Source of the DNA: Cenarchaeum sp.
GTDB lineage: Archaea; Thermoproteota; Nitrososphaeria; Nitrososphaerales; Nitrosopumilaceae
Length of the DNA: 64,000 nt
Assembly: GCA_963692915.1 (NCBI GenBank)
Contig: OY843584.1
Location: forward strand, 1,504,001 to 1,568,000
Direction: 5' to 3'
Of this stretch, positions 1 to 64,000 are shown piece by piece (position 1 is the first letter of the stretch; each line of letters opens with the position of its first letter). A program made the position numbers and the translations under genes. Under the pieces are notes generated by a model. The model searched no databases, was not told the DNA's origin, and saw only the letters and a program-made list of their open reading frames with translations.

Positions 1-55
1 ACGTGCGTCGCGCACACGAGCTCCGGCGGCAACCGTCGCCTCTGGCAGGGACGCA

Positions 56-769
56 CTAGCGCATCTCGCGAGCCATCTGGCGGCACTCGGCGGCCTCCCC
101 GGCACGGCCGAGGAGCTCGAGGACTGTCCCCTTTGAGTCGTATACGCCGGCATTCGTGGGATCAAGCTCGATCGAGCGCTCTAGTGCGGACAGTGATTCG
201 GCATGCCTTCCGAGTGCACTGAGGGCTATTCCCCTGGCGTGGTGCGCAGCACCGAGCGAGGCGTTCTCGGCTATTGCCTGCTCGGCACACTCGAGGGCCT
301 CAGAATGGCGACCCATCGCGCCGAGTATGCTAGCGCTTGCACAATGCGAGTGCCCGTCACACGGCTCGCATCCGGCAGCCCTCTTTAGCGCGCCGAGTGC
401 CTCGTCGTATCTTCCGAGTGCGGCAAGTGCGACGCCGATGCCGTGGTGTGCCCTGCCCATGCCGGGCTCGCATCCGACCGCGCGCCCAAAGCTCTCGGCT
501 GCCTCGGCGTGGCGCCCGAGGCCGCCGAGGGCGACGCCGATGTTATAGTGGATGCTCGGGTTTTGGGGATCGACTCCGTCGGCCTCCCTGCCGCACTCTA
601 TGACGCCCTTGTGGTCTGCCCGCCTTATGAGCGCGACTAGGGCCTTTTGGTACTCGGATGCGGCCTCTGCGGTCTGCCCGCCATCGCGCAGGCTGCTCGC
701 GCGGCGCCAGTGCTCCTCGGCCTCGGCATCCCCCGTGCGCCTGCGCAGTCCAAACACGGCCACGGCCAC
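56..769 (-). CDS. TPR repeat protein
   Basis: Multiple 34-aa TPR repeats (e.g. HYNIGVALGGLGRHAEAAESFGRAVGCEP). Confidence 0.85.
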   Translation of the reverse strand: MAVAVFGLRRRTGDAEAEEHWRRASSLRDGGQTAEAASEYQKALVALIRRADHKGVIECGREADGVDPQNPSIHYNIGVALGGLGRHAEAAESFGRAVGCEPGMGRAHHGIGVALAALGRYDEALGALKRAAGCEPCDGHSHCASASILGAMGRHSEALECAEQAIAENASLGAAHHARGIALSALGRHAESLSALERSIELDPTNAGVYDSKGTVLELLGRAGEAAECRQMAREMR

Positions 770-856
770 CCCGCGCGGCCGATATATCCGTTTAATGGGC
801 CGCGCGCCCCTGATGCGCCTATAGGCATAAAAGCGCGCGCGGCGCGCGCGGCGCGC

Positions 857-1753
857 ATGAAGATTGTGTTTCTTGGCACGTCAGCTGCCGTGCCGACTGC
901 CGAGCGGGGCCTGGCATGCACATGCGTCGAGCGCGACGGCGAGCTCTTTGTGTTCGATGCCGGCGAGGGCGCGCAGATGGCCTTTGCTCGCGCGCGCCTG
1001 GGCTGGAACCGGCCCACGCGGATATTCGTGACGCACATGCACGGGGACCACTGCATAGGGATCCTCGGCCTGATCCAGACGATGTCGCTCCACCGCCGGA
1101 CCGAGACCCTCGAGGTGTACGGCCCGCGCGGGATCGACGAGTTTGTCGCCTCTAGCCTGCGCGCCCTTGACGTCCTGCCGACGTTTCCGCTGGCGATCAC
1201 GCCCGTCTCGGCCGGAGATGTCCTTGACACCGGAGAGTGTGCCGTCTCGGCGTGCGCTGCCCACCATAGGGTCGAGGCATACTCTTACCTCCTCGCCGAG
1301 CATGACAGGCAGGGCCGGTTCCACCCTGAAAAGGCCGAGGCCCTCGGCGTCCCAAAGGGGCCGCTCTGGCACGACCTCCAGTCCGGCCGCGACGTGGACG
1401 TGAACGGCAAAAAGGTCAGCGCGCGCGAGGTCACCGACGGCCCGCGCCGCGGCGTGAGCATCGGTATCTCCGGTGACACGAGGCCGACGCGCGAGCTGGA
1501 AGAGTTCTTTGCGGACTGTGACTGGCTAGTCTTCGAGTCGACGTTCTCACACGACCTGCACCAAAAGGCACTAGAGACGCTCCACACGACGGCCCGCGAG
1601 GCCGGCGAGCTCGCCGCGCGCACACGCGCCAAAAACCTCGTCCTAACGCACTTTTCTGCGCGTCATGCCGACGTCACGGGACTAGTCACCGAGGCCGCCG
1701 AGGCCCACGATTCGGTTCGCGCCGCAGCTGACGGCATGGAGATAGCAGTCTAG
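857..1753 (+). CDS. rnz: Ribonuclease Z
   Basis: MKIVFLGTSAAVPT start, THMHGDH MBL motif, GVPKGP exosite, SGDTRP, LTHFSARH; start moved to ATG 857. Confidence 0.95.
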   Translation: MKIVFLGTSAAVPTAERGLACTCVERDGELFVFDAGEGAQMAFARARLGWNRPTRIFVTHMHGDHCIGILGLIQTMSLHRRTETLEVYGPRGIDEFVASSLRALDVLPTFPLAITPVSAGDVLDTGECAVSACAAHHRVEAYSYLLAEHDRQGRFHPEKAEALGVPKGPLWHDLQSGRDVDVNGKKVSAREVTDGPRRGVSIGISGDTRPTRELEEFFADCDWLVFESTFSHDLHQKALETLHTTAREAGELAARTRAKNLVLTHFSARHADVTGLVTEAAEAHDSVRAAADGMEIAV

Positions 1754-1980
1754 CCGGGAAGCGTGCGCATTATGGTGCTGCCGACCGAGGAGAGCGCACC
1801 GGTGAGCGCGCCGCTGATCGACTCGGTGACCCACGAGATCGCCCCATCGCGCACGCCGGCAACATCTTTTGACAGCGCGCCGATGACGCCATCGAGGCTG
1901 GGAAATGCGGCGACTGTCTGCGGGAGGAACATGACTGCGCCGACTATGGCGATGACTATGACGATGAGCGCCCTGATCAC
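1750..1980 (-). CDS. Small membrane protein
   Basis: N-terminal hydrophobic helix followed by an amphipathic tail; stop overlaps the rnz stop. Confidence 0.6.
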   Translation of the reverse strand: MIRALIVIVIAIVGAVMFLPQTVAAFPSLDGVIGALSKDVAGVRDGAISWVTESISGALTGALSSVGSTIMRTLPG

Positions 1981-2221
1981 GCCATCTAGTCACGGATCGC
2001 CTTTTTACGCGCTAGCTGAAACTTTTGGCATGCCTCACGTTAATTTTGTTGAGTTGCGTGCGCCTGTGATGCTTTTGGCGAGCTCGAAATGGGCCGCATT
2101 GGGGCCGGATTCAGAGTGTGCGCCCACGAGGACTGCCTTGCCGGACACAGGGGGGCGCAACGGTGACTATGGTGATGCCCTAGCGCAGCGCAGTCCTGAA
2201 AACGGTGGCCATGGTCTCCAC

Positions 2222-2623
2222 TCACTGCCTCCGCGGCACAAGCCAGTCGACTATGGCGTCGATCTCCGGGGAGGTGATCCGCAGCGTTATTGGCCCGAGG
2301 GGCGACTCTTCGGCGTCTGAGCACAGCGCTATAGAGCCGGCAGCAGCGGCCTGCTTGTTTAGGTATACCCACGTCGTCTCTCCGTCGGTGTTGAGGCGCA
2401 TCCTGCGCCGCCATGCCGAACCACTCCCCCTCGACCTGACCGTCTCGCGTATGCGCACCAGTGATGCAGCCGAGTCTGCAGCTGACTCGACCGTCCCGTC
2501 ACCAACGCTCGTCTTGCCGCCGTCAAGAACCGTCTCTAGGGCGCGCCTTATGGCGCCCTCGTCCTCGGACGCAAAGACGTCGCATGACGCGCTCGTCGAG
2601 CATGCCGCTGCCGGAAGCGTCAT
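2222..2623 (-). CDS. UPF0201/DUF54 family RNA-binding protein
   Basis: SEDEGAIRRAL and YLNKQAAAAG...SPLGPITL motifs; coupled to the upstream kinase. Confidence 0.8.
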   Translation of the reverse strand: MTLPAAACSTSASCDVFASEDEGAIRRALETVLDGGKTSVGDGTVESAADSAASLVRIRETVRSRGSGSAWRRRMRLNTDGETTWVYLNKQAAAAGSIALCSDAEESPLGPITLRITSPEIDAIVDWLVPRRQ

Positions 2624-3171
2624 TCTGCCATCCAGCGAGATATTGCCGCATGGGCGGCATCGACGAGCTCGTCGATGCCAATGTCATTGTTTGATATCGT
2701 CTCGTCTGCGAGCGCTATCGAGTCGCTCATGCCGACTTTCATCTCGCGGTCGTCGCGCTCGTCGAGGCCACCGCGGTCACTCGGGTCATCCGAGCGCGCG
2801 CGCGCCTTGAGGAGGCCGAGGCGCCGCGGGGCAGCCGCATGGACTGCGAGTATCCTGACGCGCCCATGCTTTCGAAGGCAGTCGATCTCGGCGTTGGAGC
2901 GCACGCCGTCGACGATGACCGCACCGTCACCAGAGCGCTCGATCTCGTCCTCGATGAGGCCGGCTATTGCGCCCTGCCCGTCGGACTCTCGCAGCTCGAG
3001 CATGAGCTTGCCGAGGTTCGGGCCGGTCGGCTCTATCTTGCGTCGTGCGGCCTCTGCCCTCACGGCATCTCCCATCGAGACAGTCACAATGCCGCGCCGC
3101 GCGAGTGCGCCGGCGATCGTTGACTTGCCCGCGCCGGGCATTCCGGTCAGGCAGACTATCAGGCGCGCCAT
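2620..3171 (-). CDS. Dephospho-CoA kinase-like AAA protein (UPF0200)
   Basis: TGMPGAGKS P-loop, SMGDAVR, VDGVRS, RARSDDP. Confidence 0.85.
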   Translation of the reverse strand: MARLIVCLTGMPGAGKSTIAGALARRGIVTVSMGDAVRAEAARRKIEPTGPNLGKLMLELRESDGQGAIAGLIEDEIERSGDGAVIVDGVRSNAEIDCLRKHGRVRILAVHAAAPRRLGLLKARARSDDPSDRGGLDERDDREMKVGMSDSIALADETISNNDIGIDELVDAAHAAISRWMAE

Positions 3172-3275
3172 CTGAACTCCGCGCGAGCCGGCCGCTATAT
3201 TGAAGCTTGCCGGATCACGCCCCGTGACCACCCCGCTCACAACACATTAACCCCAATGCCGCCGCGCACGCGCCC

Positions 3276-3803
3276 ATGCGCGCCTTTGTCGGCATTGACA
3301 TCACAGACGGGCCGACCCTGGCCTCACTCATGCGCACGCGCGCCCTCCTCGGCGAGCCTGCGCGCCGCCGCCATGACCACATCACGCTTGCGTTCCTCGG
3401 CGAGATCGACGGGGCTACTGCGACTGCGGCAGCCGACGCGCTAGAGGCCGTCGAGTTTGATGCCTTTGATGCGCATATCGCCGGCCTTGGCGCATTCCCG
3501 TCACTAGAGCGCCCGCGCGTCCTCTGGGTCGGCGTGCGGGAGGGCTCTGATGCAGTCTCCTCGCTCGCGCGCAGCGTCGCCTCTGCCCTCGGCCCGCTCT
3601 GCCCGCCGACGCGCACGCGCCTTGTCCCGCACATCACCGTCTCTAGGGTTAAAAGCGGGCGCGCGCCGCCACGTGCCGTGATCAGCGAGTGCCGTGATGC
3701 AGTCATTGGCGTGCAGCGAGTCGCCTCGATATCGCTAAAGCGCAGCGATCCCGCAAGCGATGGCCATGTGCACACAACGCTCAAGACCGTGGAGGCCCTC
3801 TGA
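3276..3803 (+). CDS. thpR: RNA 2',3'-cyclic phosphodiesterase (2H family)
   Basis: MRAFVGI, two HxT motifs (HITLAFLGE, PHITVSR), PRVLWVG. Confidence 0.9.
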   Translation: MRAFVGIDITDGPTLASLMRTRALLGEPARRRHDHITLAFLGEIDGATATAAADALEAVEFDAFDAHIAGLGAFPSLERPRVLWVGVREGSDAVSSLARSVASALGPLCPPTRTRLVPHITVSRVKSGRAPPRAVISECRDAVIGVQRVASISLKRSDPASDGHVHTTLKTVEAL

Positions 3804-5185
3804 TGGGGCGCACGGGAACCAAGAGACCGCAAGCACGCGCCGCCACGATGGCGCGCGCAATAGCGACGGCGAGGAGGCGCATCATCCCGTCAGCATCTGA
3901 GGCGCGAGCAATAGAGTCAGTCGCAGGGGAGGCCATGGATCTCGTAGGTCACGAGATAGCGGGTCGGCAGGGAATACAGGGAGCCGAGCTCGGCGGCTCT
4001 TTTGCAAAGGGGACGTGGCTTGCCGGAGCTGACGTTGACATATTTGTCGTCTTTGACGAGTCAGTCAGCGAGGCTCGCCTCGAGTCTGAGTCAAAAAGGG
4101 TGGGATTTGCGTCGATGGCAGACCACAGGCCGTACGTGCGATATGCGTCGCACCCCTACGTCGAGGCGACGATCCGGCGCACAAAGGTCAACGTTGTGCC
4201 CTGCTATGGAGTGAAGAGTGGCCACTGGCGCAGTGCCGCTGACCGATCGCGCTTTCACACAAGGTTCATGCGCGACGCGCTTGATGGCACGATGCGCGAT
4301 GACGTGCGGATCCTAAAGCGCCTCCTCCAGTCAAACGGCCTCTATGGGGCCGAGCTTGCGCGCGAGGCCTTTAGCGGGTATGCGTGTGAGGTTCTAGTCA
4401 GCCACCACGGCTCACTCGAGCGCACCGTACGCGCGCTTGCCGGAGCAAAGCGCGGCCTCGTCATCGGCGAGGCCTCTGGCTCCCAGGAGACGCCTGTGGC
4501 CATAATGGACCCCGTCGACGCGAGCAGAAACCTCGCGCTCGCCGTCTCGCCGGCCAACATTGGAAGGCTCATCATGCTCTGCCGCGCCCTCCTTGAGCGC
4601 CCGAGCGCCTCGATGATACTGTCCGGCGCGCGCGCCGCACCGGACAGCGGCGTGCTAAAGACTACAGTTACTGTCAGGTTTGACTCGCGCCCGCGCCCGC
4701 CTGAGACCATATGGGGGCAGGCAAAGAGCGCAGCCTCTGCGCTGGCCGCACGCCTCTCCTCGGGCGGCTTTGGCGTCATGCGCCACGGCGCGCACGTAGA
4801 TTCGCGTGGGCGCGTCACGCTGGCGTTCGTCCTAGAGTCCACGTCGACATCGCGCTGGTCAGTCGGCATGGGCCCTGACCACTTTGATGCGGCCAACGCG
4901 TCAGGCTTTGTGACGGCCAACGTTGGCCGTTCGCCGCTAGTCTGGGTGGGCGCTGACTCGCGCCTGCGCGCGATCCGCCAGAGGGAGCACACGTCGGCCG
5001 CAGCCCTCCTTGAGGACTCGCTCACGCGCCGCCTTGGTGACTCTGGCGTGCCGGCGGGCCTAAAGCGCGACATCCGTGCCGGATTTGCCGTCCGGACCGG
5101 CGTGCGCGCCTCTGATCGCACATTCCTTGAAACCATGCATGATCTTGTCTCAACGGACACCAGGTCCTTTGGCCGCAGCCGCTAG
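3803..5185 (+). CDS. cca: Archaeal CCA-adding enzyme
   Basis: GSFAKGTWL..DVDIF nucleotidyltransferase motif, HPYV, ADRSRFH, YGAE..FSGYACE. Confidence 0.95.
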   Translation: MGRTGTKRPQARAATMARAIATARRRIIPSASEARAIESVAGEAMDLVGHEIAGRQGIQGAELGGSFAKGTWLAGADVDIFVVFDESVSEARLESESKRVGFASMADHRPYVRYASHPYVEATIRRTKVNVVPCYGVKSGHWRSAADRSRFHTRFMRDALDGTMRDDVRILKRLLQSNGLYGAELAREAFSGYACEVLVSHHGSLERTVRALAGAKRGLVIGEASGSQETPVAIMDPVDASRNLALAVSPANIGRLIMLCRALLERPSASMILSGARAAPDSGVLKTTVTVRFDSRPRPPETIWGQAKSAASALAARLSSGGFGVMRHGAHVDSRGRVTLAFVLESTSTSRWSVGMGPDHFDAANASGFVTANVGRSPLVWVGADSRLRAIRQREHTSAAALLEDSLTRRLGDSGVPAGLKRDIRAGFAVRTGVRASDRTFLETMHDLVSTDTRSFGRSR

Positions 5186-5186
5186 A

Positions 5187-5918
5187 ATGTCCGGCCCGCC
5201 GTATGACGGCGTGCTCGGGTACCCGCGCGCGACGCGCAGGCAGCTCGCCGCCCGCCTCAGCGCGCTGGACCGCCTTGGCGTGAGCCGCGTGATCCTCGAG
5301 GGGCCAGTTCTCCTCGGACGCGCGCGCGTCCTCGGCAAGGGATACTCGGGCGTCGTGCTCGCCGCGCGCTGGCGCCGGCGCGACGTTGCGCTAAAGATGC
5401 GCCGAACCGACTCGCCGCGCCGCACGATGGGTCCGGAGGCCCGACTCCTTGCGGCGGCCAACGCCGCCGGCGTGGGCCCGCGCCTCCTGGCGCACTCGCG
5501 CGACGCGCTCGTCATGGAGCGCGTGGAGGGAATGCCCATAGGCTCCTGGCTCGAGTCGCTTCGGGGTCGGCGCGCCGCGCGAGTGCGCACAGTCATTCGC
5601 CGCACGCTAGAGTCGTGCCGCGCGCTGGACCGCGCGGGGATAGACCACGGCGAGCTCTCGATGATCTCGTGCCACGCCATAGTCAGCAAGGATGATGCCG
5701 TCACGATAATAGACTTTGAGAGCGCATCGGCCTCACGCCGCGTCTCAAACGTGACCTCGGCCGCACAGGCCCTCATGGTGGGCGCTGCGCTCTCGCGGCG
5801 CGTGAGGAAAATGTGCGCGCTTGCGGACCGCGACACCATAGTCGGCCTCTTGCGCGCATACAAGGCGTCAATGTCCGAAGAGTCATTTGGCGCGCTCCTG
5901 GGGGGACTGCGCACTTGA
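5187..5918 (+). CDS. RIO-like Ser/Thr protein kinase
   Basis: LGKGYSGVV, VALK, DHGELS, IIDFESAS; start at ATG 5187. Confidence 0.8.
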   Translation: MSGPPYDGVLGYPRATRRQLAARLSALDRLGVSRVILEGPVLLGRARVLGKGYSGVVLAARWRRRDVALKMRRTDSPRRTMGPEARLLAAANAAGVGPRLLAHSRDALVMERVEGMPIGSWLESLRGRRAARVRTVIRRTLESCRALDRAGIDHGELSMISCHAIVSKDDAVTIIDFESASASRRVSNVTSAAQALMVGAALSRRVRKMCALADRDTIVGLLRAYKASMSEESFGALLGGLRT

Positions 5919-6523
5919 GCGAGGAGGCCGTGCGCCACCTGAGGCGCGATGCGCGCCTGCGCCCAGTCATTGCGCGAGTGGGCCCCTATGGCCTGCGCCG
6001 GGTGCGCAACCGCTACGAGTGCCTCGTCGGCGCGATCGTAAACCAGCAGCTCGCAGGTTCAGCAGCACGGCCAATATTGGCGCGCTTTCGCGCACTGCAC
6101 GGCCCGAGGTTTCCAAAGCCAGAAGACATTGCAAAGACGCGCGAGTCGACGCTCCGCAAGGTGGGCCTCTCGAGGATGAAGGCCTCGTACATACGCGGCA
6201 TCTCGCGCGAGATATCCACTGGCCGCCTGCGACTCGACGCGCTCTCAAGGTTGGATGACGAGTCAGTCATCGAGAGGCTCTCAGAGATTCGCGGCATCGG
6301 GAGGTGGACTGCAGAGATGTACCTAATGTTTGCGCTCGGGCGCCCTGACGTCCTGCCAGTCGGCGACTATGGCCTCAGGGCCGGCGTGCGCGACCTGTTC
6401 AGGATGCGCGAGCTGCCAACACCGGCCGAGCTGCAGCGGCGCGCCGAGCCGTGGAGGCCGTACAGGTCGGCGGCAACATGGTACATCTGGAAGGGCGTGC
6501 GCGGCTTTGGCGAGCTCGGCTAG
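5915..6523 (+). CDS. alkA: DNA-3-methyladenine glycosylase (AlkA, HhH-GPD)
   Basis: IVNQQL, GIGRWTAEM, DVLPVGDYG, WRPYRS; TTG start overlaps the upstream stop. Confidence 0.88.
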   Translation: MSEEAVRHLRRDARLRPVIARVGPYGLRRVRNRYECLVGAIVNQQLAGSAARPILARFRALHGPRFPKPEDIAKTRESTLRKVGLSRMKASYIRGISREISTGRLRLDALSRLDDESVIERLSEIRGIGRWTAEMYLMFALGRPDVLPVGDYGLRAGVRDLFRMRELPTPAELQRRAEPWRPYRSAATWYIWKGVRGFGELG

Positions 6524-6569
6524 ACTGGCCCATTATGACATTTATGGGAGATGAACCGGCCCCATCGGC

Positions 6570-7100
6570 GTGAACGCAAAGGTCCTAGTCGTCATCGCAG
6601 TCATCGGCCTCGTGGCCGCCATCGGCGCAATCGCGCTCCTCCCAGGACAGCCAGACTCGCCTAGTGCGCCCCCTGCGCCGCAGGGCATCACGCTGACACT
6701 AGAGTCGATATCGGTCAGCTCGGCGAGCGTGCGCGCCCTCCACGTCGAGCTAGAGTTTGAGGCGACAAACCCCGATCCGGCCACGGTTCTCCTCCAGTAT
6801 GTCAAGTATGTCGTCTCGGCTGACGGCCGGCGCATCCACACGGGCCTCATAGGCGAGCGTCCCGAGGGCTTTGTCGCCTCGTCGAACTTTGTCACGCTCA
6901 TCGAGGGCCGCTCAGTCACCCTCGCATCCGAGTTTGCCATCCCGAACACGGGTGCGGATCCCGAGTTCTGGGAGACCCTCTCGGCTGACAGCGTCGAGTG
7001 GACCGTCAGCGCCGAGGCCTCTTACAGCCACAGCTCGATGGTCGCCGGCGGCGAGAACCTCGAGACGTTCGAGTTTGTGCGTGGGCCTAATGTATCATAA
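6570..7100 (+). CDS. Membrane-anchored LEA_2/WHy-like protein
   Basis: N-terminal TM segment, F.ATNP motif and beta-rich pattern. Confidence 0.55.
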   Translation: MNAKVLVVIAVIGLVAAIGAIALLPGQPDSPSAPPAPQGITLTLESISVSSASVRALHVELEFEATNPDPATVLLQYVKYVVSADGRRIHTGLIGERPEGFVASSNFVTLIEGRSVTLASEFAIPNTGADPEFWETLSADSVEWTVSAEASYSHSSMVAGGENLETFEFVRGPNVS

Positions 7101-7118
7101 AACCATTATTTTACAATA

Positions 7119-7160
7119 GTTTATCTAAATTAGAATAAATTTAGAAAAATAATATAAGCG
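7119..7160 (+). promoter_or_regulatory. AT-rich promoter with imperfect palindrome and TATA box
   Basis: TTATCTAAATTAGAATAA dyad followed by AATATAAG about 26 bp upstream of ATG 7183. Confidence 0.5.
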
Positions 7161-7182
7161 CACGACAGCTCTGTTGAACACA

Positions 7183-7293
7183 ATGGCAGAAGCAGGCATG
7201 GCCGCATTTGGTTCGGCAGTCGGTGTTGCGATTGCGTTCGCCGTAGTGGCGTTCGCACTTCGCGGCAAGGGTCACCACGAGCCCCTAGAGTAA
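7183..7293 (+). CDS. 36-aa single-TM micro-protein (absent from ORF track)
   Basis: MAEAGMAAFGSAVGVAIAFAVVAFALRGKGHHEPLE*, with its own TATA box and a downstream hairpin plus T-tract. Confidence 0.65.
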   Translation: MAEAGMAAFGSAVGVAIAFAVVAFALRGKGHHEPLE

Positions 7294-7411
7294 GACGGTT
7301 CGGCGCCACTAGTGGTGCTTAATCGACCAGGGCTTTTCTTTGATGCTCCTAGCGCGTCCTGCGCGCAGGGTGCGAAAAAACAAGACAGCAAAAGGCCAGA
7401 ACCTGCTGCCC

Positions 7412-8065
7412 CTAGGCGTCAGGATTGTGGCCCAGGATATCGGATATGAGCCTTATCGGCCTGCCGATGCGTTGCTTTGCAAAGCAGCGCTCATAGTACT
7501 GGCACGAGGCGCACTCGGGGGACGGCTCTATTATGGGAAGGCGCTTGCCCTCGGCAAGTAGGTCGCCTAGGACGCGCACGCGCCGGATAGTCTCCTCGAA
7601 CATTCGCTTGTCGCGCGTGAGCGAGAATGACGTCTCTGTGCGGTCAGCCGAGATGTAGACGATAACGCCGTCGGCCTTGTCATGCATCCACATGTACGAG
7701 TTGAGCGCGAGGAGATCGCCGGCGATCGGAATCTTTGGCGGGGGGTCTGCAGGCCTGAATATGATGACTGTGTCCTCGACTACCATGTCGGCCCTGCCGA
7801 CTAGGGAGACCCCGCCGACGTCATAGGTCACCTCGTCAGGCGCATAGCCGAGGCGGCGAAGCATTCCGGCGACGAGGTCGCTAAAGGCGCGTGGCGGCGA
7901 GTCGAGTGGTGAGTCCCTGTCATAGTATGACCTGCGCAGGCAGCGCGTGACCTCGTGGACGTGGATCTTTGTTATGTCAGTCGCGTCGATCGCAGGATCG
8001 ATCTCGCGCGATATCGACTCGAGTGCAGTTGTGATGAACTGGCGATAGTCCTTGTCCCCCATCAT
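7412..8065 (-). CDS. Solo Cas4-like protein with Fe-S cysteines
   Basis: RCLRRSYY N-terminal Cys, GRAD motif II, C-terminal CxxCxxxxxC; no CRISPR array in the window. Confidence 0.75.
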   Translation of the reverse strand: MMGDKDYRQFITTALESISREIDPAIDATDITKIHVHEVTRCLRRSYYDRDSPLDSPPRAFSDLVAGMLRRLGYAPDEVTYDVGGVSLVGRADMVVEDTVIIFRPADPPPKIPIAGDLLALNSYMWMHDKADGVIVYISADRTETSFSLTRDKRMFEETIRRVRVLGDLLAEGKRLPIIEPSPECASCQYYERCFAKQRIGRPIRLISDILGHNPDA

Positions 8066-8099
8066 GGCGCTGCCGCGCGCGGGACACTCCTAGATTAAC

Positions 8100-9146
8100 C
8101 TATGTCTGCGAGTCGGCCACTATGGCCCTGGCCATGACCGTCTCGGGCGCTATTCCCTGCTCGACGGCATACGCGATCGACGCGATATTCCTGACCTCGT
8201 ACGCCACGAGCTTTGTTATGGCAATTATCGTCGCAAGGCTGAACATCTTTGTGAACGCCCTGTTGCATGACGCGTACATTTCAAGCTCCATGGCCCGCTC
8301 AAAGCCGGCGACTGTGTCGAGGTCGGTGCCAGACTGTGGAACCATCGAGCCGTACCTAGTCGAGGCGACCTCTGATAGCGCGTCGCGGACCGATGCCGCA
8401 CCGGCCATGCGCTCCAGGGCCGCGCGCGGAACGCTCGGCGTCGAGCCGGCAGTCAGGTCCAGCGTTGCGGCCTCGTCCAGACCCCAGAGGCGGCCGCGCA
8501 GGACCGCCATGATATTGTAAAAGTCAACGTCGGCCCCGATCATGCGCGACACGTTGCGCTCGCGCGACTCTCGGGCCGCGCGCGCCAGCTCGATGTGCAT
8601 CGTCTTGTCGAGGTATGTGTCTATAGCCTGTATCTGCCCGCGCTCGCCATACAGCGCGACTGCGCGCGCAACCTCGTCACCAAGGCGCGTCCCGCGAAAG
8701 CTAGCGGCGGCCTCCTCGAGGTCCTTTGCGACTAGCGCCTTTACTAGCGTGTCGCGCTCGCGCGCCAGCTCGGCAGCGCGCATGTTTATGTGGCGCTCGA
8801 TCTCGTCTTGTGTCTTGCCGAGTGCCTTGCCCTTTAGGACCATCTTTAGGTTCCAGATGACGAGGCGGCGATAGTATGCGTCAAGAACACCCCTGTCGCC
8901 TGCCGCGCGCGCCATGGCGTGGTGCATCTCGGCGAGGTGCGCCCCGAGGGCCGCCTCGATCTGCGCTGCGCTGTGCGGGGCCTGCAAGTCTGCGACTGCC
9001 GGCCCATAGCGCGTGTTCTTTATCCTCGTGAGGAGCTCGTCCATGCCGCGTGACTCGGCGAGGGCCTGCAGGTCGGCGCGCGAGAGGAGCTTGCCCTTTT
9101 GCCCGTATGCCTTGACTGACGCGTATAGACGTGCTGCCTTGCCCAT
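8100..9146 (-). CDS. atpC: A/V-type ATP synthase subunit C
   Basis: YASVKAYGQKGKLL N-terminus, IWNLKMVLKGK, DFYNIMAVLRG, YEVRNI; start at ATG 9146. Confidence 0.9.
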   Translation of the reverse strand: MGKAARLYASVKAYGQKGKLLSRADLQALAESRGMDELLTRIKNTRYGPAVADLQAPHSAAQIEAALGAHLAEMHHAMARAAGDRGVLDAYYRRLVIWNLKMVLKGKALGKTQDEIERHINMRAAELARERDTLVKALVAKDLEEAAASFRGTRLGDEVARAVALYGERGQIQAIDTYLDKTMHIELARAARESRERNVSRMIGADVDFYNIMAVLRGRLWGLDEAATLDLTAGSTPSVPRAALERMAGAASVRDALSEVASTRYGSMVPQSGTDLDTVAGFERAMELEMYASCNRAFTKMFSLATIIAITKLVAYEVRNIASIAYAVEQGIAPETVMARAIVADSQT

Positions 9147-9201
9147 TATGGGCAAAGGGTTGGCATGTTGCGATTTTAATGTTGCCGTTGTGTCACGTGT
9201 G

Positions 9202-10293
9202 TGTTTTATACGAAAAGTAGTAGACTCACTCATTCGAGTCCACCTCCATCCACCTCGGGTTCTCCGCCCGGACCCGCCCGTCGGCCCTGCGCCTCCTGTA
9301 GGCCAGCAGGGGCGTCTCGCCGCCCTTGATGTCCAGGGCGAAGTGGAGGCGCCTCTCGTTGTAGTACGCGATGAACTCGGGGACCCCGCCAAAGTGGCCG
9401 ATCTCCGTCTCGAGCGTCTGGAAGAACCTCTCGACCTTGCCGTTGGTCTGGGGGTGGCGGACGCGCGCCATGAGGTGCGCTATGTCGCGGTCCAGCAGCT
9501 CCCGCTCGAAGAGCGTCGGCGTCCAGCTGCGGCTCGGCGTGCCGCGCCGGCTTGCCGTGAACTGCGTGCCGTGGTCCGAGAGGATCTGCGCCGGCGCGCC
9601 AAACATCCTGATCGCCTTTCGCAGCGCAAGCACGGAGTTTTCCGACGTGGCCTCGGCGAACACGCCAAAGCCCGTGACGCACCGCGACGCGTCGTCGAGG
9701 AACACTATGAGGTGCGAGCCCGCAAGTGGCCCGTATTTCATTATGTGCCAGTCCACGTGCCACAGCGCGCCGGAGTGCGCGCGCTCGAACCTGACCCACT
9801 TTCGCCTGCGCGACTTCGCCCGCGACCTCGTGACGAGCCCCTCCGCCAGCATGATGCGGTACACCGACCAGTACGTTATTTTTGAGTTGTTGCCGCGCAG
9901 CCCCTCGGCCACGCGCACGACGCCGGCCGGCCGGTCGGCGTGCTCGCCGAGGACCTCGGCCACCTCGCCGTCGGTGACGTCCCTGCGCGGCCTTCCCATC
10001 GGCCGCGGCTCCGGCGGCGCGCCGGTGCGCCGGCAGTGCGCGCGAAGCCTGTACGACCACGCCCTGGAGATCCCCAGCTCGCGCGCCACCTCCTCGGCGC
10101 TCCGCGTCGCCAGCGTCCTGGCCACGTACCGGAGCGCCCTGTCGTCAAGCCTCCTGACCGGCATGGCGCGCCGGCGGCGGAGCCCCCCAAACGTATGTTT
10201 CGGCAGCCTGCCGGATCCCGGGGCGCCCCCGGGGCTCCCGGATCTGCGCCCGGCAAGCATTCCTGCCCAGTCTACTACTTTTCGTACAAGGCA
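9202..10293 (-). mobile_element. IS481-family insertion sequence, 1092 bp, apparently intact
   Basis: 25-bp imperfect TIRs (TGTTTTATACGAAAAGTAGTAGACT / TGCCTTGTACGAAAAGTAGTAGACT); perfect 15-bp flanking duplication GTTGTGTCACGTGTG at 9187-9201 and 10294-10308. Confidence 0.93.
9226..10164 (-). CDS. IS481-family DDE transposase (integrase core)
   Basis: N-terminal HTH; WHVD / LSDHGTQF / PQTNGKVERF DDE triad. Confidence 0.92.
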   Translation of the reverse strand: MPVRRLDDRALRYVARTLATRSAEEVARELGISRAWSYRLRAHCRRTGAPPEPRPMGRPRRDVTDGEVAEVLGEHADRPAGVVRVAEGLRGNNSKITYWSVYRIMLAEGLVTRSRAKSRRRKWVRFERAHSGALWHVDWHIMKYGPLAGSHLIVFLDDASRCVTGFGVFAEATSENSVLALRKAIRMFGAPAQILSDHGTQFTASRRGTPSRSWTPTLFERELLDRDIAHLMARVRHPQTNGKVERFFQTLETEIGHFGGVPEFIAYYNERRLHFALDIKGGETPLLAYRRRRADGRVRAENPRWMEVDSNE

Positions 10294-10410
10294 GTTGTGT
10301 CACGTGTGTATGAGCTGCCTTGGGCAGTAATGGCCGGAACTCAGTGCGATCCACAGGAGATGAGCGTGCCTGAGACTCTGGGGTTCGCAGGGCGGACTGC
10401 CCCACGGCGT

Positions 10411-11616
10411 CTAGCCCCGGCTCTCTAGTATGTGTCTATATTCACGCGACTTGCGGGCCAGCTCTACGAGCAGATCCAAATTTTCGTCGCTAAGGCGCAG
10501 CCTGCATTCTGCATTATATGCTAGCACGAATCGCTTTAGTCTCCTCGTTCCATCCGGCAATGCGCTGTCATGAGGCGCTAGGAAAATTAGATCAGCGACG
10601 CTTTTTCCAACTGACAACGCTGCAAAGGTGCGCTTTGATGACCCCCCGCCATCGTCAAAATATAACCATGATTTTTTGACTGTGGTTACATTGAATCTAT
10701 CTTGTATCATTTTGGTCAATTTTATGACTCGTGCGCGTACCTCGGGGTTTGCCTTTGCAAGTGCGACTGACCATTTTTTGCTTGGCGGTTTACGAGTTCT
10801 TTTTCTTGTACCTCCTGTTTTCCCTCCTGATAGTTTTCTACCTCTTACTACAAAACCATTCACTTTGCTTATAATCACATCAGTTCTTTTTACAAGTGCG
10901 TCATAAGACTGTTTATCTCTTTTATCAATATCCGGCAAGTCGGCTGAACTATTAGTTGATTCCCATTCTCGTGATTTGGCAAATTTAATTAAATGATTTT
11001 CTAGATTTTTCCGCACGTTCATATCGCTAAATATTTCTTCAAACAATATTGCAATATGAGTGAATTTCTTATTTGCCCAATGCTTATTGATAATTCTTTT
11101 ATACGCACATTTTGTTTCTCCAACATAAGCTGTGTTGTCGTTTAGATTCATCAAAATATAGACGCCGGGCTTTTTTTCTGAATCAATTTGTTTTACTGCC
11201 ATGTTGAATATTTTTTTGTTTTTTTCACAAAAAACAAACAAAGTTGTGGGTTTCATTCCTCCGTAGATGTAGCTTCCTTCTGTTACGCTTTTTAAATCTT
11301 CCCAATAGGAGTAGCTAAATCCTTGATGGCTGCCCAATGTATCATGATAACTAAATGTGCCATGTCGACTATTCTGAGCAGGATGAGATGTTTTAACGCG
11401 TGTATTTAGACCATACACGCCTGGCCGTATGCGCTTAAACTTCTTCGGATTTCTATATACGTGGCTTGCTATGCTTGATCTAGGTTCTTTGTTACGGATG
11501 GGCGCAAGTCTTTTCTGTAATATTTTATTTGTGATCTCTGGGATACTCATGGGCTCATGCTCTGCCAAGACCTTTGCTATGGCGTCTATCTGTTTGAGCA
11601 CTTTTAACGTGCGCAC
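10411..11616 (-). CDS. HARE-HTH + GIY-YIG nuclease + C-terminal domain (DUF5655-like?)
   Basis: N-terminal winged HTH (PMSIPEI...PGVYGL); PGVYIL...AYVGET...R...H...LE GIY-YIG core; AT-rich. Confidence 0.75.
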   Translation of the reverse strand: MRTLKVLKQIDAIAKVLAEHEPMSIPEITNKILQKRLAPIRNKEPRSSIASHVYRNPKKFKRIRPGVYGLNTRVKTSHPAQNSRHGTFSYHDTLGSHQGFSYSYWEDLKSVTEGSYIYGGMKPTTLFVFCEKNKKIFNMAVKQIDSEKKPGVYILMNLNDNTAYVGETKCAYKRIINKHWANKKFTHIAILFEEIFSDMNVRKNLENHLIKFAKSREWESTNSSADLPDIDKRDKQSYDALVKRTDVIISKVNGFVVRGRKLSGGKTGGTRKRTRKPPSKKWSVALAKANPEVRARVIKLTKMIQDRFNVTTVKKSWLYFDDGGGSSKRTFAALSVGKSVADLIFLAPHDSALPDGTRRLKRFVLAYNAECRLRLSDENLDLLVELARKSREYRHILESRG

Positions 11617-11857
11617 TACTACCCCCGTGTTAATAAATATGCCTGTGCCGCAGACTGCCTCTGGTGACAGCTACGTTTGGCTGTAGTGTGAACAAGTCGG
11701 CCGAATCGTCCTAATTCTCTGAGATCACGTAACGCCGAACTCTGGGTCTAACCTGCAGTTGTGGCGTGTCCAAAAAATATCTGCTTCCAAGCGATCGTTT
11801 GCTGTTCATATGCAAAAGATGACAATTATTTGGGGAATATAGAAACATCAAAACACC

Positions 11858-12385
11858 TCATGCAGCATTGAGTTTTAATCGACCTGTCTTTTTCCATTGG
11901 ACAAATCTCGCGTTCTTCGAAAATGCTCGTGTTAGCTTCTTTGCGCAGCTATCGGCGGCGACTTGAGTGTTTTTGAGAGTGTCGATACTATAACACACTG
12001 GCTTTTCATAGTTCCCCGACACCCCCTCTGGGGTTATGGTATCTATGCAGTGTGCTAGACCATTTCGAACCTTCCTGATCTTCTTTAGAGATCGGTTAAT
12101 GCCGTAGATGCTGGTGTGATTTCCGACCGTGTTGTCTCTCTCCTTGGTGCTCATATTGCGCATCTTGGCTCTAATTTCATTTTGTGACACCTCGCTTATT
12201 TTCCCGCTTGTTTCTAGGGCGACAAACGTGAGATATTCGACCACCTTGTGATCTATGCGACTGACACTAAGCACTATGCCCATGGCGGCCTCTAGCGTCT
12301 CGCACTTGCCCTCACCGTACCTGTCGAGCGCACGTCTCTTGGATCTTGATCGCCTTTTCACGTTCGTGCCTTGCGCAACTCCCAC
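11858..12385 (-). CDS. Small HEPN-domain protein (putative RNase)
   Basis: Helical protein with RNGLAH (RxxxxH) motif; GTG start inferred from a TATA-like box at about 12410-12419. Confidence 0.55.
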   Translation of the reverse strand: MGVAQGTNVKRRSRSKRRALDRYGEGKCETLEAAMGIVLSVSRIDHKVVEYLTFVALETSGKISEVSQNEIRAKMRNMSTKERDNTVGNHTSIYGINRSLKKIRKVRNGLAHCIDTITPEGVSGNYEKPVCYSIDTLKNTQVAADSCAKKLTRAFSKNARFVQWKKTGRLKLNAA

Positions 12386-12706
12386 GAGCAACTTACCGAC
12401 CTGTAAGTAGTTAAATTTTACGGATCGCAGGCAATAGCACCGTGATCGCAGTGTTTTGGGATCGCGCTTGCTCTCTTGCGCATGCACTGCATGCACTACG
12501 TGTATTGTGCCCCCGGCGCCTCGTTACCCACGCGTGCTTGGCTCGTAGAGGCTTGGCGACGTCTACAGAAAAACTTATAACATAATCTCTAGTATATGCG
12601 TGATGATGAAATGTCATGCGGCGCGGCGCTTCGCGATAGCAGGCCGGGACAAGGATCAACGAAATGATGGTCTGCCTCTGCGGGAATTCTTGGGAGGCTG
12701 TTCCTA

Positions 12707-13990
12707 ATGTGGGACTATTGGCTTGATGAGCCGCCGGGCGAGTGCGATTCGGAGTGCGGGCCAAAGTGTGCCTCGCCCATACACCGGACATATGCTGCAT
12801 ACATGGCGCCACAGCCAGTCCTGGAGCCGCTGAATGGCCTAGACGCCACACTCGTCCGCATGTTCGACCTCCGCATTGCGCTCGACTTTCTCCTGAACGA
12901 CATGACCAACCTCGCATGGAGCTCGTCTGACAAGAGTCATTACCTGATAAGGTCGAGGCTTCAGTACATGGCCCTTGACTTTCACACATTTGGTGACATG
13001 GCCGACGGCCTAGTTGAGCAGCTCGACGAGGCTAGACGAAACTCGATCTCGCCCCTCCTCCCCGTCTTGCAGAGGGTGCACGAGCTCGCATCTGGGATGC
13101 CAGATATGCGCCGCAAGGTTGTGCGTCCGGGTACTGGGCTGTTTGGAGACGTAAAGCGGCTCAACGGCAACGAGTACGTGCCCCCATTCGCCGACGAAGA
13201 GTCGTTTCTTGTGTGCGCAAACCTGGCACTCACGTTCATTGACGGACTCTTGTACACGATTCCAGACATATTCTGCTCGGCGTTATCCAAGATCTCGCCC
13301 AACGGCTCTACGGTCAGTCCGTGTGACCATGACTCGATTTCAAAAGAGTCGTCCTCGTATATGCAAAAAAATCCCATACGCTGTGTTGACTTTGACCGGA
13401 TGGGCAAAGACGCGCCACGTGTGGCCACAGAGCTTATCAGGGTCAGGTGGGCACTGCGGTCAGCCCTTGACAGGCACAACTTGGCGTGCATTGACATTGC
13501 GCTTCCAAACCGCATGTCGCGGCTGTGGAACATGCTCTTGCGCCCAAAGCTGATGCTTTGCACAAAGCAGATCATAATAGAGCTCCACACGCTTCTTGCC
13601 CTATATGACACGATGCGCAGCGCGGGCTGCACGCCATCTATGGATGACGCCATTGTCGGGGACTTGCTAAAACATAGAAACGCAATCGCGCGCCTACGGA
13701 ACACAGCAGTCAGCTGGGACGATGCTGCGGACTATGAGCCGTTCTTTGACCTGATCGAGCGCGAGATTGGCCACGAGAGGCTGATCCTTCTTGCGTCTGT
13801 GGCCCACGAGTGGATCCTGGCAAACTCCAACCACTATCAGGAGAAATGCGCCGGATATGCGCTGGTGCCAGACCTGCCCAACATAACTAGGCGCATCGAC
13901 TTTTTGGAGGCTGCGCGCAAGGCCTCATTCTACCGCGTAAAGGCCAAAAATGCGCTCGAGCGCCTCAAGATTCCTGCGATGGTCAACTAG
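12707..13990 (+). CDS. Hypothetical all-helical protein
   Basis: 427-aa ORF with TATA-like sequence upstream; no firm family assignment. Confidence 0.6.
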   Translation: MWDYWLDEPPGECDSECGPKCASPIHRTYAAYMAPQPVLEPLNGLDATLVRMFDLRIALDFLLNDMTNLAWSSSDKSHYLIRSRLQYMALDFHTFGDMADGLVEQLDEARRNSISPLLPVLQRVHELASGMPDMRRKVVRPGTGLFGDVKRLNGNEYVPPFADEESFLVCANLALTFIDGLLYTIPDIFCSALSKISPNGSTVSPCDHDSISKESSSYMQKNPIRCVDFDRMGKDAPRVATELIRVRWALRSALDRHNLACIDIALPNRMSRLWNMLLRPKLMLCTKQIIIELHTLLALYDTMRSAGCTPSMDDAIVGDLLKHRNAIARLRNTAVSWDDAADYEPFFDLIEREIGHERLILLASVAHEWILANSNHYQEKCAGYALVPDLPNITRRIDFLEAARKASFYRVKAKNALERLKIPAMVN

Positions 13991-14055
13991 CGGCCGGGGT
14001 CGCCACGCCCGCATAACGACATGACTTTTTAGCCACTGCGGCCACACGCGCCACC

Positions 14056-16599
14056 GTGATCGCGCGATGGCTGTGCATTCTCCCCGTGGCAGTCGCCGTC
14101 ATGCTGCTCACCGTTACTCCCTTGGAGGCTGACGCCGAGTCCACCAGCATTCGACTTGATCCCGTCCCACGACTCGTAGCCGGCGAATATGCGACATTTA
14201 CTGGCTCGCTCGTGGACTCGTCAGGCCGACCCGTGGCCGGTGCCGAGATTGACATAAAGGATGACGACTTTGGGCCAGATGACTATATCGCAACCGTTCG
14301 CACCGGCTCGGATGGCCGCTTTTCAGCCAGGGTTGTCGTGAAAGACTGGGATGAGTGGGGAGGCGCGACTGACATTTACGCAGTCTTTGAGGGCGCAGGC
14401 GGGTTTTCAAAGTCGCGTAGCGCAACGCAGGAGGCATACGTGAGTTCACGCGGCGCCGGAGGATCGTCCGGAGGCTCACCATCTGGGGGATACTATTTGG
14501 GCGGCTCGCCTCCTGACACATACACACCTGCTGCAAAGTCATCCACTGGCCTCACGCTACGTTTTAGTGCCAATTCTGTGTATGCTGGCGAGACGATCAC
14601 GTTCTCCGGCCAGCTCACGTCCGGAGGTCGGTCACTCTCAGGGGCGACGATCCACATCAAAGAGGACGATCCCGCATGGCGTGATGAGTTCCTTGCAACC
14701 ACCACAACTGACTCGCAAGGGCGCTATTCTGTGACCTGGCGCGCGTCTGCTGCGACATTTGAGACTGACTTTGACGTGTATGCCGTCTTTGAGGGCTCGT
14801 CAGACTATTTGCGCTCGACGTCATACCAGTACACGCTTCCTGTCCTAAAGCGCTCGGGCACGATCACACTAGATACGCTGCCGCGCAGCGTCCACATTGG
14901 TGATCTAGTAACCTTTTCGGGCAACTTGCGCATTCCAGGAGTGGATACAACGAACATACTGGTGTATATAATGGACGAGGACTTTGCCAATCCAGACGAT
15001 CTCCTAGCGACCGCATACGTGGAACGTGACGGAAGCTATTCGGTCAGCTGGGTCGCACGCAAGGTAGACTCTGACAATGTTGCAGACATTTACGCAGTCT
15101 TTGAAGGTGATGCTACGCACTACCGCTTGACGACGTGCGATGACGGACCCACGCGTTCCTTTGGCGGGTGGTGCTTAGACACGGTAAAGCTCTCGATCCT
15201 TGCAGAGCGGCCACGCGTGGAGCCTGACCCGCCGGGAGGCCAATACATGGAACTGACCTATGTGCTCGACTTTATGTCTAGGCCTACAGTTGCCATATCG
15301 CCAAGTCGCGACTCGTATGACGCTGTTCGCCACCACATAATTCCTACCAGGGAAGGCCTCGAGACGCTCTCCTCGGAGCTTTCCGCACGCCATGGAGGCG
15401 ACTGGCTCCTTAACTATGAGGTTCTCGAGAAAGGCAAGTGGAGGGCTAACTCAAGGGCTGACGTTGTGGTCAACCTCATCACGGGTTATGATGACGACTA
15501 TTGCAATGACGTGCTTGGGTGGGCTCCGGGCGTTCGCGAGTCGCGCCCAATCCAGGTATACGTCTGCTCCACGTCGGGGCAGACGACGCATTCCAACGCA
15601 GAGGTTATGCTGACTGCCACGCACGAGTTTATTCATGCGATTGGGTTGGGTCATGTATTTAACAAGAAAAACGACATGATGTGCAGCGTCGAGGACGGCG
15701 TGCCTACATGCCCTCCCTCATACAACGAGGAACCCAGACCATCGAGCTTAGTGCTAGACGCAATCGCCGAGGTATATGGGCGCGATGGTTTTGTCGTTCC
15801 CAACAAAGGTGTCACTAACACGTATTTTGCGATATGGGACGGGCGCACCTCCCCGACCACGCAGGGTGGGACACAGGCGGTTCCGACTATGCGGGGTCTT
15901 GCTGACGGTGGTCGACTTGTACTTGAGACGGTACCCACACGCACGTTCTCCGAGCACGCCTCGTATGTTGAGAGCTTTGGATATTTTGGTCCCGAGCTTG
16001 AGTTCCTGAACGACACGTTCATCCTGCCCCACGATATTACCGTGAGCCTGCGGGAGTGCGGTGGGACGACCTCTTCGTATGACCGAGCATCGAGGACGAT
16101 TCTCATATGCTACGAACGCGTGGCCGACTATGTGGATGTCACATACGAGCTAGATTTTGACGTTGATGATAGCTATGTGTATATATTCAACAATGTCGAC
16201 TTTGAGCTGTACCGCGGCCTTGCCTATGCGCTATCTCACGTGCACGATCTGCCGACTTTTGGATATGGTGTCCACATGGCGGACAGCTTTGCTGCATATG
16301 CCATGCTCACGTTTTACGATGATCCGGCCTTTGGTCAGGACATAGTGTACGACGCGTCCACGCAGCTGTATGCACAAAGCGAGTATGGCACAGGCAACAC
16401 TGCATCACATGCACACGACCTCGAGCGATTTCACAGGATCACGTGCTATGCGTACGGACAGGACACAGAGTCCAACGCGTACCTTGTGACCGAGGGGTGG
16501 CTCCCCGAAAATATCAGCAGATCCTGCTCCTTGACGTATGCTACGATGGTCGATATATGGGACACTGCGCTGTCAGGATACATGCACGGCGTCTACTGA
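14056..16599 (+). CDS. Secreted protein: 3 Ig-like repeats + metzincin zinc protease + DUF4344-like domain
   Basis: Signal peptide; three repeats ending DIYAVFEG/DVYAVFEG; HEFIHAIGLGH with Met-turn; C-terminal ADSFA...ERFHRITCYAYG. Confidence 0.8.
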   Translation: MIARWLCILPVAVAVMLLTVTPLEADAESTSIRLDPVPRLVAGEYATFTGSLVDSSGRPVAGAEIDIKDDDFGPDDYIATVRTGSDGRFSARVVVKDWDEWGGATDIYAVFEGAGGFSKSRSATQEAYVSSRGAGGSSGGSPSGGYYLGGSPPDTYTPAAKSSTGLTLRFSANSVYAGETITFSGQLTSGGRSLSGATIHIKEDDPAWRDEFLATTTTDSQGRYSVTWRASAATFETDFDVYAVFEGSSDYLRSTSYQYTLPVLKRSGTITLDTLPRSVHIGDLVTFSGNLRIPGVDTTNILVYIMDEDFANPDDLLATAYVERDGSYSVSWVARKVDSDNVADIYAVFEGDATHYRLTTCDDGPTRSFGGWCLDTVKLSILAERPRVEPDPPGGQYMELTYVLDFMSRPTVAISPSRDSYDAVRHHIIPTREGLETLSSELSARHGGDWLLNYEVLEKGKWRANSRADVVVNLITGYDDDYCNDVLGWAPGVRESRPIQVYVCSTSGQTTHSNAEVMLTATHEFIHAIGLGHVFNKKNDMMCSVEDGVPTCPPSYNEEPRPSSLVLDAIAEVYGRDGFVVPNKGVTNTYFAIWDGRTSPTTQGGTQAVPTMRGLADGGRLVLETVPTRTFSEHASYVESFGYFGPELEFLNDTFILPHDITVSLRECGGTTSSYDRASRTILICYERVADYVDVTYELDFDVDDSYVYIFNNVDFELYRGLAYALSHVHDLPTFGYGVHMADSFAAYAMLTFYDDPAFGQDIVYDASTQLYAQSEYGTGNTASHAHDLERFHRITCYAYGQDTESNAYLVTEGWLPENISRSCSLTYATMVDIWDTALSGYMHGVY

Positions 16600-16670
16600 A
16601 CGTAGTGCATCCGGCGTCAGGAACATCGTCACAATGCCTCCTAATCTACCCATACGTGGCTATACAAAGC

Positions 16671-17495
16671 ATGACCCATACGCGATCATACATTGGAACA
16701 ACGCGATATTGGGATCTGGGTATTTATGACCCTCCATGTGCCGACTGGCCAGAATTGACGTTCAAAACTGCTGGAATTCAGGTGCTTCGCAGCGCAGACT
16801 CGCCAATACACTATAACGACATCACCAAAAAAGCCATCGATGATGCCCTCATCACGACTGAGGGCAAAACGCCTGAACGGACAATGTATGTTATACTCAT
16901 GCAGGAGTCAAAAACCCCAAACCCGGCAGTTGTGATGCACAAGGATGGCATATTTTCACTTAGTGCTGATTATGATCCTAAACGACAACAGGCTGACGAA
17001 GAACGTGAACATGACATGGATGATCAAGAAGACGTTCTTTCCAAAAACGCTCGCTATATTGGGAAAATGGGCGAATATCGTGTTGCAAGCGAACTGCTAC
17101 ATAGAGACTACAAAGCAAATATTGGTGCTGTTGATGATGGGATTGACATTGTTGCTACCAAAAACCAACATATAGTTTACATTCAAGTCAAAACATCCAA
17201 CAACAAGAATGGCCGACATATATCTGATCTTAGTATCAAATCATTCAAGAAAAACCTATCTGAAAACGTATATTATATTTTTGTGCTGGTAGATAAGCCA
17301 GATATCTCATTTTTAATTATGCCGTATCATGAGATTTCTAAGCAGATTAACCTGGGACAACTTAAAGTGATTAACAAGGGCGAGAAGTATCGGGCTATGA
17401 TCACTCTTCGAGATAACAAGGTATATCTTGGCAAGGTGGGTAATGATGTCACATATTATTTGAATTCGTGGGATATAATAACACAATCATCCTGA
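16671..17495 (+). CDS. HARE-HTH + PD-(D/E)XK restriction-endonuclease-like protein
   Basis: PIHYNDITKKA...TEGKTPERTM (HARE-HTH); GEYRVASELL...DDGIDIVA...IQVKT; start uncertain (16671 or TTG 16755). Confidence 0.8.
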   Translation: MTHTRSYIGTTRYWDLGIYDPPCADWPELTFKTAGIQVLRSADSPIHYNDITKKAIDDALITTEGKTPERTMYVILMQESKTPNPAVVMHKDGIFSLSADYDPKRQQADEEREHDMDDQEDVLSKNARYIGKMGEYRVASELLHRDYKANIGAVDDGIDIVATKNQHIVYIQVKTSNNKNGRHISDLSIKSFKKNLSENVYYIFVLVDKPDISFLIMPYHEISKQINLGQLKVINKGEKYRAMITLRDNKVYLGKVGNDVTYYLNSWDIITQSS

Positions 17496-17638
17496 GTTTG
17501 TGTATCAGCTATGAAGATCTTTCGTGTATAGCTGTTGATAAGCAAAATATTGTTTGACCCTAATGTTAAGAGGCACGACTTGAACACAAAGTGTTTGATC
17601 GAATGAGGAATGAAAGTCAGGACAGATTTCATGGGTCT

Positions 17639-17659
17639 GGGGGGGGGGGGGGGGGGGGG
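17639..17659. repeat. G21 homopolymer
   Basis: 21 consecutive G in intergenic DNA, directly before ATATAAG. Confidence 0.9.
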
Positions 17660-18148
17660 CATATAAGCAAAGATCGGCAAGAGTGACTCGTCATTTTTTC
17701 TGTACGTTGATGGCGTATGGATCCTCATTAAGCGAAAGCTCGCTACAGGGTGACGGAGATTCGGCGTCATCTCTTTCCGGCATGATTCATGGTCAGAATG
17801 CATTGGAGCCGTCGTTCCCGGAAGCTCTCCGCCTGCTGGATGCCATATTGGGTGCATGGTAATTTATTGACTCATTAGTTGTTCATATACTCAAGGTGGT
17901 TCCAAAGCGCTCCCGGACTCGTCTGAAATGTAAGCGGGTCGGTTGAGAGCAGGCATATGATCTACCCATGCCATGACGTTTATAATGGGGCAATGGGGCT
18001 CTCCGGCTTTGATGCTTGGGAGAACTAGTAGTCTGTCACTCAACAGCCCTCTGTTCATTTGCATTGAGCATAGTAAAGCTAGAAACATTGATTATCTTAT
18101 CACGTTTCGCGTATTACTCCTAACGCCTCATTTGGAGTACTGTTCTTA

Positions 18149-21100
18149 ATGACATCGAGCCGCCTTATTGATAACAAAAATATTCATTTTCATAAAAAAT
18201 TTACAGAATATTGCAACGATAGCACTTCCATTAAAATTGCTACCGGTTATTTCTATGTGGGTGCCTTTAACATAATGTATGATGACATTATGAAAGTGAT
18301 AAATCATCCATCTGCCGACTTGAATCGTCCTCGTATAACAATCATAATGGGCATTGAAACTGATCAACCTACAGCAGCAGCATTACAATCTGGATACGCT
18401 GAGAAAAAACTTCGAAATACTATAAAACATTATTTAATAAACGATCTTAACAATTCTTTTATTAATTGGGATAAAAATACATTGGAAAAAATTAGTTCTC
18501 TTATAGCAAATAATGACATTCAAATTAAAATTTATTCTAAAGGGAAATTTCATGCAAAAGCATATTTGTTTGAAGGCACTGAACCTAGATCTTCTGTGGC
18601 CATTGTCGGCTCTTCAAATTTCACTCCACCGGGTTTGGGTTTAAAATCAATGCATGATGGTAATGTTGAGCTAAACCTTGTGACGCAAGATTCATTCTCT
18701 GAAATTCATGACTGGTTTGAAAATGTACTCTCTGATTCTGAAGAATTTAATAATGATCTTTTAACAATCCTAAAAACTTCTCAGCCATGGATTAATCTTA
18801 TTCAAAATGATCGCAATTTTGTATCTCCAACAACTTTATTCCTTATCATGGCAGCTAAAATATTAAATGATGAGCTTCCGGTTGATTATCAAGAAAATGA
18901 TACTCTTACCGAATTTCAGAAAATTGGTGTAATTAGCGCAGATCGAAAAATTGAAAATCTTAACGGTGTTTTAATCTCTGATGCCGTTGGTTTAGGGAAA
19001 ACTTATATTGCTATTGAGCTTATAAAACTTCGTGGCATGGATAACACACTTCTCATTGTTCCAGCCAGCCTTAAAAATAATTGGTCTGAGGAATTACTAC
19101 ACAATAATGTTCGCAGCCATGTGGAAATACTTTCAATACAAGATCTGAGTCGTTTACAAAATCACAAAATAGAAAAATACCAAAACTATGAATTTATAAT
19201 AATTGATGAAGCGCATAGATTGAGACATTCGGCTCGAAATCATTATAAAAATTTACAAAAGATAACTGACTCCGGCCCCTCAAAACAATTTGCGTTGCTT
19301 ACCGCAACTCCGATCAATAATTCGATTATTGACCTCAAAAATCTTATTAATATATTCATTCATGATGCCGATCTACTCACTCTTGATCCTAGTTTAGAAA
19401 TGTCTGCTTTTGATGATTATAACAAGCTCCACAATAAAATTTTACAGGGGTTGGTTACTCATAATGAGCCTGCATATGATGCTTTAGAAACTATTAAAAA
19501 AATTTTAGCAGAAGTTATGGTTCTTCGAACCCGTTCGAATATCGCCTCTCGTTACCCTGTTATAGAAATTGATGGGTTCGAATATAAGTTCCCCCCCCCC
19601 CCCCCGCGAATAAATCCTATTGAATGTGTTTATCCACTTACCTATCTTAACATACATGATGCAATAACACAGCTGTTCAAAGATCTTGAGTTACCACACG
19701 TACGCGCTGCAAATCCATCGTCGCCAGCATTCATAGGATTATATCTGTCTCATATTTTTAAACGACTTGAAAGCAGTATTCATTCATTTTTTTGTTCTTT
19801 AGAAAACTTACGTTTGGCAGAAACTACCTTTAAAGATAACATAAAAAAACACGGCCTTAAAAAAGCGATTGAGCATCAGTGGTGTGATGACTCAACTTCT
19901 AATAATAAAATCATTGTCGAACATTTAGATAATGAAGGATTTGAACATGATGAATTTCCAAACATAGATGCATCGGATGTTCGTTTAGTTATAATTGACA
20001 AAAATAATGATCAATCCACTTTAACTCAATCTAGAGTTCTTGAAGCTATAGATGCTGATTTAACACGCATTTCTGATTTTTTCCAAAAATACACAAACTC
20101 TGTTCGTTCAAATGAGTTTTGTTATCCTGACGATCCTAAAATTATTGAATTGATAAAAATTATTAAAAAATATACAAATGTAAAAATCTTAATTTTTAGT
20201 CAATATATAGACACAGTTGAATACATTTATGAAAATTTAAAACCTATTTTCACAAAAGTAGACTGGATTGTTGGTTCTCCTACGCTCAATCAACAGACCA
20301 CATCGCATCCCCGGAATGTTAAAATTGGTATGTTTGCACCGATTGCTAATAATTATAATGGCGATGACATTCAAATTTTAGTTGCATCAGATACTATTTC
20401 TGAAGGTGTCAATCTCCAAGATTGTTCTTTGATTATTAACTATGACTTGCCGTGGAATCCAACTCGATTGATTCAACGATTGGGCAGGGTTGATCGAATA
20501 GGGAGTACTGATCAAACTCTTGCTATTAACTTACTTCCTGATGCTGTTTTCACTACCACTCTTGATCTTTTGCAAAGAGTTGCCGGAAAAATTAAAATTC
20601 AAGCGTCTGTTATCGGACTTGAAAATCCTCTATTAACACAATTTGATCCTGTGAATCAAAGAACCATTGGAGAATTGCCTATTCAAGAAATCGACGTTAG
20701 TTTAGAAAAATTACGTCATACTAAACAGTATGGTGATTATGAAAAAGTAACTCAGCATACACTTTTAGATCTTGCCGAAAAACCTGATTCTAGTCAGCAA
20801 GCACTTGATCTCAGACGTCTGATTTCTAACCTTGGTTTAAATCAAAAATTTAACCAAATTAAGCTAAATACTGAATCAATTACATGTCCTTATACCATAA
20901 TTGATACAAATAAGAAAAAACAATTTGCGTTTGCGTTATATGTGCATCAACATCGTTCTAAAAACAAGCTCGTTCCATTTGTCATAATTAGTAATAATGG
21001 TGACACGCAGGTTTTGGACAAGTATGAAATTCTTGATCTCTACAAATATGATAATGCAATCCCATTACATTCTGTGCCTCTAGACCTGCGTTCATATCTT

Positions 21101-21520
21101 TTAAATGAATGGGATTGCATTGACAATCAAAATCAAAAATTACTATCTCAAAAAAACGAATTGTATGGGCCGGGCCAAACGAAAATTTCTATGTCCAAAT
21201 TACAAAAACGTTTACTGGTTGCTATCCATGATGTACAATCGTACGGCCCCTCTCTTCACCCCAGTATAGATTTGTCCTTAGTTGAGAAACTTGAAAGCTG
21301 GCTAAAACGAACACCAATTCGATCAAATCACGCAGATCAGTTTGAACAGATTGTGGGCATGTCTATCGAACAACTATTTCAGTGTGACACTGAGAAATTA
21401 ATCTGCGTAATAGATCTGTTCAAAAAACAACTTTGTTTAAAACATCCTTCATATGACCGTTCTATTCCCAAACGTGGTGATATTCGTGCCCACATTGTAT
21501 GTCGAGGTGCTTTTATCTAA
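18149..21520 (+). CDS. PLD nuclease-SNF2 helicase fusion (defence/RM-associated)
   Basis: FHAKAY...GSSNFT (HxK PLD); DAVGLGKT, DEAH, TATP, SEGVNLQ, QRLGRVDRIG; very AT-rich. Confidence 0.9.
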   Translation: MTSSRLIDNKNIHFHKKFTEYCNDSTSIKIATGYFYVGAFNIMYDDIMKVINHPSADLNRPRITIIMGIETDQPTAAALQSGYAEKKLRNTIKHYLINDLNNSFINWDKNTLEKISSLIANNDIQIKIYSKGKFHAKAYLFEGTEPRSSVAIVGSSNFTPPGLGLKSMHDGNVELNLVTQDSFSEIHDWFENVLSDSEEFNNDLLTILKTSQPWINLIQNDRNFVSPTTLFLIMAAKILNDELPVDYQENDTLTEFQKIGVISADRKIENLNGVLISDAVGLGKTYIAIELIKLRGMDNTLLIVPASLKNNWSEELLHNNVRSHVEILSIQDLSRLQNHKIEKYQNYEFIIIDEAHRLRHSARNHYKNLQKITDSGPSKQFALLTATPINNSIIDLKNLINIFIHDADLLTLDPSLEMSAFDDYNKLHNKILQGLVTHNEPAYDALETIKKILAEVMVLRTRSNIASRYPVIEIDGFEYKFPPPPPRINPIECVYPLTYLNIHDAITQLFKDLELPHVRAANPSSPAFIGLYLSHIFKRLESSIHSFFCSLENLRLAETTFKDNIKKHGLKKAIEHQWCDDSTSNNKIIVEHLDNEGFEHDEFPNIDASDVRLVIIDKNNDQSTLTQSRVLEAIDADLTRISDFFQKYTNSVRSNEFCYPDDPKIIELIKIIKKYTNVKILIFSQYIDTVEYIYENLKPIFTKVDWIVGSPTLNQQTTSHPRNVKIGMFAPIANNYNGDDIQILVASDTISEGVNLQDCSLIINYDLPWNPTRLIQRLGRVDRIGSTDQTLAINLLPDAVFTTTLDLLQRVAGKIKIQASVIGLENPLLTQFDPVNQRTIGELPIQEIDVSLEKLRHTKQYGDYEKVTQHTLLDLAEKPDSSQQALDLRRLISNLGLNQKFNQIKLNTESITCPYTIIDTNKKKQFAFALYVHQHRSKNKLVPFVIISNNGDTQVLDKYEILDLYKYDNAIPLHSVPLDLRSYLLNEWDCIDNQNQKLLSQKNELYGPGQTKISMSKLQKRLLVAIHDVQSYGPSLHPSIDLSLVEKLESWLKRTPIRSNHADQFEQIVGMSIEQLFQCDTEKLICVIDLFKKQLCLKHPSYDRSIPKRGDIRAHIVCRGAFI
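19591..19605 (+). repeat. In-frame C15 homopolymer in helicase gene
   Basis: tt(C15)gcga encodes FPPPPPR. Confidence 0.9.
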
Positions 21521-24340
21521 TGTTACCATTTACAAATATGTCACAAATTAAATCTTATTTTTCAGATTTAGGTTTTCGTGTTAAATCTCATAATAAAATC
21601 ACCAATCATGCTGCGTTGGTCGTTGATATCGATCTTCATAATGGTTTTATTATTGTGAAATCATGTTATGATGGCAATAAATTCATTGATGAATCTGCCA
21701 TACTTCGACATCTTGGTCGTGATATTCGATATTTGATGATTATTGATACTGATGTGGGCGCTGGAATGTTTGTAAAGCATACACTTGGAAGTACTGGACA
21801 TATTAAATTTCAAAAATATCGCTTCAATAAAAATTCTCGAACAGCTGCCACTCTAATTGGCGCGTTAAAACCAGAGACGTTCTATTCATTTGAAGATTTA
21901 TTTAATACTGAAAAAATTGTTGCAAATTTTTATTCCAAATACACAAAACATCTTTCTAATCTTGTTGATAGTCTTGAAGGTATTTCTAATGCTGACGATA
22001 AAAAACATTACGCAGATGTAATAATGTCTCGTCTAATGTTTATTCAGTTTTTACAAACACGTAATTTTTTTCAAAACAAGCATTTTCTTCTCAATAAATT
22101 TGCTGAAATCAATCATTCAAATGAGTCTTATTATAAATTTCTCCGTATGCTGTTTTTTGATATTTTAAATAAACCTAAGACACAACGACCTCAAAACCTG
22201 ACTGAATATTCCAACATTGCATTTCTTAATGGGGGTTTATTTAAAGTTCATTCGCTTGAACACAATTACTCAAAAATTAATATTCCCAATCAGATTATTT
22301 TTGAACTTCTGACTTTTTTAAAAGATTATACATGGTATGTTGATGAAACTAATGTTTTTAGTGACGGGATCAACCCGGAAATTCTCGGCCATATATTTGA
22401 AAAAACTATCAACGACCAAAAACAAAAAGGTGCGTTTTATACACCTGTTGATGTCACTCAATTTATTTGTGACCACACAATTATTTCGTATTGTATCGAA
22501 CAGCTCAATATAAAATTTAGTACTAATTATGAATTACATAAGAATTCCATCAATGAAATTTGTCAAAATTTTGACCAAGCACACTATTTGTATTTCAAAA
22601 TTCTTAAACCCCTGACTATCCTTGATAATGCTTGTGGTTCGGGCGCTTTCCTTCTTACTGCATTTGGACTTTTGCTTAATTTGTATGAATACCTCTGGAA
22701 ATCCATTTGTAATTCTACCGACGCTTCTGTTCAATCTGAATTTAGATTCATTAATAAATATTCTTCTGTTCACTATTATTTTCGCCGGCGTATCGTAACT
22801 GAAAATCTTTTTGGTGTTGATGTTGATGAAGGTGCTATTGAGGTTTGTCGTTTACGTCTTTGGCTTGGCCTTGTAGCTGATATGGATGTCGAAAACCCTG
22901 AACCATTGCCTAATATTGATTATAACATTCTTCTTGGAAACAGCTTGTTAGGGTTTGTCAATTCTCAACCTCTCCAATCTGACCTCATTTCTAATATTCC
23001 CACAAAAAAAGATTACAAACAAATTGTCACACTTAAGAAATTATACAATAATACGTCTGATCCACAACGCGCAAGCTCGATCAAAAATCGTCTTGATCCA
23101 CTTATCACTACATGCCGTGAACAGCTAAATGCTGCTCTTTACATGGTTAAAAAAAAAATATATTGTACCCCAGCATGATTATCAACCATTTCATTGGTTG
23201 TTAGAATTCTCTGACATTATTCATGAAAACCAAGGATTTGATATTATTGTTGGCAATCCGCCATATGTTGAAAAAGCTAAGGTTAATTACTGCCTTCAAT
23301 TTCAATTACTTAGCTGTGGCAGCACATATGCTTATTTTATTGAACGATCATTAAGTTTGCTTAAACCTCATGGAAAACTTGGTTATATTGTTCCTATTTC
23401 TGGCGTCTCCACACCTCGTATGAGTCCCCTAGTTGAACACATGATGTCTAAATGTTCTAACATTTCTATTAGTAATTATGATGATCGTCCCAGTAAGATT
23501 TTTATGGGTCTACAAGACTGCCGCTCTAGCATTTTTATTTGTACGGTGTCTCCGCCACCTCCTGCATCGCCCACTACATCTACGTGTACTGTACACACAA
23601 CTGGTTATACACGTTGGAACAACATTGATCGTCCAAATTTATTTGTAAACATAATTAAACAGTCAATAGATTCATCACAATTTGTGTTAGATCCGCGTTT
23701 AGGTAAAATTATACCCAAACTAGCAAATCAACAAGAAATAAAAATTCTAAATAAATTATTGGCAAAATCTTCTTCTATTGCTCAATATGTCAGGAAAAAC
23801 ACCCAAAGTCAACCTGACGATTGTTATCCTGTTTATTATCATAACACTCCTAGATATTGGATTCATGCTACTGCCTCTGAGATCAAATCAGAACGTATTA
23901 TAGGTGATGAACATAGATTTGAATTATCTGCTCAGCTAAAATCACTTTATTGTGATAGCGCAAATATCAAAATCGTAATTGTCGCTCTTTTGAATAGCTC
24001 ATTATTTTACTGGTGGTATGTTAAAATTTCTGATGGGCGACATTTAACTGATTTAAACATAAAACAATTTCCTATCGATATTAATTCTATAATCCAAAAT
24101 AAAACTATGTTTAACAAACTATCGCAACTTGTTCCCCGTTTACTTACTGACTATAAGAATCACATCCGTTATCAAAAATATGATCGTGAAGGTGGGATGC
24201 TAATAATCCCAGAATACCGTCCTCGTCACAGCAAACACATAATAGATAAAATTGATGATCTTTTTGGTTCTCATTATAATTTTACAGCATCTGAGCGCAC
24301 GTTCATCAAACAATTTGATGTTGCTTTTCGGTGCTCATGA
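21520..24340 (+). pseudogene. Eco57I/TaqI-like N6-adenine DNA methyltransferase, frameshifted at A10 (23149-23158)
   Basis: ORF1 (to 23178) has FLNGGLF, GAFYTP, DNACGSGAF and LPNID; ORF2 (to 24340) has FHW..EF, GFDIIVGNPPY and a TRD-like tail; removing one A fuses them; TAATG coupling to the helicase. Confidence 0.85.
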
Positions 24341-24528
24341 TCGCCCTCTAATGTTGTTTAAACTACTATTTTAGTTGCTAGTCGATTATCTGAATTCTAA
24401 TTATTGCTGTTTTACCCAAAAATGGACTCCGGGTCTTCCGTACATTTTGGTTCTCCACCCTTTGTGCGTCATGGGAAGTCGCACTCCGATGATCGCGCAC
24501 AACACCGTGCGCACTAAACCTCCCCCCA

Positions 24529-25767
24529 CTACCTCCGCACTACCCCAATCCGCCTCCCAATCTCGTCCTGCGCCCTTTGCGCCTCGGGCATCCTCTTGAG
24601 GGCCTCCTCGGCCTCACCAAGGCGGCCCAGCGCAATTAGCGCACCGCCCATTCCCAGGTGGCCGGCGACGATGTCAGGATCCAGCTCGACTGTACGCTCG
24701 TATGCGCCCAGGGCCTCCACGTTGCGCCCAAGCAGGGTGAGGGCCAGGCCATGGTTGATGTGCGCCCTGGGGTTCTCGGGGTTTATGCGAATCGCCACGC
24801 TCGCGCTCTTGATGGCCTCCTCGGCCCTGTCCATCGCGTTGAGGATCATTGCGCGATCAGAGTGCCCATCATCATTGTCGCCGTCCAGCTCGATCGCGCG
24901 CTCTGTGACCTCTAGCGCCTCGGCGTTGCGCCCAAGGCCAAAGAGGGCACGCCCGAGATAGATGTGCAAGTTGTACTCTCTGGGCTCCAGCTCGATCGCG
25001 CGCCTGTACTCCTCGACTGCCTCCTCGCTCTGACCGCGCAAGCGCAGCGCCGTCCCCTTCCTCGAGTGTACACTCGCGTCTCCCTGGCCAAGCTCGATCG
25101 CGCGATCAAGGGCATCGATGGCCTCCTCACAGCGGCCGGACTCGAGGAGGATCATGCCCCTGCAGCTGTGCGCCTCGGCGGCGTTTTCGTGTTTTGCGAT
25201 AAACGTGTCTAGTCCTGCCAGTGCCTCCTCGCTGCGTCCGGCCCTGTGCAGCGCCTCGGCGTGACACTTGTGCGCCAGCGCCGAGTCGGGCGTCATGGCC
25301 ACCGCCTTGCCTGCTGCGGCCACTGACTCTTCATGGCGCCCCGCTCCTGCCAGGATGATCGACTGCACATCGAGCGCAAAGTTGTCATCATGCTCTAGGT
25401 CCACTGCGCGGCTCACCGTGGCCAGTGCCTCCTCGTGGCGCCCAAGCGCGCAGAGCGCCAACGAACGGAGCGTGTGCGCCCTGGCAGAGTCGGCACTCGC
25501 CCTCACGGCACGCTCGGCCACCTCCATGCCATCATTGGGCCGCCCCGCCTTGAGATGGGCCATGCCGAGCCTGAACATAGAGTCAATGTCCCCAGAGTCA
25601 AGCTCGATTGCCCTCTTCCAGTACGCCATGGCATCCTCGTCACGGTTCAGCGCGCATAGGGCGTAGCCCATGCGCCTTTGTGCGACTGCGTCATCAGGCC
25701 TCTCGCGCACCGCCCGCTCGCACTCCTCTAGTGTCATCGGCATGGCCTCCTCGCTCCCCGAGCCCAT
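24529..25767 (-). CDS. TPR repeat protein (array paralog 1)
   Basis: About 11 TPRs; MGSGSEE..MTLEECERAVRERPDDA leader. Confidence 0.88.
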   Translation of the reverse strand: MGSGSEEAMPMTLEECERAVRERPDDAVAQRRMGYALCALNRDEDAMAYWKRAIELDSGDIDSMFRLGMAHLKAGRPNDGMEVAERAVRASADSARAHTLRSLALCALGRHEEALATVSRAVDLEHDDNFALDVQSIILAGAGRHEESVAAAGKAVAMTPDSALAHKCHAEALHRAGRSEEALAGLDTFIAKHENAAEAHSCRGMILLESGRCEEAIDALDRAIELGQGDASVHSRKGTALRLRGQSEEAVEEYRRAIELEPREYNLHIYLGRALFGLGRNAEALEVTERAIELDGDNDDGHSDRAMILNAMDRAEEAIKSASVAIRINPENPRAHINHGLALTLLGRNVEALGAYERTVELDPDIVAGHLGMGGALIALGRLGEAEEALKRMPEAQRAQDEIGRRIGVVRR

Positions 25768-25782
25768 GTCCCAGGCTGTCAC

Positions 25783-25814
25783 GGGGCTGCTCCTATAATT
25801 TTTGTCCTGCAATC
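25783..25814 (-). promoter_or_regulatory. Duplicated TPR promoter module, copy 1
   Basis: GCAGGACAAAAATTATAGGAGCAG; near-identical copies at about 27216-27247 and 29485-29516. Confidence 0.75.
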
Positions 25815-25994
25815 AGGCCCTGTCCACAAATGATCCCTCGATTCATGCTGACATCTCTCAAACCGCTCAAGACTGCGCAGGGCTCTCGCCCGAGGACGCT
25901 GTGGGCCATGCGCCTGCCCTGCGCAACATCCGGCCGCGCTGTGCGCCCCAAATCTCCCCTGCCAGAACCCCGCCATCCCAAAGCGCCCTCGCGC

Positions 25995-27200
25995 CTAGTC
26001 CTGCTCCTTTTGCGCCTCGGCCGCCCTCTTGAATGCCTCCTTGGCCTCTGCATGGCGACCCAGCACGGCCAGCGTCTCGGCCCTCCCATCGTGGCCGATG
26101 TCCATATCTGGCCCCAGCTCGACTGCGCGTTCATAGGCGCCCAGGGCCTCCTCGTTGCGCCCAAGCAGGGAGAGGGCCATGCCGTGGCAGATATGCGCCA
26201 CAATGTTCCTCGGGTTTATGCGAATCGCCACCTTGGCACTCTTGACTGCCTCGTCGGCCCTGTCCAGCCTGTTTAGAGTCTCCGCGAGATCGCTGTGCCC
26301 CTCATCACGGTTGCCGTCCAGCTCGATTGCGCGTTCTGTTGCCTCGAGCGCCTCGGTGTAGCGCTTTAGGCGAAGGAGGGCGCGCCCGAGATAGAGGCGC
26401 AACTTGTACTCTTTGGGATCAATCTCGATTCCGCGCCTGCACGCCTCGGCTGCCTCCTCGTGCCGACCGCATCCGAACAGCGCAATCCCCATCATCAAGT
26501 GAACCTTCGAGCCTCCCTGACCACACTCGATCGCGCGATCAAGGGCGTCGATGGCCTCCTCGGAACGTCCGCTCTCAAAGAGGACAGTGCTCCTGTAGCA
26601 GTGTGACTCGGCGTCGTCTCCGTCTGCTGCGATGAGCGCGTCGAGCTCGGCTAGCGCCTCCTCGCTGCGGCCGATCCCGTGCAGCGCCTTGGCGCGATGC
26701 ATGTGCGCTGATGCCGAGTCAGGATTCAGCTTCACCGCCTTGTCTGCTGCGTCCACCGCCTCGTCCCTGCGCCCCAAGCCCACCAGGATAACTGACTTTA
26801 ACTCGTGTGATATGCTATCGTCAGGATTGAGCTCGACTGCGCGATTCACCGCCGCCAGTGCCTCCTCGAAGCGCCCAAGCGAGCCGAGCGCCAACGAACG
26901 GAGCCAGTGCGCCTTGGACGAATCAGCCCTTACGCCAATCGCGCGCTCGGCCGCCTCTAGGCCATCATTGTGCCGCCCTGCCTTGAGATGTGCAATACAG
27001 AGGTTGACTAGCGAATCAAAGCCCACGGGATCGAGCTCGACTGCCCTTTGCAAGTACGCCAGCGCCTCCTCGACGCGACCCAGACTGGTCAGCGCGTCAC
27101 CCATGCGCCTCTGCGCGACTGCGTCATCGGGCATCTCGCGAACCGCCCGCTCGCACTCCTCTAGTGTCATCGGCGTGGCCTCCTCGCTCCCCGAGCCCAT
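25995..27200 (-). CDS. TPR repeat protein (array paralog 2)
   Basis: About 11 TPRs, clearly paralogous to 24529-25767; start at ATG 27200. Confidence 0.88.
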   Translation of the reverse strand: MGSGSEEATPMTLEECERAVREMPDDAVAQRRMGDALTSLGRVEEALAYLQRAVELDPVGFDSLVNLCIAHLKAGRHNDGLEAAERAIGVRADSSKAHWLRSLALGSLGRFEEALAAVNRAVELNPDDSISHELKSVILVGLGRRDEAVDAADKAVKLNPDSASAHMHRAKALHGIGRSEEALAELDALIAADGDDAESHCYRSTVLFESGRSEEAIDALDRAIECGQGGSKVHLMMGIALFGCGRHEEAAEACRRGIEIDPKEYKLRLYLGRALLRLKRYTEALEATERAIELDGNRDEGHSDLAETLNRLDRADEAVKSAKVAIRINPRNIVAHICHGMALSLLGRNEEALGAYERAVELGPDMDIGHDGRAETLAVLGRHAEAKEAFKRAAEAQKEQD

Positions 27201-27215
27201 GTCCCGGGCTGCCAC

Positions 27216-27247
27216 GGGACTGCTCCTATAATTTTTGTCCCGCAATT
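27216..27247 (-). promoter_or_regulatory. Duplicated TPR promoter module, copy 2
   Basis: GCGGGACAAAAATTATAGGAGCAG about 27 bp upstream of the ATG. Confidence 0.75.
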
Positions 27248-27255
27248 GGGCACTG

Positions 27256-28023
27256 TGTTTTATACGAATAGTAGACTCACTCATTCGAGTCCTCCTCCAC
27301 CCACCCCGGGTTCTCGGCCCTGACCCGCTCGTCGGCTCTCCGCCTCCTGAAGGCCAGCAGGGGCGTCTCGCCAGTCTCCATGTCGAGGGCAAAGTGGAGC
27401 CTCTCCTCGTTATAGTACCCGATGAACTCGGCGATCCCGCCAAAGTGGTCGATCTCCTCCTCGAGCGTCTGAAAGAACCTTCTGGCCTTGCCGCTGGTCC
27501 GGGAGTGGCCGGCGCGCGACATGACGTGCGATATTCCGGCATCGCGCAGCTCCCGCTCAAAGAGCGTCGGCGCCTGGCCGCGGCGCGGCGTGCCTCGCCG
27601 GCTCGCCGTGAACTGCTTCCCGTGGTCTGAGAGGACCTGCGCCGGCGCGCCAAACCTCCCGATCGCGTGGTGCAGCACGAGTACCGTGTTGCCCTCCGTG
27701 GCCTCGGAAAAGACGCCAAACCCCGTCACGCACCTCGACGCGTCATCAAGGTACGCGACGAGGTGCGAGCCCGCAAGCGGCCCATATTTCATTACGTGCC
27801 AGCCCACGTGCCACATCGCATTAGAGTACTTTCGCTCAAAGCGAACCCACTTGCGCTTCTGCGGCCTTGCCCCCGAGCCCTTGGCTGTGCCATCCGCTGG
27901 CAACATGTGACACGCCGCGCCGTGCGCTATTTTTGCGTTGTTGCGCCGCACGCGCATGACTGGGCGAACCGCGCCGACGGGGCTGCGCGGGTGCCCGCCG
28001 AGAGCCTCGTCGAGCTGCGTCAT
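27256..28023 (-). mobile_element. Degenerate IS481 copy (truncated, catalytically dead transposase 27277-28023)
   Basis: TIR TGTTTTATACGAA---TAGTAGACT at 27256; homologous to 9202-10293; WHVD changed to WHVG and GKVER to GKARR; N-terminal HTH and second TIR not found. Confidence 0.85.
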
Positions 28024-28092
28024 GCGGGGCCAGATTCTGGCGATCGCACACTGCGCCCCTTGCGCTTACCCTGACGCTTGCCCTTTAGCGCG

Positions 28093-28260
28093 TTAACGCC
28101 GCGCTCCTCCCACAGATCGACCCATTCTTCGACCTGCCCTGCCTTTAGCTCCACGTTCATCTCCCTCCCTAGCTCCCTGGAATGCATAGCCCAGGTCGAC
28201 TCGCGCCCCGGCGTCATCGGGTCTATTGCGAACAGCCCGTTCACACTCTTCTAGCGTCAT
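28093..28260 (-). pseudogene. Truncated TPR paralog remnant
   Basis: Reads MTLEECERAVRNRPDDAGARVDLGYAF, the same leader as its neighbours, then loses similarity and stops. Confidence 0.65.
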
Positions 28261-28335
28261 CGGCGCGCCGCCCTCGCTCTCCGGGCCTGCCGTGCCGCGC
28301 TCACCGCGTCCCCCTGATGTGATAGTTTCCTGTTT

Positions 28336-29469
28336 CTACAGTCCGGCTCCCGCATCCTGGCGCCTGCGCATATAGCTGACAAGCTCGCGCAGTCCGTCAC
28401 TGTGGGGATCAATTGCCATTGCTGTCTCAAAGGCGGCCATGGCATCAGAGCGGCGACCCAGCGCCATCAGCACGTTTCCCCTGCCCGTGTGTGCGGCCCA
28501 CTGCCTCGGCATGAGCTCGATGGCCCTGTCAAACTCCTTTAGGGCCTCCCTGTTGCGCCCGAGCATTCCGAGCACGTTGCCGTGGTTGGTGCGCGTCGCG
28601 GCATTTTGCGGATCGATGCGAATCGACTTCTCGATGGCCTTGAGCGCATCGTGCGGCCTGCCCATGTTGCCCAGTGCAGCCCCGCGATTGCTGAGCACCT
28701 CGACCTTGCGGCTGACTGCGCGATCGGCCATGCTGTCACCACTGGCCCACTCGTCTTTAATCACGGTATGGGCCTCTAGTATCGCCACGTGCCCAGAGAC
28801 GTCGTCGGCCTCATCGCTCTTGCCCACCCTCGTCAGCGCGGTGATCAGGCGCTTGTGGCAATGGACACTGTTGGGCTCTAGCTCGACTGCGCGCCTAAAC
28901 TCGCCAACGGCCTCCTCGTGGCGCCCCAGCAGCTCTAGCACGGTGCCGAGATTCAGGTGGACATCACAGGAATCAGGCGCCAGCTCTGCTGCGCGCGCAA
29001 AGCACTCGGCGGCCTCCTCAAAGTTGTCCTTATTTTCCAGCGCACACCCCAGCTTTATGTGGGCTATGGCCCTTCCGGGATTTCGCCTCACTGCGCGCCT
29101 CAGCGCCGACATGCCCTCCATGCGGTACCCGAGATTTTCCCACGCCACGAGCCTGCCAATGTTTGCGACTATGCTGTCCGGCTCGATCTTTACTGCGCGC
29201 TCAAAGTACTCAAGGGCCGTCTCGTTATCCCCGTGCAGGCCGTGGATCGAGCCAATGCGCGCCAGTGTGCGCACATTGGCCGGATCCAGCTCCATTGCGC
29301 GCTCAAGGTGCGGCAGGGCCTCCCATGCGCGGCCAATCCTAAACAGCGTGTTCCCCATGTCCATGTGCGCACGTGCATCATTGGGCCTCTCGCGCACCCG
29401 CCGCTCACACTCCTCGAGCGACATCGACTCGTCGTCCTTGCCTGCCGAGCCCCCGCTTCCTGAGCCCAT
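28336..29469 (-). CDS. TPR repeat protein (array paralog 3)
   Basis: TPR repeats; MSLEECERRVRERPNDA leader. Confidence 0.88.
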   Translation of the reverse strand: MGSGSGGSAGKDDESMSLEECERRVRERPNDARAHMDMGNTLFRIGRAWEALPHLERAMELDPANVRTLARIGSIHGLHGDNETALEYFERAVKIEPDSIVANIGRLVAWENLGYRMEGMSALRRAVRRNPGRAIAHIKLGCALENKDNFEEAAECFARAAELAPDSCDVHLNLGTVLELLGRHEEAVGEFRRAVELEPNSVHCHKRLITALTRVGKSDEADDVSGHVAILEAHTVIKDEWASGDSMADRAVSRKVEVLSNRGAALGNMGRPHDALKAIEKSIRIDPQNAATRTNHGNVLGMLGRNREALKEFDRAIELMPRQWAAHTGRGNVLMALGRRSDAMAAFETAMAIDPHSDGLRELVSYMRRRQDAGAGL

Positions 29470-29484
29470 GTCCCAGGCTGCCAC

Positions 29485-29516
29485 GGCACTGCTCCTATAA
29501 TTTTTGTCCCGCAATC
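29485..29516 (-). promoter_or_regulatory. Duplicated TPR promoter module, copy 3
   Basis: GCGGGACAAAAATTATAGGAGCAG about 27 bp upstream of the ATG. Confidence 0.75.
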
Positions 29517-29547
29517 CCAGAAACACGCGCTTGCCTTGACGCGCCCA

Positions 29548-30642
29548 CTAGTCGATGGCCTCGGCCCTCGCATCGGCCTCGTCTGCCTCAACGGGCCGGT
29601 CGAGTGCGCGCAGGGCCGTGGCCATCCCCGTGTGGGCGATGATAAGGTTGGGGGCAAGCTCGGCGGCGAGCTCGTATGCGCCGAGGGCCTCCTCGGCGCG
29701 ACCTAGGATCATGAGCGCATCGCCGTGGTACACGTGAACCGGAGGATCGTCCGGACTCGCGCGAATCGCCACCTCGAGGCACTCGACGGCCTCTTGCGCC
29801 CTGCCCATTGCAGTCAGCGCACGCCCGCGCTCGGTGTACGAGCCGGCGTGGTCGGGGCGCAGCGCGATTGCGCGGTCGATATACGAAATCGCCTTGTCCG
29901 GACTCCCGAGGTCAGTCAGGACGCTGCCGAGGTAGAGGAGCGCAACGTGGTCGCCGGGCGCCATCCTCAGCGATCGCTCCTGCGCCTTGACGGACTCGGC
30001 GAGCCGCCCGAGCCTGTGGAGCGCAATGCCCCTCCTAAAGTGGGCCATCGAGTTCTCATAGCCCTCGGCGATCGCGACATCAAATGACTCGAGGGCCTCC
30101 CCGTCGCGGTGCATGTCGAGGAGAATCATGCCGATCTCATATTGGGACATTGCCCAGTCAGTGTCAGTGCGCGTGATCCTGGAGAGCTCCTCGAGGGCCT
30201 CCTCGTCGCGGCCCAGGCCGCGCAGTGCGCGCGAGCGGCACGTGTGCACGCCCACCAGGCTCGCATCCAGGGCCATGGCCGAGTCTGCGGACTCGAGGGA
30301 CTCGGCGGCGCGCCCGAGCGTAAACATGACCATGGCCCGCAGCATGTGCGCGCCGGCCGCGCGCGGATCGGCAGCTATTGCGCGGTCTGCGGCCTCGATG
30401 GCCTCGGAGTTCCTGTCAAGGTGCGCCAGGGCCAGGCCGGCGCTAGTCAGCGGGATGACATCTGTGGGATCGAGCTCAAAGGCCCGCCTCCAGTGCGATA
30501 TGGCCTCCTCGTTGCGCTTTAGGTCATAGAGCACACTCGCAATGTCCTTGTGCGCATTGGCGTCATCAGGCCTCTGACGGACCGCCTCCTCGCAGCCCTC
30601 GAGTGTCATCGGCGTATCATCGCCGCCCCTTGCATCTGCCAT
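29548..30642 (-). CDS. TPR repeat protein (array paralog 4)
   Basis: TPR repeats; MTLEGCEEAVRQRPDDA leader; ATTATATA box upstream. Confidence 0.88.
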   Translation of the reverse strand: MADARGGDDTPMTLEGCEEAVRQRPDDANAHKDIASVLYDLKRNEEAISHWRRAFELDPTDVIPLTSAGLALAHLDRNSEAIEAADRAIAADPRAAGAHMLRAMVMFTLGRAAESLESADSAMALDASLVGVHTCRSRALRGLGRDEEALEELSRITRTDTDWAMSQYEIGMILLDMHRDGEALESFDVAIAEGYENSMAHFRRGIALHRLGRLAESVKAQERSLRMAPGDHVALLYLGSVLTDLGSPDKAISYIDRAIALRPDHAGSYTERGRALTAMGRAQEAVECLEVAIRASPDDPPVHVYHGDALMILGRAEEALGAYELAAELAPNLIIAHTGMATALRALDRPVEADEADARAEAID

Positions 30643-30791
30643 GCGCAGGCCGCAGCGCCGCTTTGATATAATAATTGCCCGTGATCGCGATCATGCCCTG
30701 GCCGACAATGTCCCACGTTCCTGACATGGTGTGTCTTGTGCTGACTTGGCATCCCGTGCACACTCGTGCGCACATGCATGGTGAGTTGAGG

Positions 30792-30865
30792 CGGGTCTAG
30801 AGGGATTCGAACCCTCGACAGCCGGATTAAGAGTCCGGTGCTCTACCTGGCTGAGCCATAGACCC
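30792..30865 (-). tRNA. tRNA-Lys(CTT)
   Basis: GGGTCTA acceptor stem, CCGGA-CT-CTT-AA-TCCGG anticodon arm, GTTCGAATC T-loop. Confidence 0.95.
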
Positions 30866-31137
30866 CCGCGCCGCAGCGTGCCATGATCATGCTATTAAAA
30901 TGTGGTGAGGCCTATGGACAAAGACGGCGAGCTGGCGCACGGCAGGCCGCAGCAGGGCGCGAAGCGATGGCCATGGAATGACGCCGACAAAAAAGGCCGT
31001 GCGGCGCCCGGGGCGCGACGCAAGGGTGATGTCCCACATGCCGACGCACAGCACGCGCGGGCTCTTGACCGTGCAGGGTTCGCGTGGCGCATGGCTCTGC
31101 TTAAAGCGTTATATGCGGTATATGCCACGGCAGTGCC

Positions 31138-31678
31138 ATGAACGCTGCGATACAGGCGCTTGAGACAAAGAGCCCGCTAACATGGGGTGAGCTCTATGAC
31201 AGCATGGGCGTCACGCACGGTGACGAGAAGGCATTCTCCATAATATGCGACTCTGTGCACAACGGTCACATCGAGATAAAGTACGATGGGCGCCTCATGC
31301 TTCCCGTTCCCGAGTCCGAGCGAGAGGAGAACCCGATAGTGGCCATACTCAAAAAGGAGAGCCCGCTGACTCGCGAGGAGGCCGCGCGACGCATGGGTCT
31401 ATCTTCACCTTGATGACTATGGCCGGCTCTGCGTACTCGAAGAGATCCCCGAGTCCGAGCGCCCTACCCAGTGGGACCTTGAGGGCACCATGGCACTGTC
31501 TAGGGCACGCAAACTCGGCATGATCAAGCGTGGTGATGACGGCATGCTGGCATTCACCGACCAGGGTGATCGCGGACTCCTCTCCGAGCGCGAGCTGCGC
31601 GCAGCAAAAGACAGCCTAGACTCGGCCAATGACTATGCGAGCACGCATCCTGAAATGTTCAAGCCGGTGAACATGTGA
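31138..31678 (+). pseudogene. Frameshifted protein with short internal wHTH-like repeats (ORFs 31138-31413 and 31490-31678)
   Basis: SPLT repeats; the +1 frame continues YLHLDDYGRLCVLEEIPESER, which parallels HIEIKYDGRLMLPVPESER. Confidence 0.5.
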
Positions 31679-31792
31679 TCACGGGATGATCCTGTCAGCA
31701 CATGGCACGCGCCAATTACGACCGTGAAAAACATCATCATTTGAGCGAATCACATGAATGTCTCGGAGGCTCACTGGCGTGACTGGTATGCG

Positions 31793-32389
31793 CTATTGCG
31801 CAATCTCGGCCTTTGCGTGGCGGTCGAGTATCGAGTTGAGGACCATCGAGACAGGCGCATTGCCCATCTTTTTCTTTTCGGCCAAGAGCCTCTGGTACGC
31901 GTCTAGCGTAATGTACACCGGTATCGAGCCGTTGCCCTCTAGGAGGCCGCGAACCTTGTAGAGGGCCGTCTCCATGCCGCGCTCTGCAGACTTTGCAAAC
32001 TTTGCCTTGTCGAGTATGCTCCCGAGGGGCCCAAACGGCATGTCATAGTCGACAGTCATCGTAACGCGCGAGCGATCCTCGCCTAGAGCCTCAAACTCGG
32101 TCTTTATCTCCCATTTCTTGAACGGACCCTCTATCTGGCGGGCCGATATGCGCTCCTCGCGCTCAAACTCTGTCGTCTCGCAGTCCCACTCTAGGCGCTT
32201 GCCGCCAAAGTCGCCGATAATCCTAAAGGTCGTGCCGACTCCCATGCCCTCCTTGATGTCCATGGGAATGACTGTCATGCCGACGCCCTTGTCAGTCATC
32301 TGGTCAGAGACGTGCTCGGGGCGCGCAAAGTACGTAAAGACCGTGCTTACGGGCACCTTTACCTCGATCGAGCGAGACACCGTGGCCAA
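31793..32389 (-). CDS. SRPBCC (polyketide cyclase/dehydrase-like) protein
   Basis: SRSIEVKVPVSTVF, GPFKKW, YDMPFGPLG; divergent from the cox operon. Confidence 0.85.
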   Translation of the reverse strand: MATVSRSIEVKVPVSTVFTYFARPEHVSDQMTDKGVGMTVIPMDIKEGMGVGTTFRIIGDFGGKRLEWDCETTEFEREERISARQIEGPFKKWEIKTEFEALGEDRSRVTMTVDYDMPFGPLGSILDKAKFAKSAERGMETALYKVRGLLEGNGSIPVYITLDAYQRLLAEKKKMGNAPVSMVLNSILDRHAKAEIAQ

Positions 32390-32508
32390 CGGTCGCGCAG
32401 GCCGAATATAGCGGATTTAAAGGTATGGGGAGATCGCGGGGAGCACGCGTCCTACGCACACTCGCGCTAAACATTAAATACTAAACGGCGCGCGCGTGCG
32501 CATTAGGG

Positions 32509-32766
32509 ATGACACACCGTGCCCTCTCGCTGATCGCCCTTGCGCTGGTCCTCTCGATTCCCGTCCTGCCTGTCATGGCGGCCACTGAGCCTGGCGAGTA
32601 CCTTGACCGCAGGGCCGAGATCTGGAACCTCTTCTTTCGCATGATGACAGTCGCCTTTACGATAGGGACAGTCGTCTCTGGAACCATCGTCTGGCTCTGC
32701 CTGAGGTTCCGCGAGTCAAACCCCAAGGCGACGCCCACAAAGTACGAGGAGGCCGGCGAGTGGTGA
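32509..32766 (+). CDS. Heme-copper oxidase subunit II N-terminal/TM fragment (AOA split CoxB)
   Basis: Signal-like segment, IWNLF + TM helix, LRFRES; first gene of the cox operon. Confidence 0.7.
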   Translation: MTHRALSLIALALVLSIPVLPVMAATEPGEYLDRRAEIWNLFFRMMTVAFTIGTVVSGTIVWLCLRFRESNPKATPTKYEEAGEW

Positions 32767-33191
32767 GCGGCCACTCGAACATGCCAGAATGGGTCTATAT
32801 CGGCGTCGTAGTCGCGCTCCTCTGCTGGGTTGGGGCCGAGGCATGGAACGTCGAGAGGCTCGTCGAGCACATACCCGAGGATGCCAAGCTCATAAAGGTG
32901 ACCGGCCAGCAGTGGTTCTGGACCTTTGAGCACGAGGACGGCACAAAGGAGATAGGCGAGCTCCACGTCGAGGTCGGCAAGGCGTACAGGTTTGAGATCA
33001 CCTCAAAGGACGTCATACACTCGTTCAACATACACGACTATGTCGTGCTACTTGACGCAGTACCAGGCAGGGTCAACACGGTCTGGTTTGCGCCCACAGA
33101 GGTCGGCGAGCATGACATACAGTGCCGCGAGTATTGCGGGCTCATACACTATAACATGAGGGGCACGCTCATAGTCGAGGAGGCCGCCTAG
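32760..33191 (+). CDS. coxB: Heme-copper oxidase subunit II (CuA domain)
   Basis: GQQWFWTF, DVIHSF, CREYCGLIHYNM. Confidence 0.95.
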   Translation: MVSGHSNMPEWVYIGVVVALLCWVGAEAWNVERLVEHIPEDAKLIKVTGQQWFWTFEHEDGTKEIGELHVEVGKAYRFEITSKDVIHSFNIHDYVVLLDAVPGRVNTVWFAPTEVGEHDIQCREYCGLIHYNMRGTLIVEEAA

Positions 33192-33192
33192 C

Positions 33193-34722
33193 ATGGTCAT
33201 GGAGCTTGCGCGCCCGCGCCCCATATGGCAGATAATGTTCTCGACGCACCACACTGATGTCGGCCTCCTCTACCTCATCACGTCGCTCGCGTTCATGTTC
33301 ATGGGCGGCGCACTGGCGCTCTCAATCAGGGCAGAGCTCTTCTTCCCCGGCGCGCAGATAATCACTGATGCGATGACGTTTAACCGCATATTCACGGTTC
33401 ACGGAACGACGCTCATATTCCTCTTTATCCTGCCGTTTGCGTCTGCTGTGGGCAACTATTTCGTGCCCATAATGGTCCGCTACAAGGACATGGCATACCC
33501 AAAGCTCAACGCGATCGCCTTTTGGATGATACCTCCGGCCGGCGCGCTCATATGGCTAGGGTTTGCCGACTTTACGTGGTATGCGACTCCGCCCTACTCG
33601 GTCATCAGCGCGCCCGGACCGGCTGCTGACATGTGGATATTTGGACTAAAGATACTCGGCATATCATCGATACTCGGCGCGATCAACTTTATCGTCACGA
33701 TACTAAAGTGCAAGCATCCGGACATGCCGATATCCAAGGTTCCTCTCCTTGCGTGGTCGTTCCTCTCCTCATCACTCATCATACTCGTCGCGCTCCCGAC
33801 GTTTGCGGCCGCACTCATCATGCTCCTGACTGACCGCCTCGGCGTGTCAGGCTTCTTCAACCCTGCTGTCGGCGGTGACCCGATAGCGTACGCGCACCTG
33901 TTCTGGTTCACGTTCCACCCCGAGGTCTATGTCCTAGTCATTCCGGCCATTGGCATGATGTACGAGATCATTCCGCGCTTTTCGCGCAAGCCGATATTCA
34001 GCGCATCCTCGGGCATTGCCGCCTTTGTCCTCCTTGCCATCGTCAGCTTTGCGTCATGGGCGCACCACATGTACGCAACGGGCATGTCATTTACCGAAAA
34101 GACCGTCTTTATGGTCGGCACGCTCGCGGCAGTTCCCGCATCGGCGATGCACGTGTTTAACTTTTTGGCGACAATGTGGGGAGGGCGAATCCGATTTGCG
34201 ACGCCGATGCTCTGGGCAATCGGTGGAATCGCGCTCTTTTTCTCGGCTGGCGCCGGCGGCGTCGTCAACAGCGCAATGCCGCTGGACTTTGTCACGCACG
34301 ACTCGTACTGGGTCGTCGGGCACTTCCACCTGTTCGTCATGGGAACCATCCTCTTTGGGTCAGTGGGCTATCTCTACTACATGTTCCCGTACGTGACGGG
34401 CCGAATGTACAGCGAGCGCCTCGGCAACGTCCACTTTGTGCTCGCGTTCATCGGGACAGTCATGGTCTTTTTCACGCAGCACGTCCTTGGCCTCTTTGGC
34501 ATGCCGCGCCGCGTCTATGACTATCCGCCGATACCAGAGTGGATCGCGATGAACCAGATAGCTTCAGTCGGCGCGATGATCATCGGCGTCTCGATGGTCA
34601 TATTCCTGGCAAACATGATCCACAGCAGCGCAAAGGGCCGGCCCGCTGACATGGACGACCCATGGGGCCTTGGCGCGAAATACTATTACCCATATGAGCG
34701 AAAAAACCCCCACCACGAGTGA
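33193..34722 (+). CDS. coxA: Heme-copper oxidase subunit I
   Basis: FTVHG, WFTFHPEVY, WAHHM, HDSYWVVGHFH, GMPRR. Confidence 0.97.
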   Translation: MVMELARPRPIWQIMFSTHHTDVGLLYLITSLAFMFMGGALALSIRAELFFPGAQIITDAMTFNRIFTVHGTTLIFLFILPFASAVGNYFVPIMVRYKDMAYPKLNAIAFWMIPPAGALIWLGFADFTWYATPPYSVISAPGPAADMWIFGLKILGISSILGAINFIVTILKCKHPDMPISKVPLLAWSFLSSSLIILVALPTFAAALIMLLTDRLGVSGFFNPAVGGDPIAYAHLFWFTFHPEVYVLVIPAIGMMYEIIPRFSRKPIFSASSGIAAFVLLAIVSFASWAHHMYATGMSFTEKTVFMVGTLAAVPASAMHVFNFLATMWGGRIRFATPMLWAIGGIALFFSAGAGGVVNSAMPLDFVTHDSYWVVGHFHLFVMGTILFGSVGYLYYMFPYVTGRMYSERLGNVHFVLAFIGTVMVFFTQHVLGLFGMPRRVYDYPPIPEWIAMNQIASVGAMIIGVSMVIFLANMIHSSAKGRPADMDDPWGLGAKYYYPYERKNPHHE

Positions 34723-35680
34723 TGAAGAGTTGAGCCAGAGACCACCCATATACAGGACATCGCCGACAAGAATGGCGCGCATGATGGTCATCATGGTCGG
34801 TATCTGCATTGCAGGCGGCGGCATATTCTTTGGCATGTGGGACTATTGGATATCAATGCCCGCGCCAGTAGTCGCGCAACAGTCCGGCGGGACTCCGGCC
34901 CCTGCGCCACCTGCGGCGACCGGCAAGAGCATTCCTGTGGACCTTGACTTTGTAGAGTCAGACGACTTTAGGACGCTTGGATTCAACGGGCTGCCCGGCG
35001 AGGAGGGCGCAAACCCGACGATCGAGGCCGCAGTCGGCGATCGCATCGTCTTTGAGGTCGAGAACATCGGCAAGTCGTTCCACTCCTTTGGCGTGACGGC
35101 CGACGAGGAGGGCTATGTCGGAATCATAGCCGGAAGCGAGGTCGCCGCGCCGACAAACCCGCTAAAGCCCGGCGAGGGTGGTGACTCGCAGTTTGTCCCG
35201 ACCGAGGAGGGCACGTACTATTACATCTGCACCGTGCCCGGCCACCGCGAGCAGGGCATGGTCGGCGAGATCATCGTCGGGCCCAAAGTCGAGCAAGAGC
35301 CGGCACCGCCCCGTGAGACGCGCTCACACGAGTTTGACTTTGACTTTGTAGAGTCAGACGACTTTAGGACGCTTGGATTCAACGGCCTGCCCGGCGAGGA
35401 GGGCGCAAACCCCGAGATCAGGGTCGGCTCGGGCGACACGGTCACTGTTCGCGCAACGAACGTCGGCGCGTCGTTCCACTCCTTTGGCGTGGTCACGGAT
35501 CCCGAGGACTTTAACAGCATCGTGTGGGATTCAGAGATCGCCTCGGCCATTGCGCCGCTTCGTGGAGGCGAGTCCGGAGACGTGACCTTTATCGCCGGAG
35601 CGCCCGGCGAGTACCATTACATCTGCACGGTTCCGGGCCATGCGCTGCAGGGTATGCAGGGCAAGTTTATCGTGGAGTGA
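34694..35680 (+). CDS. Membrane-anchored two-domain blue copper protein
   Basis: TM segment + two cupredoxin domains (HSF...CTVPGH...GM). Confidence 0.9.
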   Translation: MSEKTPTTSDEELSQRPPIYRTSPTRMARMMVIMVGICIAGGGIFFGMWDYWISMPAPVVAQQSGGTPAPAPPAATGKSIPVDLDFVESDDFRTLGFNGLPGEEGANPTIEAAVGDRIVFEVENIGKSFHSFGVTADEEGYVGIIAGSEVAAPTNPLKPGEGGDSQFVPTEEGTYYYICTVPGHREQGMVGEIIVGPKVEQEPAPPRETRSHEFDFDFVESDDFRTLGFNGLPGEEGANPEIRVGSGDTVTVRATNVGASFHSFGVVTDPEDFNSIVWDSEIASAIAPLRGGESGDVTFIAGAPGEYHYICTVPGHALQGMQGKFIVE

Positions 35681-35689
35681 CTGGCATCC

Positions 35690-36142
35690 ATGCTTGTGCG
35701 CTATCTTGCATGCGCGTCACTGGGAATCCTGTACATACTCATGGTCATCGGGGGCTATGTGTCTGCTGCCGGCCTTGGACTGACGTGCCCTGACTGGCCA
35801 CTCTGCCCGAGCGGCCTGCTGCCGACTGAGCAGTACCTCGTCGAGTGGGTTCACAGGGTCATCGCGATGGTCACCGGCGCGCTAGTCATCGCGACCATGG
35901 TATCATGCTGGAAGTCGCGCGAGCATGTCGGGCGCGCGACGATAACGAGCACGGCGGCGACGGTCTTTGTGATCACGCAGATAACGCTCGGCGCGCTCGT
36001 CATTGACCAAAAGCTCCATGCGATACTCGTCACGGTCCACTTTGGAATAGGCATACTCCTCTTTGCGTCAGTTCTCCTCACGGTTCTCCTTGCGTTTGGA
36101 CTGGCGCGCCGGCGCCCTGCTAGTCTTCACGCCGACGCCTGA
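35690..36142 (+). CDS. ctaA: Heme A synthase (short COX15/CtaA)
   Basis: GLTCPDWPLC, EWVHR, QITLG, VHF. Confidence 0.9.
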   Translation: MLVRYLACASLGILYILMVIGGYVSAAGLGLTCPDWPLCPSGLLPTEQYLVEWVHRVIAMVTGALVIATMVSCWKSREHVGRATITSTAATVFVITQITLGALVIDQKLHAILVTVHFGIGILLFASVLLTVLLAFGLARRRPASLHADA

Positions 36143-36668
36143 TGATTCCGGGCAGATAGATGTACCCGATAACCATCGCAAATATCGACGCGCCGATCGT
36201 GATGCTCACGATGAACACATAGCCAAACGGGCTCTGCGTGCTGATGTTGAACGTGTATGTCGTTATCTCGTTCTGCGCGCCCTCTAGGTTGTAGAGGTCG
36301 ACGTACATGATGTGGTTGCCCTGCGTCTCAAATGTGAACTCTAGTATGTGGTGGGCACCCTCGATGACGCGCGGCCCGTCCGTGTAGACCTCGGCGTCGC
36401 CCTGCGTTATGCGAACGCGCATGATGACGCCGGGAAGCTCCTCATAGTCCTCGTCAGTCACGCGAAAGAGGACCTGTGAGGGCTCGCCTATCTGCGGAAA
36501 CTCGGGAAGCGTCGAGACCTGCACGCGATGGCCAGCGATGGACTGCTCGGATGAGTTAAAGAGCGAGTGAGCGGCCGCCTCGGGCGCGGCCACGGCAAGA
36601 ATGGCCATGGCGGCGACTAGGACCACGATGGCCGGCGCAGTCGGCATTAGCGCTCCCAATTCAGGCAA
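36120..36668 (-). CDS. Exported, C-terminally anchored hypothetical protein
   Basis: Signal peptide AAAH, Ig-like body, C-terminal TM + RRRR. Confidence 0.7.
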   Translation of the reverse strand: MPELGALMPTAPAIVVLVAAMAILAVAAPEAAAHSLFNSSEQSIAGHRVQVSTLPEFPQIGEPSQVLFRVTDEDYEELPGVIMRVRITQGDAEVYTDGPRVIEGAHHILEFTFETQGNHIMYVDLYNLEGAQNEITTYTFNISTQSPFGYVFIVSITIGASIFAMVIGYIYLPGIIRRRRED

Positions 36669-36801
36669 TGCGCGACGGTCCGGCTATATTGGGATTGCGC
36701 GACGGGGCACTATTGCTGCGCCAATATATTTATGCGCGCCATGCGCCATGGCGCCCCATGGGGGCCATGGCAGGACATGCGGCGCGCAGGGGTGCGATCC
36801 C

Positions 36802-37683
36802 ATGATGCTCAACTATGACTATCCGCTATACAGGCCGCCCTCTGAGGCCAACTCGCTCATCATACAGGCGACGCTGGGCTGCTCGTACAACGAGTGCTCG
36901 TTTTGCGACATGTACCGCTCAAAGGAGTATTCTGAGCGACCCTGGGAGCAGGTTCGCGCCGAGATCGACATGATGGCCGACTCGCATCCCGAGACGCGCC
37001 GCGTCTTTATCGCCGACGGCGATGCGCTAAACCTGGACACGCCATACCTTGAAAAGATAGTGCGCCACATCCGCTCGAGATTTCCCGCACTGGAGCGCGT
37101 CGCGTGCTATGCGATGCCCATGAACGTTCTCAAAAAGACGCCTGCTGAGCTCGAGTCACTGCGCGCCGCCGGACTTGGAATGCTGTACCTTGGAATAGAG
37201 AGCGGATCAGACACAGTCCTGAGGCGCGTCACAAAGGGCGCGCTGGCCTCTACGATAATACGCGCGTGCAAAAAGGCAAAGTCTGCCGGATACACGCTCT
37301 CGTGCATGGTCATACTCGGCCTGGGAGGCCGCATGCACACAGTCGAGCATGCGCGCGAGACGGCGCGCGTGCTCTCCGAGTCCTCGCCGCACTATGTCGG
37401 CGTGCTCACGCTATATCTTGAGAACGGGATTCGCGACGAGTTTCTCTCAAAGTATGACGGGACATTTGAGGCCCTCAACGACGAGGAGGCACTCGACGAG
37501 CTCGAGATGCTCGTCTCCGGACTAGACATGCATGACAGCGTCACGTTCAGGGCAACGCACGGATCCAACGCGTACAATGTCGGCGGGACGCTTCCGGATG
37601 ACAAGGCGGCAATACTCCAGAGCATATCGACGATGAGGGGACGGCCAGAGGCCATTAGGCCAAAGGGACTGCGCGGGTTTTAG
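36802..37683 (+). CDS. Radical SAM protein
   Basis: YRPPSEANS, CSYNECSFC, YLGIESG. Confidence 0.92.
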   Translation: MMLNYDYPLYRPPSEANSLIIQATLGCSYNECSFCDMYRSKEYSERPWEQVRAEIDMMADSHPETRRVFIADGDALNLDTPYLEKIVRHIRSRFPALERVACYAMPMNVLKKTPAELESLRAAGLGMLYLGIESGSDTVLRRVTKGALASTIIRACKKAKSAGYTLSCMVILGLGGRMHTVEHARETARVLSESSPHYVGVLTLYLENGIRDEFLSKYDGTFEALNDEEALDELEMLVSGLDMHDSVTFRATHGSNAYNVGGTLPDDKAAILQSISTMRGRPEAIRPKGLRGF

Positions 37684-38105
37684 GCGCGCAGCGCGCCGTC
37701 TAGGTGGACGACCTTGAAGACCGTGACGTCATATGCGCCATCGAGGGCGCGCACTGCAACGCCATCATCGATGCTAAGGGCGCGCATGCGATACTCGTAG
37801 GTTCCGTCCTCGGAGAGATCGACTTGCGCAAAGCGCACGGGCTCGCCACCATTGGCGTGTATCTGGATGATGACCGGATAGCCGTCAACTGGATTGTCGA
37901 CCTTGCCCTCGACGAATGCCCACGGGAGCGTGTTAGTCGATGGCACGACGAGCTCGAGCTCTGTCCTCTCCATGGCGATTCCGTCCCCTAGCGGCACGTA
38001 CGTCGTCGTGCCTGCGTTCGTGTATGCCGAGGCGCCGCTGACGTGCGCGGCCGACACGCAGGCTGCGGCGACCAACAGGGCCACGAGTGCGGGAATGCGC
38101 GTCAT
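37680..38105 (-). CDS. Secreted hypothetical protein
   Basis: Signal peptide, beta-rich body. Confidence 0.7.
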   Translation of the reverse strand: MTRIPALVALLVAAACVSAAHVSGASAYTNAGTTTYVPLGDGIAMERTELELVVPSTNTLPWAFVEGKVDNPVDGYPVIIQIHANGGEPVRFAQVDLSEDGTYEYRMRALSIDDGVAVRALDGAYDVTVFKVVHLDGALRA

Positions 38106-38308
38106 GTCCAGGCCTCTGCGTCCTTTTTCCAGACGCGCCTTCCGTCTATTGTAACCTGGTCAGTCTCCTCGAGAACCGTGTGCCAGCGCCCATTGTTGGG
38201 GAATATGCTGTTCATCTCGGCGAGGCGGCCCTGCGTCGGCCTCACGTTGGTGAGCGCCCCCCACCTCATGTTGGGGATGCGCGGCATGATGTCATTGATG
38301 TCCCTCAT
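38102..38308 (-). CDS. Small hypothetical protein
   Basis: 68-aa ORF, operon-like overlap with the next gene. Confidence 0.65.
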   Translation of the reverse strand: MRDINDIMPRIPNMRWGALTNVRPTQGRLAEMNSIFPNNGRWHTVLEETDQVTIDGRRVWKKDAEAWT

Positions 38309-38319
38309 GGCGCACTCGA

Positions 38320-39978
38320 CTACCCTACGGCTATTATACCTTTTTGAATCAAGAACTCTAAACCATTAACAAAGTCATCGTCTCCCACGAGGCCCTCTGC
38401 CCACCACCGCGCCGTCTCCTTTACCCACGATGGGATGGCCGCCGCGCCGGCCCCGCCCTCGCGCTCGGCGCTAGCCGAGATTACGCCGTGCTCGATGAGG
38501 TATGCGATGCCAGAGGCAAATGTCGCATCATCAATGTCGCCGTCTGCCCACCAGAGCGCGTTGCTGCGTATCCAGCCAGGAACCGCCTGTGGCGCTGCCC
38601 CGCCGAGCTCTATTATGCCCGAGCCGATTCCGGCGTACGCGGGGTCAAAGTCAAGGCCAACGGTTCCCTGGCCGTATAGGAGGAGGTCAAGCCTGTACGT
38701 GCCAGCGCCGGGAAAGTCAACCTCGACAATGTCGATTCCCTCAGACGCAAACGCGCCGGGGCTCTGGCCCATGGCCGCCTCGCCGAGGTTGCGCACAAGC
38801 TCTGTGCCGGCCACGTGGTCTGCGAGTATGTGGCCGTATCGCGCGTTCTTTAGCAGGTTACCGGACTCGTCAAAGAACGCGATCTCTAGGGGGACTGCGC
38901 CAGTAGACGCGCGAGCATCCCAGGAGACGCTGACTGTTGCGCCGACGCGCTCGTCTGTGTCATCGGGGTTTACCAGAAAGAACTCTGTCGAGTTTTGGTC
39001 GACATTGTCCTCGGGGACGAGCTCAAAGCTCATCATGCCGCTCTGCTCGTGCTCGGCTCCGAGCTCGGCGTTTATGCGCTGGAGCTCGGCAGTGGTGACG
39101 AGAAAGTGTATGACGTTGCGGTCCTCGTACGTGTACGGGTCGACTAGGAGGACGCGCTTGTCGAGCCTGACGCCGTCGACATAGCCGGCGTATGTCCTGT
39201 CAGGCGCGTACGTCGTGAACGACTTTGGAACCTGGATCTCCTCGTGGACTATCTGGACCAGATCGACGTACTCGGGACTCCAGTCAAATGGCATGTCAAA
39301 GGAGAGGGACTCGCGCTTTTCATCATAGCGTATGTTGGAGACCTCGTCATAGTATGTCTTTATCGCGGCCGGAACCTCGGCGTGCGCGGTTCTTATCGTG
39401 AACGGCTGCACGTCGGCCACGCTGACGAACGTGTCATAGTTGAGCATCTCGGTGAGGATCGTCCTTGCGCTAGTCGCGCCGGCTATGCTGACCTTTACGT
39501 TATAGAGGCCGCCGCGGTCAAATATGGGCCCCTGTATGACGACGTTGCTCTGGCCCTGCGCATAGAGCGCGCCGGGCGCCGTGGGGTGCTCGCTGCCAAA
39601 GTACCTCGTGCATTTCCAGAGGAGCGGCTCGGCGCAACCCTCCCTTGGCCGCAGCGTCACGTCAAGCTTGCCGTCGGTGTCAAAAAAGAGGTTTCTGGCA
39701 ATGAGGTCATCTCCGCGCCATATCTCGATCTTGTACGTGACGTCGCCAAAGTCCTCGCTCGTGCCAACGTCATAGAACCTGACTGCCATCGACGCCTCGG
39801 TTATCTCTTGTGCCGAGAGGTCCGATGGCGTGAGCTGCGTGCTCACCGTGACGTCACGGCCCCCGAGATCCAGCGGCGGGGCGACATCGCCCCCGAGGCC
39901 GTGGCCAAACGAGTCTGACACGGCCGGCACTGCGGCGAGGATCGCCGCGACTGCCACAAGGGCTGCCCATGTCTTCAT
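38320..39978 (-). CDS. Secreted thaumarchaeal surface protein with IP.W...A.WW C-terminal repeats
   Basis: Signal peptide + HGLGGD; two VPGWIRSNALWW/IPSWVKETARWW repeats. Confidence 0.8.
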   Translation of the reverse strand: MKTWAALVAVAAILAAVPAVSDSFGHGLGGDVAPPLDLGGRDVTVSTQLTPSDLSAQEITEASMAVRFYDVGTSEDFGDVTYKIEIWRGDDLIARNLFFDTDGKLDVTLRPREGCAEPLLWKCTRYFGSEHPTAPGALYAQGQSNVVIQGPIFDRGGLYNVKVSIAGATSARTILTEMLNYDTFVSVADVQPFTIRTAHAEVPAAIKTYYDEVSNIRYDEKRESLSFDMPFDWSPEYVDLVQIVHEEIQVPKSFTTYAPDRTYAGYVDGVRLDKRVLLVDPYTYEDRNVIHFLVTTAELQRINAELGAEHEQSGMMSFELVPEDNVDQNSTEFFLVNPDDTDERVGATVSVSWDARASTGAVPLEIAFFDESGNLLKNARYGHILADHVAGTELVRNLGEAAMGQSPGAFASEGIDIVEVDFPGAGTYRLDLLLYGQGTVGLDFDPAYAGIGSGIIELGGAAPQAVPGWIRSNALWWADGDIDDATFASGIAYLIEHGVISASAEREGGAGAAAIPSWVKETARWWAEGLVGDDDFVNGLEFLIQKGIIAVG

Positions 39979-40125
39979 GCGTTGGAGGAGACCATTTTTC
40001 CTTATTAACCATGGCATTGGGTCACGCGTGGGATCAGAGATCGCCCCAGTGTTTGCGAACAGTTGTCCTTGTTGGGCGTGAGCCTCTAGATATTGTGCCT
40101 CTCTAGGTCGGTGCTATGCCCCGCC

Positions 40126-41865
40126 CTAGCGCACTATTACGGCACCCAACATCCATGGGTGCACTATGCAATAGTACGGATAGTCGCCAACATCCTCAAA
40201 CGTGTGCTCGAATGTGTTGCCTGCCAGCAGCAGGCTGCTGTCAAACTCGCCTGTGGCGCCCTCAGTCGGGGATCCGGCCGTGACCGTGTGAGCCACGGTG
40301 TCGATGTTGTCCCACATCACCGTGGTTCCCGGACCGACCTCGAGCGTGTGGGGGAGGTAGCACTCGTCAGTCGCCTCGCATCCGGCCACGCCCGTTCCAG
40401 CCGGTATCATGACCGTGGGACTCGTGGTTTGCGGAGCGGTCGGCGGGGTCACCGGGACCGGAACAGGCGGCTCTGGCACGCTGACCGGCGGGGTCACCCT
40501 CGGCGGGGTCACCGGAACCGTGGGAGGATCTGGGATGCTGACCGGCGGGGTCACTTGAACCGGCGGGGTCACCGGAACCGTGGGCGGCTCTGGCACGCTG
40601 ACCGGCGGGGTCACTTGAACCGGCGGGGTCACCGGAACCGGAGCGGGCGGCTCTGTCTCCCCCCGCACCATCACAACCCCGGTCTGCCACGGGTGCACTA
40701 TGCAATAGTACGGGTACTCGCCGACCTCCTCAAACTCGTGCTCAAAGGTGTTGCCTGCCAGCAGCAGGCTGCTGTCAAACTCGCCTGTGGGGCCCTCAGT
40801 CGGGGATCCGGCCGTGACCGTGTGAGCCACGTTGTCGATGTTATCCCACGTCACCGTGGTTCCCGGACCCACCTCGATCGTGTGGGGAATGTAGCACTCG
40901 TCAGTCGCCTCGCATCCGGCTATGCCGGTTCCCTCTGGTATCATTACCGTGGGACTCGTGGTTTGCGGAGCGGTCGGCGGGGTCACCGGAACCGTGGGCG
41001 GCTCTGGCACGCTGACCGGCGGGGTCACCGGAACCGTGGGCGGCTCTGGCACGCTGACCGGCGGGGTCACCGGAACCGGTGCGGGCGGCTCTGTCTCCCC
41101 CTGCACCATCACAACCCCGGACATCCATGGGTGGATTATGCAATAGTATGCGTGCTCGCCGGCCTCGTTGAACACGTGCCTAAACCTCTCTCCGGGATAG
41201 ATCAACAGGCTGTCAAACTCGCCGGACGGGCCGGTGGCAACGTTGCCGGCCACAACAGTGTGGCTGACAACGTCATTGTTCTCCCATGTCACTAGGGCCC
41301 CGCGCCCAACCTCCACTGACATGGGCACATAGCACTCGCCGGCCTCCTCGCACCCTGGCACGCCGGCACCGTCGCCTATGCTGATCGTCGTGTCCATGGG
41401 ATTCGGTGCCGGCACCCTGGCGTCATCACCACGCTCTGCAACGGTTATCTGCGCAACTGACTTTGGGGCCAGGGCCACAGGGTTCTCAGTGGACTCCCAC
41501 ACGAGCGCAGTCGCCTCATAGACTCCGGCCTGCGGGGGAATCCACACGACAGACAGAGTTCTTGACTCGCCAACGGACAGCTTTCCGCCAACCCACATCA
41601 GGGCTCCCGTAATGTCATCTGCGTCGTTCACCTGCACAATGTACGCGTATTGCTGTTCTGCGTTCTGTGAGTTTGTGATCATCGTCGAGATCAGGATCGC
41701 CTCGCCGACGTCACTGCGCACCACTGCCTCGCCGGCCACGTTCGTTATGCGTATATCACCTATGGTCACAGGCGCATCACGCCATGTCGACTCGGCTTCC
41801 TGCGCAAACGCGGCGGGAACGGCCACCATGGCTAGCATGACCATTGGCAAGACCCACGCTGACAT
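40126..41865 (-). CDS. Secreted protein with three plastocyanin-like domains and Pro/Thr/Val linkers
   Basis: Signal peptide, Ig-like domain, three HTV...YYC.[IV]HPW[MQ] domains. Confidence 0.9.
   Translation of the reverse strand: MSAWVLPMVMLAMVAVPAAFAQEAESTWRDAPVTIGDIRITNVAGEAVVRSDVGEAILISTMITNSQNAEQQYAYIVQVNDADDITGALMWVGGKLSVGESRTLSVVWIPPQAGVYEATALVWESTENPVALAPKSVAQITVAERGDDARVPAPNPMDTTISIGDGAGVPGCEEAGECYVPMSVEVGRGALVTWENNDVVSHTVVAGNVATGPSGEFDSLLIYPGERFRHVFNEAGEHAYYCIIHPWMSGVVMVQGETEPPAPVPVTPPVSVPEPPTVPVTPPVSVPEPPTVPVTPPTAPQTTSPTVMIPEGTGIAGCEATDECYIPHTIEVGPGTTVTWDNIDNVAHTVTAGSPTEGPTGEFDSSLLLAGNTFEHEFEEVGEYPYYCIVHPWQTGVVMVRGETEPPAPVPVTPPVQVTPPVSVPEPPTVPVTPPVQVTPPVSIPDPPTVPVTPPRVTPPVSVPEPPVPVPVTPPTAPQTTSPTVMIPAGTGVAGCEATDECYLPHTLEVGPGTTVMWDNIDTVAHTVTAGSPTEGATGEFDSSLLLAGNTFEHTFEDVGDYPYYCIVHPWMLGAVIVR
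40430..40645. repeat. Tandem PVTPP/VSVPEPPT-coding repeats (second block about 40970-41085)
   Basis: Repeated cggcggggtcacc and ggcggctctggcacgctgac units. Confidence 0.85.
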
Positions 41866-41965
41866 CTGTCCGGAGAGCGTGACCCGTCTGAATAAATACC
41901 CATCGTGACCGGTGCCAGGGCACACGCGCCAATGTTTAATTACATATGGCCCTGGCACGCCTCGC

Positions 41966-42787
41966 ATGAGGCTTGCAGCGACAATCATTCCGGCCATGCT
42001 GCTCATCATAGCTGTCGGCACCGCACACGCGCAGATGCAGTCAATGCCGACTGACGGCGGCGCGCTCATAGTCGAGCTCTCTCCGTCTCCTGACACGCCA
42101 CGGCCCGGCGAGGTTGTGCTGGGGATCAACTTTGTCAATCCGACAACGCAGGACACGCAAGTTCACATTGACTATGCGATGAACGTCACGATGGGTGGCA
42201 CGACATACGCAAGCGTCGAGCGCTCGCACACAGCAGAGGGAAGCGTTCGCATACCCGTGACGCTCGATGATGCCGGCACGTATAATGTGACCGTCACGAC
42301 TGACGGGATATACTTTCAGCCAATACCGGCGCAGTCGGCCATGTTCTCGCTTGCAGTCGGCGTCGCCTCGGGAACAGTAGATGAGCCAATGCCACCGAGC
42401 AACGGCGGGGGATGCCTCGTGGCAACTGCGGCGTATGGAACCGAGCTTGCGCCACAGGTCCAGTCCCTGCGCGAGCTTCGTGACAGGACAGTCATGGGCA
42501 CCGAGTCGGGCAGGGCATTCATGGCGTGGTTCAACTCGGCATACTATGCGTTCTCGCCGGCGATCGCCGACATGGAACGCCAGAACGAGCACCTTCGCGT
42601 GGTCGTTGCGCTGGCGATCACCCCGATGGTTTCCACGCTGGGCCTCCTCGAGAATGCCGGAATCGAGAGCGACGCCGAGATGGTCTCATACGGCCTGGCC
42701 GTGATCGCGCTAAACGCGGGCATGTATATCGGCACGCCCGCGCTGGCAGTCGTGGGAATCAGGCGCCTGGCGGCTCGCCGTGCCTAG
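41966..42787 (+). CDS. Exported protein with CFI-box-CTERM domain
   Basis: GGGCLVATAAYGTELAPQVQSLRELRD...YYAFSP + C-terminal TM. Confidence 0.88.
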   Translation: MRLAATIIPAMLLIIAVGTAHAQMQSMPTDGGALIVELSPSPDTPRPGEVVLGINFVNPTTQDTQVHIDYAMNVTMGGTTYASVERSHTAEGSVRIPVTLDDAGTYNVTVTTDGIYFQPIPAQSAMFSLAVGVASGTVDEPMPPSNGGGCLVATAAYGTELAPQVQSLRELRDRTVMGTESGRAFMAWFNSAYYAFSPAIADMERQNEHLRVVVALAITPMVSTLGLLENAGIESDAEMVSYGLAVIALNAGMYIGTPALAVVGIRRLAARRA

Positions 42788-42821
42788 TAGGTATTTATTT
42801 ACCCGTGGCGTCCCTGCGTCA

Positions 42822-43880
42822 ATGAAGACAGCAACGATAGGAACGCTCTTTGCGATTCTAGCCATTGCGACATCAACTATGGCACACGCGCCCGCGTATG
42901 CGGAGCACGCCGACGATCCGACGGTCACTGTACCGGCGGGAACGGGCGTGGCCGGATGCGAGGCGACTGACGAGTGCTACCTTCCCCACACGATCGAGGT
43001 GGGTCCGGGAACCGAAGTGACGTGGGACAACATTGACACCGTGGCTCACACGGTCACGGCCGGATCCGCGACTGAGGGCCCCACAGGCGAGTTTGACAGC
43101 AGCCTACTGCTGGCAGGCAACACCTTTGAGCACGAGTTTGAGGAGGTCGGCGAGTACCCGTACTATTGCATAGTGCACCCGTGGATGGCAGGCGTGGTTC
43201 AAGTCACACCGTATGACCACCATGACGACGATGATGCCCATGGAGACGACGCGAACAAGATGACGGACAACGGCGACAAGCCAGCTATGATAGACGAGGA
43301 TGAGAACACGATGCCTTTGACTGACACAATGACGGATATGGGCAACGGCGACGAGACGAACGATGGCATGACGTCAAGCAACATGGGTAACATGAACGAG
43401 ATGATGCCGAGCACCATGGCAAACATGATGGACGGCATGATGATGACGCTTGAAGGCGGCGAGGTTATGGTTCACGTGTCCGCAATGGACGACCCAATGG
43501 CCGGTGAGCCACTCGAGCTAGCACTTGCATTCACAGACAGCGAAGGCATGATGACACAGCACGTAAACTATGACATCCGCGTGACGCAGGGCAACATGGT
43601 CGTGTTCAGCGAGAACAGCGCCCATGACCACCAGGCAGGCGGTCCGGCAATGGTAACCACAAGGGTACTAGAGTCAGACGATCCAGTCGACGTTCGCGTG
43701 ACGTTTCAGGGCTTTGGACTGCCCGGATCGTCGATAGCCGAGCGTGATGGCCCCACAGGCGAGATGGTCGAGTTTGAGCAAGTTCCCGAGTTTGGCACCA
43801 TCGCAGTGATGGTGCTCGTTGTGGCAATCGTAAGCATTGTCGCAGTGACCTCACGGTCAAGCGTGTTCCAGCGAGTCTAG
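42822..43880 (+). CDS. Blue copper protein with Met/His-rich linker and PEFG-CTERM anchor
   Basis: Cupredoxin YYCIVHPWM; MMPSTMANMMDGMMM; VPEFGTIA + TM. Confidence 0.9.
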   Translation: MKTATIGTLFAILAIATSTMAHAPAYAEHADDPTVTVPAGTGVAGCEATDECYLPHTIEVGPGTEVTWDNIDTVAHTVTAGSATEGPTGEFDSSLLLAGNTFEHEFEEVGEYPYYCIVHPWMAGVVQVTPYDHHDDDDAHGDDANKMTDNGDKPAMIDEDENTMPLTDTMTDMGNGDETNDGMTSSNMGNMNEMMPSTMANMMDGMMMTLEGGEVMVHVSAMDDPMAGEPLELALAFTDSEGMMTQHVNYDIRVTQGNMVVFSENSAHDHQAGGPAMVTTRVLESDDPVDVRVTFQGFGLPGSSIAERDGPTGEMVEFEQVPEFGTIAVMVLVVAIVSIVAVTSRSSVFQRV

Positions 43881-43891
43881 GAAACCACAAC

Positions 43892-44587
43892 TTATCTTCT
43901 TTTTATGAGCGCCATAGTGGCGAGTGCGATCCCCGCCACGCCAAATGCCGCGCCAAATAGGGCAATGTCGTATGCGACGGGGTCAGATGTGGGAGCTGCA
44001 GCACCGCCTGATGCGATCTCGCGCTGCATCGCAGAAACTGTGCTGCGCAGGGCATCAATGTCGGCGTTGCCCGAGGCCTCCCTTGGCGGAAAGTCAAGGG
44101 CAGCCGTCCTTTCAACATCCTCTATGCGGATAGGCGTGTCGACTGGAGTCTCGCCTATGTTGCCCTCTAGGTGGACAGAGTACGAGCCGGCCCTAGTCGG
44201 AATTATCTTTGTGTAATAGTGGCCCGGCTTTGGGTCATTGAGTATCTCGGCTGCGCGCTCGACACCGCCAAACTTTAGCGTCACCTCGATGCCCGAGAAC
44301 GATGCGGCAACGCCGCGCCTGACGCCCTCGCTCCCGCCGGACTCTGTGACCGAATATACGACGGTGTTGCGCATCCCCTCGATGGGCGGCTCTATTCCCC
44401 AGCCGACCTCGATCTCATAGGGGTCAACCTCGACTGTCGTGTGTGCGCTGGCCATCGGCACACCGATGACTAGCGAGGCTGCGATGACCATTGCGACAAA
44501 GAGCGCGCGCACTGTGCTGCGAGTGGAAGCCGCAGGCGTTTTAAGCCTTTGGCGCTCATGCGCCATGGACACGTGTGGTAATCCCAT
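43892..44587 (-). CDS. Exported membrane-anchored hypothetical protein
   Basis: Signal peptide ASAH, VGWGIEPP, C-terminal TM + KRR; start uncertain. Confidence 0.7.
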   Translation of the reverse strand: MGLPHVSMAHERQRLKTPAASTRSTVRALFVAMVIAASLVIGVPMASAHTTVEVDPYEIEVGWGIEPPIEGMRNTVVYSVTESGGSEGVRRGVAASFSGIEVTLKFGGVERAAEILNDPKPGHYYTKIIPTRAGSYSVHLEGNIGETPVDTPIRIEDVERTAALDFPPREASGNADIDALRSTVSAMQREIASGGAAAPTSDPVAYDIALFGAAFGVAGIALATMALIKRR

Positions 44588-44632
44588 ACCACAGATAGCT
44601 ATTTAGCAAACTCGGTGGCATGCCAACTCGCA

Positions 44633-47600
44633 ATGAGGCACGCCGCAGCAGCACTACTCGCCGTACTCGCCGGAATGGGTGCGGCGTATGCGTTCACCGG
44701 CGACACGGTGAGCCTGCCGCAAGAGAGGCCTGACGTGCAAGAGCTGCTCACGTCTGGCATAATCGAGACCGGCGAGATTCGCGAAAACCTCGCAACGAGG
44801 TATCTCGTGTTCAGCGAGGGCTCGCGCGGGTTCTCAACTGAACTTGGCGACTCGGACATTCCGCGAGTTGCCGCACTCGGGCACCGGATAGCTGCTGACA
44901 TGCGAGTCGAGCTGCACAACGAGACGGCAACTGACGTGTCTAGGATCGGCGAGCTCTCCGGCACGCTGCACGTGCGCGAGGAGCACGGACTAGACGGGAC
45001 TGGCGTGCGCGTTGCCATAGTCGACACGGGAGTCGACTTTTCAAATCCTGACTTGCGCCATGCCCTCGCGCGAGACCCCGTGACAAACCATCCCATAATG
45101 CTCGACGCTGACGCGCAGGGGATCGTCCTGACAAACTCTACGTTCGTCGCGCGAATTGGCGATGACGGGACAATATCCGAGTACGGCTCTGTGCTGCCCG
45201 AGTGGGCAACGTCATCAGTCAGGGTGGAGCCCACGGGCGTGTACCTTGACGTCGAGCGCGGGGGAAGCGGAACCAGGGTCGCCGTGTACAACTCGTTCTT
45301 TCCAGAGGCCGGACCCGGCACAGGACCAATATTCAACGCGACGATGGACGATGACATGAGGATCGGCCACGGCCCGGACGACTATATAGTGTCCAAGAGC
45401 GGCGTCTACCGGCTAGGCGTGATATACCAGGGGTCCCTTGAGGGCGCGCTAGTCGGCCTGCAAGTCGTCCCAGTCCTCGTAATCGACGCAGTCAAGGCCG
45501 GCATATATGACACGATAATCCCCGATCTCTCGACGTCATGGCTTGACTATACGCGCTCCTCGCTGCCTGCCGGCGTGATGCCCGACTATGACTTTGACTT
45601 TACCGACGAGGTTCCAGTCGTGCTCGGCTCAGGCAACGAGACGCTCGTGTACGACTCTGATGATGACGGCTTGGGCGACTATAGCGTCGGCACGATCGGC
45701 GCGCACGTGCTCGACGTGTATGGCGCGCTGCGCGGCAACGCGACTGGCGAGCCGGCCATGGGTCCTGACCTGCGCATCCTCCCGCCGATGGACCCCGGAG
45801 GAGAATTTTTCGGGATAATGGCCGACTCGGTCGGCCACGGCACGTCTAGTGCCGCAACAGTCGCCGCAGCGGGCACGATCGAGTATGACATTTACAACTC
45901 TACATCAAGGCACACGATCACGGGTGCTGCCCCCGGCGCGTCGATCGTGCCGATAAAGGCGCTCTGGTACGGTGACACGCCGCATGCGTGGATGTGGGCC
46001 GCGGGCATGGACCTGCGCGATGACGGGACATGGAGATACACGGGCTCGCCGCGGGCCGACATTGTGTCAAACAGCTGGGGCGCGCCACAGTTTCCGTCCA
46101 CGGGCGAGGCGCCCGGCCTTGACACAGTCTCGCTCCTCCTCTCGTACCTCTCGGCGCCGGGATCCCTCGGGCCAGACTATCCCGGAGTGCTCTTTGTGAC
46201 TAGCGCCGGAAACTCTGGCCATGGGTATGGCACGATGGCAGCGCCCGGTGCAGCACCATTCGCGCTGACTGCCGGCGCGACTACGAACAGCGCGTTTGTC
46301 GGATATGGGAACTTTGAGGGTGAGCCACGATTTGGCAACTCGACGGCCTCGCACGGCCACCTCGTGGACTTTAGCAGCCGCGGGCCGACGACGATCGGCG
46401 ATCCAAAACCGGACATGCTCTCAACTGGGGCATACTCTTTTGTGCCTTCAAGCGTCCTGCGCGCACCGCGAGATGACGGCCCACACGAGCCGTTCTCGCT
46501 GTTTGGCGGGACCAGCATGGCAGCGCCGATGGTCTCTGGTGCTGCTGCAGTCACACTCGAGGCACTTCGGGCGCAGGACAGTTACGGGTCAGTCAGCCCG
46601 CACAGGCTAAAGTCGATACTAGTCTCGACTGCCGCTGACACGGGAAACGACGCGCTAGCGCAGGGCGCAGGACTGGCCAATGCGACTGGCGCCGTCTCGT
46701 TTGCGCGAGGCGAGGCCGGCTCGTTCCTAGTCACAAACGACGCGACGCACAGAAACGTGCTAGACGCGATGCGCGAGCCGCTAAACCTCCTCAACGCGAC
46801 GGCCCTCGGCCTGCGCGAGATACGCATGCCCGAGGAGGCACACGCGCACACGTCGTGGTATGGCGGCAGGGTCATGGCCGGCGAGTCAATGACTGCGACA
46901 TTTACGGTTGAAAACCCGTCTGATGAGACGCTCACCGTCTCCATCAGGCCAGAGTCGACATCACTACTGTCATCCTCGACGTATGCGGGCGTCACCACAC
47001 CGCATGAGGTCGATCCAGAGCTGGACGACTATGGCGTGTTTGCGCCAAACTATGTCCCCCTCTCCGGCGTTGCGGCCCATGACACGCTAGAGTCGTACTT
47101 TGAGGAGGCCTCGATACCGCCCGAGTCAAGCCTCCTGGTCCTGAGCGCAAGCTTTGGCCTCGGCGAGTTTATGAACATGACTGTGAACGAGGAGGCATAC
47201 GCCTCAGACATCCGCCTCTCCTCGCTATACCTGTATGACTGGGTCGACTCGGACAACAGCACGCGCCCCGAGTCCTCCGAGCTCGCCCTCGTCTCGCGGG
47301 CCGGCTCTTGGGGAACGGTCCAGGAGATGCGCGTCTCCGAGCCGGCCGCGCAGTTTGAGGGCACGCCGCTCGTCGGGATTTACCCCCTGCCGACGCGCTA
47401 TTCGTACTGGACGGGTGACACGGGGACAAACTCGACGTCCATGGAGTACGCGCTGACTGCATCCTACTATGCGCCATCGCGCTGGGACGCAGTCTGGCTT
47501 GAGACTGACGAGCTCGTCGTGCCGCCAAACTCGAAAGCTCGCCTCCGCGCGACTGTCGTCGTGCCCGAGTCCGCCGAGCCCGGCGTGCACCAGGGGTTCT

Positions 47601-48148
47601 TGCGCTTTGAGGGCGACTCGCAGGTGACTCTAGTGCCCGTGTCGTATGCCGTAAAGGTGCCCGTGGGGGAGCGCAAGGTTCCCGTCGAGCGCGTGGCATC
47701 CACCACGCCGCGCTCGCCGGGGGAGATTCGCGGCGCATTTGACATGGTCAGCACGTACATGGCCGGAGACTGGAGCCAGCACCACTTTGACGTGGATGAC
47801 CCGTCGGCAAGCTCTGCAGTCATCGACGTGTCATGGGAGGATCCGCAGACTAGCGTCACGGCGTTCGTCGTCGAGCCGGGAGGCTCGATAGCCGCATCAA
47901 GCGCGCCGCCTGGCGCGTTTGGCGGGATACTCGGGTGGCCGTCCTCGGACTGGCTCGGCCCCACGCAGTTCAGCCAGGGCGGCGGGTTTTTCCCCGTGAC
48001 GGGGCGCAACTCTACATCGACGCTGTTCGTCGCGCCGGTCAACGCGACTGGCACGTATGGCATCATGGTACACGCCACAGTCTTTGGGGCCGGCGAGCAC
48101 GGAGACGCGCTTTCTGAGCCGATATCAGTAGGCGTGCAGGTTCGCTAG
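44633..48148 (+). CDS. S8 subtilisin-like serine protease
   Basis: AIVDTG, GHGTS, SAGNSG, GTSMAAP catalytic motifs; signal peptide. Confidence 0.93.
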   Translation: MRHAAAALLAVLAGMGAAYAFTGDTVSLPQERPDVQELLTSGIIETGEIRENLATRYLVFSEGSRGFSTELGDSDIPRVAALGHRIAADMRVELHNETATDVSRIGELSGTLHVREEHGLDGTGVRVAIVDTGVDFSNPDLRHALARDPVTNHPIMLDADAQGIVLTNSTFVARIGDDGTISEYGSVLPEWATSSVRVEPTGVYLDVERGGSGTRVAVYNSFFPEAGPGTGPIFNATMDDDMRIGHGPDDYIVSKSGVYRLGVIYQGSLEGALVGLQVVPVLVIDAVKAGIYDTIIPDLSTSWLDYTRSSLPAGVMPDYDFDFTDEVPVVLGSGNETLVYDSDDDGLGDYSVGTIGAHVLDVYGALRGNATGEPAMGPDLRILPPMDPGGEFFGIMADSVGHGTSSAATVAAAGTIEYDIYNSTSRHTITGAAPGASIVPIKALWYGDTPHAWMWAAGMDLRDDGTWRYTGSPRADIVSNSWGAPQFPSTGEAPGLDTVSLLLSYLSAPGSLGPDYPGVLFVTSAGNSGHGYGTMAAPGAAPFALTAGATTNSAFVGYGNFEGEPRFGNSTASHGHLVDFSSRGPTTIGDPKPDMLSTGAYSFVPSSVLRAPRDDGPHEPFSLFGGTSMAAPMVSGAAAVTLEALRAQDSYGSVSPHRLKSILVSTAADTGNDALAQGAGLANATGAVSFARGEAGSFLVTNDATHRNVLDAMREPLNLLNATALGLREIRMPEEAHAHTSWYGGRVMAGESMTATFTVENPSDETLTVSIRPESTSLLSSSTYAGVTTPHEVDPELDDYGVFAPNYVPLSGVAAHDTLESYFEEASIPPESSLLVLSASFGLGEFMNMTVNEEAYASDIRLSSLYLYDWVDSDNSTRPESSELALVSRAGSWGTVQEMRVSEPAAQFEGTPLVGIYPLPTRYSYWTGDTGTNSTSMEYALTASYYAPSRWDAVWLETDELVVPPNSKARLRATVVVPESAEPGVHQGFLRFEGDSQVTLVPVSYAVKVPVGERKVPVERVASTTPRSPGEIRGAFDMVSTYMAGDWSQHHFDVDDPSASSAVIDVSWEDPQTSVTAFVVEPGGSIAASSAPPGAFGGILGWPSSDWLGPTQFSQGGGFFPVTGRNSTSTLFVAPVNATGTYGIMVHATVFGAGEHGDALSEPISVGVQVR

Positions 48149-48189
48149 TGCGGTTTGGCTCTGGCCAGCTCGGCCCATTGCCTGCATCG

Positions 48190-48588
48190 TCACTTGCCCA
48201 GTTCTGAGTTTAGGCGTATGCGCACAAAGAGTGGGTGAAACTCTAGGTTGCGCTCTATGACCTTGCTGTATTTGCGCGCAAACGCGCGCCTCATATGGCC
48301 ACACTCTAGCTCGTCGCAACCGGGCAAAAGCGAGGCACACTCGCGTTTAACCCGCTGTTCAGCAGAGCACGTTGAGCAGATCTTTTTCTTGTATTGCTCG
48401 CTGTGCTCCGCATTCAGTCCTAGGATCCTTCTTCCCTCGTCTAGCCAGTCGGCCATGCGCCCGTCCCAGGCCTCTTGAGCCGGTGACCTTGGCGCGTCCC
48501 TGATCTCTAACTTTTCACTCGTGATCAACCGGCCGACTCTCATGATCCAAATGCGGTCTTGGTCAGTTTTATTGGATCTTTTAATCAA
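48190..48588 (-). CDS. Cys-rich hypothetical protein
   Basis: CSTC...C...C...CGH; start uncertain. Confidence 0.5.
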   Translation of the reverse strand: MIKRSNKTDQDRIWIMRVGRLITSEKLEIRDAPRSPAQEAWDGRMADWLDEGRRILGLNAEHSEQYKKKICSTCSAEQRVKRECASLLPGCDELECGHMRRAFARKYSKVIERNLEFHPLFVRIRLNSELGK

Positions 48589-48630
48589 TTATATAATCTG
48601 TCATAATGGTTATGTACTAGATCAATAAAC

Positions 48631-49587
48631 CTATTGCTTTATGTTCAGCCCAACTCTGTTCCCGTAATACTCGTCAAATGAGGCCTTTCCAATTTTCTTG
48701 CTAATCCCCTTGACCTCGTCATATGCGACATTAAGAGATTGTGCGACATCCCTCGCATAATCGTTATCTGACTCTTCATAACACCAGCTATCGCCATCCA
48801 GGAGATACGACCTGCTCTTCTGGCCTCTGAACATCGTTGTCTCAAAGCAAAATGTATGAACACCATGTGCCAAACCATACGCTAGGTTCGATCTTATGGG
48901 TTTTTTATTGTACTTTGTTCGTCTTGGAAATATGCCAACCATATTGCACCATTTCTTGTTCTCTGACATTAGTTGAGATAGCATATTCCAGTTTCTGTTA
49001 TAGATTTTATATCCGCCCCATTGTACATTAAAGCGTAAATAATCGTTACAATTCAGTATGTATCGCATCTTTTCCTCAAACCTACTTCCTACATCACAAC
49101 GTAAGTTGATAGATGGGGATTTTCTTTGGTTGGTGTCAAATCTATCTAGATCTTCAAGGTCTTTTTTTAGGCCGTCTAGTCCTTGGTTCCTGTTAGACTC
49201 GATGTCTCCGATAAATGTGGTGTTTAGCTCTCTCTGCAATTCAAGCAAACTCATTCGTTGTTCGTATGTTGGATTGATCTTTTTGACGGCCGTTACGCTC
49301 ATAGATGTAATGTCAGGTTCGTAGTCATGCTCTATTTGCTTAAATGTGGTCTTTATACTTTGTATGTCTGTGCTTGTTATCTCTGCCTTGTCTATCACAT
49401 AATGATAGTTAAACATAGTGGGCTTGGCCTTAATCTCACATTCTTCTCCCCTCGAGTAGTCTATTTGGTTTGCGCACAATTCTGGCAACATGTACGTCTT
49501 TTGCCCCACCGTGACTTCTAGGCCTCTGATCCCAGAGCTTTGCGCTAGCTCTGACAATAGTGGCACCGATCTGATCGCAAGCCTCAT
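48631..49587 (-). CDS. AT-rich hypothetical protein, possibly a divergent TGT-like TIM barrel
   Basis: Long low-GC ORF; weak resemblance to TGT termini. Confidence 0.55.
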   Translation of the reverse strand: MRLAIRSVPLLSELAQSSGIRGLEVTVGQKTYMLPELCANQIDYSRGEECEIKAKPTMFNYHYVIDKAEITSTDIQSIKTTFKQIEHDYEPDITSMSVTAVKKINPTYEQRMSLLELQRELNTTFIGDIESNRNQGLDGLKKDLEDLDRFDTNQRKSPSINLRCDVGSRFEEKMRYILNCNDYLRFNVQWGGYKIYNRNWNMLSQLMSENKKWCNMVGIFPRRTKYNKKPIRSNLAYGLAHGVHTFCFETTMFRGQKSRSYLLDGDSWCYEESDNDYARDVAQSLNVAYDEVKGISKKIGKASFDEYYGNRVGLNIKQ

Positions 49588-49841
49588 GGCTCCCCGACAG
49601 TCACTGTGATTAATAACTATGATCATAAACATGGCACTCGCCGCTGACTGCTCCCAGATTGACACGTGCCATGCCCCCATGCGCAGGATCGAACCTGACT
49701 GCGCCCCTGGGCCTGATCGCAGCTAGCTTGCCGATCCGCACCGGCCACAAGGCTCCATGACGGCGATACCGTCCATGAGTGGCACCCCGCGCCGAAATTC
49801 CGAGTAGGTTTATAACCAAAGTTGGGCGGCGCGCCCCACAG

Positions 49842-50450
49842 ATGTCCGAGGAGGCAAGGGCCGGGGGCTCCAGCGGCCTCTCGAGGCGCGACTTTCTCAA
49901 GCTTATGGGCGCCGCTGGCACTGGCCTCGCATTTGCTCCGTTCGTGCCGTGGGGCCAGTTCATGCCAAACCCGTCATCTGCGTCCCTCGAGCGCGTGCCC
50001 GTCGAGCTGCCAGACGGGTCGCAGGCCAACGCCGCGACGTTTCCCGTAAACCACTCCGAGGTCATCACGTACCCGCGGACCGGCGATCGCGTTCTTGACG
50101 AGGAGGCGTTTCGCAAGTGGCAGCTCATACGCCTGCCCGAGGAGCTCGGCGGCACGGCCAACGACGCAAGCTCGTTTCGCGTGTTTAGCATGGTCTGCCT
50201 CCACCTGTGGTGCCTCTGGAAGTACTGGCCCGATGCGGGCCGTCGGCGCGGCGAGTGCCCGTGCCACGGGAGCATGTATGACGCGCGCACGGGAACGTCA
50301 TTTGCAGGTCCTGCATCACTCCAGGCCCCGCCGTCAGACACGCTTCCAAAGCTCGACCTCGAGGCGGGCAGTGACGGCCTCTTGTGGATAAAGCCCCCTG
50401 TCTGGGGCGTCAATGACAACGGTGTGGTGGGCTATGGCCGCTTTGTATGA
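49842..50450 (+). CDS. petC: Rieske Fe-S protein of complex III
   Basis: TAT motif SRRDFLK, CLHLWC, CPCHGS. Confidence 0.93.
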   Translation: MSEEARAGGSSGLSRRDFLKLMGAAGTGLAFAPFVPWGQFMPNPSSASLERVPVELPDGSQANAATFPVNHSEVITYPRTGDRVLDEEAFRKWQLIRLPEELGGTANDASSFRVFSMVCLHLWCLWKYWPDAGRRRGECPCHGSMYDARTGTSFAGPASLQAPPSDTLPKLDLEAGSDGLLWIKPPVWGVNDNGVVGYGRFV

Positions 50451-51909
50451 GGGCCGCCAGACTGGCGCCGTAGGATTTTTCCACTGGCTATGGGACGGCT
50501 TTGAGCGCACGATATTTGCCGCCGTAAAGTTCTCGTTCCCGTCAAGGTTTGTGAGCCCGTTTGGGTTTCTTGGAATGCTCACGTTCATCGTGTTCATCAT
50601 ACTTGGCGTCTCTGGCGCGCTCCTCATGTTCTACTATCAGCCGATACTCGATCGCGCATGGGACAGCGTCCAGTTCATCAATGACGAGGTTCCGTTTGGA
50701 TTCCACATACGCAACATACACTATCACGGGTCAAACGCCATGGTTCTCCTGGCCATACTCCACATGTACTATCAGTATTTCAGCGGCCGCTACAAGATAC
50801 GCAACGAGCTCCTCTGGGTGACCGGAGTCATACTCGGCACGGTCACGATACTCGAGGCGTTCACCGGATATGACGTGATATTCAGCGAAAGGGCTGAGCT
50901 TGCGATCAGCATTGCCGCATCGCTGACCAACTCTATACCGGTAATAGGGCCGACGATCCGAGAGTCCGCATTTGGGGCCGGATTTTCGGACTTTGTCCTG
51001 CGGTTCTATGCGCAGCACGTCTTTATCCTGCCTGTGGTCATGCTCGGCCTCATGGCGGTCCACTTTCCACGGTTTCTCGTCTTTGACGTGCCCATGGTCA
51101 TGGCGATCTCGGGCGCGATACTCATCACGGGCGGCGTGTTTCCAATAGACCTTGGGTTCAAGTTCGAACCCACGGTGCCGCCGGGGATCACGGTTCCCGA
51201 GTGGTACCTGACTGCGCTCTATGCGTTCTTGCGCACGCAATACGACAAGTTCGTCACCGGCGTGCTCTGGCCGGGCCTCTTTATCCTCGCGCTACTCCTC
51301 GTCCCGTTCATCGACCGCTACAAAAAGTTCTCCTGGAAGGATCGCCCCCTCATCACGGCCTTTGGCATAACGGGAATCGCGCAGATGATGGTCACGACAT
51401 ACTGGGGGTTCTACATACCCTCTGACACGTCAATACCGCTCGTCGAGCGCCTAGTCATAGACCCGATATACCTCTACACGGTGATGATCCTCCTCGTGCC
51501 GCTAGGGTTTGGGTTTAGCTATATGATGATCCACATGGCCCGCGAGGCCGAGCGAAAGGCAAAGCTCGCCAAGGAGAGCGGGCCGCGCCAGGTCGCAAAG
51601 ATAGACCTGTCTGACAAGTGGGTCAACTGGATAATCATCGCGCTTATCGCGTTCCAGGTCTTCCTCAACATTGCCGCATACAATGCGGCACTCGCCGGAA
51701 TGAAGAACCTGTCGCTGTTCTGGGTCGGCCTCATACTCGTCGTCTTTGCGGCGTTCTTTCACGTGTACCGCTATGGCCTCGGCAAGGCCAAAAAGCTGCC
51801 CACGCCGCCGCCGGGCATCGTGGCCCGCGAGAGGCCAAAGGCCATCGAGGCGGCCCCCGAGACGCCCGAGCTGCCCGAGTCTGGCACGCCTGATGGCGCA
51901 AAGACATAG
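50434..51909 (+). CDS. petB: Cytochrome b/b6 of complex III
   Basis: RNIHYHGSN, LHM, RFYAQHV, VPEWY. Confidence 0.95.
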   Translation: MAALYEGRQTGAVGFFHWLWDGFERTIFAAVKFSFPSRFVSPFGFLGMLTFIVFIILGVSGALLMFYYQPILDRAWDSVQFINDEVPFGFHIRNIHYHGSNAMVLLAILHMYYQYFSGRYKIRNELLWVTGVILGTVTILEAFTGYDVIFSERAELAISIAASLTNSIPVIGPTIRESAFGAGFSDFVLRFYAQHVFILPVVMLGLMAVHFPRFLVFDVPMVMAISGAILITGGVFPIDLGFKFEPTVPPGITVPEWYLTALYAFLRTQYDKFVTGVLWPGLFILALLLVPFIDRYKKFSWKDRPLITAFGITGIAQMMVTTYWGFYIPSDTSIPLVERLVIDPIYLYTVMILLVPLGFGFSYMMIHMAREAERKAKLAKESGPRQVAKIDLSDKWVNWIIIALIAFQVFLNIAAYNAALAGMKNLSLFWVGLILVVFAAFFHVYRYGLGKAKKLPTPPPGIVARERPKAIEAAPETPELPESGTPDGAKT

Positions 51910-51984
51910 TGTGCACCGTCGCGCGCGAGTTGACGCCTTTTCGATCATGGGACTTAATAGTCAGTAGCGCCGCTTCTGGCTCCG

Positions 51985-53163
51985 ATGATTCAGGCAGACG
52001 CGCTCAAGGGTGCTGCGATCACGATACTGCAGAAATCGCGCACACCGCTCCATTTTGAGCGCATTGCGGACAGGGCGTTGACCCAAAAAATTATTCTGCT
52101 GGGCGCGAATGTGTTCGATGATTACATGGGTGCCGTACTGCGCCACGATGTGGAACAATACGGCAGCAGATCGGCGTTTGTCAAGACCGCTCCGGGGTAT
52201 TATGGGCTAAACCCGGATCGGGCATCTAATATGCCTGATGCGGAGATGGAAAAATCAATGCCAAAGACCGCCGAGTTCAAAAAAGCAGCGATTCGCATAC
52301 TGCGCGGCTCCCTTGGCTCGCTTCATTTTGGGCACATTGCCTCAAAGGCCATATCTGAAGGCATCATTCAGCCCACTAGCCATACCGTCGCCGCGCTCAT
52401 GGGTGAAGTTCTCCATAACGACATTTTACAAAATGGTGTCAAGTCGCCTTTTGTTACAACAGATAGAGGGTTTTATAGATTAAGACCAAATCATCCTCTT
52501 GCAACAATGCTGTCAACAAAATATCCTAAGCAAACACCAACAAAACCTCATCGTAGGGTTCATCCACAAACGACTGTTAAATTTGGCGTAAGTTTTCCGG
52601 CCAATGTCCAGACTCGTGATCTCTCTATGGCAAAAACAAACACCAAGCCTTCATTTACTCAACAACAATTACATAAATTACCGGCCACATCATTTGGAGA
52701 ATATGTGGGCAAGGGCGGTGAATATCTTGTCGCTAGCAAATTATTCTTTTTAAACTATAACGTGAGCATGCCTGGTGTGGATGTGGGCGCAGATCTACTT
52801 GCTACAAAAGATGGACACTCTCACTACTACATCCAGGTAAAAACAATGTTCAAGAGAAAAAGCACCTACAGAACACGCATTAAAATAAGCAGCTTTAAGA
52901 AACGGGCGTCTAACTGCATGTTCTATGTTTTTGTACTTCGAAGCTTGCGCACAGACCAAACAATTACAGAAAATTTTCTAATATTTTCACATGCAGCACT
53001 AGAAGAACATATGCTGTGTAACCATATAAAGTCAGACGACAAACACCTTTTTCTCGCGTTTAATCAAGATGATGGCCGGTTTTCAATTGGCTCCCATGAC
53101 GACTATATTGACAACCATGTGAACGACTGGAATCTTATCGGCCAGGACGTCGTTGCCTCCTAG
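51985..53163 (+). CDS. Tandem HARE-HTH x2 + PD-(D/E)XK nuclease
   Basis: Two AAI.IL....LHF..IA..A repeats; GKGGEYLVASKL...DVGADLLA...IQVKT; low GC. Confidence 0.8.
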   Translation: MIQADALKGAAITILQKSRTPLHFERIADRALTQKIILLGANVFDDYMGAVLRHDVEQYGSRSAFVKTAPGYYGLNPDRASNMPDAEMEKSMPKTAEFKKAAIRILRGSLGSLHFGHIASKAISEGIIQPTSHTVAALMGEVLHNDILQNGVKSPFVTTDRGFYRLRPNHPLATMLSTKYPKQTPTKPHRRVHPQTTVKFGVSFPANVQTRDLSMAKTNTKPSFTQQQLHKLPATSFGEYVGKGGEYLVASKLFFLNYNVSMPGVDVGADLLATKDGHSHYYIQVKTMFKRKSTYRTRIKISSFKKRASNCMFYVFVLRSLRTDQTITENFLIFSHAALEEHMLCNHIKSDDKHLFLAFNQDDGRFSIGSHDDYIDNHVNDWNLIGQDVVAS

Positions 53164-53241
53164 TTTTTCCAACGTGTTTCGCACGAGCTCGAATTCTGAC
53201 GCCTTTCTCACATCTGCGTCATGCGGTCAATGGTGTGCCGC

Positions 53242-53988
53242 TCAGTATTCTGTGACAACGTCAGGATCGGTGTCTATGGCCTTTCTGAGATACGGGCTCC
53301 CATCGTCCTCTCGTCCAAGACGCACTAGCACAACGTACTTTTCATAATTTATCTTGGCATCATCGGGTCTTATCTCTAGTGCACGATCTAGCGCCTGCAA
53401 CGCCTCGTCATTGCGTTCCATGGTGAGCAACACAGTGCCCTTTATCGCATGAGCCAACACGTGCCTGGCCTCTAGTCCTATGGCGCGCTCTAGGGACTTT
53501 AGCGCCTCGTCATAGCGCTCTTGCATCGCAAGTGCCTGTGCCCTACCCACGTGGAGTCCGGCATATCTTGGGTTTAGCATCAATCCACGCTCAAAGCACT
53601 CTAGACCATCCTCAACCTTGCTCTTGCCGAGCAGGAGATCGCCTAGCAGGCGGTATGCGTTCCAGTGGCCCGGATCAAGCCTTGTTGCGAAGCGCGCCTC
53701 CACCAGCGCTTCGTCGTACTCTCCCGTTGCTGCCAGTGCCGCACCCTTGACAAAGTGTGCGTCTGCGAGATCGGGATCTAGCAATATGGCAGCCTCTGCA
53801 TTCTCGAGAGCCTCCTCGACATAGTCGAGGTGGTACAGGGCAGCGGCCACGTCGATGCGCGCCCTGGCGCTATCGAGGTTCTCCTGCAGCGCGATCTCTG
53901 CCCTGTGAAGCTCTGCGATTGCGGCTCTCCAGCCATCCCTGTCGGCCTCTACGTCCACAACCCCGGGCTGCTCTAGAACTGTCTTCAT
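53242..53988 (-). CDS. TPR repeat protein
   Basis: About 6 TPR repeats. Confidence 0.85.
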   Translation of the reverse strand: MKTVLEQPGVVDVEADRDGWRAAIAELHRAEIALQENLDSARARIDVAAALYHLDYVEEALENAEAAILLDPDLADAHFVKGAALAATGEYDEALVEARFATRLDPGHWNAYRLLGDLLLGKSKVEDGLECFERGLMLNPRYAGLHVGRAQALAMQERYDEALKSLERAIGLEARHVLAHAIKGTVLLTMERNDEALQALDRALEIRPDDAKINYEKYVVLVRLGREDDGSPYLRKAIDTDPDVVTEY

Positions 53989-54139
53989 GCAAGGGGATCA
54001 CCGCCCGTTCTATAAAAATTGAACGTGGCCTGTCACGCATGGCAGCAGCACTGACCGCCTTGGCTACCCAACGCGGCCGTATGTCAGGGCGCGCCGGCCC
54101 TGTAAGCTTTATAACGCAATTCCCGGCGCCTCTCGCCGC

Positions 54140-54598
54140 TTGGCATCACCGCAGAACGCGTACGGGATTGGCGTGATGACTGTCATCGTCGCGCTAGTCG
54201 CCGGCTCGGTCTTTTACCAAGAGTTCTACCTACCCGAGTCCTTGGCAAAGCCGTCTGTCGACGAGCACATCCTCCATCCGACCGGATCGTCGACTATTGA
54301 CATGATCGACGGCTCGGCCAACCAGGACCAGGTCGACAACTTTGTGCCAAAGCTCGTCAACATCCAGCTAGGAATAGACAATATAGTCACGTGGACGAAC
54401 TCGGATGAGACAGCGCACACCGTGACGCCTGACCACAGGGTCGCTGACTCGTACAGCGGCACGTTTGGCTCAGTCGGCGTCGTAAAGCCCGGCGAGGCAT
54501 ACGAGTTTATCTTTACAGAGCCACACGAGATAGAGTACCACTGCGAGCCGCACCCGTGGATGACGGGCAAGATTATCATCACAAAGCAGCGCTTCTAG
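54140..54598 (+). CDS. Membrane-anchored plastocyanin-like protein (likely third subunit of AOA complex III)
   Basis: N-terminal TM, AHTVT, YHCEPHPWM; TTTATAA box upstream. Confidence 0.85.
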   Translation: MASPQNAYGIGVMTVIVALVAGSVFYQEFYLPESLAKPSVDEHILHPTGSSTIDMIDGSANQDQVDNFVPKLVNIQLGIDNIVTWTNSDETAHTVTPDHRVADSYSGTFGSVGVVKPGEAYEFIFTEPHEIEYHCEPHPWMTGKIIITKQRF

Positions 54599-54933
54599 CC
54601 GCGTGACACAAAGACGACGCCGCTGTCGACCTCCTTGTGCTGCTCTATTATCGCCGCGCGCACGCGAATCTCGTGCGCCTCCTTGATCGCCGGCTCGACT
54701 TTTGCGACAAAGTCCGCAGTTCCATCAGGCATGTCTGCGCTCGGGACAAAGAGCCTGGACTTTGTGCCCGCCTGCGCCTTGCCGTTGCATGACTCGAACG
54801 AGACTAGCGAGTTTGACCCCGTGACCTGCGCGTATATCATGACGCCGTCATGCCTGCCGCCGTAAGTTATAACGACACGCCCGCGCAGCATGTCACCGCC
54901 ACCCTCGTCGACTGACACGGTGCATGCGCCCAT
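54595..54933 (-). CDS. Hypothetical protein
   Basis: ORF with backbone-like composition and a TTAATTAT box upstream. Confidence 0.6.
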   Translation of the reverse strand: MGACTVSVDEGGGDMLRGRVVITYGGRHDGVMIYAQVTGSNSLVSFESCNGKAQAGTKSRLFVPSADMPDGTADFVAKVEPAIKEAHEIRVRAAIIEQHKEVDSGVVFVSRG

Positions 54934-54980
54934 GGCCGCCACTGCGCGCGTGCCCGATAATTAACCTTGGCGTGTGATCA

Positions 54981-55055
54981 CGGGTCCAGAGGGCTTCGAT
55001 CCCTCGACCATTGGATTAGAAGTCCAACACTCTGTCCATGCTGAGCTATGGACCC
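54981..55055 (-). tRNA. tRNA-Arg(TCT)
   Basis: GGGTCCA acceptor stem, TTGGA-CT-TCT-AA-TCCAA anticodon arm, GAGGG-ATCGAAG-CCCTC T-arm. Confidence 0.92.
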
Positions 55056-55081
55056 GCCGGCGAGTGCGACCCCGTTTCATT

Positions 55082-55966
55082 TTAAGGGTTTACGGCCCAG
55101 CGGCCATGCGCGTCATCGCGTCCGGCCTTGAAGAGAAACTGTTGCGCATATCCGGCGTACGGGCCATACCTTTTCACAACGGCATCGTGCACATTGGCGT
55201 ACGTGCGCGGCGTGACTCTGGTGATCTTGCCGGCAAGGGACTCCTCGCCCATCGATGCCAGTATGCGGGCCATCCAGCGGTCCAGGGGAAACGCCTCAAG
55301 CCTCTCCAGGGAGAAGAGCATTACACAGTCGGCCACCTTTGATCCCACACCGGGCACTGCGAGGAGCGACTCTAGCGCATCGCCGTATGGCACGCCGCGC
55401 AGCGCACCTAGCTCGAGGCGTCCGGATGCGACCATGTGGGCGGCCCGCCTGACGTACTTTGCGCGATACCCCAGGCCGCATGAGGCAAGGCCGGCGGCAT
55501 TTGCGCGCGCAAGCCTAGAGGGCTCCGGAAAGAGGCAAAACTCGGCGCCCTCATGGCTTGTGCGCTCGCCGTACCTTGCGCAGATGCGGCGCAGCGAGTC
55601 CCTGATCCTCGGTATGCTCGAGTTTGCCGACGTGATGAACGTGATGAGGCACTGGAACGCATCCTGGCGCATGAGGCGCAGGCCCGCCAGGCGCCTCACT
55701 GCGGCACCCACCCTGCGATCGCGCGATATGTCGCGCAGTATGGCCTCAATGTCATCATCCTGCCTGAATATGTCCGGCGCGGCGCCGGCGTGCGAGGAGA
55801 TGCGCGGCCTCGAGCGCGACGAGTCGACCGTTATGGCGTGCGCGCCGTCGACGCCGCGCCAGAGGTGCCCGTCGCGCTCCCAGAGAAAGACCTGCCCGCT
55901 GTTTATGCTCAACTCGACGTCAATGTGCCGCCTAGACGGTGACTGTCTCGTTGGCGACTGCGGCAT
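55082..55966 (-). CDS. ogg: 8-oxoguanine DNA glycosylase (OGG1-type)
   Basis: SGQVFLW, LRLMRQD, GLGYRAKY, GVGSKVADC, FPLD, YAGYAQQFLF; start uncertain. Confidence 0.88.
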   Translation of the reverse strand: MPQSPTRQSPSRRHIDVELSINSGQVFLWERDGHLWRGVDGAHAITVDSSRSRPRISSHAGAAPDIFRQDDDIEAILRDISRDRRVGAAVRRLAGLRLMRQDAFQCLITFITSANSSIPRIRDSLRRICARYGERTSHEGAEFCLFPEPSRLARANAAGLASCGLGYRAKYVRRAAHMVASGRLELGALRGVPYGDALESLLAVPGVGSKVADCVMLFSLERLEAFPLDRWMARILASMGEESLAGKITRVTPRTYANVHDAVVKRYGPYAGYAQQFLFKAGRDDAHGRWAVNP

Positions 55967-57203
55967 GCGCGTCGAGGCCAAACTTTTCATGGATCTCGCG
56001 CGCAAACGTCTCGCACGACTCGGCATCGCCGTGGACCGTGATGACCTTTGGGCTGCCCTTTATGCGCTTGACCATGTCAAAGAGGTCGGTTCGGCCAGAG
56101 TGGCCAGAGAACTCGAACTTTCTGACCTGTGCGGCCGCCGCGCGTGCCCCGCCGCGAATCTGGACCTTGCCGGTCTCGAGGAGCTTGCGGCCCGGCGTGC
56201 CCTCGCCCTGGTACGACACTAGCGCAATGCCGTTTCGGTCATCAAAGGCGATCTCTTGGAGGTAAAAGACTGCGTTGCCCCCGACTAGCATGCCTGCCGG
56301 AGATATCACGACGCACGGGCCCTCGAGGTTTCTCTTGCGGTCCTCGTGGCTCTTTATGGCGATTGCGTGGCCGACTGCGTCCTCAAAGACCTTTGGATCC
56401 CGCAGATAGTCCTGATTGTCCATGATGATGTCATTGACCTTTAGTGCCATGCCGTCCATGATGACGCGGTGCTCAAAGTTTGCGTTGCGCAGGACGCATG
56501 CAATCTCCTGTGACCTCTCTACTGAGAATGACGGGATGAACAGTATTCCCTTGCGGTCCATGACCTCGCTGGCAAACTCGAGCAGTCCGGCCTCTGACTC
56601 TTTTCTTGGCGGCTGGTCCTTTAGCGCGTACGTGCTCTCCGTTATGAGAAGGTCGATCTCGCCGACGTCAAAGTCAGCCTCGCGCAGCATCCTCGAGCCG
56701 CGCACGTTGACGTCTCCGGTGTAAAAGAGGCGCCTCTTGTCGGCCTCTACGATCACGGTGCTCCCGCCGACGACGTGGCCGGACTCGCGCAGCTCGACTT
56801 GCGCGTCGCCAATCCTGAACGGCTCGCCAAAGGAGTGGTGCGTGACATTGCTCATCATCGCCTTTACCTCGCGCGACTCGTACTGGTGGCGGCCCCTCTC
56901 TATCTTTATCATGTCCTCTATGAGGAGCCTCGAGAGCTCCATCGTCGGCTTTGTCGCATGGACCCCGACGCCGTTGCCGCCTCCGGCAAAGAGGGCCGGC
57001 ACGTTGCCCGAGTGGTCAAGGTGCGCGTGCGTGATGACCGCACCGGCGATGTCCTTTGGCCTGACGTGCGTCGGGTACTGGGGCGGATCGCCACGCCTGC
57101 CAAACATGACGCCATAGTCGAGGAGGAGCTTTGTGGGGCCTGCCTCGACCATGAATGCCGAGCGACCCACCTCACCGGCGGCGCCCAGAACGCTTACGTT
57201 CAC
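55932..57203 (-). CDS. MBL/beta-CASP ribonuclease (aCPSF-like)
   Basis: GEVGRS, THAHLDHSG, SGHVVG, ESTY, FSGH, VHG. Confidence 0.9.
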   Translation of the reverse strand: MNVSVLGAAGEVGRSAFMVEAGPTKLLLDYGVMFGRRGDPPQYPTHVRPKDIAGAVITHAHLDHSGNVPALFAGGGNGVGVHATKPTMELSRLLIEDMIKIERGRHQYESREVKAMMSNVTHHSFGEPFRIGDAQVELRESGHVVGGSTVIVEADKRRLFYTGDVNVRGSRMLREADFDVGEIDLLITESTYALKDQPPRKESEAGLLEFASEVMDRKGILFIPSFSVERSQEIACVLRNANFEHRVIMDGMALKVNDIIMDNQDYLRDPKVFEDAVGHAIAIKSHEDRKRNLEGPCVVISPAGMLVGGNAVFYLQEIAFDDRNGIALVSYQGEGTPGRKLLETGKVQIRGGARAAAAQVRKFEFSGHSGRTDLFDMVKRIKGSPKVITVHGDAESCETFAREIHEKFGLDAHAAVANETVTV

Positions 57204-57318
57204 TGCGTGGAGGCTTCCCCGATCGTGCTTTAAAACCCTCTCTATGAGGCCCCCTCAGGGCCGCCTGCGCCCCCACCTGTCTAAAGCTTTAATTATAGCC
57301 CGATCGGCGGGTTCCCCC

Positions 57319-57537
57319 ATGGGCAGAAGCTACCAAGATTGGCTGAACCAGCAGGATCAGGCACTCGTGGCCAAGGTTAGAGCCGGCGACGAGTCGAACA
57401 AGCCTCTCCTGAACCAGATCAACTGGATCTGGGTTGCCAATCTTATGAACAAAAAGGCAGAACTGAACCCCTCCTCAGCCGAGCTCCTCGACTGGGTGAC
57501 ATCGGGTCAGATCGAAGCCATGAGAAAGAACAAGTAG
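57319..57537 (+). CDS. Small conserved-type hypothetical protein
   Basis: 72 aa starting MGRSYQDW; TTTAATTA box upstream. Confidence 0.75.
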   Translation: MGRSYQDWLNQQDQALVAKVRAGDESNKPLLNQINWIWVANLMNKKAELNPSSAELLDWVTSGQIEAMRKNK

Positions 57538-57664
57538 ACGTAAACATTATGCGTCCACTATTTTTGAGTGTGTCAGGCACGCTGTGCGCTACTCTGCCAC
57601 AAATAACCCCGTTATAAGATTTCTATTATGGTTTAAATACCTATAGGGGTATTGCAAAGCAACA

Positions 57665-57967
57665 ATGCCAATAGCAATATTGCCTGACGTGGACGAGCAG
57701 AGGTGCATAGGATGCGCACTATGCGTAGAGATATGCACTTCACTCGGACCGGACGTGCTGCGAGTAAAGCCCGTAGAGGGCTGGAAGAGGGGAAAGGCGT
57801 TTGTCTTTTATCCGGAGAGATGCATTTCTGACGGCGCATGCATAGGTGTGTGCCCGACGAAGTCCATCTTTTGGATGAGGCCAATGAACTACACCGCGGG
57901 TCAGCCCGTGCCTCTCCACAAGAACGGCGTGTTCGTGAAGGGCTGGGCAGAAGACGCTGCAAACTAG
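57665..57967 (+). CDS. 2[4Fe-4S]-type ferredoxin
   Basis: CIGCALCVEIC and CISDGACIGVCP. Confidence 0.92.
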   Translation: MPIAILPDVDEQRCIGCALCVEICTSLGPDVLRVKPVEGWKRGKAFVFYPERCISDGACIGVCPTKSIFWMRPMNYTAGQPVPLHKNGVFVKGWAEDAAN

Positions 57968-57978
57968 CGAGCTCCCAG

Positions 57979-59511
57979 CTATATCCTTCTTTTTATCTTG
58001 ATCCTAGAGCGGCGTATGCCGCGCGGAACGCTGCGCACGAGCCTTGCAATGCGCGCATCAGTTGCGTCATAGAGTACCGTCGTGATAGAGTTGCCCTCGA
58101 TGATCTTTGCGAGTGACTCGGCGGCATGTTCTGTCACGCCGCCTCCACAGGTTGACGCAAGATGGTGCGCGGCCGGATAAATGTCGCTCAGCTCCAGCGG
58201 GATGATCCCGAGATGGTCATTGAGGAGGCAGATCTGCGTGTCATCACCAAGCGTCTTTTCGAGCCGCAGTATCTCGGGGTCAAGGTAGGCCGGACGCGCA
58301 GACGGCTCGCCGAGTATGCAGAGGCGCGACTTGCGCGTCTTGAACCTGCGGACCATTGCGTGATATGCGCGAACCTCCGGGCGCGCGGCGTCTTCTGGCC
58401 CGAAAAGGAACGCGGCCCTTGCCTTGAAGCGCGGCGTGCCGTATGCCATGCGATCGGCGTTTGCGACAAGCGTCGAGAGCGTGTCATAGAGTCGCGGGTG
58501 CGCGCGCAACTTTTGAAACACGTGCTCCCAGAGCCTGCCGCCGGCTATGGACTCGCGCACGGCGTCGACCTCGGACTTTATCGCATACAGGTTGTGCAGC
58601 GAGAGGAGCGCGCGCAGCGACTCGGCCGGCTCGGCGCGCAGCTCCGAGGGCGTGTGCGACGAGCAGACCTCGCACGCGCACGCGAGGTGGTCCATCGAGT
58701 CTAGCCTGCGCGTGCCGTCTGGCGTGATGTATCGCCCATGCTTTGCGTATAGCGCATAGGATGCCGAGTCAAACGTGTCGCAGCCGAGCGCGACAGAGAA
58801 CGGTATCGTGAGGGGGTGGCCAGAGCCAAAGAGGTGGAGGGGGAGTGATGGCGGTATGGCATCACGCGCGGCCACAATCATTTCGGCTAGGCGCGAATAC
58901 TCGTACTGTTCCATAAACTCCACGGGGCTGCCAAGGGCCATAAACTCGTATCCCATAGATACCAGCTCGCGCGCCGAGCGCCTGACCAGGTCGAGGTGCT
59001 CGCTGCCCTGTATCGTGCCTGTCCAGACCTGGCCGGCGACGTCGGCGGCCTCGAGGGCCTGGCGTGCTGCTGCAAGCGTGTCCCTCACGTGCGCGTGCGC
59101 GGCCCTTCTCGGGAGGCCCAGGCCCGTGGGCCGGTCAAGGGGGACCGCAATGTCTGAGCGTATGGCGCGCTCATAGCCGGCCATCATCTCGGGCACGACG
59201 TCTAGTGCGCCATACTCGAGGACCTGGTATCCGCCCGAGTCCGTCATTATCGCGCCGTCATAGCCGATGATGTCATGTATGCCGCGCCGCTCGGCCTCCT
59301 CGCCGTGGTTTCTCATCGTAATGTACGCGTTTGTTATGACCATCTCAAAGCCCATGCTCTTTAGCTTTGAGGGCGCAATGGCCTGCTTTACGGGATGGAC
59401 GACTGGAACGTACGCCGGCGTTATCACGTCGCCGTGGTTTGTGCGAATCTTTCCAATGCGGGCGCCTAGGTCGGTCTTTAGGACCTCAAAGACTCCGGCT
59501 GCGCGGCTCAA
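57979..59511 (-). CDS. tgtA: Archaeosine tRNA-guanine transglycosylase
   Basis: MTDSGGYQ, HLFG, CDTFDSASY, CxCxxC...HN. Confidence 0.95.
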   Translation of the reverse strand: MSRAAGVFEVLKTDLGARIGKIRTNHGDVITPAYVPVVHPVKQAIAPSKLKSMGFEMVITNAYITMRNHGEEAERRGIHDIIGYDGAIMTDSGGYQVLEYGALDVVPEMMAGYERAIRSDIAVPLDRPTGLGLPRRAAHAHVRDTLAAARQALEAADVAGQVWTGTIQGSEHLDLVRRSARELVSMGYEFMALGSPVEFMEQYEYSRLAEMIVAARDAIPPSLPLHLFGSGHPLTIPFSVALGCDTFDSASYALYAKHGRYITPDGTRRLDSMDHLACACEVCSSHTPSELRAEPAESLRALLSLHNLYAIKSEVDAVRESIAGGRLWEHVFQKLRAHPRLYDTLSTLVANADRMAYGTPRFKARAAFLFGPEDAARPEVRAYHAMVRRFKTRKSRLCILGEPSARPAYLDPEILRLEKTLGDDTQICLLNDHLGIIPLELSDIYPAAHHLASTCGGGVTEHAAESLAKIIEGNSITTVLYDATDARIARLVRSVPRGIRRSRIKIKRRI

Positions 59512-60050
59512 TACTCAAAGAACCTCCGCGTGTCCCCGCGCCGGCCAATCTCCTCGAGCCAGTCGACCTCATCACCGGGATACGTCCCGTCTAGCGCGCC
59601 GCGCGCGAGCCGTGCGACCTCTGCGGGATCCCTCCTGGTGCTGTCGACCTGCTTTACTGCGCCCTGCCCAAATGCGGCGAGCGTGTCAGAGGCCACAACG
59701 CCGAGGGCCTCGGCGCCAAGGTTCTCCAGGGACTTGCTGCGATCGTATGCGCGCTCTGCATAGACGCGCTCTAGCTCGTACGGGCTGCGGCGCAGGACCA
59801 CGGCAGCGGCCACTCCTGATGCGCTCAGCGCGTACGGTGCCAGGTGGCCTACGACGAGCGTGCCCTCGGCGGCCTCGGCGTCAAGCTCCTCGCGCAGCCT
59901 CCCCGCATCGACCTCGCCGCCCTCGCCGATGAGGCCGGCCCGCCTTGCGACGCCATTGGCGTCGATGACTTTGAGTCCGGCCCCCTCGCCGAGGATGGCA
60001 GCAACGGTGTGCTTGCCCACCCCTGGGCTGCCCGTGACCACAAGTGACAT
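59508..60050 (-). CDS. Adenylate kinase AK6/Fap7-like
   Basis: TGSPGVGKHT, VVGH, ENLGAE. Confidence 0.85.
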   Translation of the reverse strand: MSLVVTGSPGVGKHTVAAILGEGAGLKVIDANGVARRAGLIGEGGEVDAGRLREELDAEAAEGTLVVGHLAPYALSASGVAAAVVLRRSPYELERVYAERAYDRSKSLENLGAEALGVVASDTLAAFGQGAVKQVDSTRRDPAEVARLARGALDGTYPGDEVDWLEEIGRRGDTRRFFEY

Positions 60051-60173
60051 GCAGGCGCTCCCGCACACGCCGCATTAAACAATTTGCTCCTGTGCGCGCG
60101 ATGGGCGCGAGGGACCGACACGGCGCAGGAGGTGATGCAATACTAATATTCAAGAGCGCGCACGCCGAGAGCC

Positions 60174-61358
60174 ATGCAGATCGGCCTCCTCGGAAAGGCC
60201 AATGTCGGCAAGTCGACCTTTTTCTCGGCGGCGACGGCGACTCCGGTCCAGACGGGCAACTTTCCGTTCACGACCATCGAGCCCAACGTGGGCGTGGCGC
60301 ACGTCAGGGCACCTTGCGCGTGCGGCCCGCTAGGCGTCTCCCATGACATGCCCGAGTGCGACAACGGGACGCGCCTCATCCCCATAAAGCTCATCGACGT
60401 CGCCGGCCTCGTTCCAGGCGCGCACGAGGGCCGTGGCCTTGGCAACAAGTTCCTCGATGAGGCGCGCCAGGCCGATGCGCTCATACACGTTATAGACATC
60501 GCCGGCTCGACAGACCTGCAGGGCCAGCCCGTGAGCGCCGGCACGCACGATCCGGCCGAGGACGCGAGGTTTGTAGTCGAGGAGTTTGACCTCTGGTTTG
60601 GCGGCATACTGTTGCGCGAGTGGCCAAAGCTGTCAAAAGAGATAGAGCAGAGGCGCTCAAACCTGGCTGCTGCCGTCGCGCAGAGGCTCAGCGGCCTTGG
60701 CATAGGCGAGGCCCACGTGTCCGCGGCCCTCCAGTCCATCGAGCTGCACACAAAAAAGCCCGCCGAGTGGACTGATGATGACGTGGCACGCCTTGCGCGC
60801 GCGCTGCGCGAGGCCTCCAGGCCCATGGTCATCGCGGCAAACAAGGCCGACCTCCTAGACGGCGAGATTCCCTCAAAGCTAGTCGGCCAAGAAACGATTC
60901 CCTGCAGCTCTGAATCCGAGCTCTTGCTGTGCCGTGCGGCGGCTGCCGGCACAATAGGATACTCGCCCGGTGATGTCTCCTTTGAGGTGACCGGAGACGC
61001 GACACCGCAGCAGCGGGCCGCACTAGACACCGTCGCCGGCGTGCTAGAAAAGCTCGGAGGCACGGGCGTTCAGGCGGCCCTTGACAGGGCAGTCTTTGGT
61101 GCGCTGGGCATGATAGTGGCGTATCCGGTCGAGGACGAGGGCCGCATGTGCGACAAGGACGGCCGCGTCCTGCCAAACGCGCTCCTCCTAGAGCGCGGCT
61201 CGACGGCACTCGACCTCGCAAGAAAGGTCCATGCCGATATAGCCGAGGGGTTTCTCCACGGCATCGACTGCAAGACGGGCAGGCGCATAGGGGCCGACCA
61301 CGTTCTCGCCGACGGTGATGTCATAAAGGTGGTCTCGACGGGAGCCAGGGGCGGCTGA
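60174..61358 (+). CDS. ychF: YchF/Obg-family ATPase with TGS domain
   Basis: GKANVGKST, FPFTTIEPN, DVAGLVPGA, ANKAD. Confidence 0.92.
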   Translation: MQIGLLGKANVGKSTFFSAATATPVQTGNFPFTTIEPNVGVAHVRAPCACGPLGVSHDMPECDNGTRLIPIKLIDVAGLVPGAHEGRGLGNKFLDEARQADALIHVIDIAGSTDLQGQPVSAGTHDPAEDARFVVEEFDLWFGGILLREWPKLSKEIEQRRSNLAAAVAQRLSGLGIGEAHVSAALQSIELHTKKPAEWTDDDVARLARALREASRPMVIAANKADLLDGEIPSKLVGQETIPCSSESELLLCRAAAAGTIGYSPGDVSFEVTGDATPQQRAALDTVAGVLEKLGGTGVQAALDRAVFGALGMIVAYPVEDEGRMCDKDGRVLPNALLLERGSTALDLARKVHADIAEGFLHGIDCKTGRRIGADHVLADGDVIKVVSTGARGG

Positions 61359-62347
61359 TGCGCTGCCTCGGAATCGAGAGCACCGCCCACACGTTCTCGT
61401 GCGCGATACTCGAGACACGCGGGAGGCGCGGGCGCGTTCTTGCCGACGTGCGGCGCGCGTACAGGCCGCCAGACGGCGAGGGGATACACCCGCGCGAGGC
61501 CTCGCGCCACCATGTCGAAGAGAGCTCCGCATGCCTGCGCGAGTGCCTTGAGGAGTCGGGCATGTCGATGCGCGACATTGACGCAATCGCGTATGCTGCC
61601 GGCCCGGGCCTTGGGCCCTGCCTCCGAGTCGGCGCCGTCGTCGCGCGCGCGCTCTCCTCATACCACAAGATCCCGCTATATCCGGTCCACCACGCGATCG
61701 GCCACATCGAGCTCGGCAAGATGCTCACGCGCACAGACGACCCCCTCGTCCTCCTCGTGTCAGGCGGCCACACGATGATACTCGCATACAGCGCGCCGCA
61801 CTGGCGCGTCTTCGGCGAGACGCTCGACATTACGCTGGGCCAGCTCTTTGACCAGTTTGGCCGCTCTTTGGGCCTGGCCTCGCCATGCGGCCAGGAGATC
61901 GAGCGCATCGCGTCGTGGGGTGAAGAGTATTTCGACCTTCCATACACGGTAAAGGGAAACGACGTCTCGTTCTCGGGCATATGCTCGGCGGCAAAGGAGG
62001 CCATCGCCTCTGGCATTGGGCGCAAGTCCGTGTGCCACTCGCTGCAGGAGACTGCGTTTGCGATGGTCTGTGAGGCCACCGAGCGCGCACTCGTCCTGAC
62101 GAAAAAGCGCGAGCTCTTGATCGTCGGAGGCGTTGCCGCCAATGCGCGCCTCTCGCTGATGCTCGATGAGATGTCCAGGCACCATGAATGCCGCGTGGCT
62201 GCTGCCCCAATGCGCTATGCGGGTGACTGTGGATCGCAGATTGCGTGGGCCGGAATGCTAGAGGCCACAGTCTCGCGGCCCGTCAGGCCAGAGGAGGCCG
62301 GGGTTCGCCAGTCGTGGCGCCTAGACGAGGTTCCAATATCATACTGA
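61358..62347 (+). CDS. kae1: t6A threonylcarbamoyltransferase Kae1
   Basis: GIESTAHT, GPGLGPCL, HAIGHIE, VSGGHT, GGVAAN. Confidence 0.95.
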   Translation: MRCLGIESTAHTFSCAILETRGRRGRVLADVRRAYRPPDGEGIHPREASRHHVEESSACLRECLEESGMSMRDIDAIAYAAGPGLGPCLRVGAVVARALSSYHKIPLYPVHHAIGHIELGKMLTRTDDPLVLLVSGGHTMILAYSAPHWRVFGETLDITLGQLFDQFGRSLGLASPCGQEIERIASWGEEYFDLPYTVKGNDVSFSGICSAAKEAIASGIGRKSVCHSLQETAFAMVCEATERALVLTKKRELLIVGGVAANARLSLMLDEMSRHHECRVAAAPMRYAGDCGSQIAWAGMLEATVSRPVRPEEAGVRQSWRLDEVPISY

Positions 62348-62656
62348 GTCGCGTGCGTCGGTTATCGACTCTAGCCACGAGCCGGTGCTCATTACGCCAA
62401 ACTTGAAGGTCTTTTGGCCGCCGTCGAGGCGGGCCGTGATGCAGACCTTTTTGATGAGCCACCCCTCAGTCCAGGCGTTCTCAATGTCGCCCAGGCCCAC
62501 GTCAAGGACAGTGTCGCCAAAGCGCTTTGAGAGGTCGAGCATTCGAGAGCGAGTCTTGTCAAATGCGACCCTCTTGTTCGTGAGCGTGAGTATGCCGATG
62601 CCGAGTGTGTCCTCGTTGCAGTCCTCCTGCCGAATCGTCTTCTCTCCTGCGTCCAT
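62339..62656 (-). CDS. PH/GRAM-like hypothetical protein
   Basis: GILTLTNKRVAF pattern and C-terminal W helix. Confidence 0.6.
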   Translation of the reverse strand: MDAGEKTIRQEDCNEDTLGIGILTLTNKRVAFDKTRSRMLDLSKRFGDTVLDVGLGDIENAWTEGWLIKKVCITARLDGGQKTFKFGVMSTGSWLESITDARDSV

Positions 62657-62736
62657 GTGTGCGCGTGCGGCGCGTGTGGGTATTTTAATGAACGTGGGGG
62701 CGTCAGGATGCGTGGGCGCTGGTGTCGTGATGTGGC

Positions 62737-63255
62737 CTACTTTGCGGCCGTTTCATCGGTCTCTGCCTGTTCAATGAGGCCAACAAAGGCATCGCGGATC
62801 TCCTTTTTTGCCTTTTTGAGATCTTTCTCTAGGCGCTCAATGTAGTCTTTGTACAGTATGATGACTCCTTTTGATGGCAGCACATCCAAGATTTTTTCTG
62901 AACCTCCGCCCTCCTTGGACAGATCAACATAGATTAGGCGCACGTCATTGTTCAATGGGAGCTCGTGCTTTGTTGTGACCTTTGCCCAGTTTTCCTCGTC
63001 TTTCCATTCTCTCAAGTGCTGGCGTTTTTTGTTTTGGGCCGCTTGATGAATATTTTTACTCACTTCGATAATCCACGTAGTCTTCTTTGAGGTGAATATC
63101 AGATCGATCTCGGTTCTGGGCTTATGCTGTGCGTTGTAAAAGACAGAATTTGCGGTGACTAGATTCAGACCCATGTTATATAGTAAACGAGCGATCTTTC
63201 GTTCTTCACTATTTTTTATACGGGCAATTATGCACTCTGCCTGCATTGCGTCCAT
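62737..63255 (-). CDS. PD-(D/E)XK-fold hypothetical protein
   Basis: SEE..IA.LL..MG, EIDLIF, IIEVS; low GC. Confidence 0.6.
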   Translation of the reverse strand: MDAMQAECIIARIKNSEERKIARLLYNMGLNLVTANSVFYNAQHKPRTEIDLIFTSKKTTWIIEVSKNIHQAAQNKKRQHLREWKDEENWAKVTTKHELPLNNDVRLIYVDLSKEGGGSEKILDVLPSKGVIILYKDYIERLEKDLKKAKKEIRDAFVGLIEQAETDETAAK

Positions 63256-63509
63256 TACAGGCGGCGTGAATGTGGATGTTTTAATATGTTATGCTCCTGT
63301 AAGGCGGTTCTGCCGCGTGCGCCAAAGACTGGCTCCTAACAAACCTCCAAATGGCAAATTGCCCCATATGCAAGGCACAATCCTCCCGTAAACCCCAATA
63401 TGTCATATTGGATTGCGTATTTCTGTAATGAACCTAGAGGTGTTCGGAATACACAGTCAGGAACGGCACACTAGATGACCTGCACAACGGCCTAACCGCC
63501 ACCCGCCTC

Positions 63510-63980
63510 TTACCCCCATCCCATCTTGGGCTCGATCTTGTCTGCGAGGCCGCACCGCCCCACAAACCGCCATATTGCGCTCTGGGGATCCTCCTCGATG
63601 AGGTCCTCGATGTGGTTCCAGTGCAGCAGGTACGAGTCGCCGTCCATGTCCGGCCATGACCTGCCTTCTGTGGCCAGGGACATGTACACGGCGCGCGTAT
63701 GGTTGGTGCGTGCGAGTCCGAGGTCCGTGCACACCCTGTCGATGACGCGCTGCGTTCCCCATACCTTGAGATACTTGCGCTTTAGGCACCTGACGTCTAG
63801 CTGCGCGTTTGCGCTAACCTCGATGAGAATTGTCGCGTTTCTGTACGTGGTCACAAAATCGATCTCGATCTCTTCCTCGCCCTCCCACATGCGCAGCACA
63901 TAGCTGTCCCTGACGATGTTAATGCCAATGCGATTCAACAACTTGCCGATCATTATCTCTGATCTGCTCTTTGATGTCAT
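63510..63980 (-). CDS. PD-(D/E)XK-fold hypothetical protein (paralog of 62737-63255)
   Basis: SE..IG.LL..IG, EIDFVT, LIEVS. Confidence 0.6.
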   Translation of the reverse strand: MTSKSRSEIMIGKLLNRIGINIVRDSYVLRMWEGEEEIEIDFVTTYRNATILIEVSANAQLDVRCLKRKYLKVWGTQRVIDRVCTDLGLARTNHTRAVYMSLATEGRSWPDMDGDSYLLHWNHIEDLIEEDPQSAIWRFVGRCGLADKIEPKMGWG

Positions 63981-64000
63981 GTGGCCGCTGACCTCCGGTG

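Follow-up and report, generated by a model that had tools for sequence, protein, structure and literature searches.

The window analysed here, a stretch of 64,000 nucleotides from Cenarchaeum sp., holds two copies of an IS481-like insertion sequence, ISa, each lying 56 bp from the start codon of a gene. The terminal inverted repeat (TIR) begins at 9202 where the A of the atpC ATG is at 9146, and at 27256 where the ATG of a TPR gene is at 27200. What places a mobile element at the same distance from two genes? A sequence-only reading had proposed guidance by the promoter from these two cases, and the distances it gave are exact. The features concerned are the following.

9202..10293, minus strand: ISa copy 1, IS481-like, 1092 bp (blastn against the genome, and sequence)
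9202..9225: left-end TIR of copy 1, on the transposase 3' side, facing atpC (sequence)
10270..10293: right-end TIR of copy 1, on the transposase 5' side, with 3 mismatches to the left TIR
9226..10260, minus strand: transposase ORF of copy 1, 344 aa, with rve integrase core (Pfam and curated family models)
9187..9201: target-site duplication, 15 bp, promoter side, covering -41 to -55 relative to the atpC ATG (sequence)
10294..10308: target-site duplication, 15 bp, distal (sequence)
9173..9184, minus strand: predicted TATA-like box (9173-9180) of the atpC promoter, with an A-rich BRE-like position just upstream at 9182-9184 (from sequence)
8100..9146, minus strand: atpC, A/V-type ATP synthase subunit C (AC39), 348 aa (Pfam PF01992, E 5e-56)
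27256..28009, minus strand: ISa copy 2, IS481-like, truncated and diverged remnant, 754 bp (blastn, sequence)
27241..27255: presumed target window beside copy 2, 15 bp, its duplication uncheckable with the other end lost (sequence)
27227..27236, minus strand: predicted TATA-like box of the TPR-gene promoter (sequence)
25995..27200, minus strand: TPR-repeat protein gene, 401 aa counted from the ATG at 27200 (Pfam TPR families)

Copy 1 is one of seven identical copies in the genome (blastn) and is flanked by a perfect duplication (9187-9201 and 10294-10308), which bears out the 15-bp target window proposed for it. For copy 2 the same window stays presumptive: this remnant aligns to element positions 1-757 at 78.6% identity, has an indel within its TIR and lacks its right end. 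The same-genus genome G001 has an orthologous remnant, and copy 2 is therefore old. The TATA-like boxes are intact at -27 to -35 in both promoters (9173-9181 and 27227-27236), as had been described, and at atpC the TATA and BRE are undisturbed by the insertion and agree in register with the generic promoter profile of the genome.

The single 344-aa ORF fills the element, and Pfam confirms the retroviral-integrase-like core attributed to it (PF00665 rve, 46.9 bits, cut-off 32.6). Internal Met33 appears the likelier start of the transposase than the ORF start, judging by the point at which the alignments of relatives set in. The best curated family is the IS481 model NF033577, with 166.6 bits against 69 bits for IS3; since this score is under the model's cut-off of 224, ISa is best named IS481-like. 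Its left end begins TGTTTT and its right end TGCCTT, with TGTATT or TCTATT in relatives, which is counted as agreement with the TGT ends of IS481. The target duplication is 15 bp in the copies of this genome that have matching flanks. Among 80 related loci in other Nitrosopumilaceae genomes (transposases 45-51% identical), 61 are bounded by duplications of 13-17 bp, mostly 15 or 16, with exactly 15 bp in 35 of the 80 and 13-17 bp (mostly 16) in 26 more. According to one article, duplications in the IS481 family range from 2 to 15 bp and are mostly 6 bp, so that 15 bp, the length in archaeal members, is unusual (PMC10045372). ISa fits this range, but the 16-bp cases among its relatives are 1 bp over.

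A blastn search finds 12 copies of ISa in this genome, and in 10 of them a TATA-preceded ATG lies 53-56 nt beyond one end, equivalent to 54-57 as measured in the sequence-only reading. The sharp peak near -56 that this reading expected once all copies were mapped is therefore present. Scoring required an ATG that starts an ORF of 60 aa or more and has a TATA-like 8-mer 24-36 nt before it, with promoters and leaderless starts inferred from sequence profiles and our own crude gene calls. Such an ATG occurs at that offset for 0.64% of random positions and 1.5% of intergenic positions, rates under which 10 of 12 has a probability of about 4e-17 to 8e-21. A TATA-like 8-mer starts 17-23 nt from one end in all 12 copies (null 9%), and the same spacing is found in 8 of 15 solo right-end remnants of ISa. 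The reference point for insertion is the promoter and not the start codon, because copy K, whose gene has a longer leader, retains its TATA at offset 20 with the ATG at 66, and because a fragment of a second element, X, precedes tRNA-Ala by 51 nt and has a TATA-like box at an offset of about 18. Copy L has neither a duplication nor a clear gene. Either element end may face the gene: the shared orientation and gene-facing end reported for the two window copies hold for that pair but not generally, since seven of the 12 copies turn the other end to the promoter; the split is 7 versus 5 in this genome and 30 versus 27 in other genera.

Genes behind the struck promoters include amoA, AC39, PcrB, GDH, a TFB paralog and the ribosomal proteins P1, S30e, S3Ae, L3 and L1. 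An empty site is preserved in a same-genus genome, whose amoA promoter has the 15 bp once and no IS. The P1 promoter has been struck three times (an old ISa, then X, then ISa), at the pcrB promoter different IS variants have inserted in two species, at points 1 nt from each other, and paralogous promoters have been struck with different duplications. These repeated, independent hits count against the explanation that insertion is random or weakly biased and that purifying selection in a compact genome leaves only the copies upstream of promoters. The genome is indeed gene-dense (about 83% under crude ORF calls), only fixed copies are seen, and no ISa copy with a recognisable duplication was found inside a recognised gene; this last result also favours promoter guidance, against which the sequence-only reading had listed frequent intragenic insertion. 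Selection on random insertions does not account for 10 of 12 copies against an intergenic-only null of 1.5% per site, for a register held within ±2 nt, or for the choice of one position at sites A, B, E and I, where pre-insertion spacers of about 120-170 nt left tens of positions free. As the sole cause it is strongly disfavoured, and we give it hardly any weight.

When 20 sites are aligned by their junctions, none of the 15 duplicated positions carries more than 0.38 bit; there is no plain sequence consensus of the kind that had been named as counting against promoter guidance. Conservation is confined to the promoter itself, whose A-rich BRE and TATA keep a fixed register: positions 17-19 (AAA) and 22-29 (TATA) of the same sites carry 0.6-1.4 bit, and the leave-one-out register is within ±2 nt in 18 of the 20. 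The same profile, A-rich at -38 to -35 and TATA at -31 to -25, is found in 78 unoccupied promoters. The midpoint between the two staggered cuts lies about 47 nt before the predicted leaderless start codon and some 14 nt before the first T of the TATA, directly past the BRE. ISa cuts 15 bp apart (-54 to -40) and X 8 bp apart (about -50 to -43).

Element X is assigned to the IS66 family (NF033517, 216 bits, cut-off 180), with PF03050 over its cut-off in two copies. It shares with that family the DDE_Tnp_IS66 domain, inverted repeats beginning GTA and an 8-bp target duplication, the latter seen in both full copies of this genome and in relatives elsewhere. Canonical IS66 elements carry accessory tnpA and tnpB genes, whereas the coding strand of the 1.5-kb X has one long ORF of 481 aa and neither accessory gene; single-ORF IS66 relatives exist. 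A TATA-like box lies 13-21 nt away at 15 of 28 X ends. X sits 4 nt nearer to the TATA than ISa, with a register shift of -3 to -5 in 12 of 15 cases where a shared cut centre predicts -3.5; the two unrelated elements therefore have their target centre in common, some 47 nt before the start codon. Of 7 full X-clade copies, drawn from four genomes, 6 have scores that no null position reaches. In contrast to the fixed promoter-upstream site of the X clade, a distant IS66 clade within this archaeal family does no better than the null (1 of 9 below 0.05), although as an inhabitant of other, larger genomes it is an imperfect control for selection. Its freedom from promoters is a further point against random insertion followed by selection.

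That two unrelated families share one spot would suit any transposase that needs accessible or underwound DNA. Insertion might then follow chromatin or transcription state: immediately upstream of the initiation complex, active transcription would leave a stretch that is free of histones or otherwise exposed and negatively supercoiled, and elements would enter at its edge. A histone-fold protein is encoded in the genome, and many highly expressed genes are among the targets. A precision of ±1-2 nt relative to the TATA is nevertheless finer than accessibility or supercoiling alone predicts, and the distant IS66 clade lacks the pattern in related hosts (1 of 9), which together make this an improbable account.

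A stronger competitor is direct read-out of the DNA. The BRE and TATA form a sequence motif at fixed distance, and each transposase might respond to that motif or to its inherent shape on naked DNA: the transposase or transpososome would recognise the A-rich BRE and TATA, or the bend or flexibility of an AT-rich island in GC-rich DNA, and cut at a fixed distance with no host protein. The sole conserved feature of the sites is such a motif in fixed register, a matrix derived from that motif also works in other genomes, struck sites resemble good-consensus promoters, and for some hits (copy L, solo 499677 and solo 509955) the TATA-like box alongside has no ORF of 50-60 aa or longer. Moreover, a common protein tether for two unrelated transposases would demand convergent evolution, an extra assumption here, though such convergence is known for eukaryotic elements. 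Against direct read-out, two unrelated transposases with unrelated ends and different staggers share a cut centre within about 1 nt, and the terminal repeats of ISa and X are unlike the BRE/TATA motif. Insertions always lie on the BRE side of the quasi-symmetric TATA, which selection could also cause, and strongly expressed genes are frequent among the targets, though their motifs are also good. On balance we regard direct read-out as unlikely, if a serious contender.

The pattern extends well beyond the two copies from which it was proposed, to the 12 genome copies and to 57 of the bounded related loci that lie outside the genus of the window, many of them drawn from the same few genomes. With a scoring matrix trained only on the present genome, 38 of these 57 exceed the 95th percentile of a same-flank null and 23 exceed the 99th, while 19, about a third, fall below the 95% mark. 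Starts of ATG-ORFs around the 57 insertions peak at offsets 49-57, with 24 counts there and about 1.3 per 3-nt bin at other offsets, which agrees with the peak in the window's own genome. Two relatives at 36-37% identity show similar placement by eye; some copies in G001 and G010 are off register or ambiguous. The pattern is precise to 1-2 nt across dozens of independent insertions in a dozen or more thaumarchaeal genomes. The sites observed are those of survivors, and selection must have removed harmful insertions and so sharpened any preference.

The best explanation overall, and in our judgement a probable one by a modest measure, is that the promoter guides target choice, most likely as a complex bound by TBP and TFB. 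ISa and X would pick their integration site by the archaeal core promoter rather than by the sequence that is duplicated, and the promoter would be recognised in its sharply bent, TBP/TFB-bound form. Either the transpososome may contact TFB or TBP, or the bent complex may offer, upstream of the BRE, the first free DNA, with a favourable shape. In archaea this would be the equivalent of the insertion that TFIIIB guides for yeast Ty3 and Dictyostelium TRE5-A. Because the target is duplicated, the gene retains its native sequence to about -54; BRE, TATA and start are left intact, so that even amoA, ATP synthase and ribosomal-protein genes can bear an insertion in front of them. The geometry, its precision, its recurrence in many genomes and the missing target consensus are observed, while the part played by TBP/TFB and a 'safe site' benefit are inferred. 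A more specific proposal is tentative and falls short of probable: the transpososomes of two unrelated archaeal IS families would dock physically on the promoter with its bound TBP and TFB and insert the element upstream of the BRE by one helical turn, so that initiation-factor-guided integration, as by Ty3 and TRE5-A at TFIIIB, would also occur in archaea and at all promoter classes. A candidate docking motif would be a short C-terminal tail, W-M-E-x-D, which lies beyond the end of the IS481 model and is invariant in this transposase clade.

If promoter guidance is correct, it is a clear-cut instance of convergent 'safe-site' targeting among prokaryotes and accounts for elements before amoA, ATP-synthase and ribosomal-protein genes without death of the host. 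It would also give a handle on archaeal TBP/TFB-DNA architecture in organisms that can be neither grown nor engineered, and a computational marker, at no cost, by which promoters and start codons could be located in genomes of Nitrosopumilaceae. Tethering of an rve-type transposase by TFB or TBP would become directly testable and, were docking true, IS junctions could mark active promoters in uncultured archaea.

That the initiation machinery guides target choice is textbook knowledge for eukaryotic retroelements in compact genomes. A full-text literature search returned no description of such targeting for archaeal insertion sequences. The archaeal IS481 members ISMac4 and ISA0963-1 resemble ISa in having a single rve-type transposase, TGT ends and a 15-bp duplication, and differ in that the ISa transposase is under the curated IS481 cut-off; the article that covers them does not contain the word 'promoter' (PMC10045372). 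As in integration of the Ty3 and TRE5-A type, ISa shows no sequence requirement at the insertion point and is confined to a few-nucleotide window at a fixed distance from the core promoter. The integrase of yeast Ty3, an LTR retrotransposon, is guided by TFIIIB (TBP and the TFB homologue Brf1) at Pol III start sites, and like ISa, Ty3 has an rve-type core, a few-nucleotide window set by the initiation complex (in ISa, probably) rather than by target sequence, and a target gene that stays functional (10.1101/2021.07.27.453949, PMC6673722). Protein contact is proven for Ty3 and would be a proposal for ISa and X; Ty3 is a eukaryotic retroelement acting at the Pol III start site, and the present elements are archaeal DNA transposons inserting about 47 nt before the start, at promoters of both protein and tRNA genes. 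TRE5-A of Dictyostelium differs in its target-primed reverse transcription, its restriction to Pol III genes and its eukaryotic host. This non-LTR retrotransposon nevertheless inserts about 50 bp upstream of tRNA genes via TFIIIC/TFIIIB and, like ISa and X, does so just past the footprint of the TBP/TFB homologues, a placement interpreted as a 'safe site' strategy where genes are densely packed (PMC3159450, PMC9012585, PMC5006619, PMC6101501).

The window carries two copies of an IS481-like element, ISa, whose surroundings are as follows (window coordinates).

9202-10293: ISa copy 1, 1092 bp, with imperfect 24-nt terminal inverted repeats
9187-9201 and 10294-10308: perfect 15-bp direct duplication on both sides of copy 1
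9226-10260, minus strand: transposase ORF of copy 1, 344 aa, with an rve integrase core
8100-9146, minus strand: atpC (AC39 match, E 5e-56)
27256-28009: ISa copy 2, a 78.6%-identical remnant without the right part (blastn)
25995-27200: TPR gene, whose ATG is 56 bp from the left end of copy 2
9173-9181 and 27227-27236: TATA-like boxes beside the two copies

The best curated family for the ISa transposase is IS481, at 166.6 bits, under the model cut-off of 224. In copy 1 the left end and the A of the atpC start codon are 56 bp apart, and the coordinates and arithmetic by which the sequence-only reading placed both window copies 56 bp from an ATG are correct. An exact search for the terminal repeats (three mismatches or fewer) recovers just both ends of copy 1, as an indel hides copy 2 from it. 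On the far side of the truncation in copy 2, window 28200-28270 resembles 27125-27195, the 5' part of the TPR gene, and a second TPR paralog (28336-29526, minus strand) adjoins this sequence; copy 2 seems to have been truncated by a rearrangement between the TPR paralogs. When the window is compared with locus L209 of G001, a genome of the same genus, homology upstream of atpC ends at 9187, the promoter-side limit of the 15-bp target window, which points to a rearrangement associated with an IS at that position in one lineage. For window 8600-10900, the contigs from four DNA runs give ISa a summed depth about 8-40 times that of its flanks. None of these contigs bridges an empty atpC site, and several loose contig ends at the ISa right end carry other flanks (four runs, contigs only).

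The window's own genome (G000) is a single contig of 1.64 Mb and 59.4% G+C that contains the window, and its host is identified as an ammonia-oxidising thaumarchaeon because archaeal AmoA is present. Blastn finds 12 ISa copies in this genome (seven identical and full-length, one at 95%, two at 84% and two partial), together with about 15 solo right-end remnants. For 10 of the 12 copies, the ATG of an ORF of at least 60 aa lies 53-56 nt from one end of the element and is preceded by a TATA-like 8-mer, defined as at least 7/8 A/T and placed 24-36 nt before the ATG. The sharp distance peak that the earlier reading had expected from mapping all copies is therefore seen, at 54-57 in its metric (offset plus 1). 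The genes behind these 10 sites are amoA and those for a LarC-type nickel-insertion protein, ribosomal proteins P1 and S30e, a collagen-repeat protein, two paralogous 85-aa proteins, PcrB, the AC39 subunit (atpC) and the TPR protein. Of the two exceptions, copy K has its TATA at the usual offset of 20 and the ATG at 66, and copy L has a TATA-like box at 22, with neither a duplication nor a clear gene. A TATA-like box begins at 21-23 in eight of the 15 solo right ends, and six of the eight also have an ATG/GTG start at 52-53. Two pieces counted as 'solo' are miniature copies that have lost internal sequence but keep both ends; a single internal break point shared by all solo right ends was rejected, given these two and BLAST limits that range over 893-1048. 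The end facing the promoter is the transposase-5' end in seven copies and the opposite end in five, and other genera are split 30 vs 27, so the common orientation that had been read into the two window copies is a coincidence. The region at about 1339000-1394000 of the G000 genome is crowded with repeats, remnants of IS, miniature copies and small paralogous genes (families of 85 aa and ~270 aa); several of these genes bear an element at the same promoter position.

The strict pattern, a TATA-preceded ATG at 52-57 nt, is found at 0.64% of random positions and at 1.5% of intergenic positions taken from our own rough gene calls, compared with the 10 of 12 observed (binomial tails ~8e-21 and ~4e-17, respectively). 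A TATA-like box starts 17-23 nt from either end in all 12 copies, compared with 9% of random and 23% of intergenic positions. The ORF-based gene caller, which returned 1384 genes and overlooked some (e.g. pcrB), served only for these nulls and for neighbourhoods. The insertions seen are fixed ones only, and several loci come from the same genomes; selection alone is a very improbable source of the pattern, and the pre-insertion spacers at sites A, B, E and I of G000, about 120-170 nt long, leave tens of alternative positions free. G000 yields no match to the control families TnpB-type (PF07282) and DDE_Tnp_1 (PF01609), and its self-BLAST reveals no other multi-copy IS beyond those described here; the control was therefore taken from distant IS66 relatives in other genomes.

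When 20 sites are aligned on the junction, each of the 15 duplicated positions carries at most 0.38 bit. The A-rich positions 17-19 and the TATA-like positions 22-29 hold the information instead, at 0.6-1.4 bit apiece, and a leave-one-out register falls within ±2 nt at 18 of the 20 sites. Upstream of unambiguous ATG starts in G000, A/T content is highest at -31..-26, and 78 unoccupied TATA-bearing promoters are enriched in A at -38..-35 and in T/A at -31..-25. The motif beside ISa is thus predicted to be the ordinary promoter of this genome, and most G000 mRNAs look leaderless because this profile sits at -38..-25 before ATG starts. In promoter coordinates the ISa duplication covers -54..-40, immediately upstream of the BRE. 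The target centre is fixed to BRE/TATA, with no demand on the duplicated sequence and in either orientation. Direct read-out of the BRE/TATA DNA by the element would place its specificity in these same informative positions and is a possible, though rather doubtful, explanation. A TATA motif carried by the element itself was rejected, as the motif lies outside the duplication, on a single side that may be either one, and is present at the empty orthologous site. The amoA promoter of G001 is uninterrupted and has the 15 bp in single copy; this empty site proves that the element at amoA in G000 is an insertion with a 15-bp duplication.

At three ISa sites a second repeat, X, ends precisely at the far edge of the ISa duplication. 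X is an unrelated 1.5-kb element of the IS66 family (NF033517, 216 bits vs a cut-off of 180; PF03050 matches two copies), with ends that begin GTATGAGG and with 8-bp duplications. Its main copies are listed below (G000 genome coordinates).

508130-509673 (~4104-5647 of locus L003) and 405121-406649: full copies of X, with a single 481-aa ORF and ends GTATGAGGTCAGC...
45866-46007: miniature X of ~140 bp with both ends kept

Besides the one miniature, which lies between two divergent TATA-preceded ORFs with their ATGs 48 and 40 nt from its ends, about 25 solo X ends are scattered over G000, many immediately before promoters. A TATA-like box starts 13-21 nt from 15 of 28 X ends, typically with a start codon at 47-51, and for two more X left ends nothing but an ISa copy that inserted later stands between end and promoter. 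Among the genes behind X ends are those for ribosomal proteins S3Ae, L3 and L1, a TFB paralog and tRNA-Ala. One X fragment lies 51 nt before tRNA-Ala(TGC); this case and copy K indicate from their sequences that the ruler is the promoter and not the start codon. Of the three TFB (TFIIB-repeat) genes, one has a solo X end (526506-526558) 51 nt before its start, so that a transposon remnant sits at the promoter of a basal transcription factor. As placed with the ISa matrix, 12 of 15 X ends are 3-5 nt nearer the TATA than ISa ends, most often by 4 nt. Symmetric cutting around one point predicts a shift of (15-8)/2 = 3.5, so ISa and X have a common target centre, which lies about 47 nt before the start and about 14 nt upstream of the TATA.

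The same promoters can be hit repeatedly. From the outside inward, the P1 promoter carries an old ISa end (offset 56 with X removed), X (51) and the current ISa (55). The pile-up before the P1 gene (G000 genome 507027-510174, locus L003) consists in order of the current ISa, X, and two old ISa right-end remnants with an internal ISa fragment, the same spot having been struck at least three times. At the pcrB promoter, G000 and G001 each carry an ISa variant of their own (the 100% and the 76% form); the two junctions differ by 1 nt and the duplications are not the same. Two paralogous promoters likewise bear different variants with different duplications.

In G001, 30 ends from 26 copies or fragments include seven with the strict pattern and two more with an ATG at 53 and a weaker box; some of its ISa sites have orthologues among the G000 sites. 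A scan in which each species was represented by one genome yielded 307 relatives, and the best 80 loci are from records titled Nitrosopumilus, Nitrosopumilaceae, Cenarchaeum and Thaumarchaeota and one contig labelled Dehalococcoidia. Duplications and inverted repeats define boundaries for 61 of these 80 loci, with duplications of exactly 15 bp in 35 and of 13-17 bp, mostly 16, in 26. The counts leave out the 19 loci without boundaries, several diverged copies and a spurious automatic boundary at locus L205, and exclusion of four bounded same-genus loci gives 57 insertions, with transposases 45-51% identical to that of the window. These were scored using a matrix trained on G000 alone, against a null in which the statistic is taken at other offsets within those flanks; 38 of the 57 exceed the 95th percentile and 23 the 99th. 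With a fixed register and 15-bp loci only, 25/32 and 15/32 do so. Offsets 49-57 hold a peak of 24 ATG-ORF starts, compared with ~1.3 per 3-nt bin at other offsets. Judged by eye, two relatives with 36-37% identity have the same layout, and in a further genome, G010, the box stands at the expected offset in two of three identical copies. For X, six of seven full copies with the same end sequence, from four genomes, beat every null position, as does one of two copies in a sister group. The promoter is intact after insertion, and the pattern recurs across genomes and in two families. The distant IS66 clade, which has other ends and 31-34% identity and comes from related genomes of larger size, does not rise above the null (1/9 below 0.05), so promoter association appears to belong to particular transposase clades and not to every IS surviving in these archaea. 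Locus L150, a 31-kb contig titled Dehalococcoidia bacterium, holds an ISa relative whose duplication is 15 bp long and beside which a canonical BRE/TATA of archaeal type stands in the usual register; the contig may be archaeal and have been binned with a bacterium.

Alignments of the ISa transposase with its relatives begin no earlier than residues 12-37 of the 344-aa ORF. An internal ATG (Met33; window 10164, minus strand) has a weak A/T-rich stretch about 25-36 nt upstream, and the true start may be this internal, leaderless one. Past the end of the IS481 model, a C-terminal W-M-E-x-D tail is invariant in 6/6 aligned transposases from four genera.

9226-9303, minus strand: residues ~319-344 of the transposase, with invariant R331, W337, M338, E339 and D341

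This tail is a candidate docking motif. Folding the transposase together with TBP and the TFB core gave a score of 0.01 against a mark of 0.34, in a run without controls, a value that counts neither for nor against binding.

G000 has two TBP genes, three TFB genes and one histone-fold gene, the last of which bears on a chromatin or supercoiling boundary as the guide for insertion, an unlikely explanation. The geometry of the sites somewhat favours recognition of the promoter as a bent complex bound by TBP/TFB. The element would read this complex and integrate into the first free DNA upstream of the BRE, which would provide a harmless site in a dense genome.

Openly readable full text yielded no account of promoter-directed insertion by an archaeal IS, and the word 'promoter' is absent from the accessible portions of PMC10045372 and of a thaumarchaeal mobile-element survey (PMC6563490). 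Within that open literature, the precise, promoter-referenced choice of target is new and previously undescribed; the IS families themselves are already known. According to PMC10045372, ISMac4 and ISA0963-1 are archaeal IS481-like elements that make 15-bp duplications, and ISa groups with them. In behaviour, ISa and X are like Ty3 (bioRxiv 10.1101/2021.07.27.453949, PMC6673722). In their distance upstream they resemble Dictyostelium TRE5-A, which is directed by TFIIIB/TFIIIC to sites about 50 bp ahead of tRNA genes (PMC3159450, PMC9012585, PMC5006619, PMC6101501).
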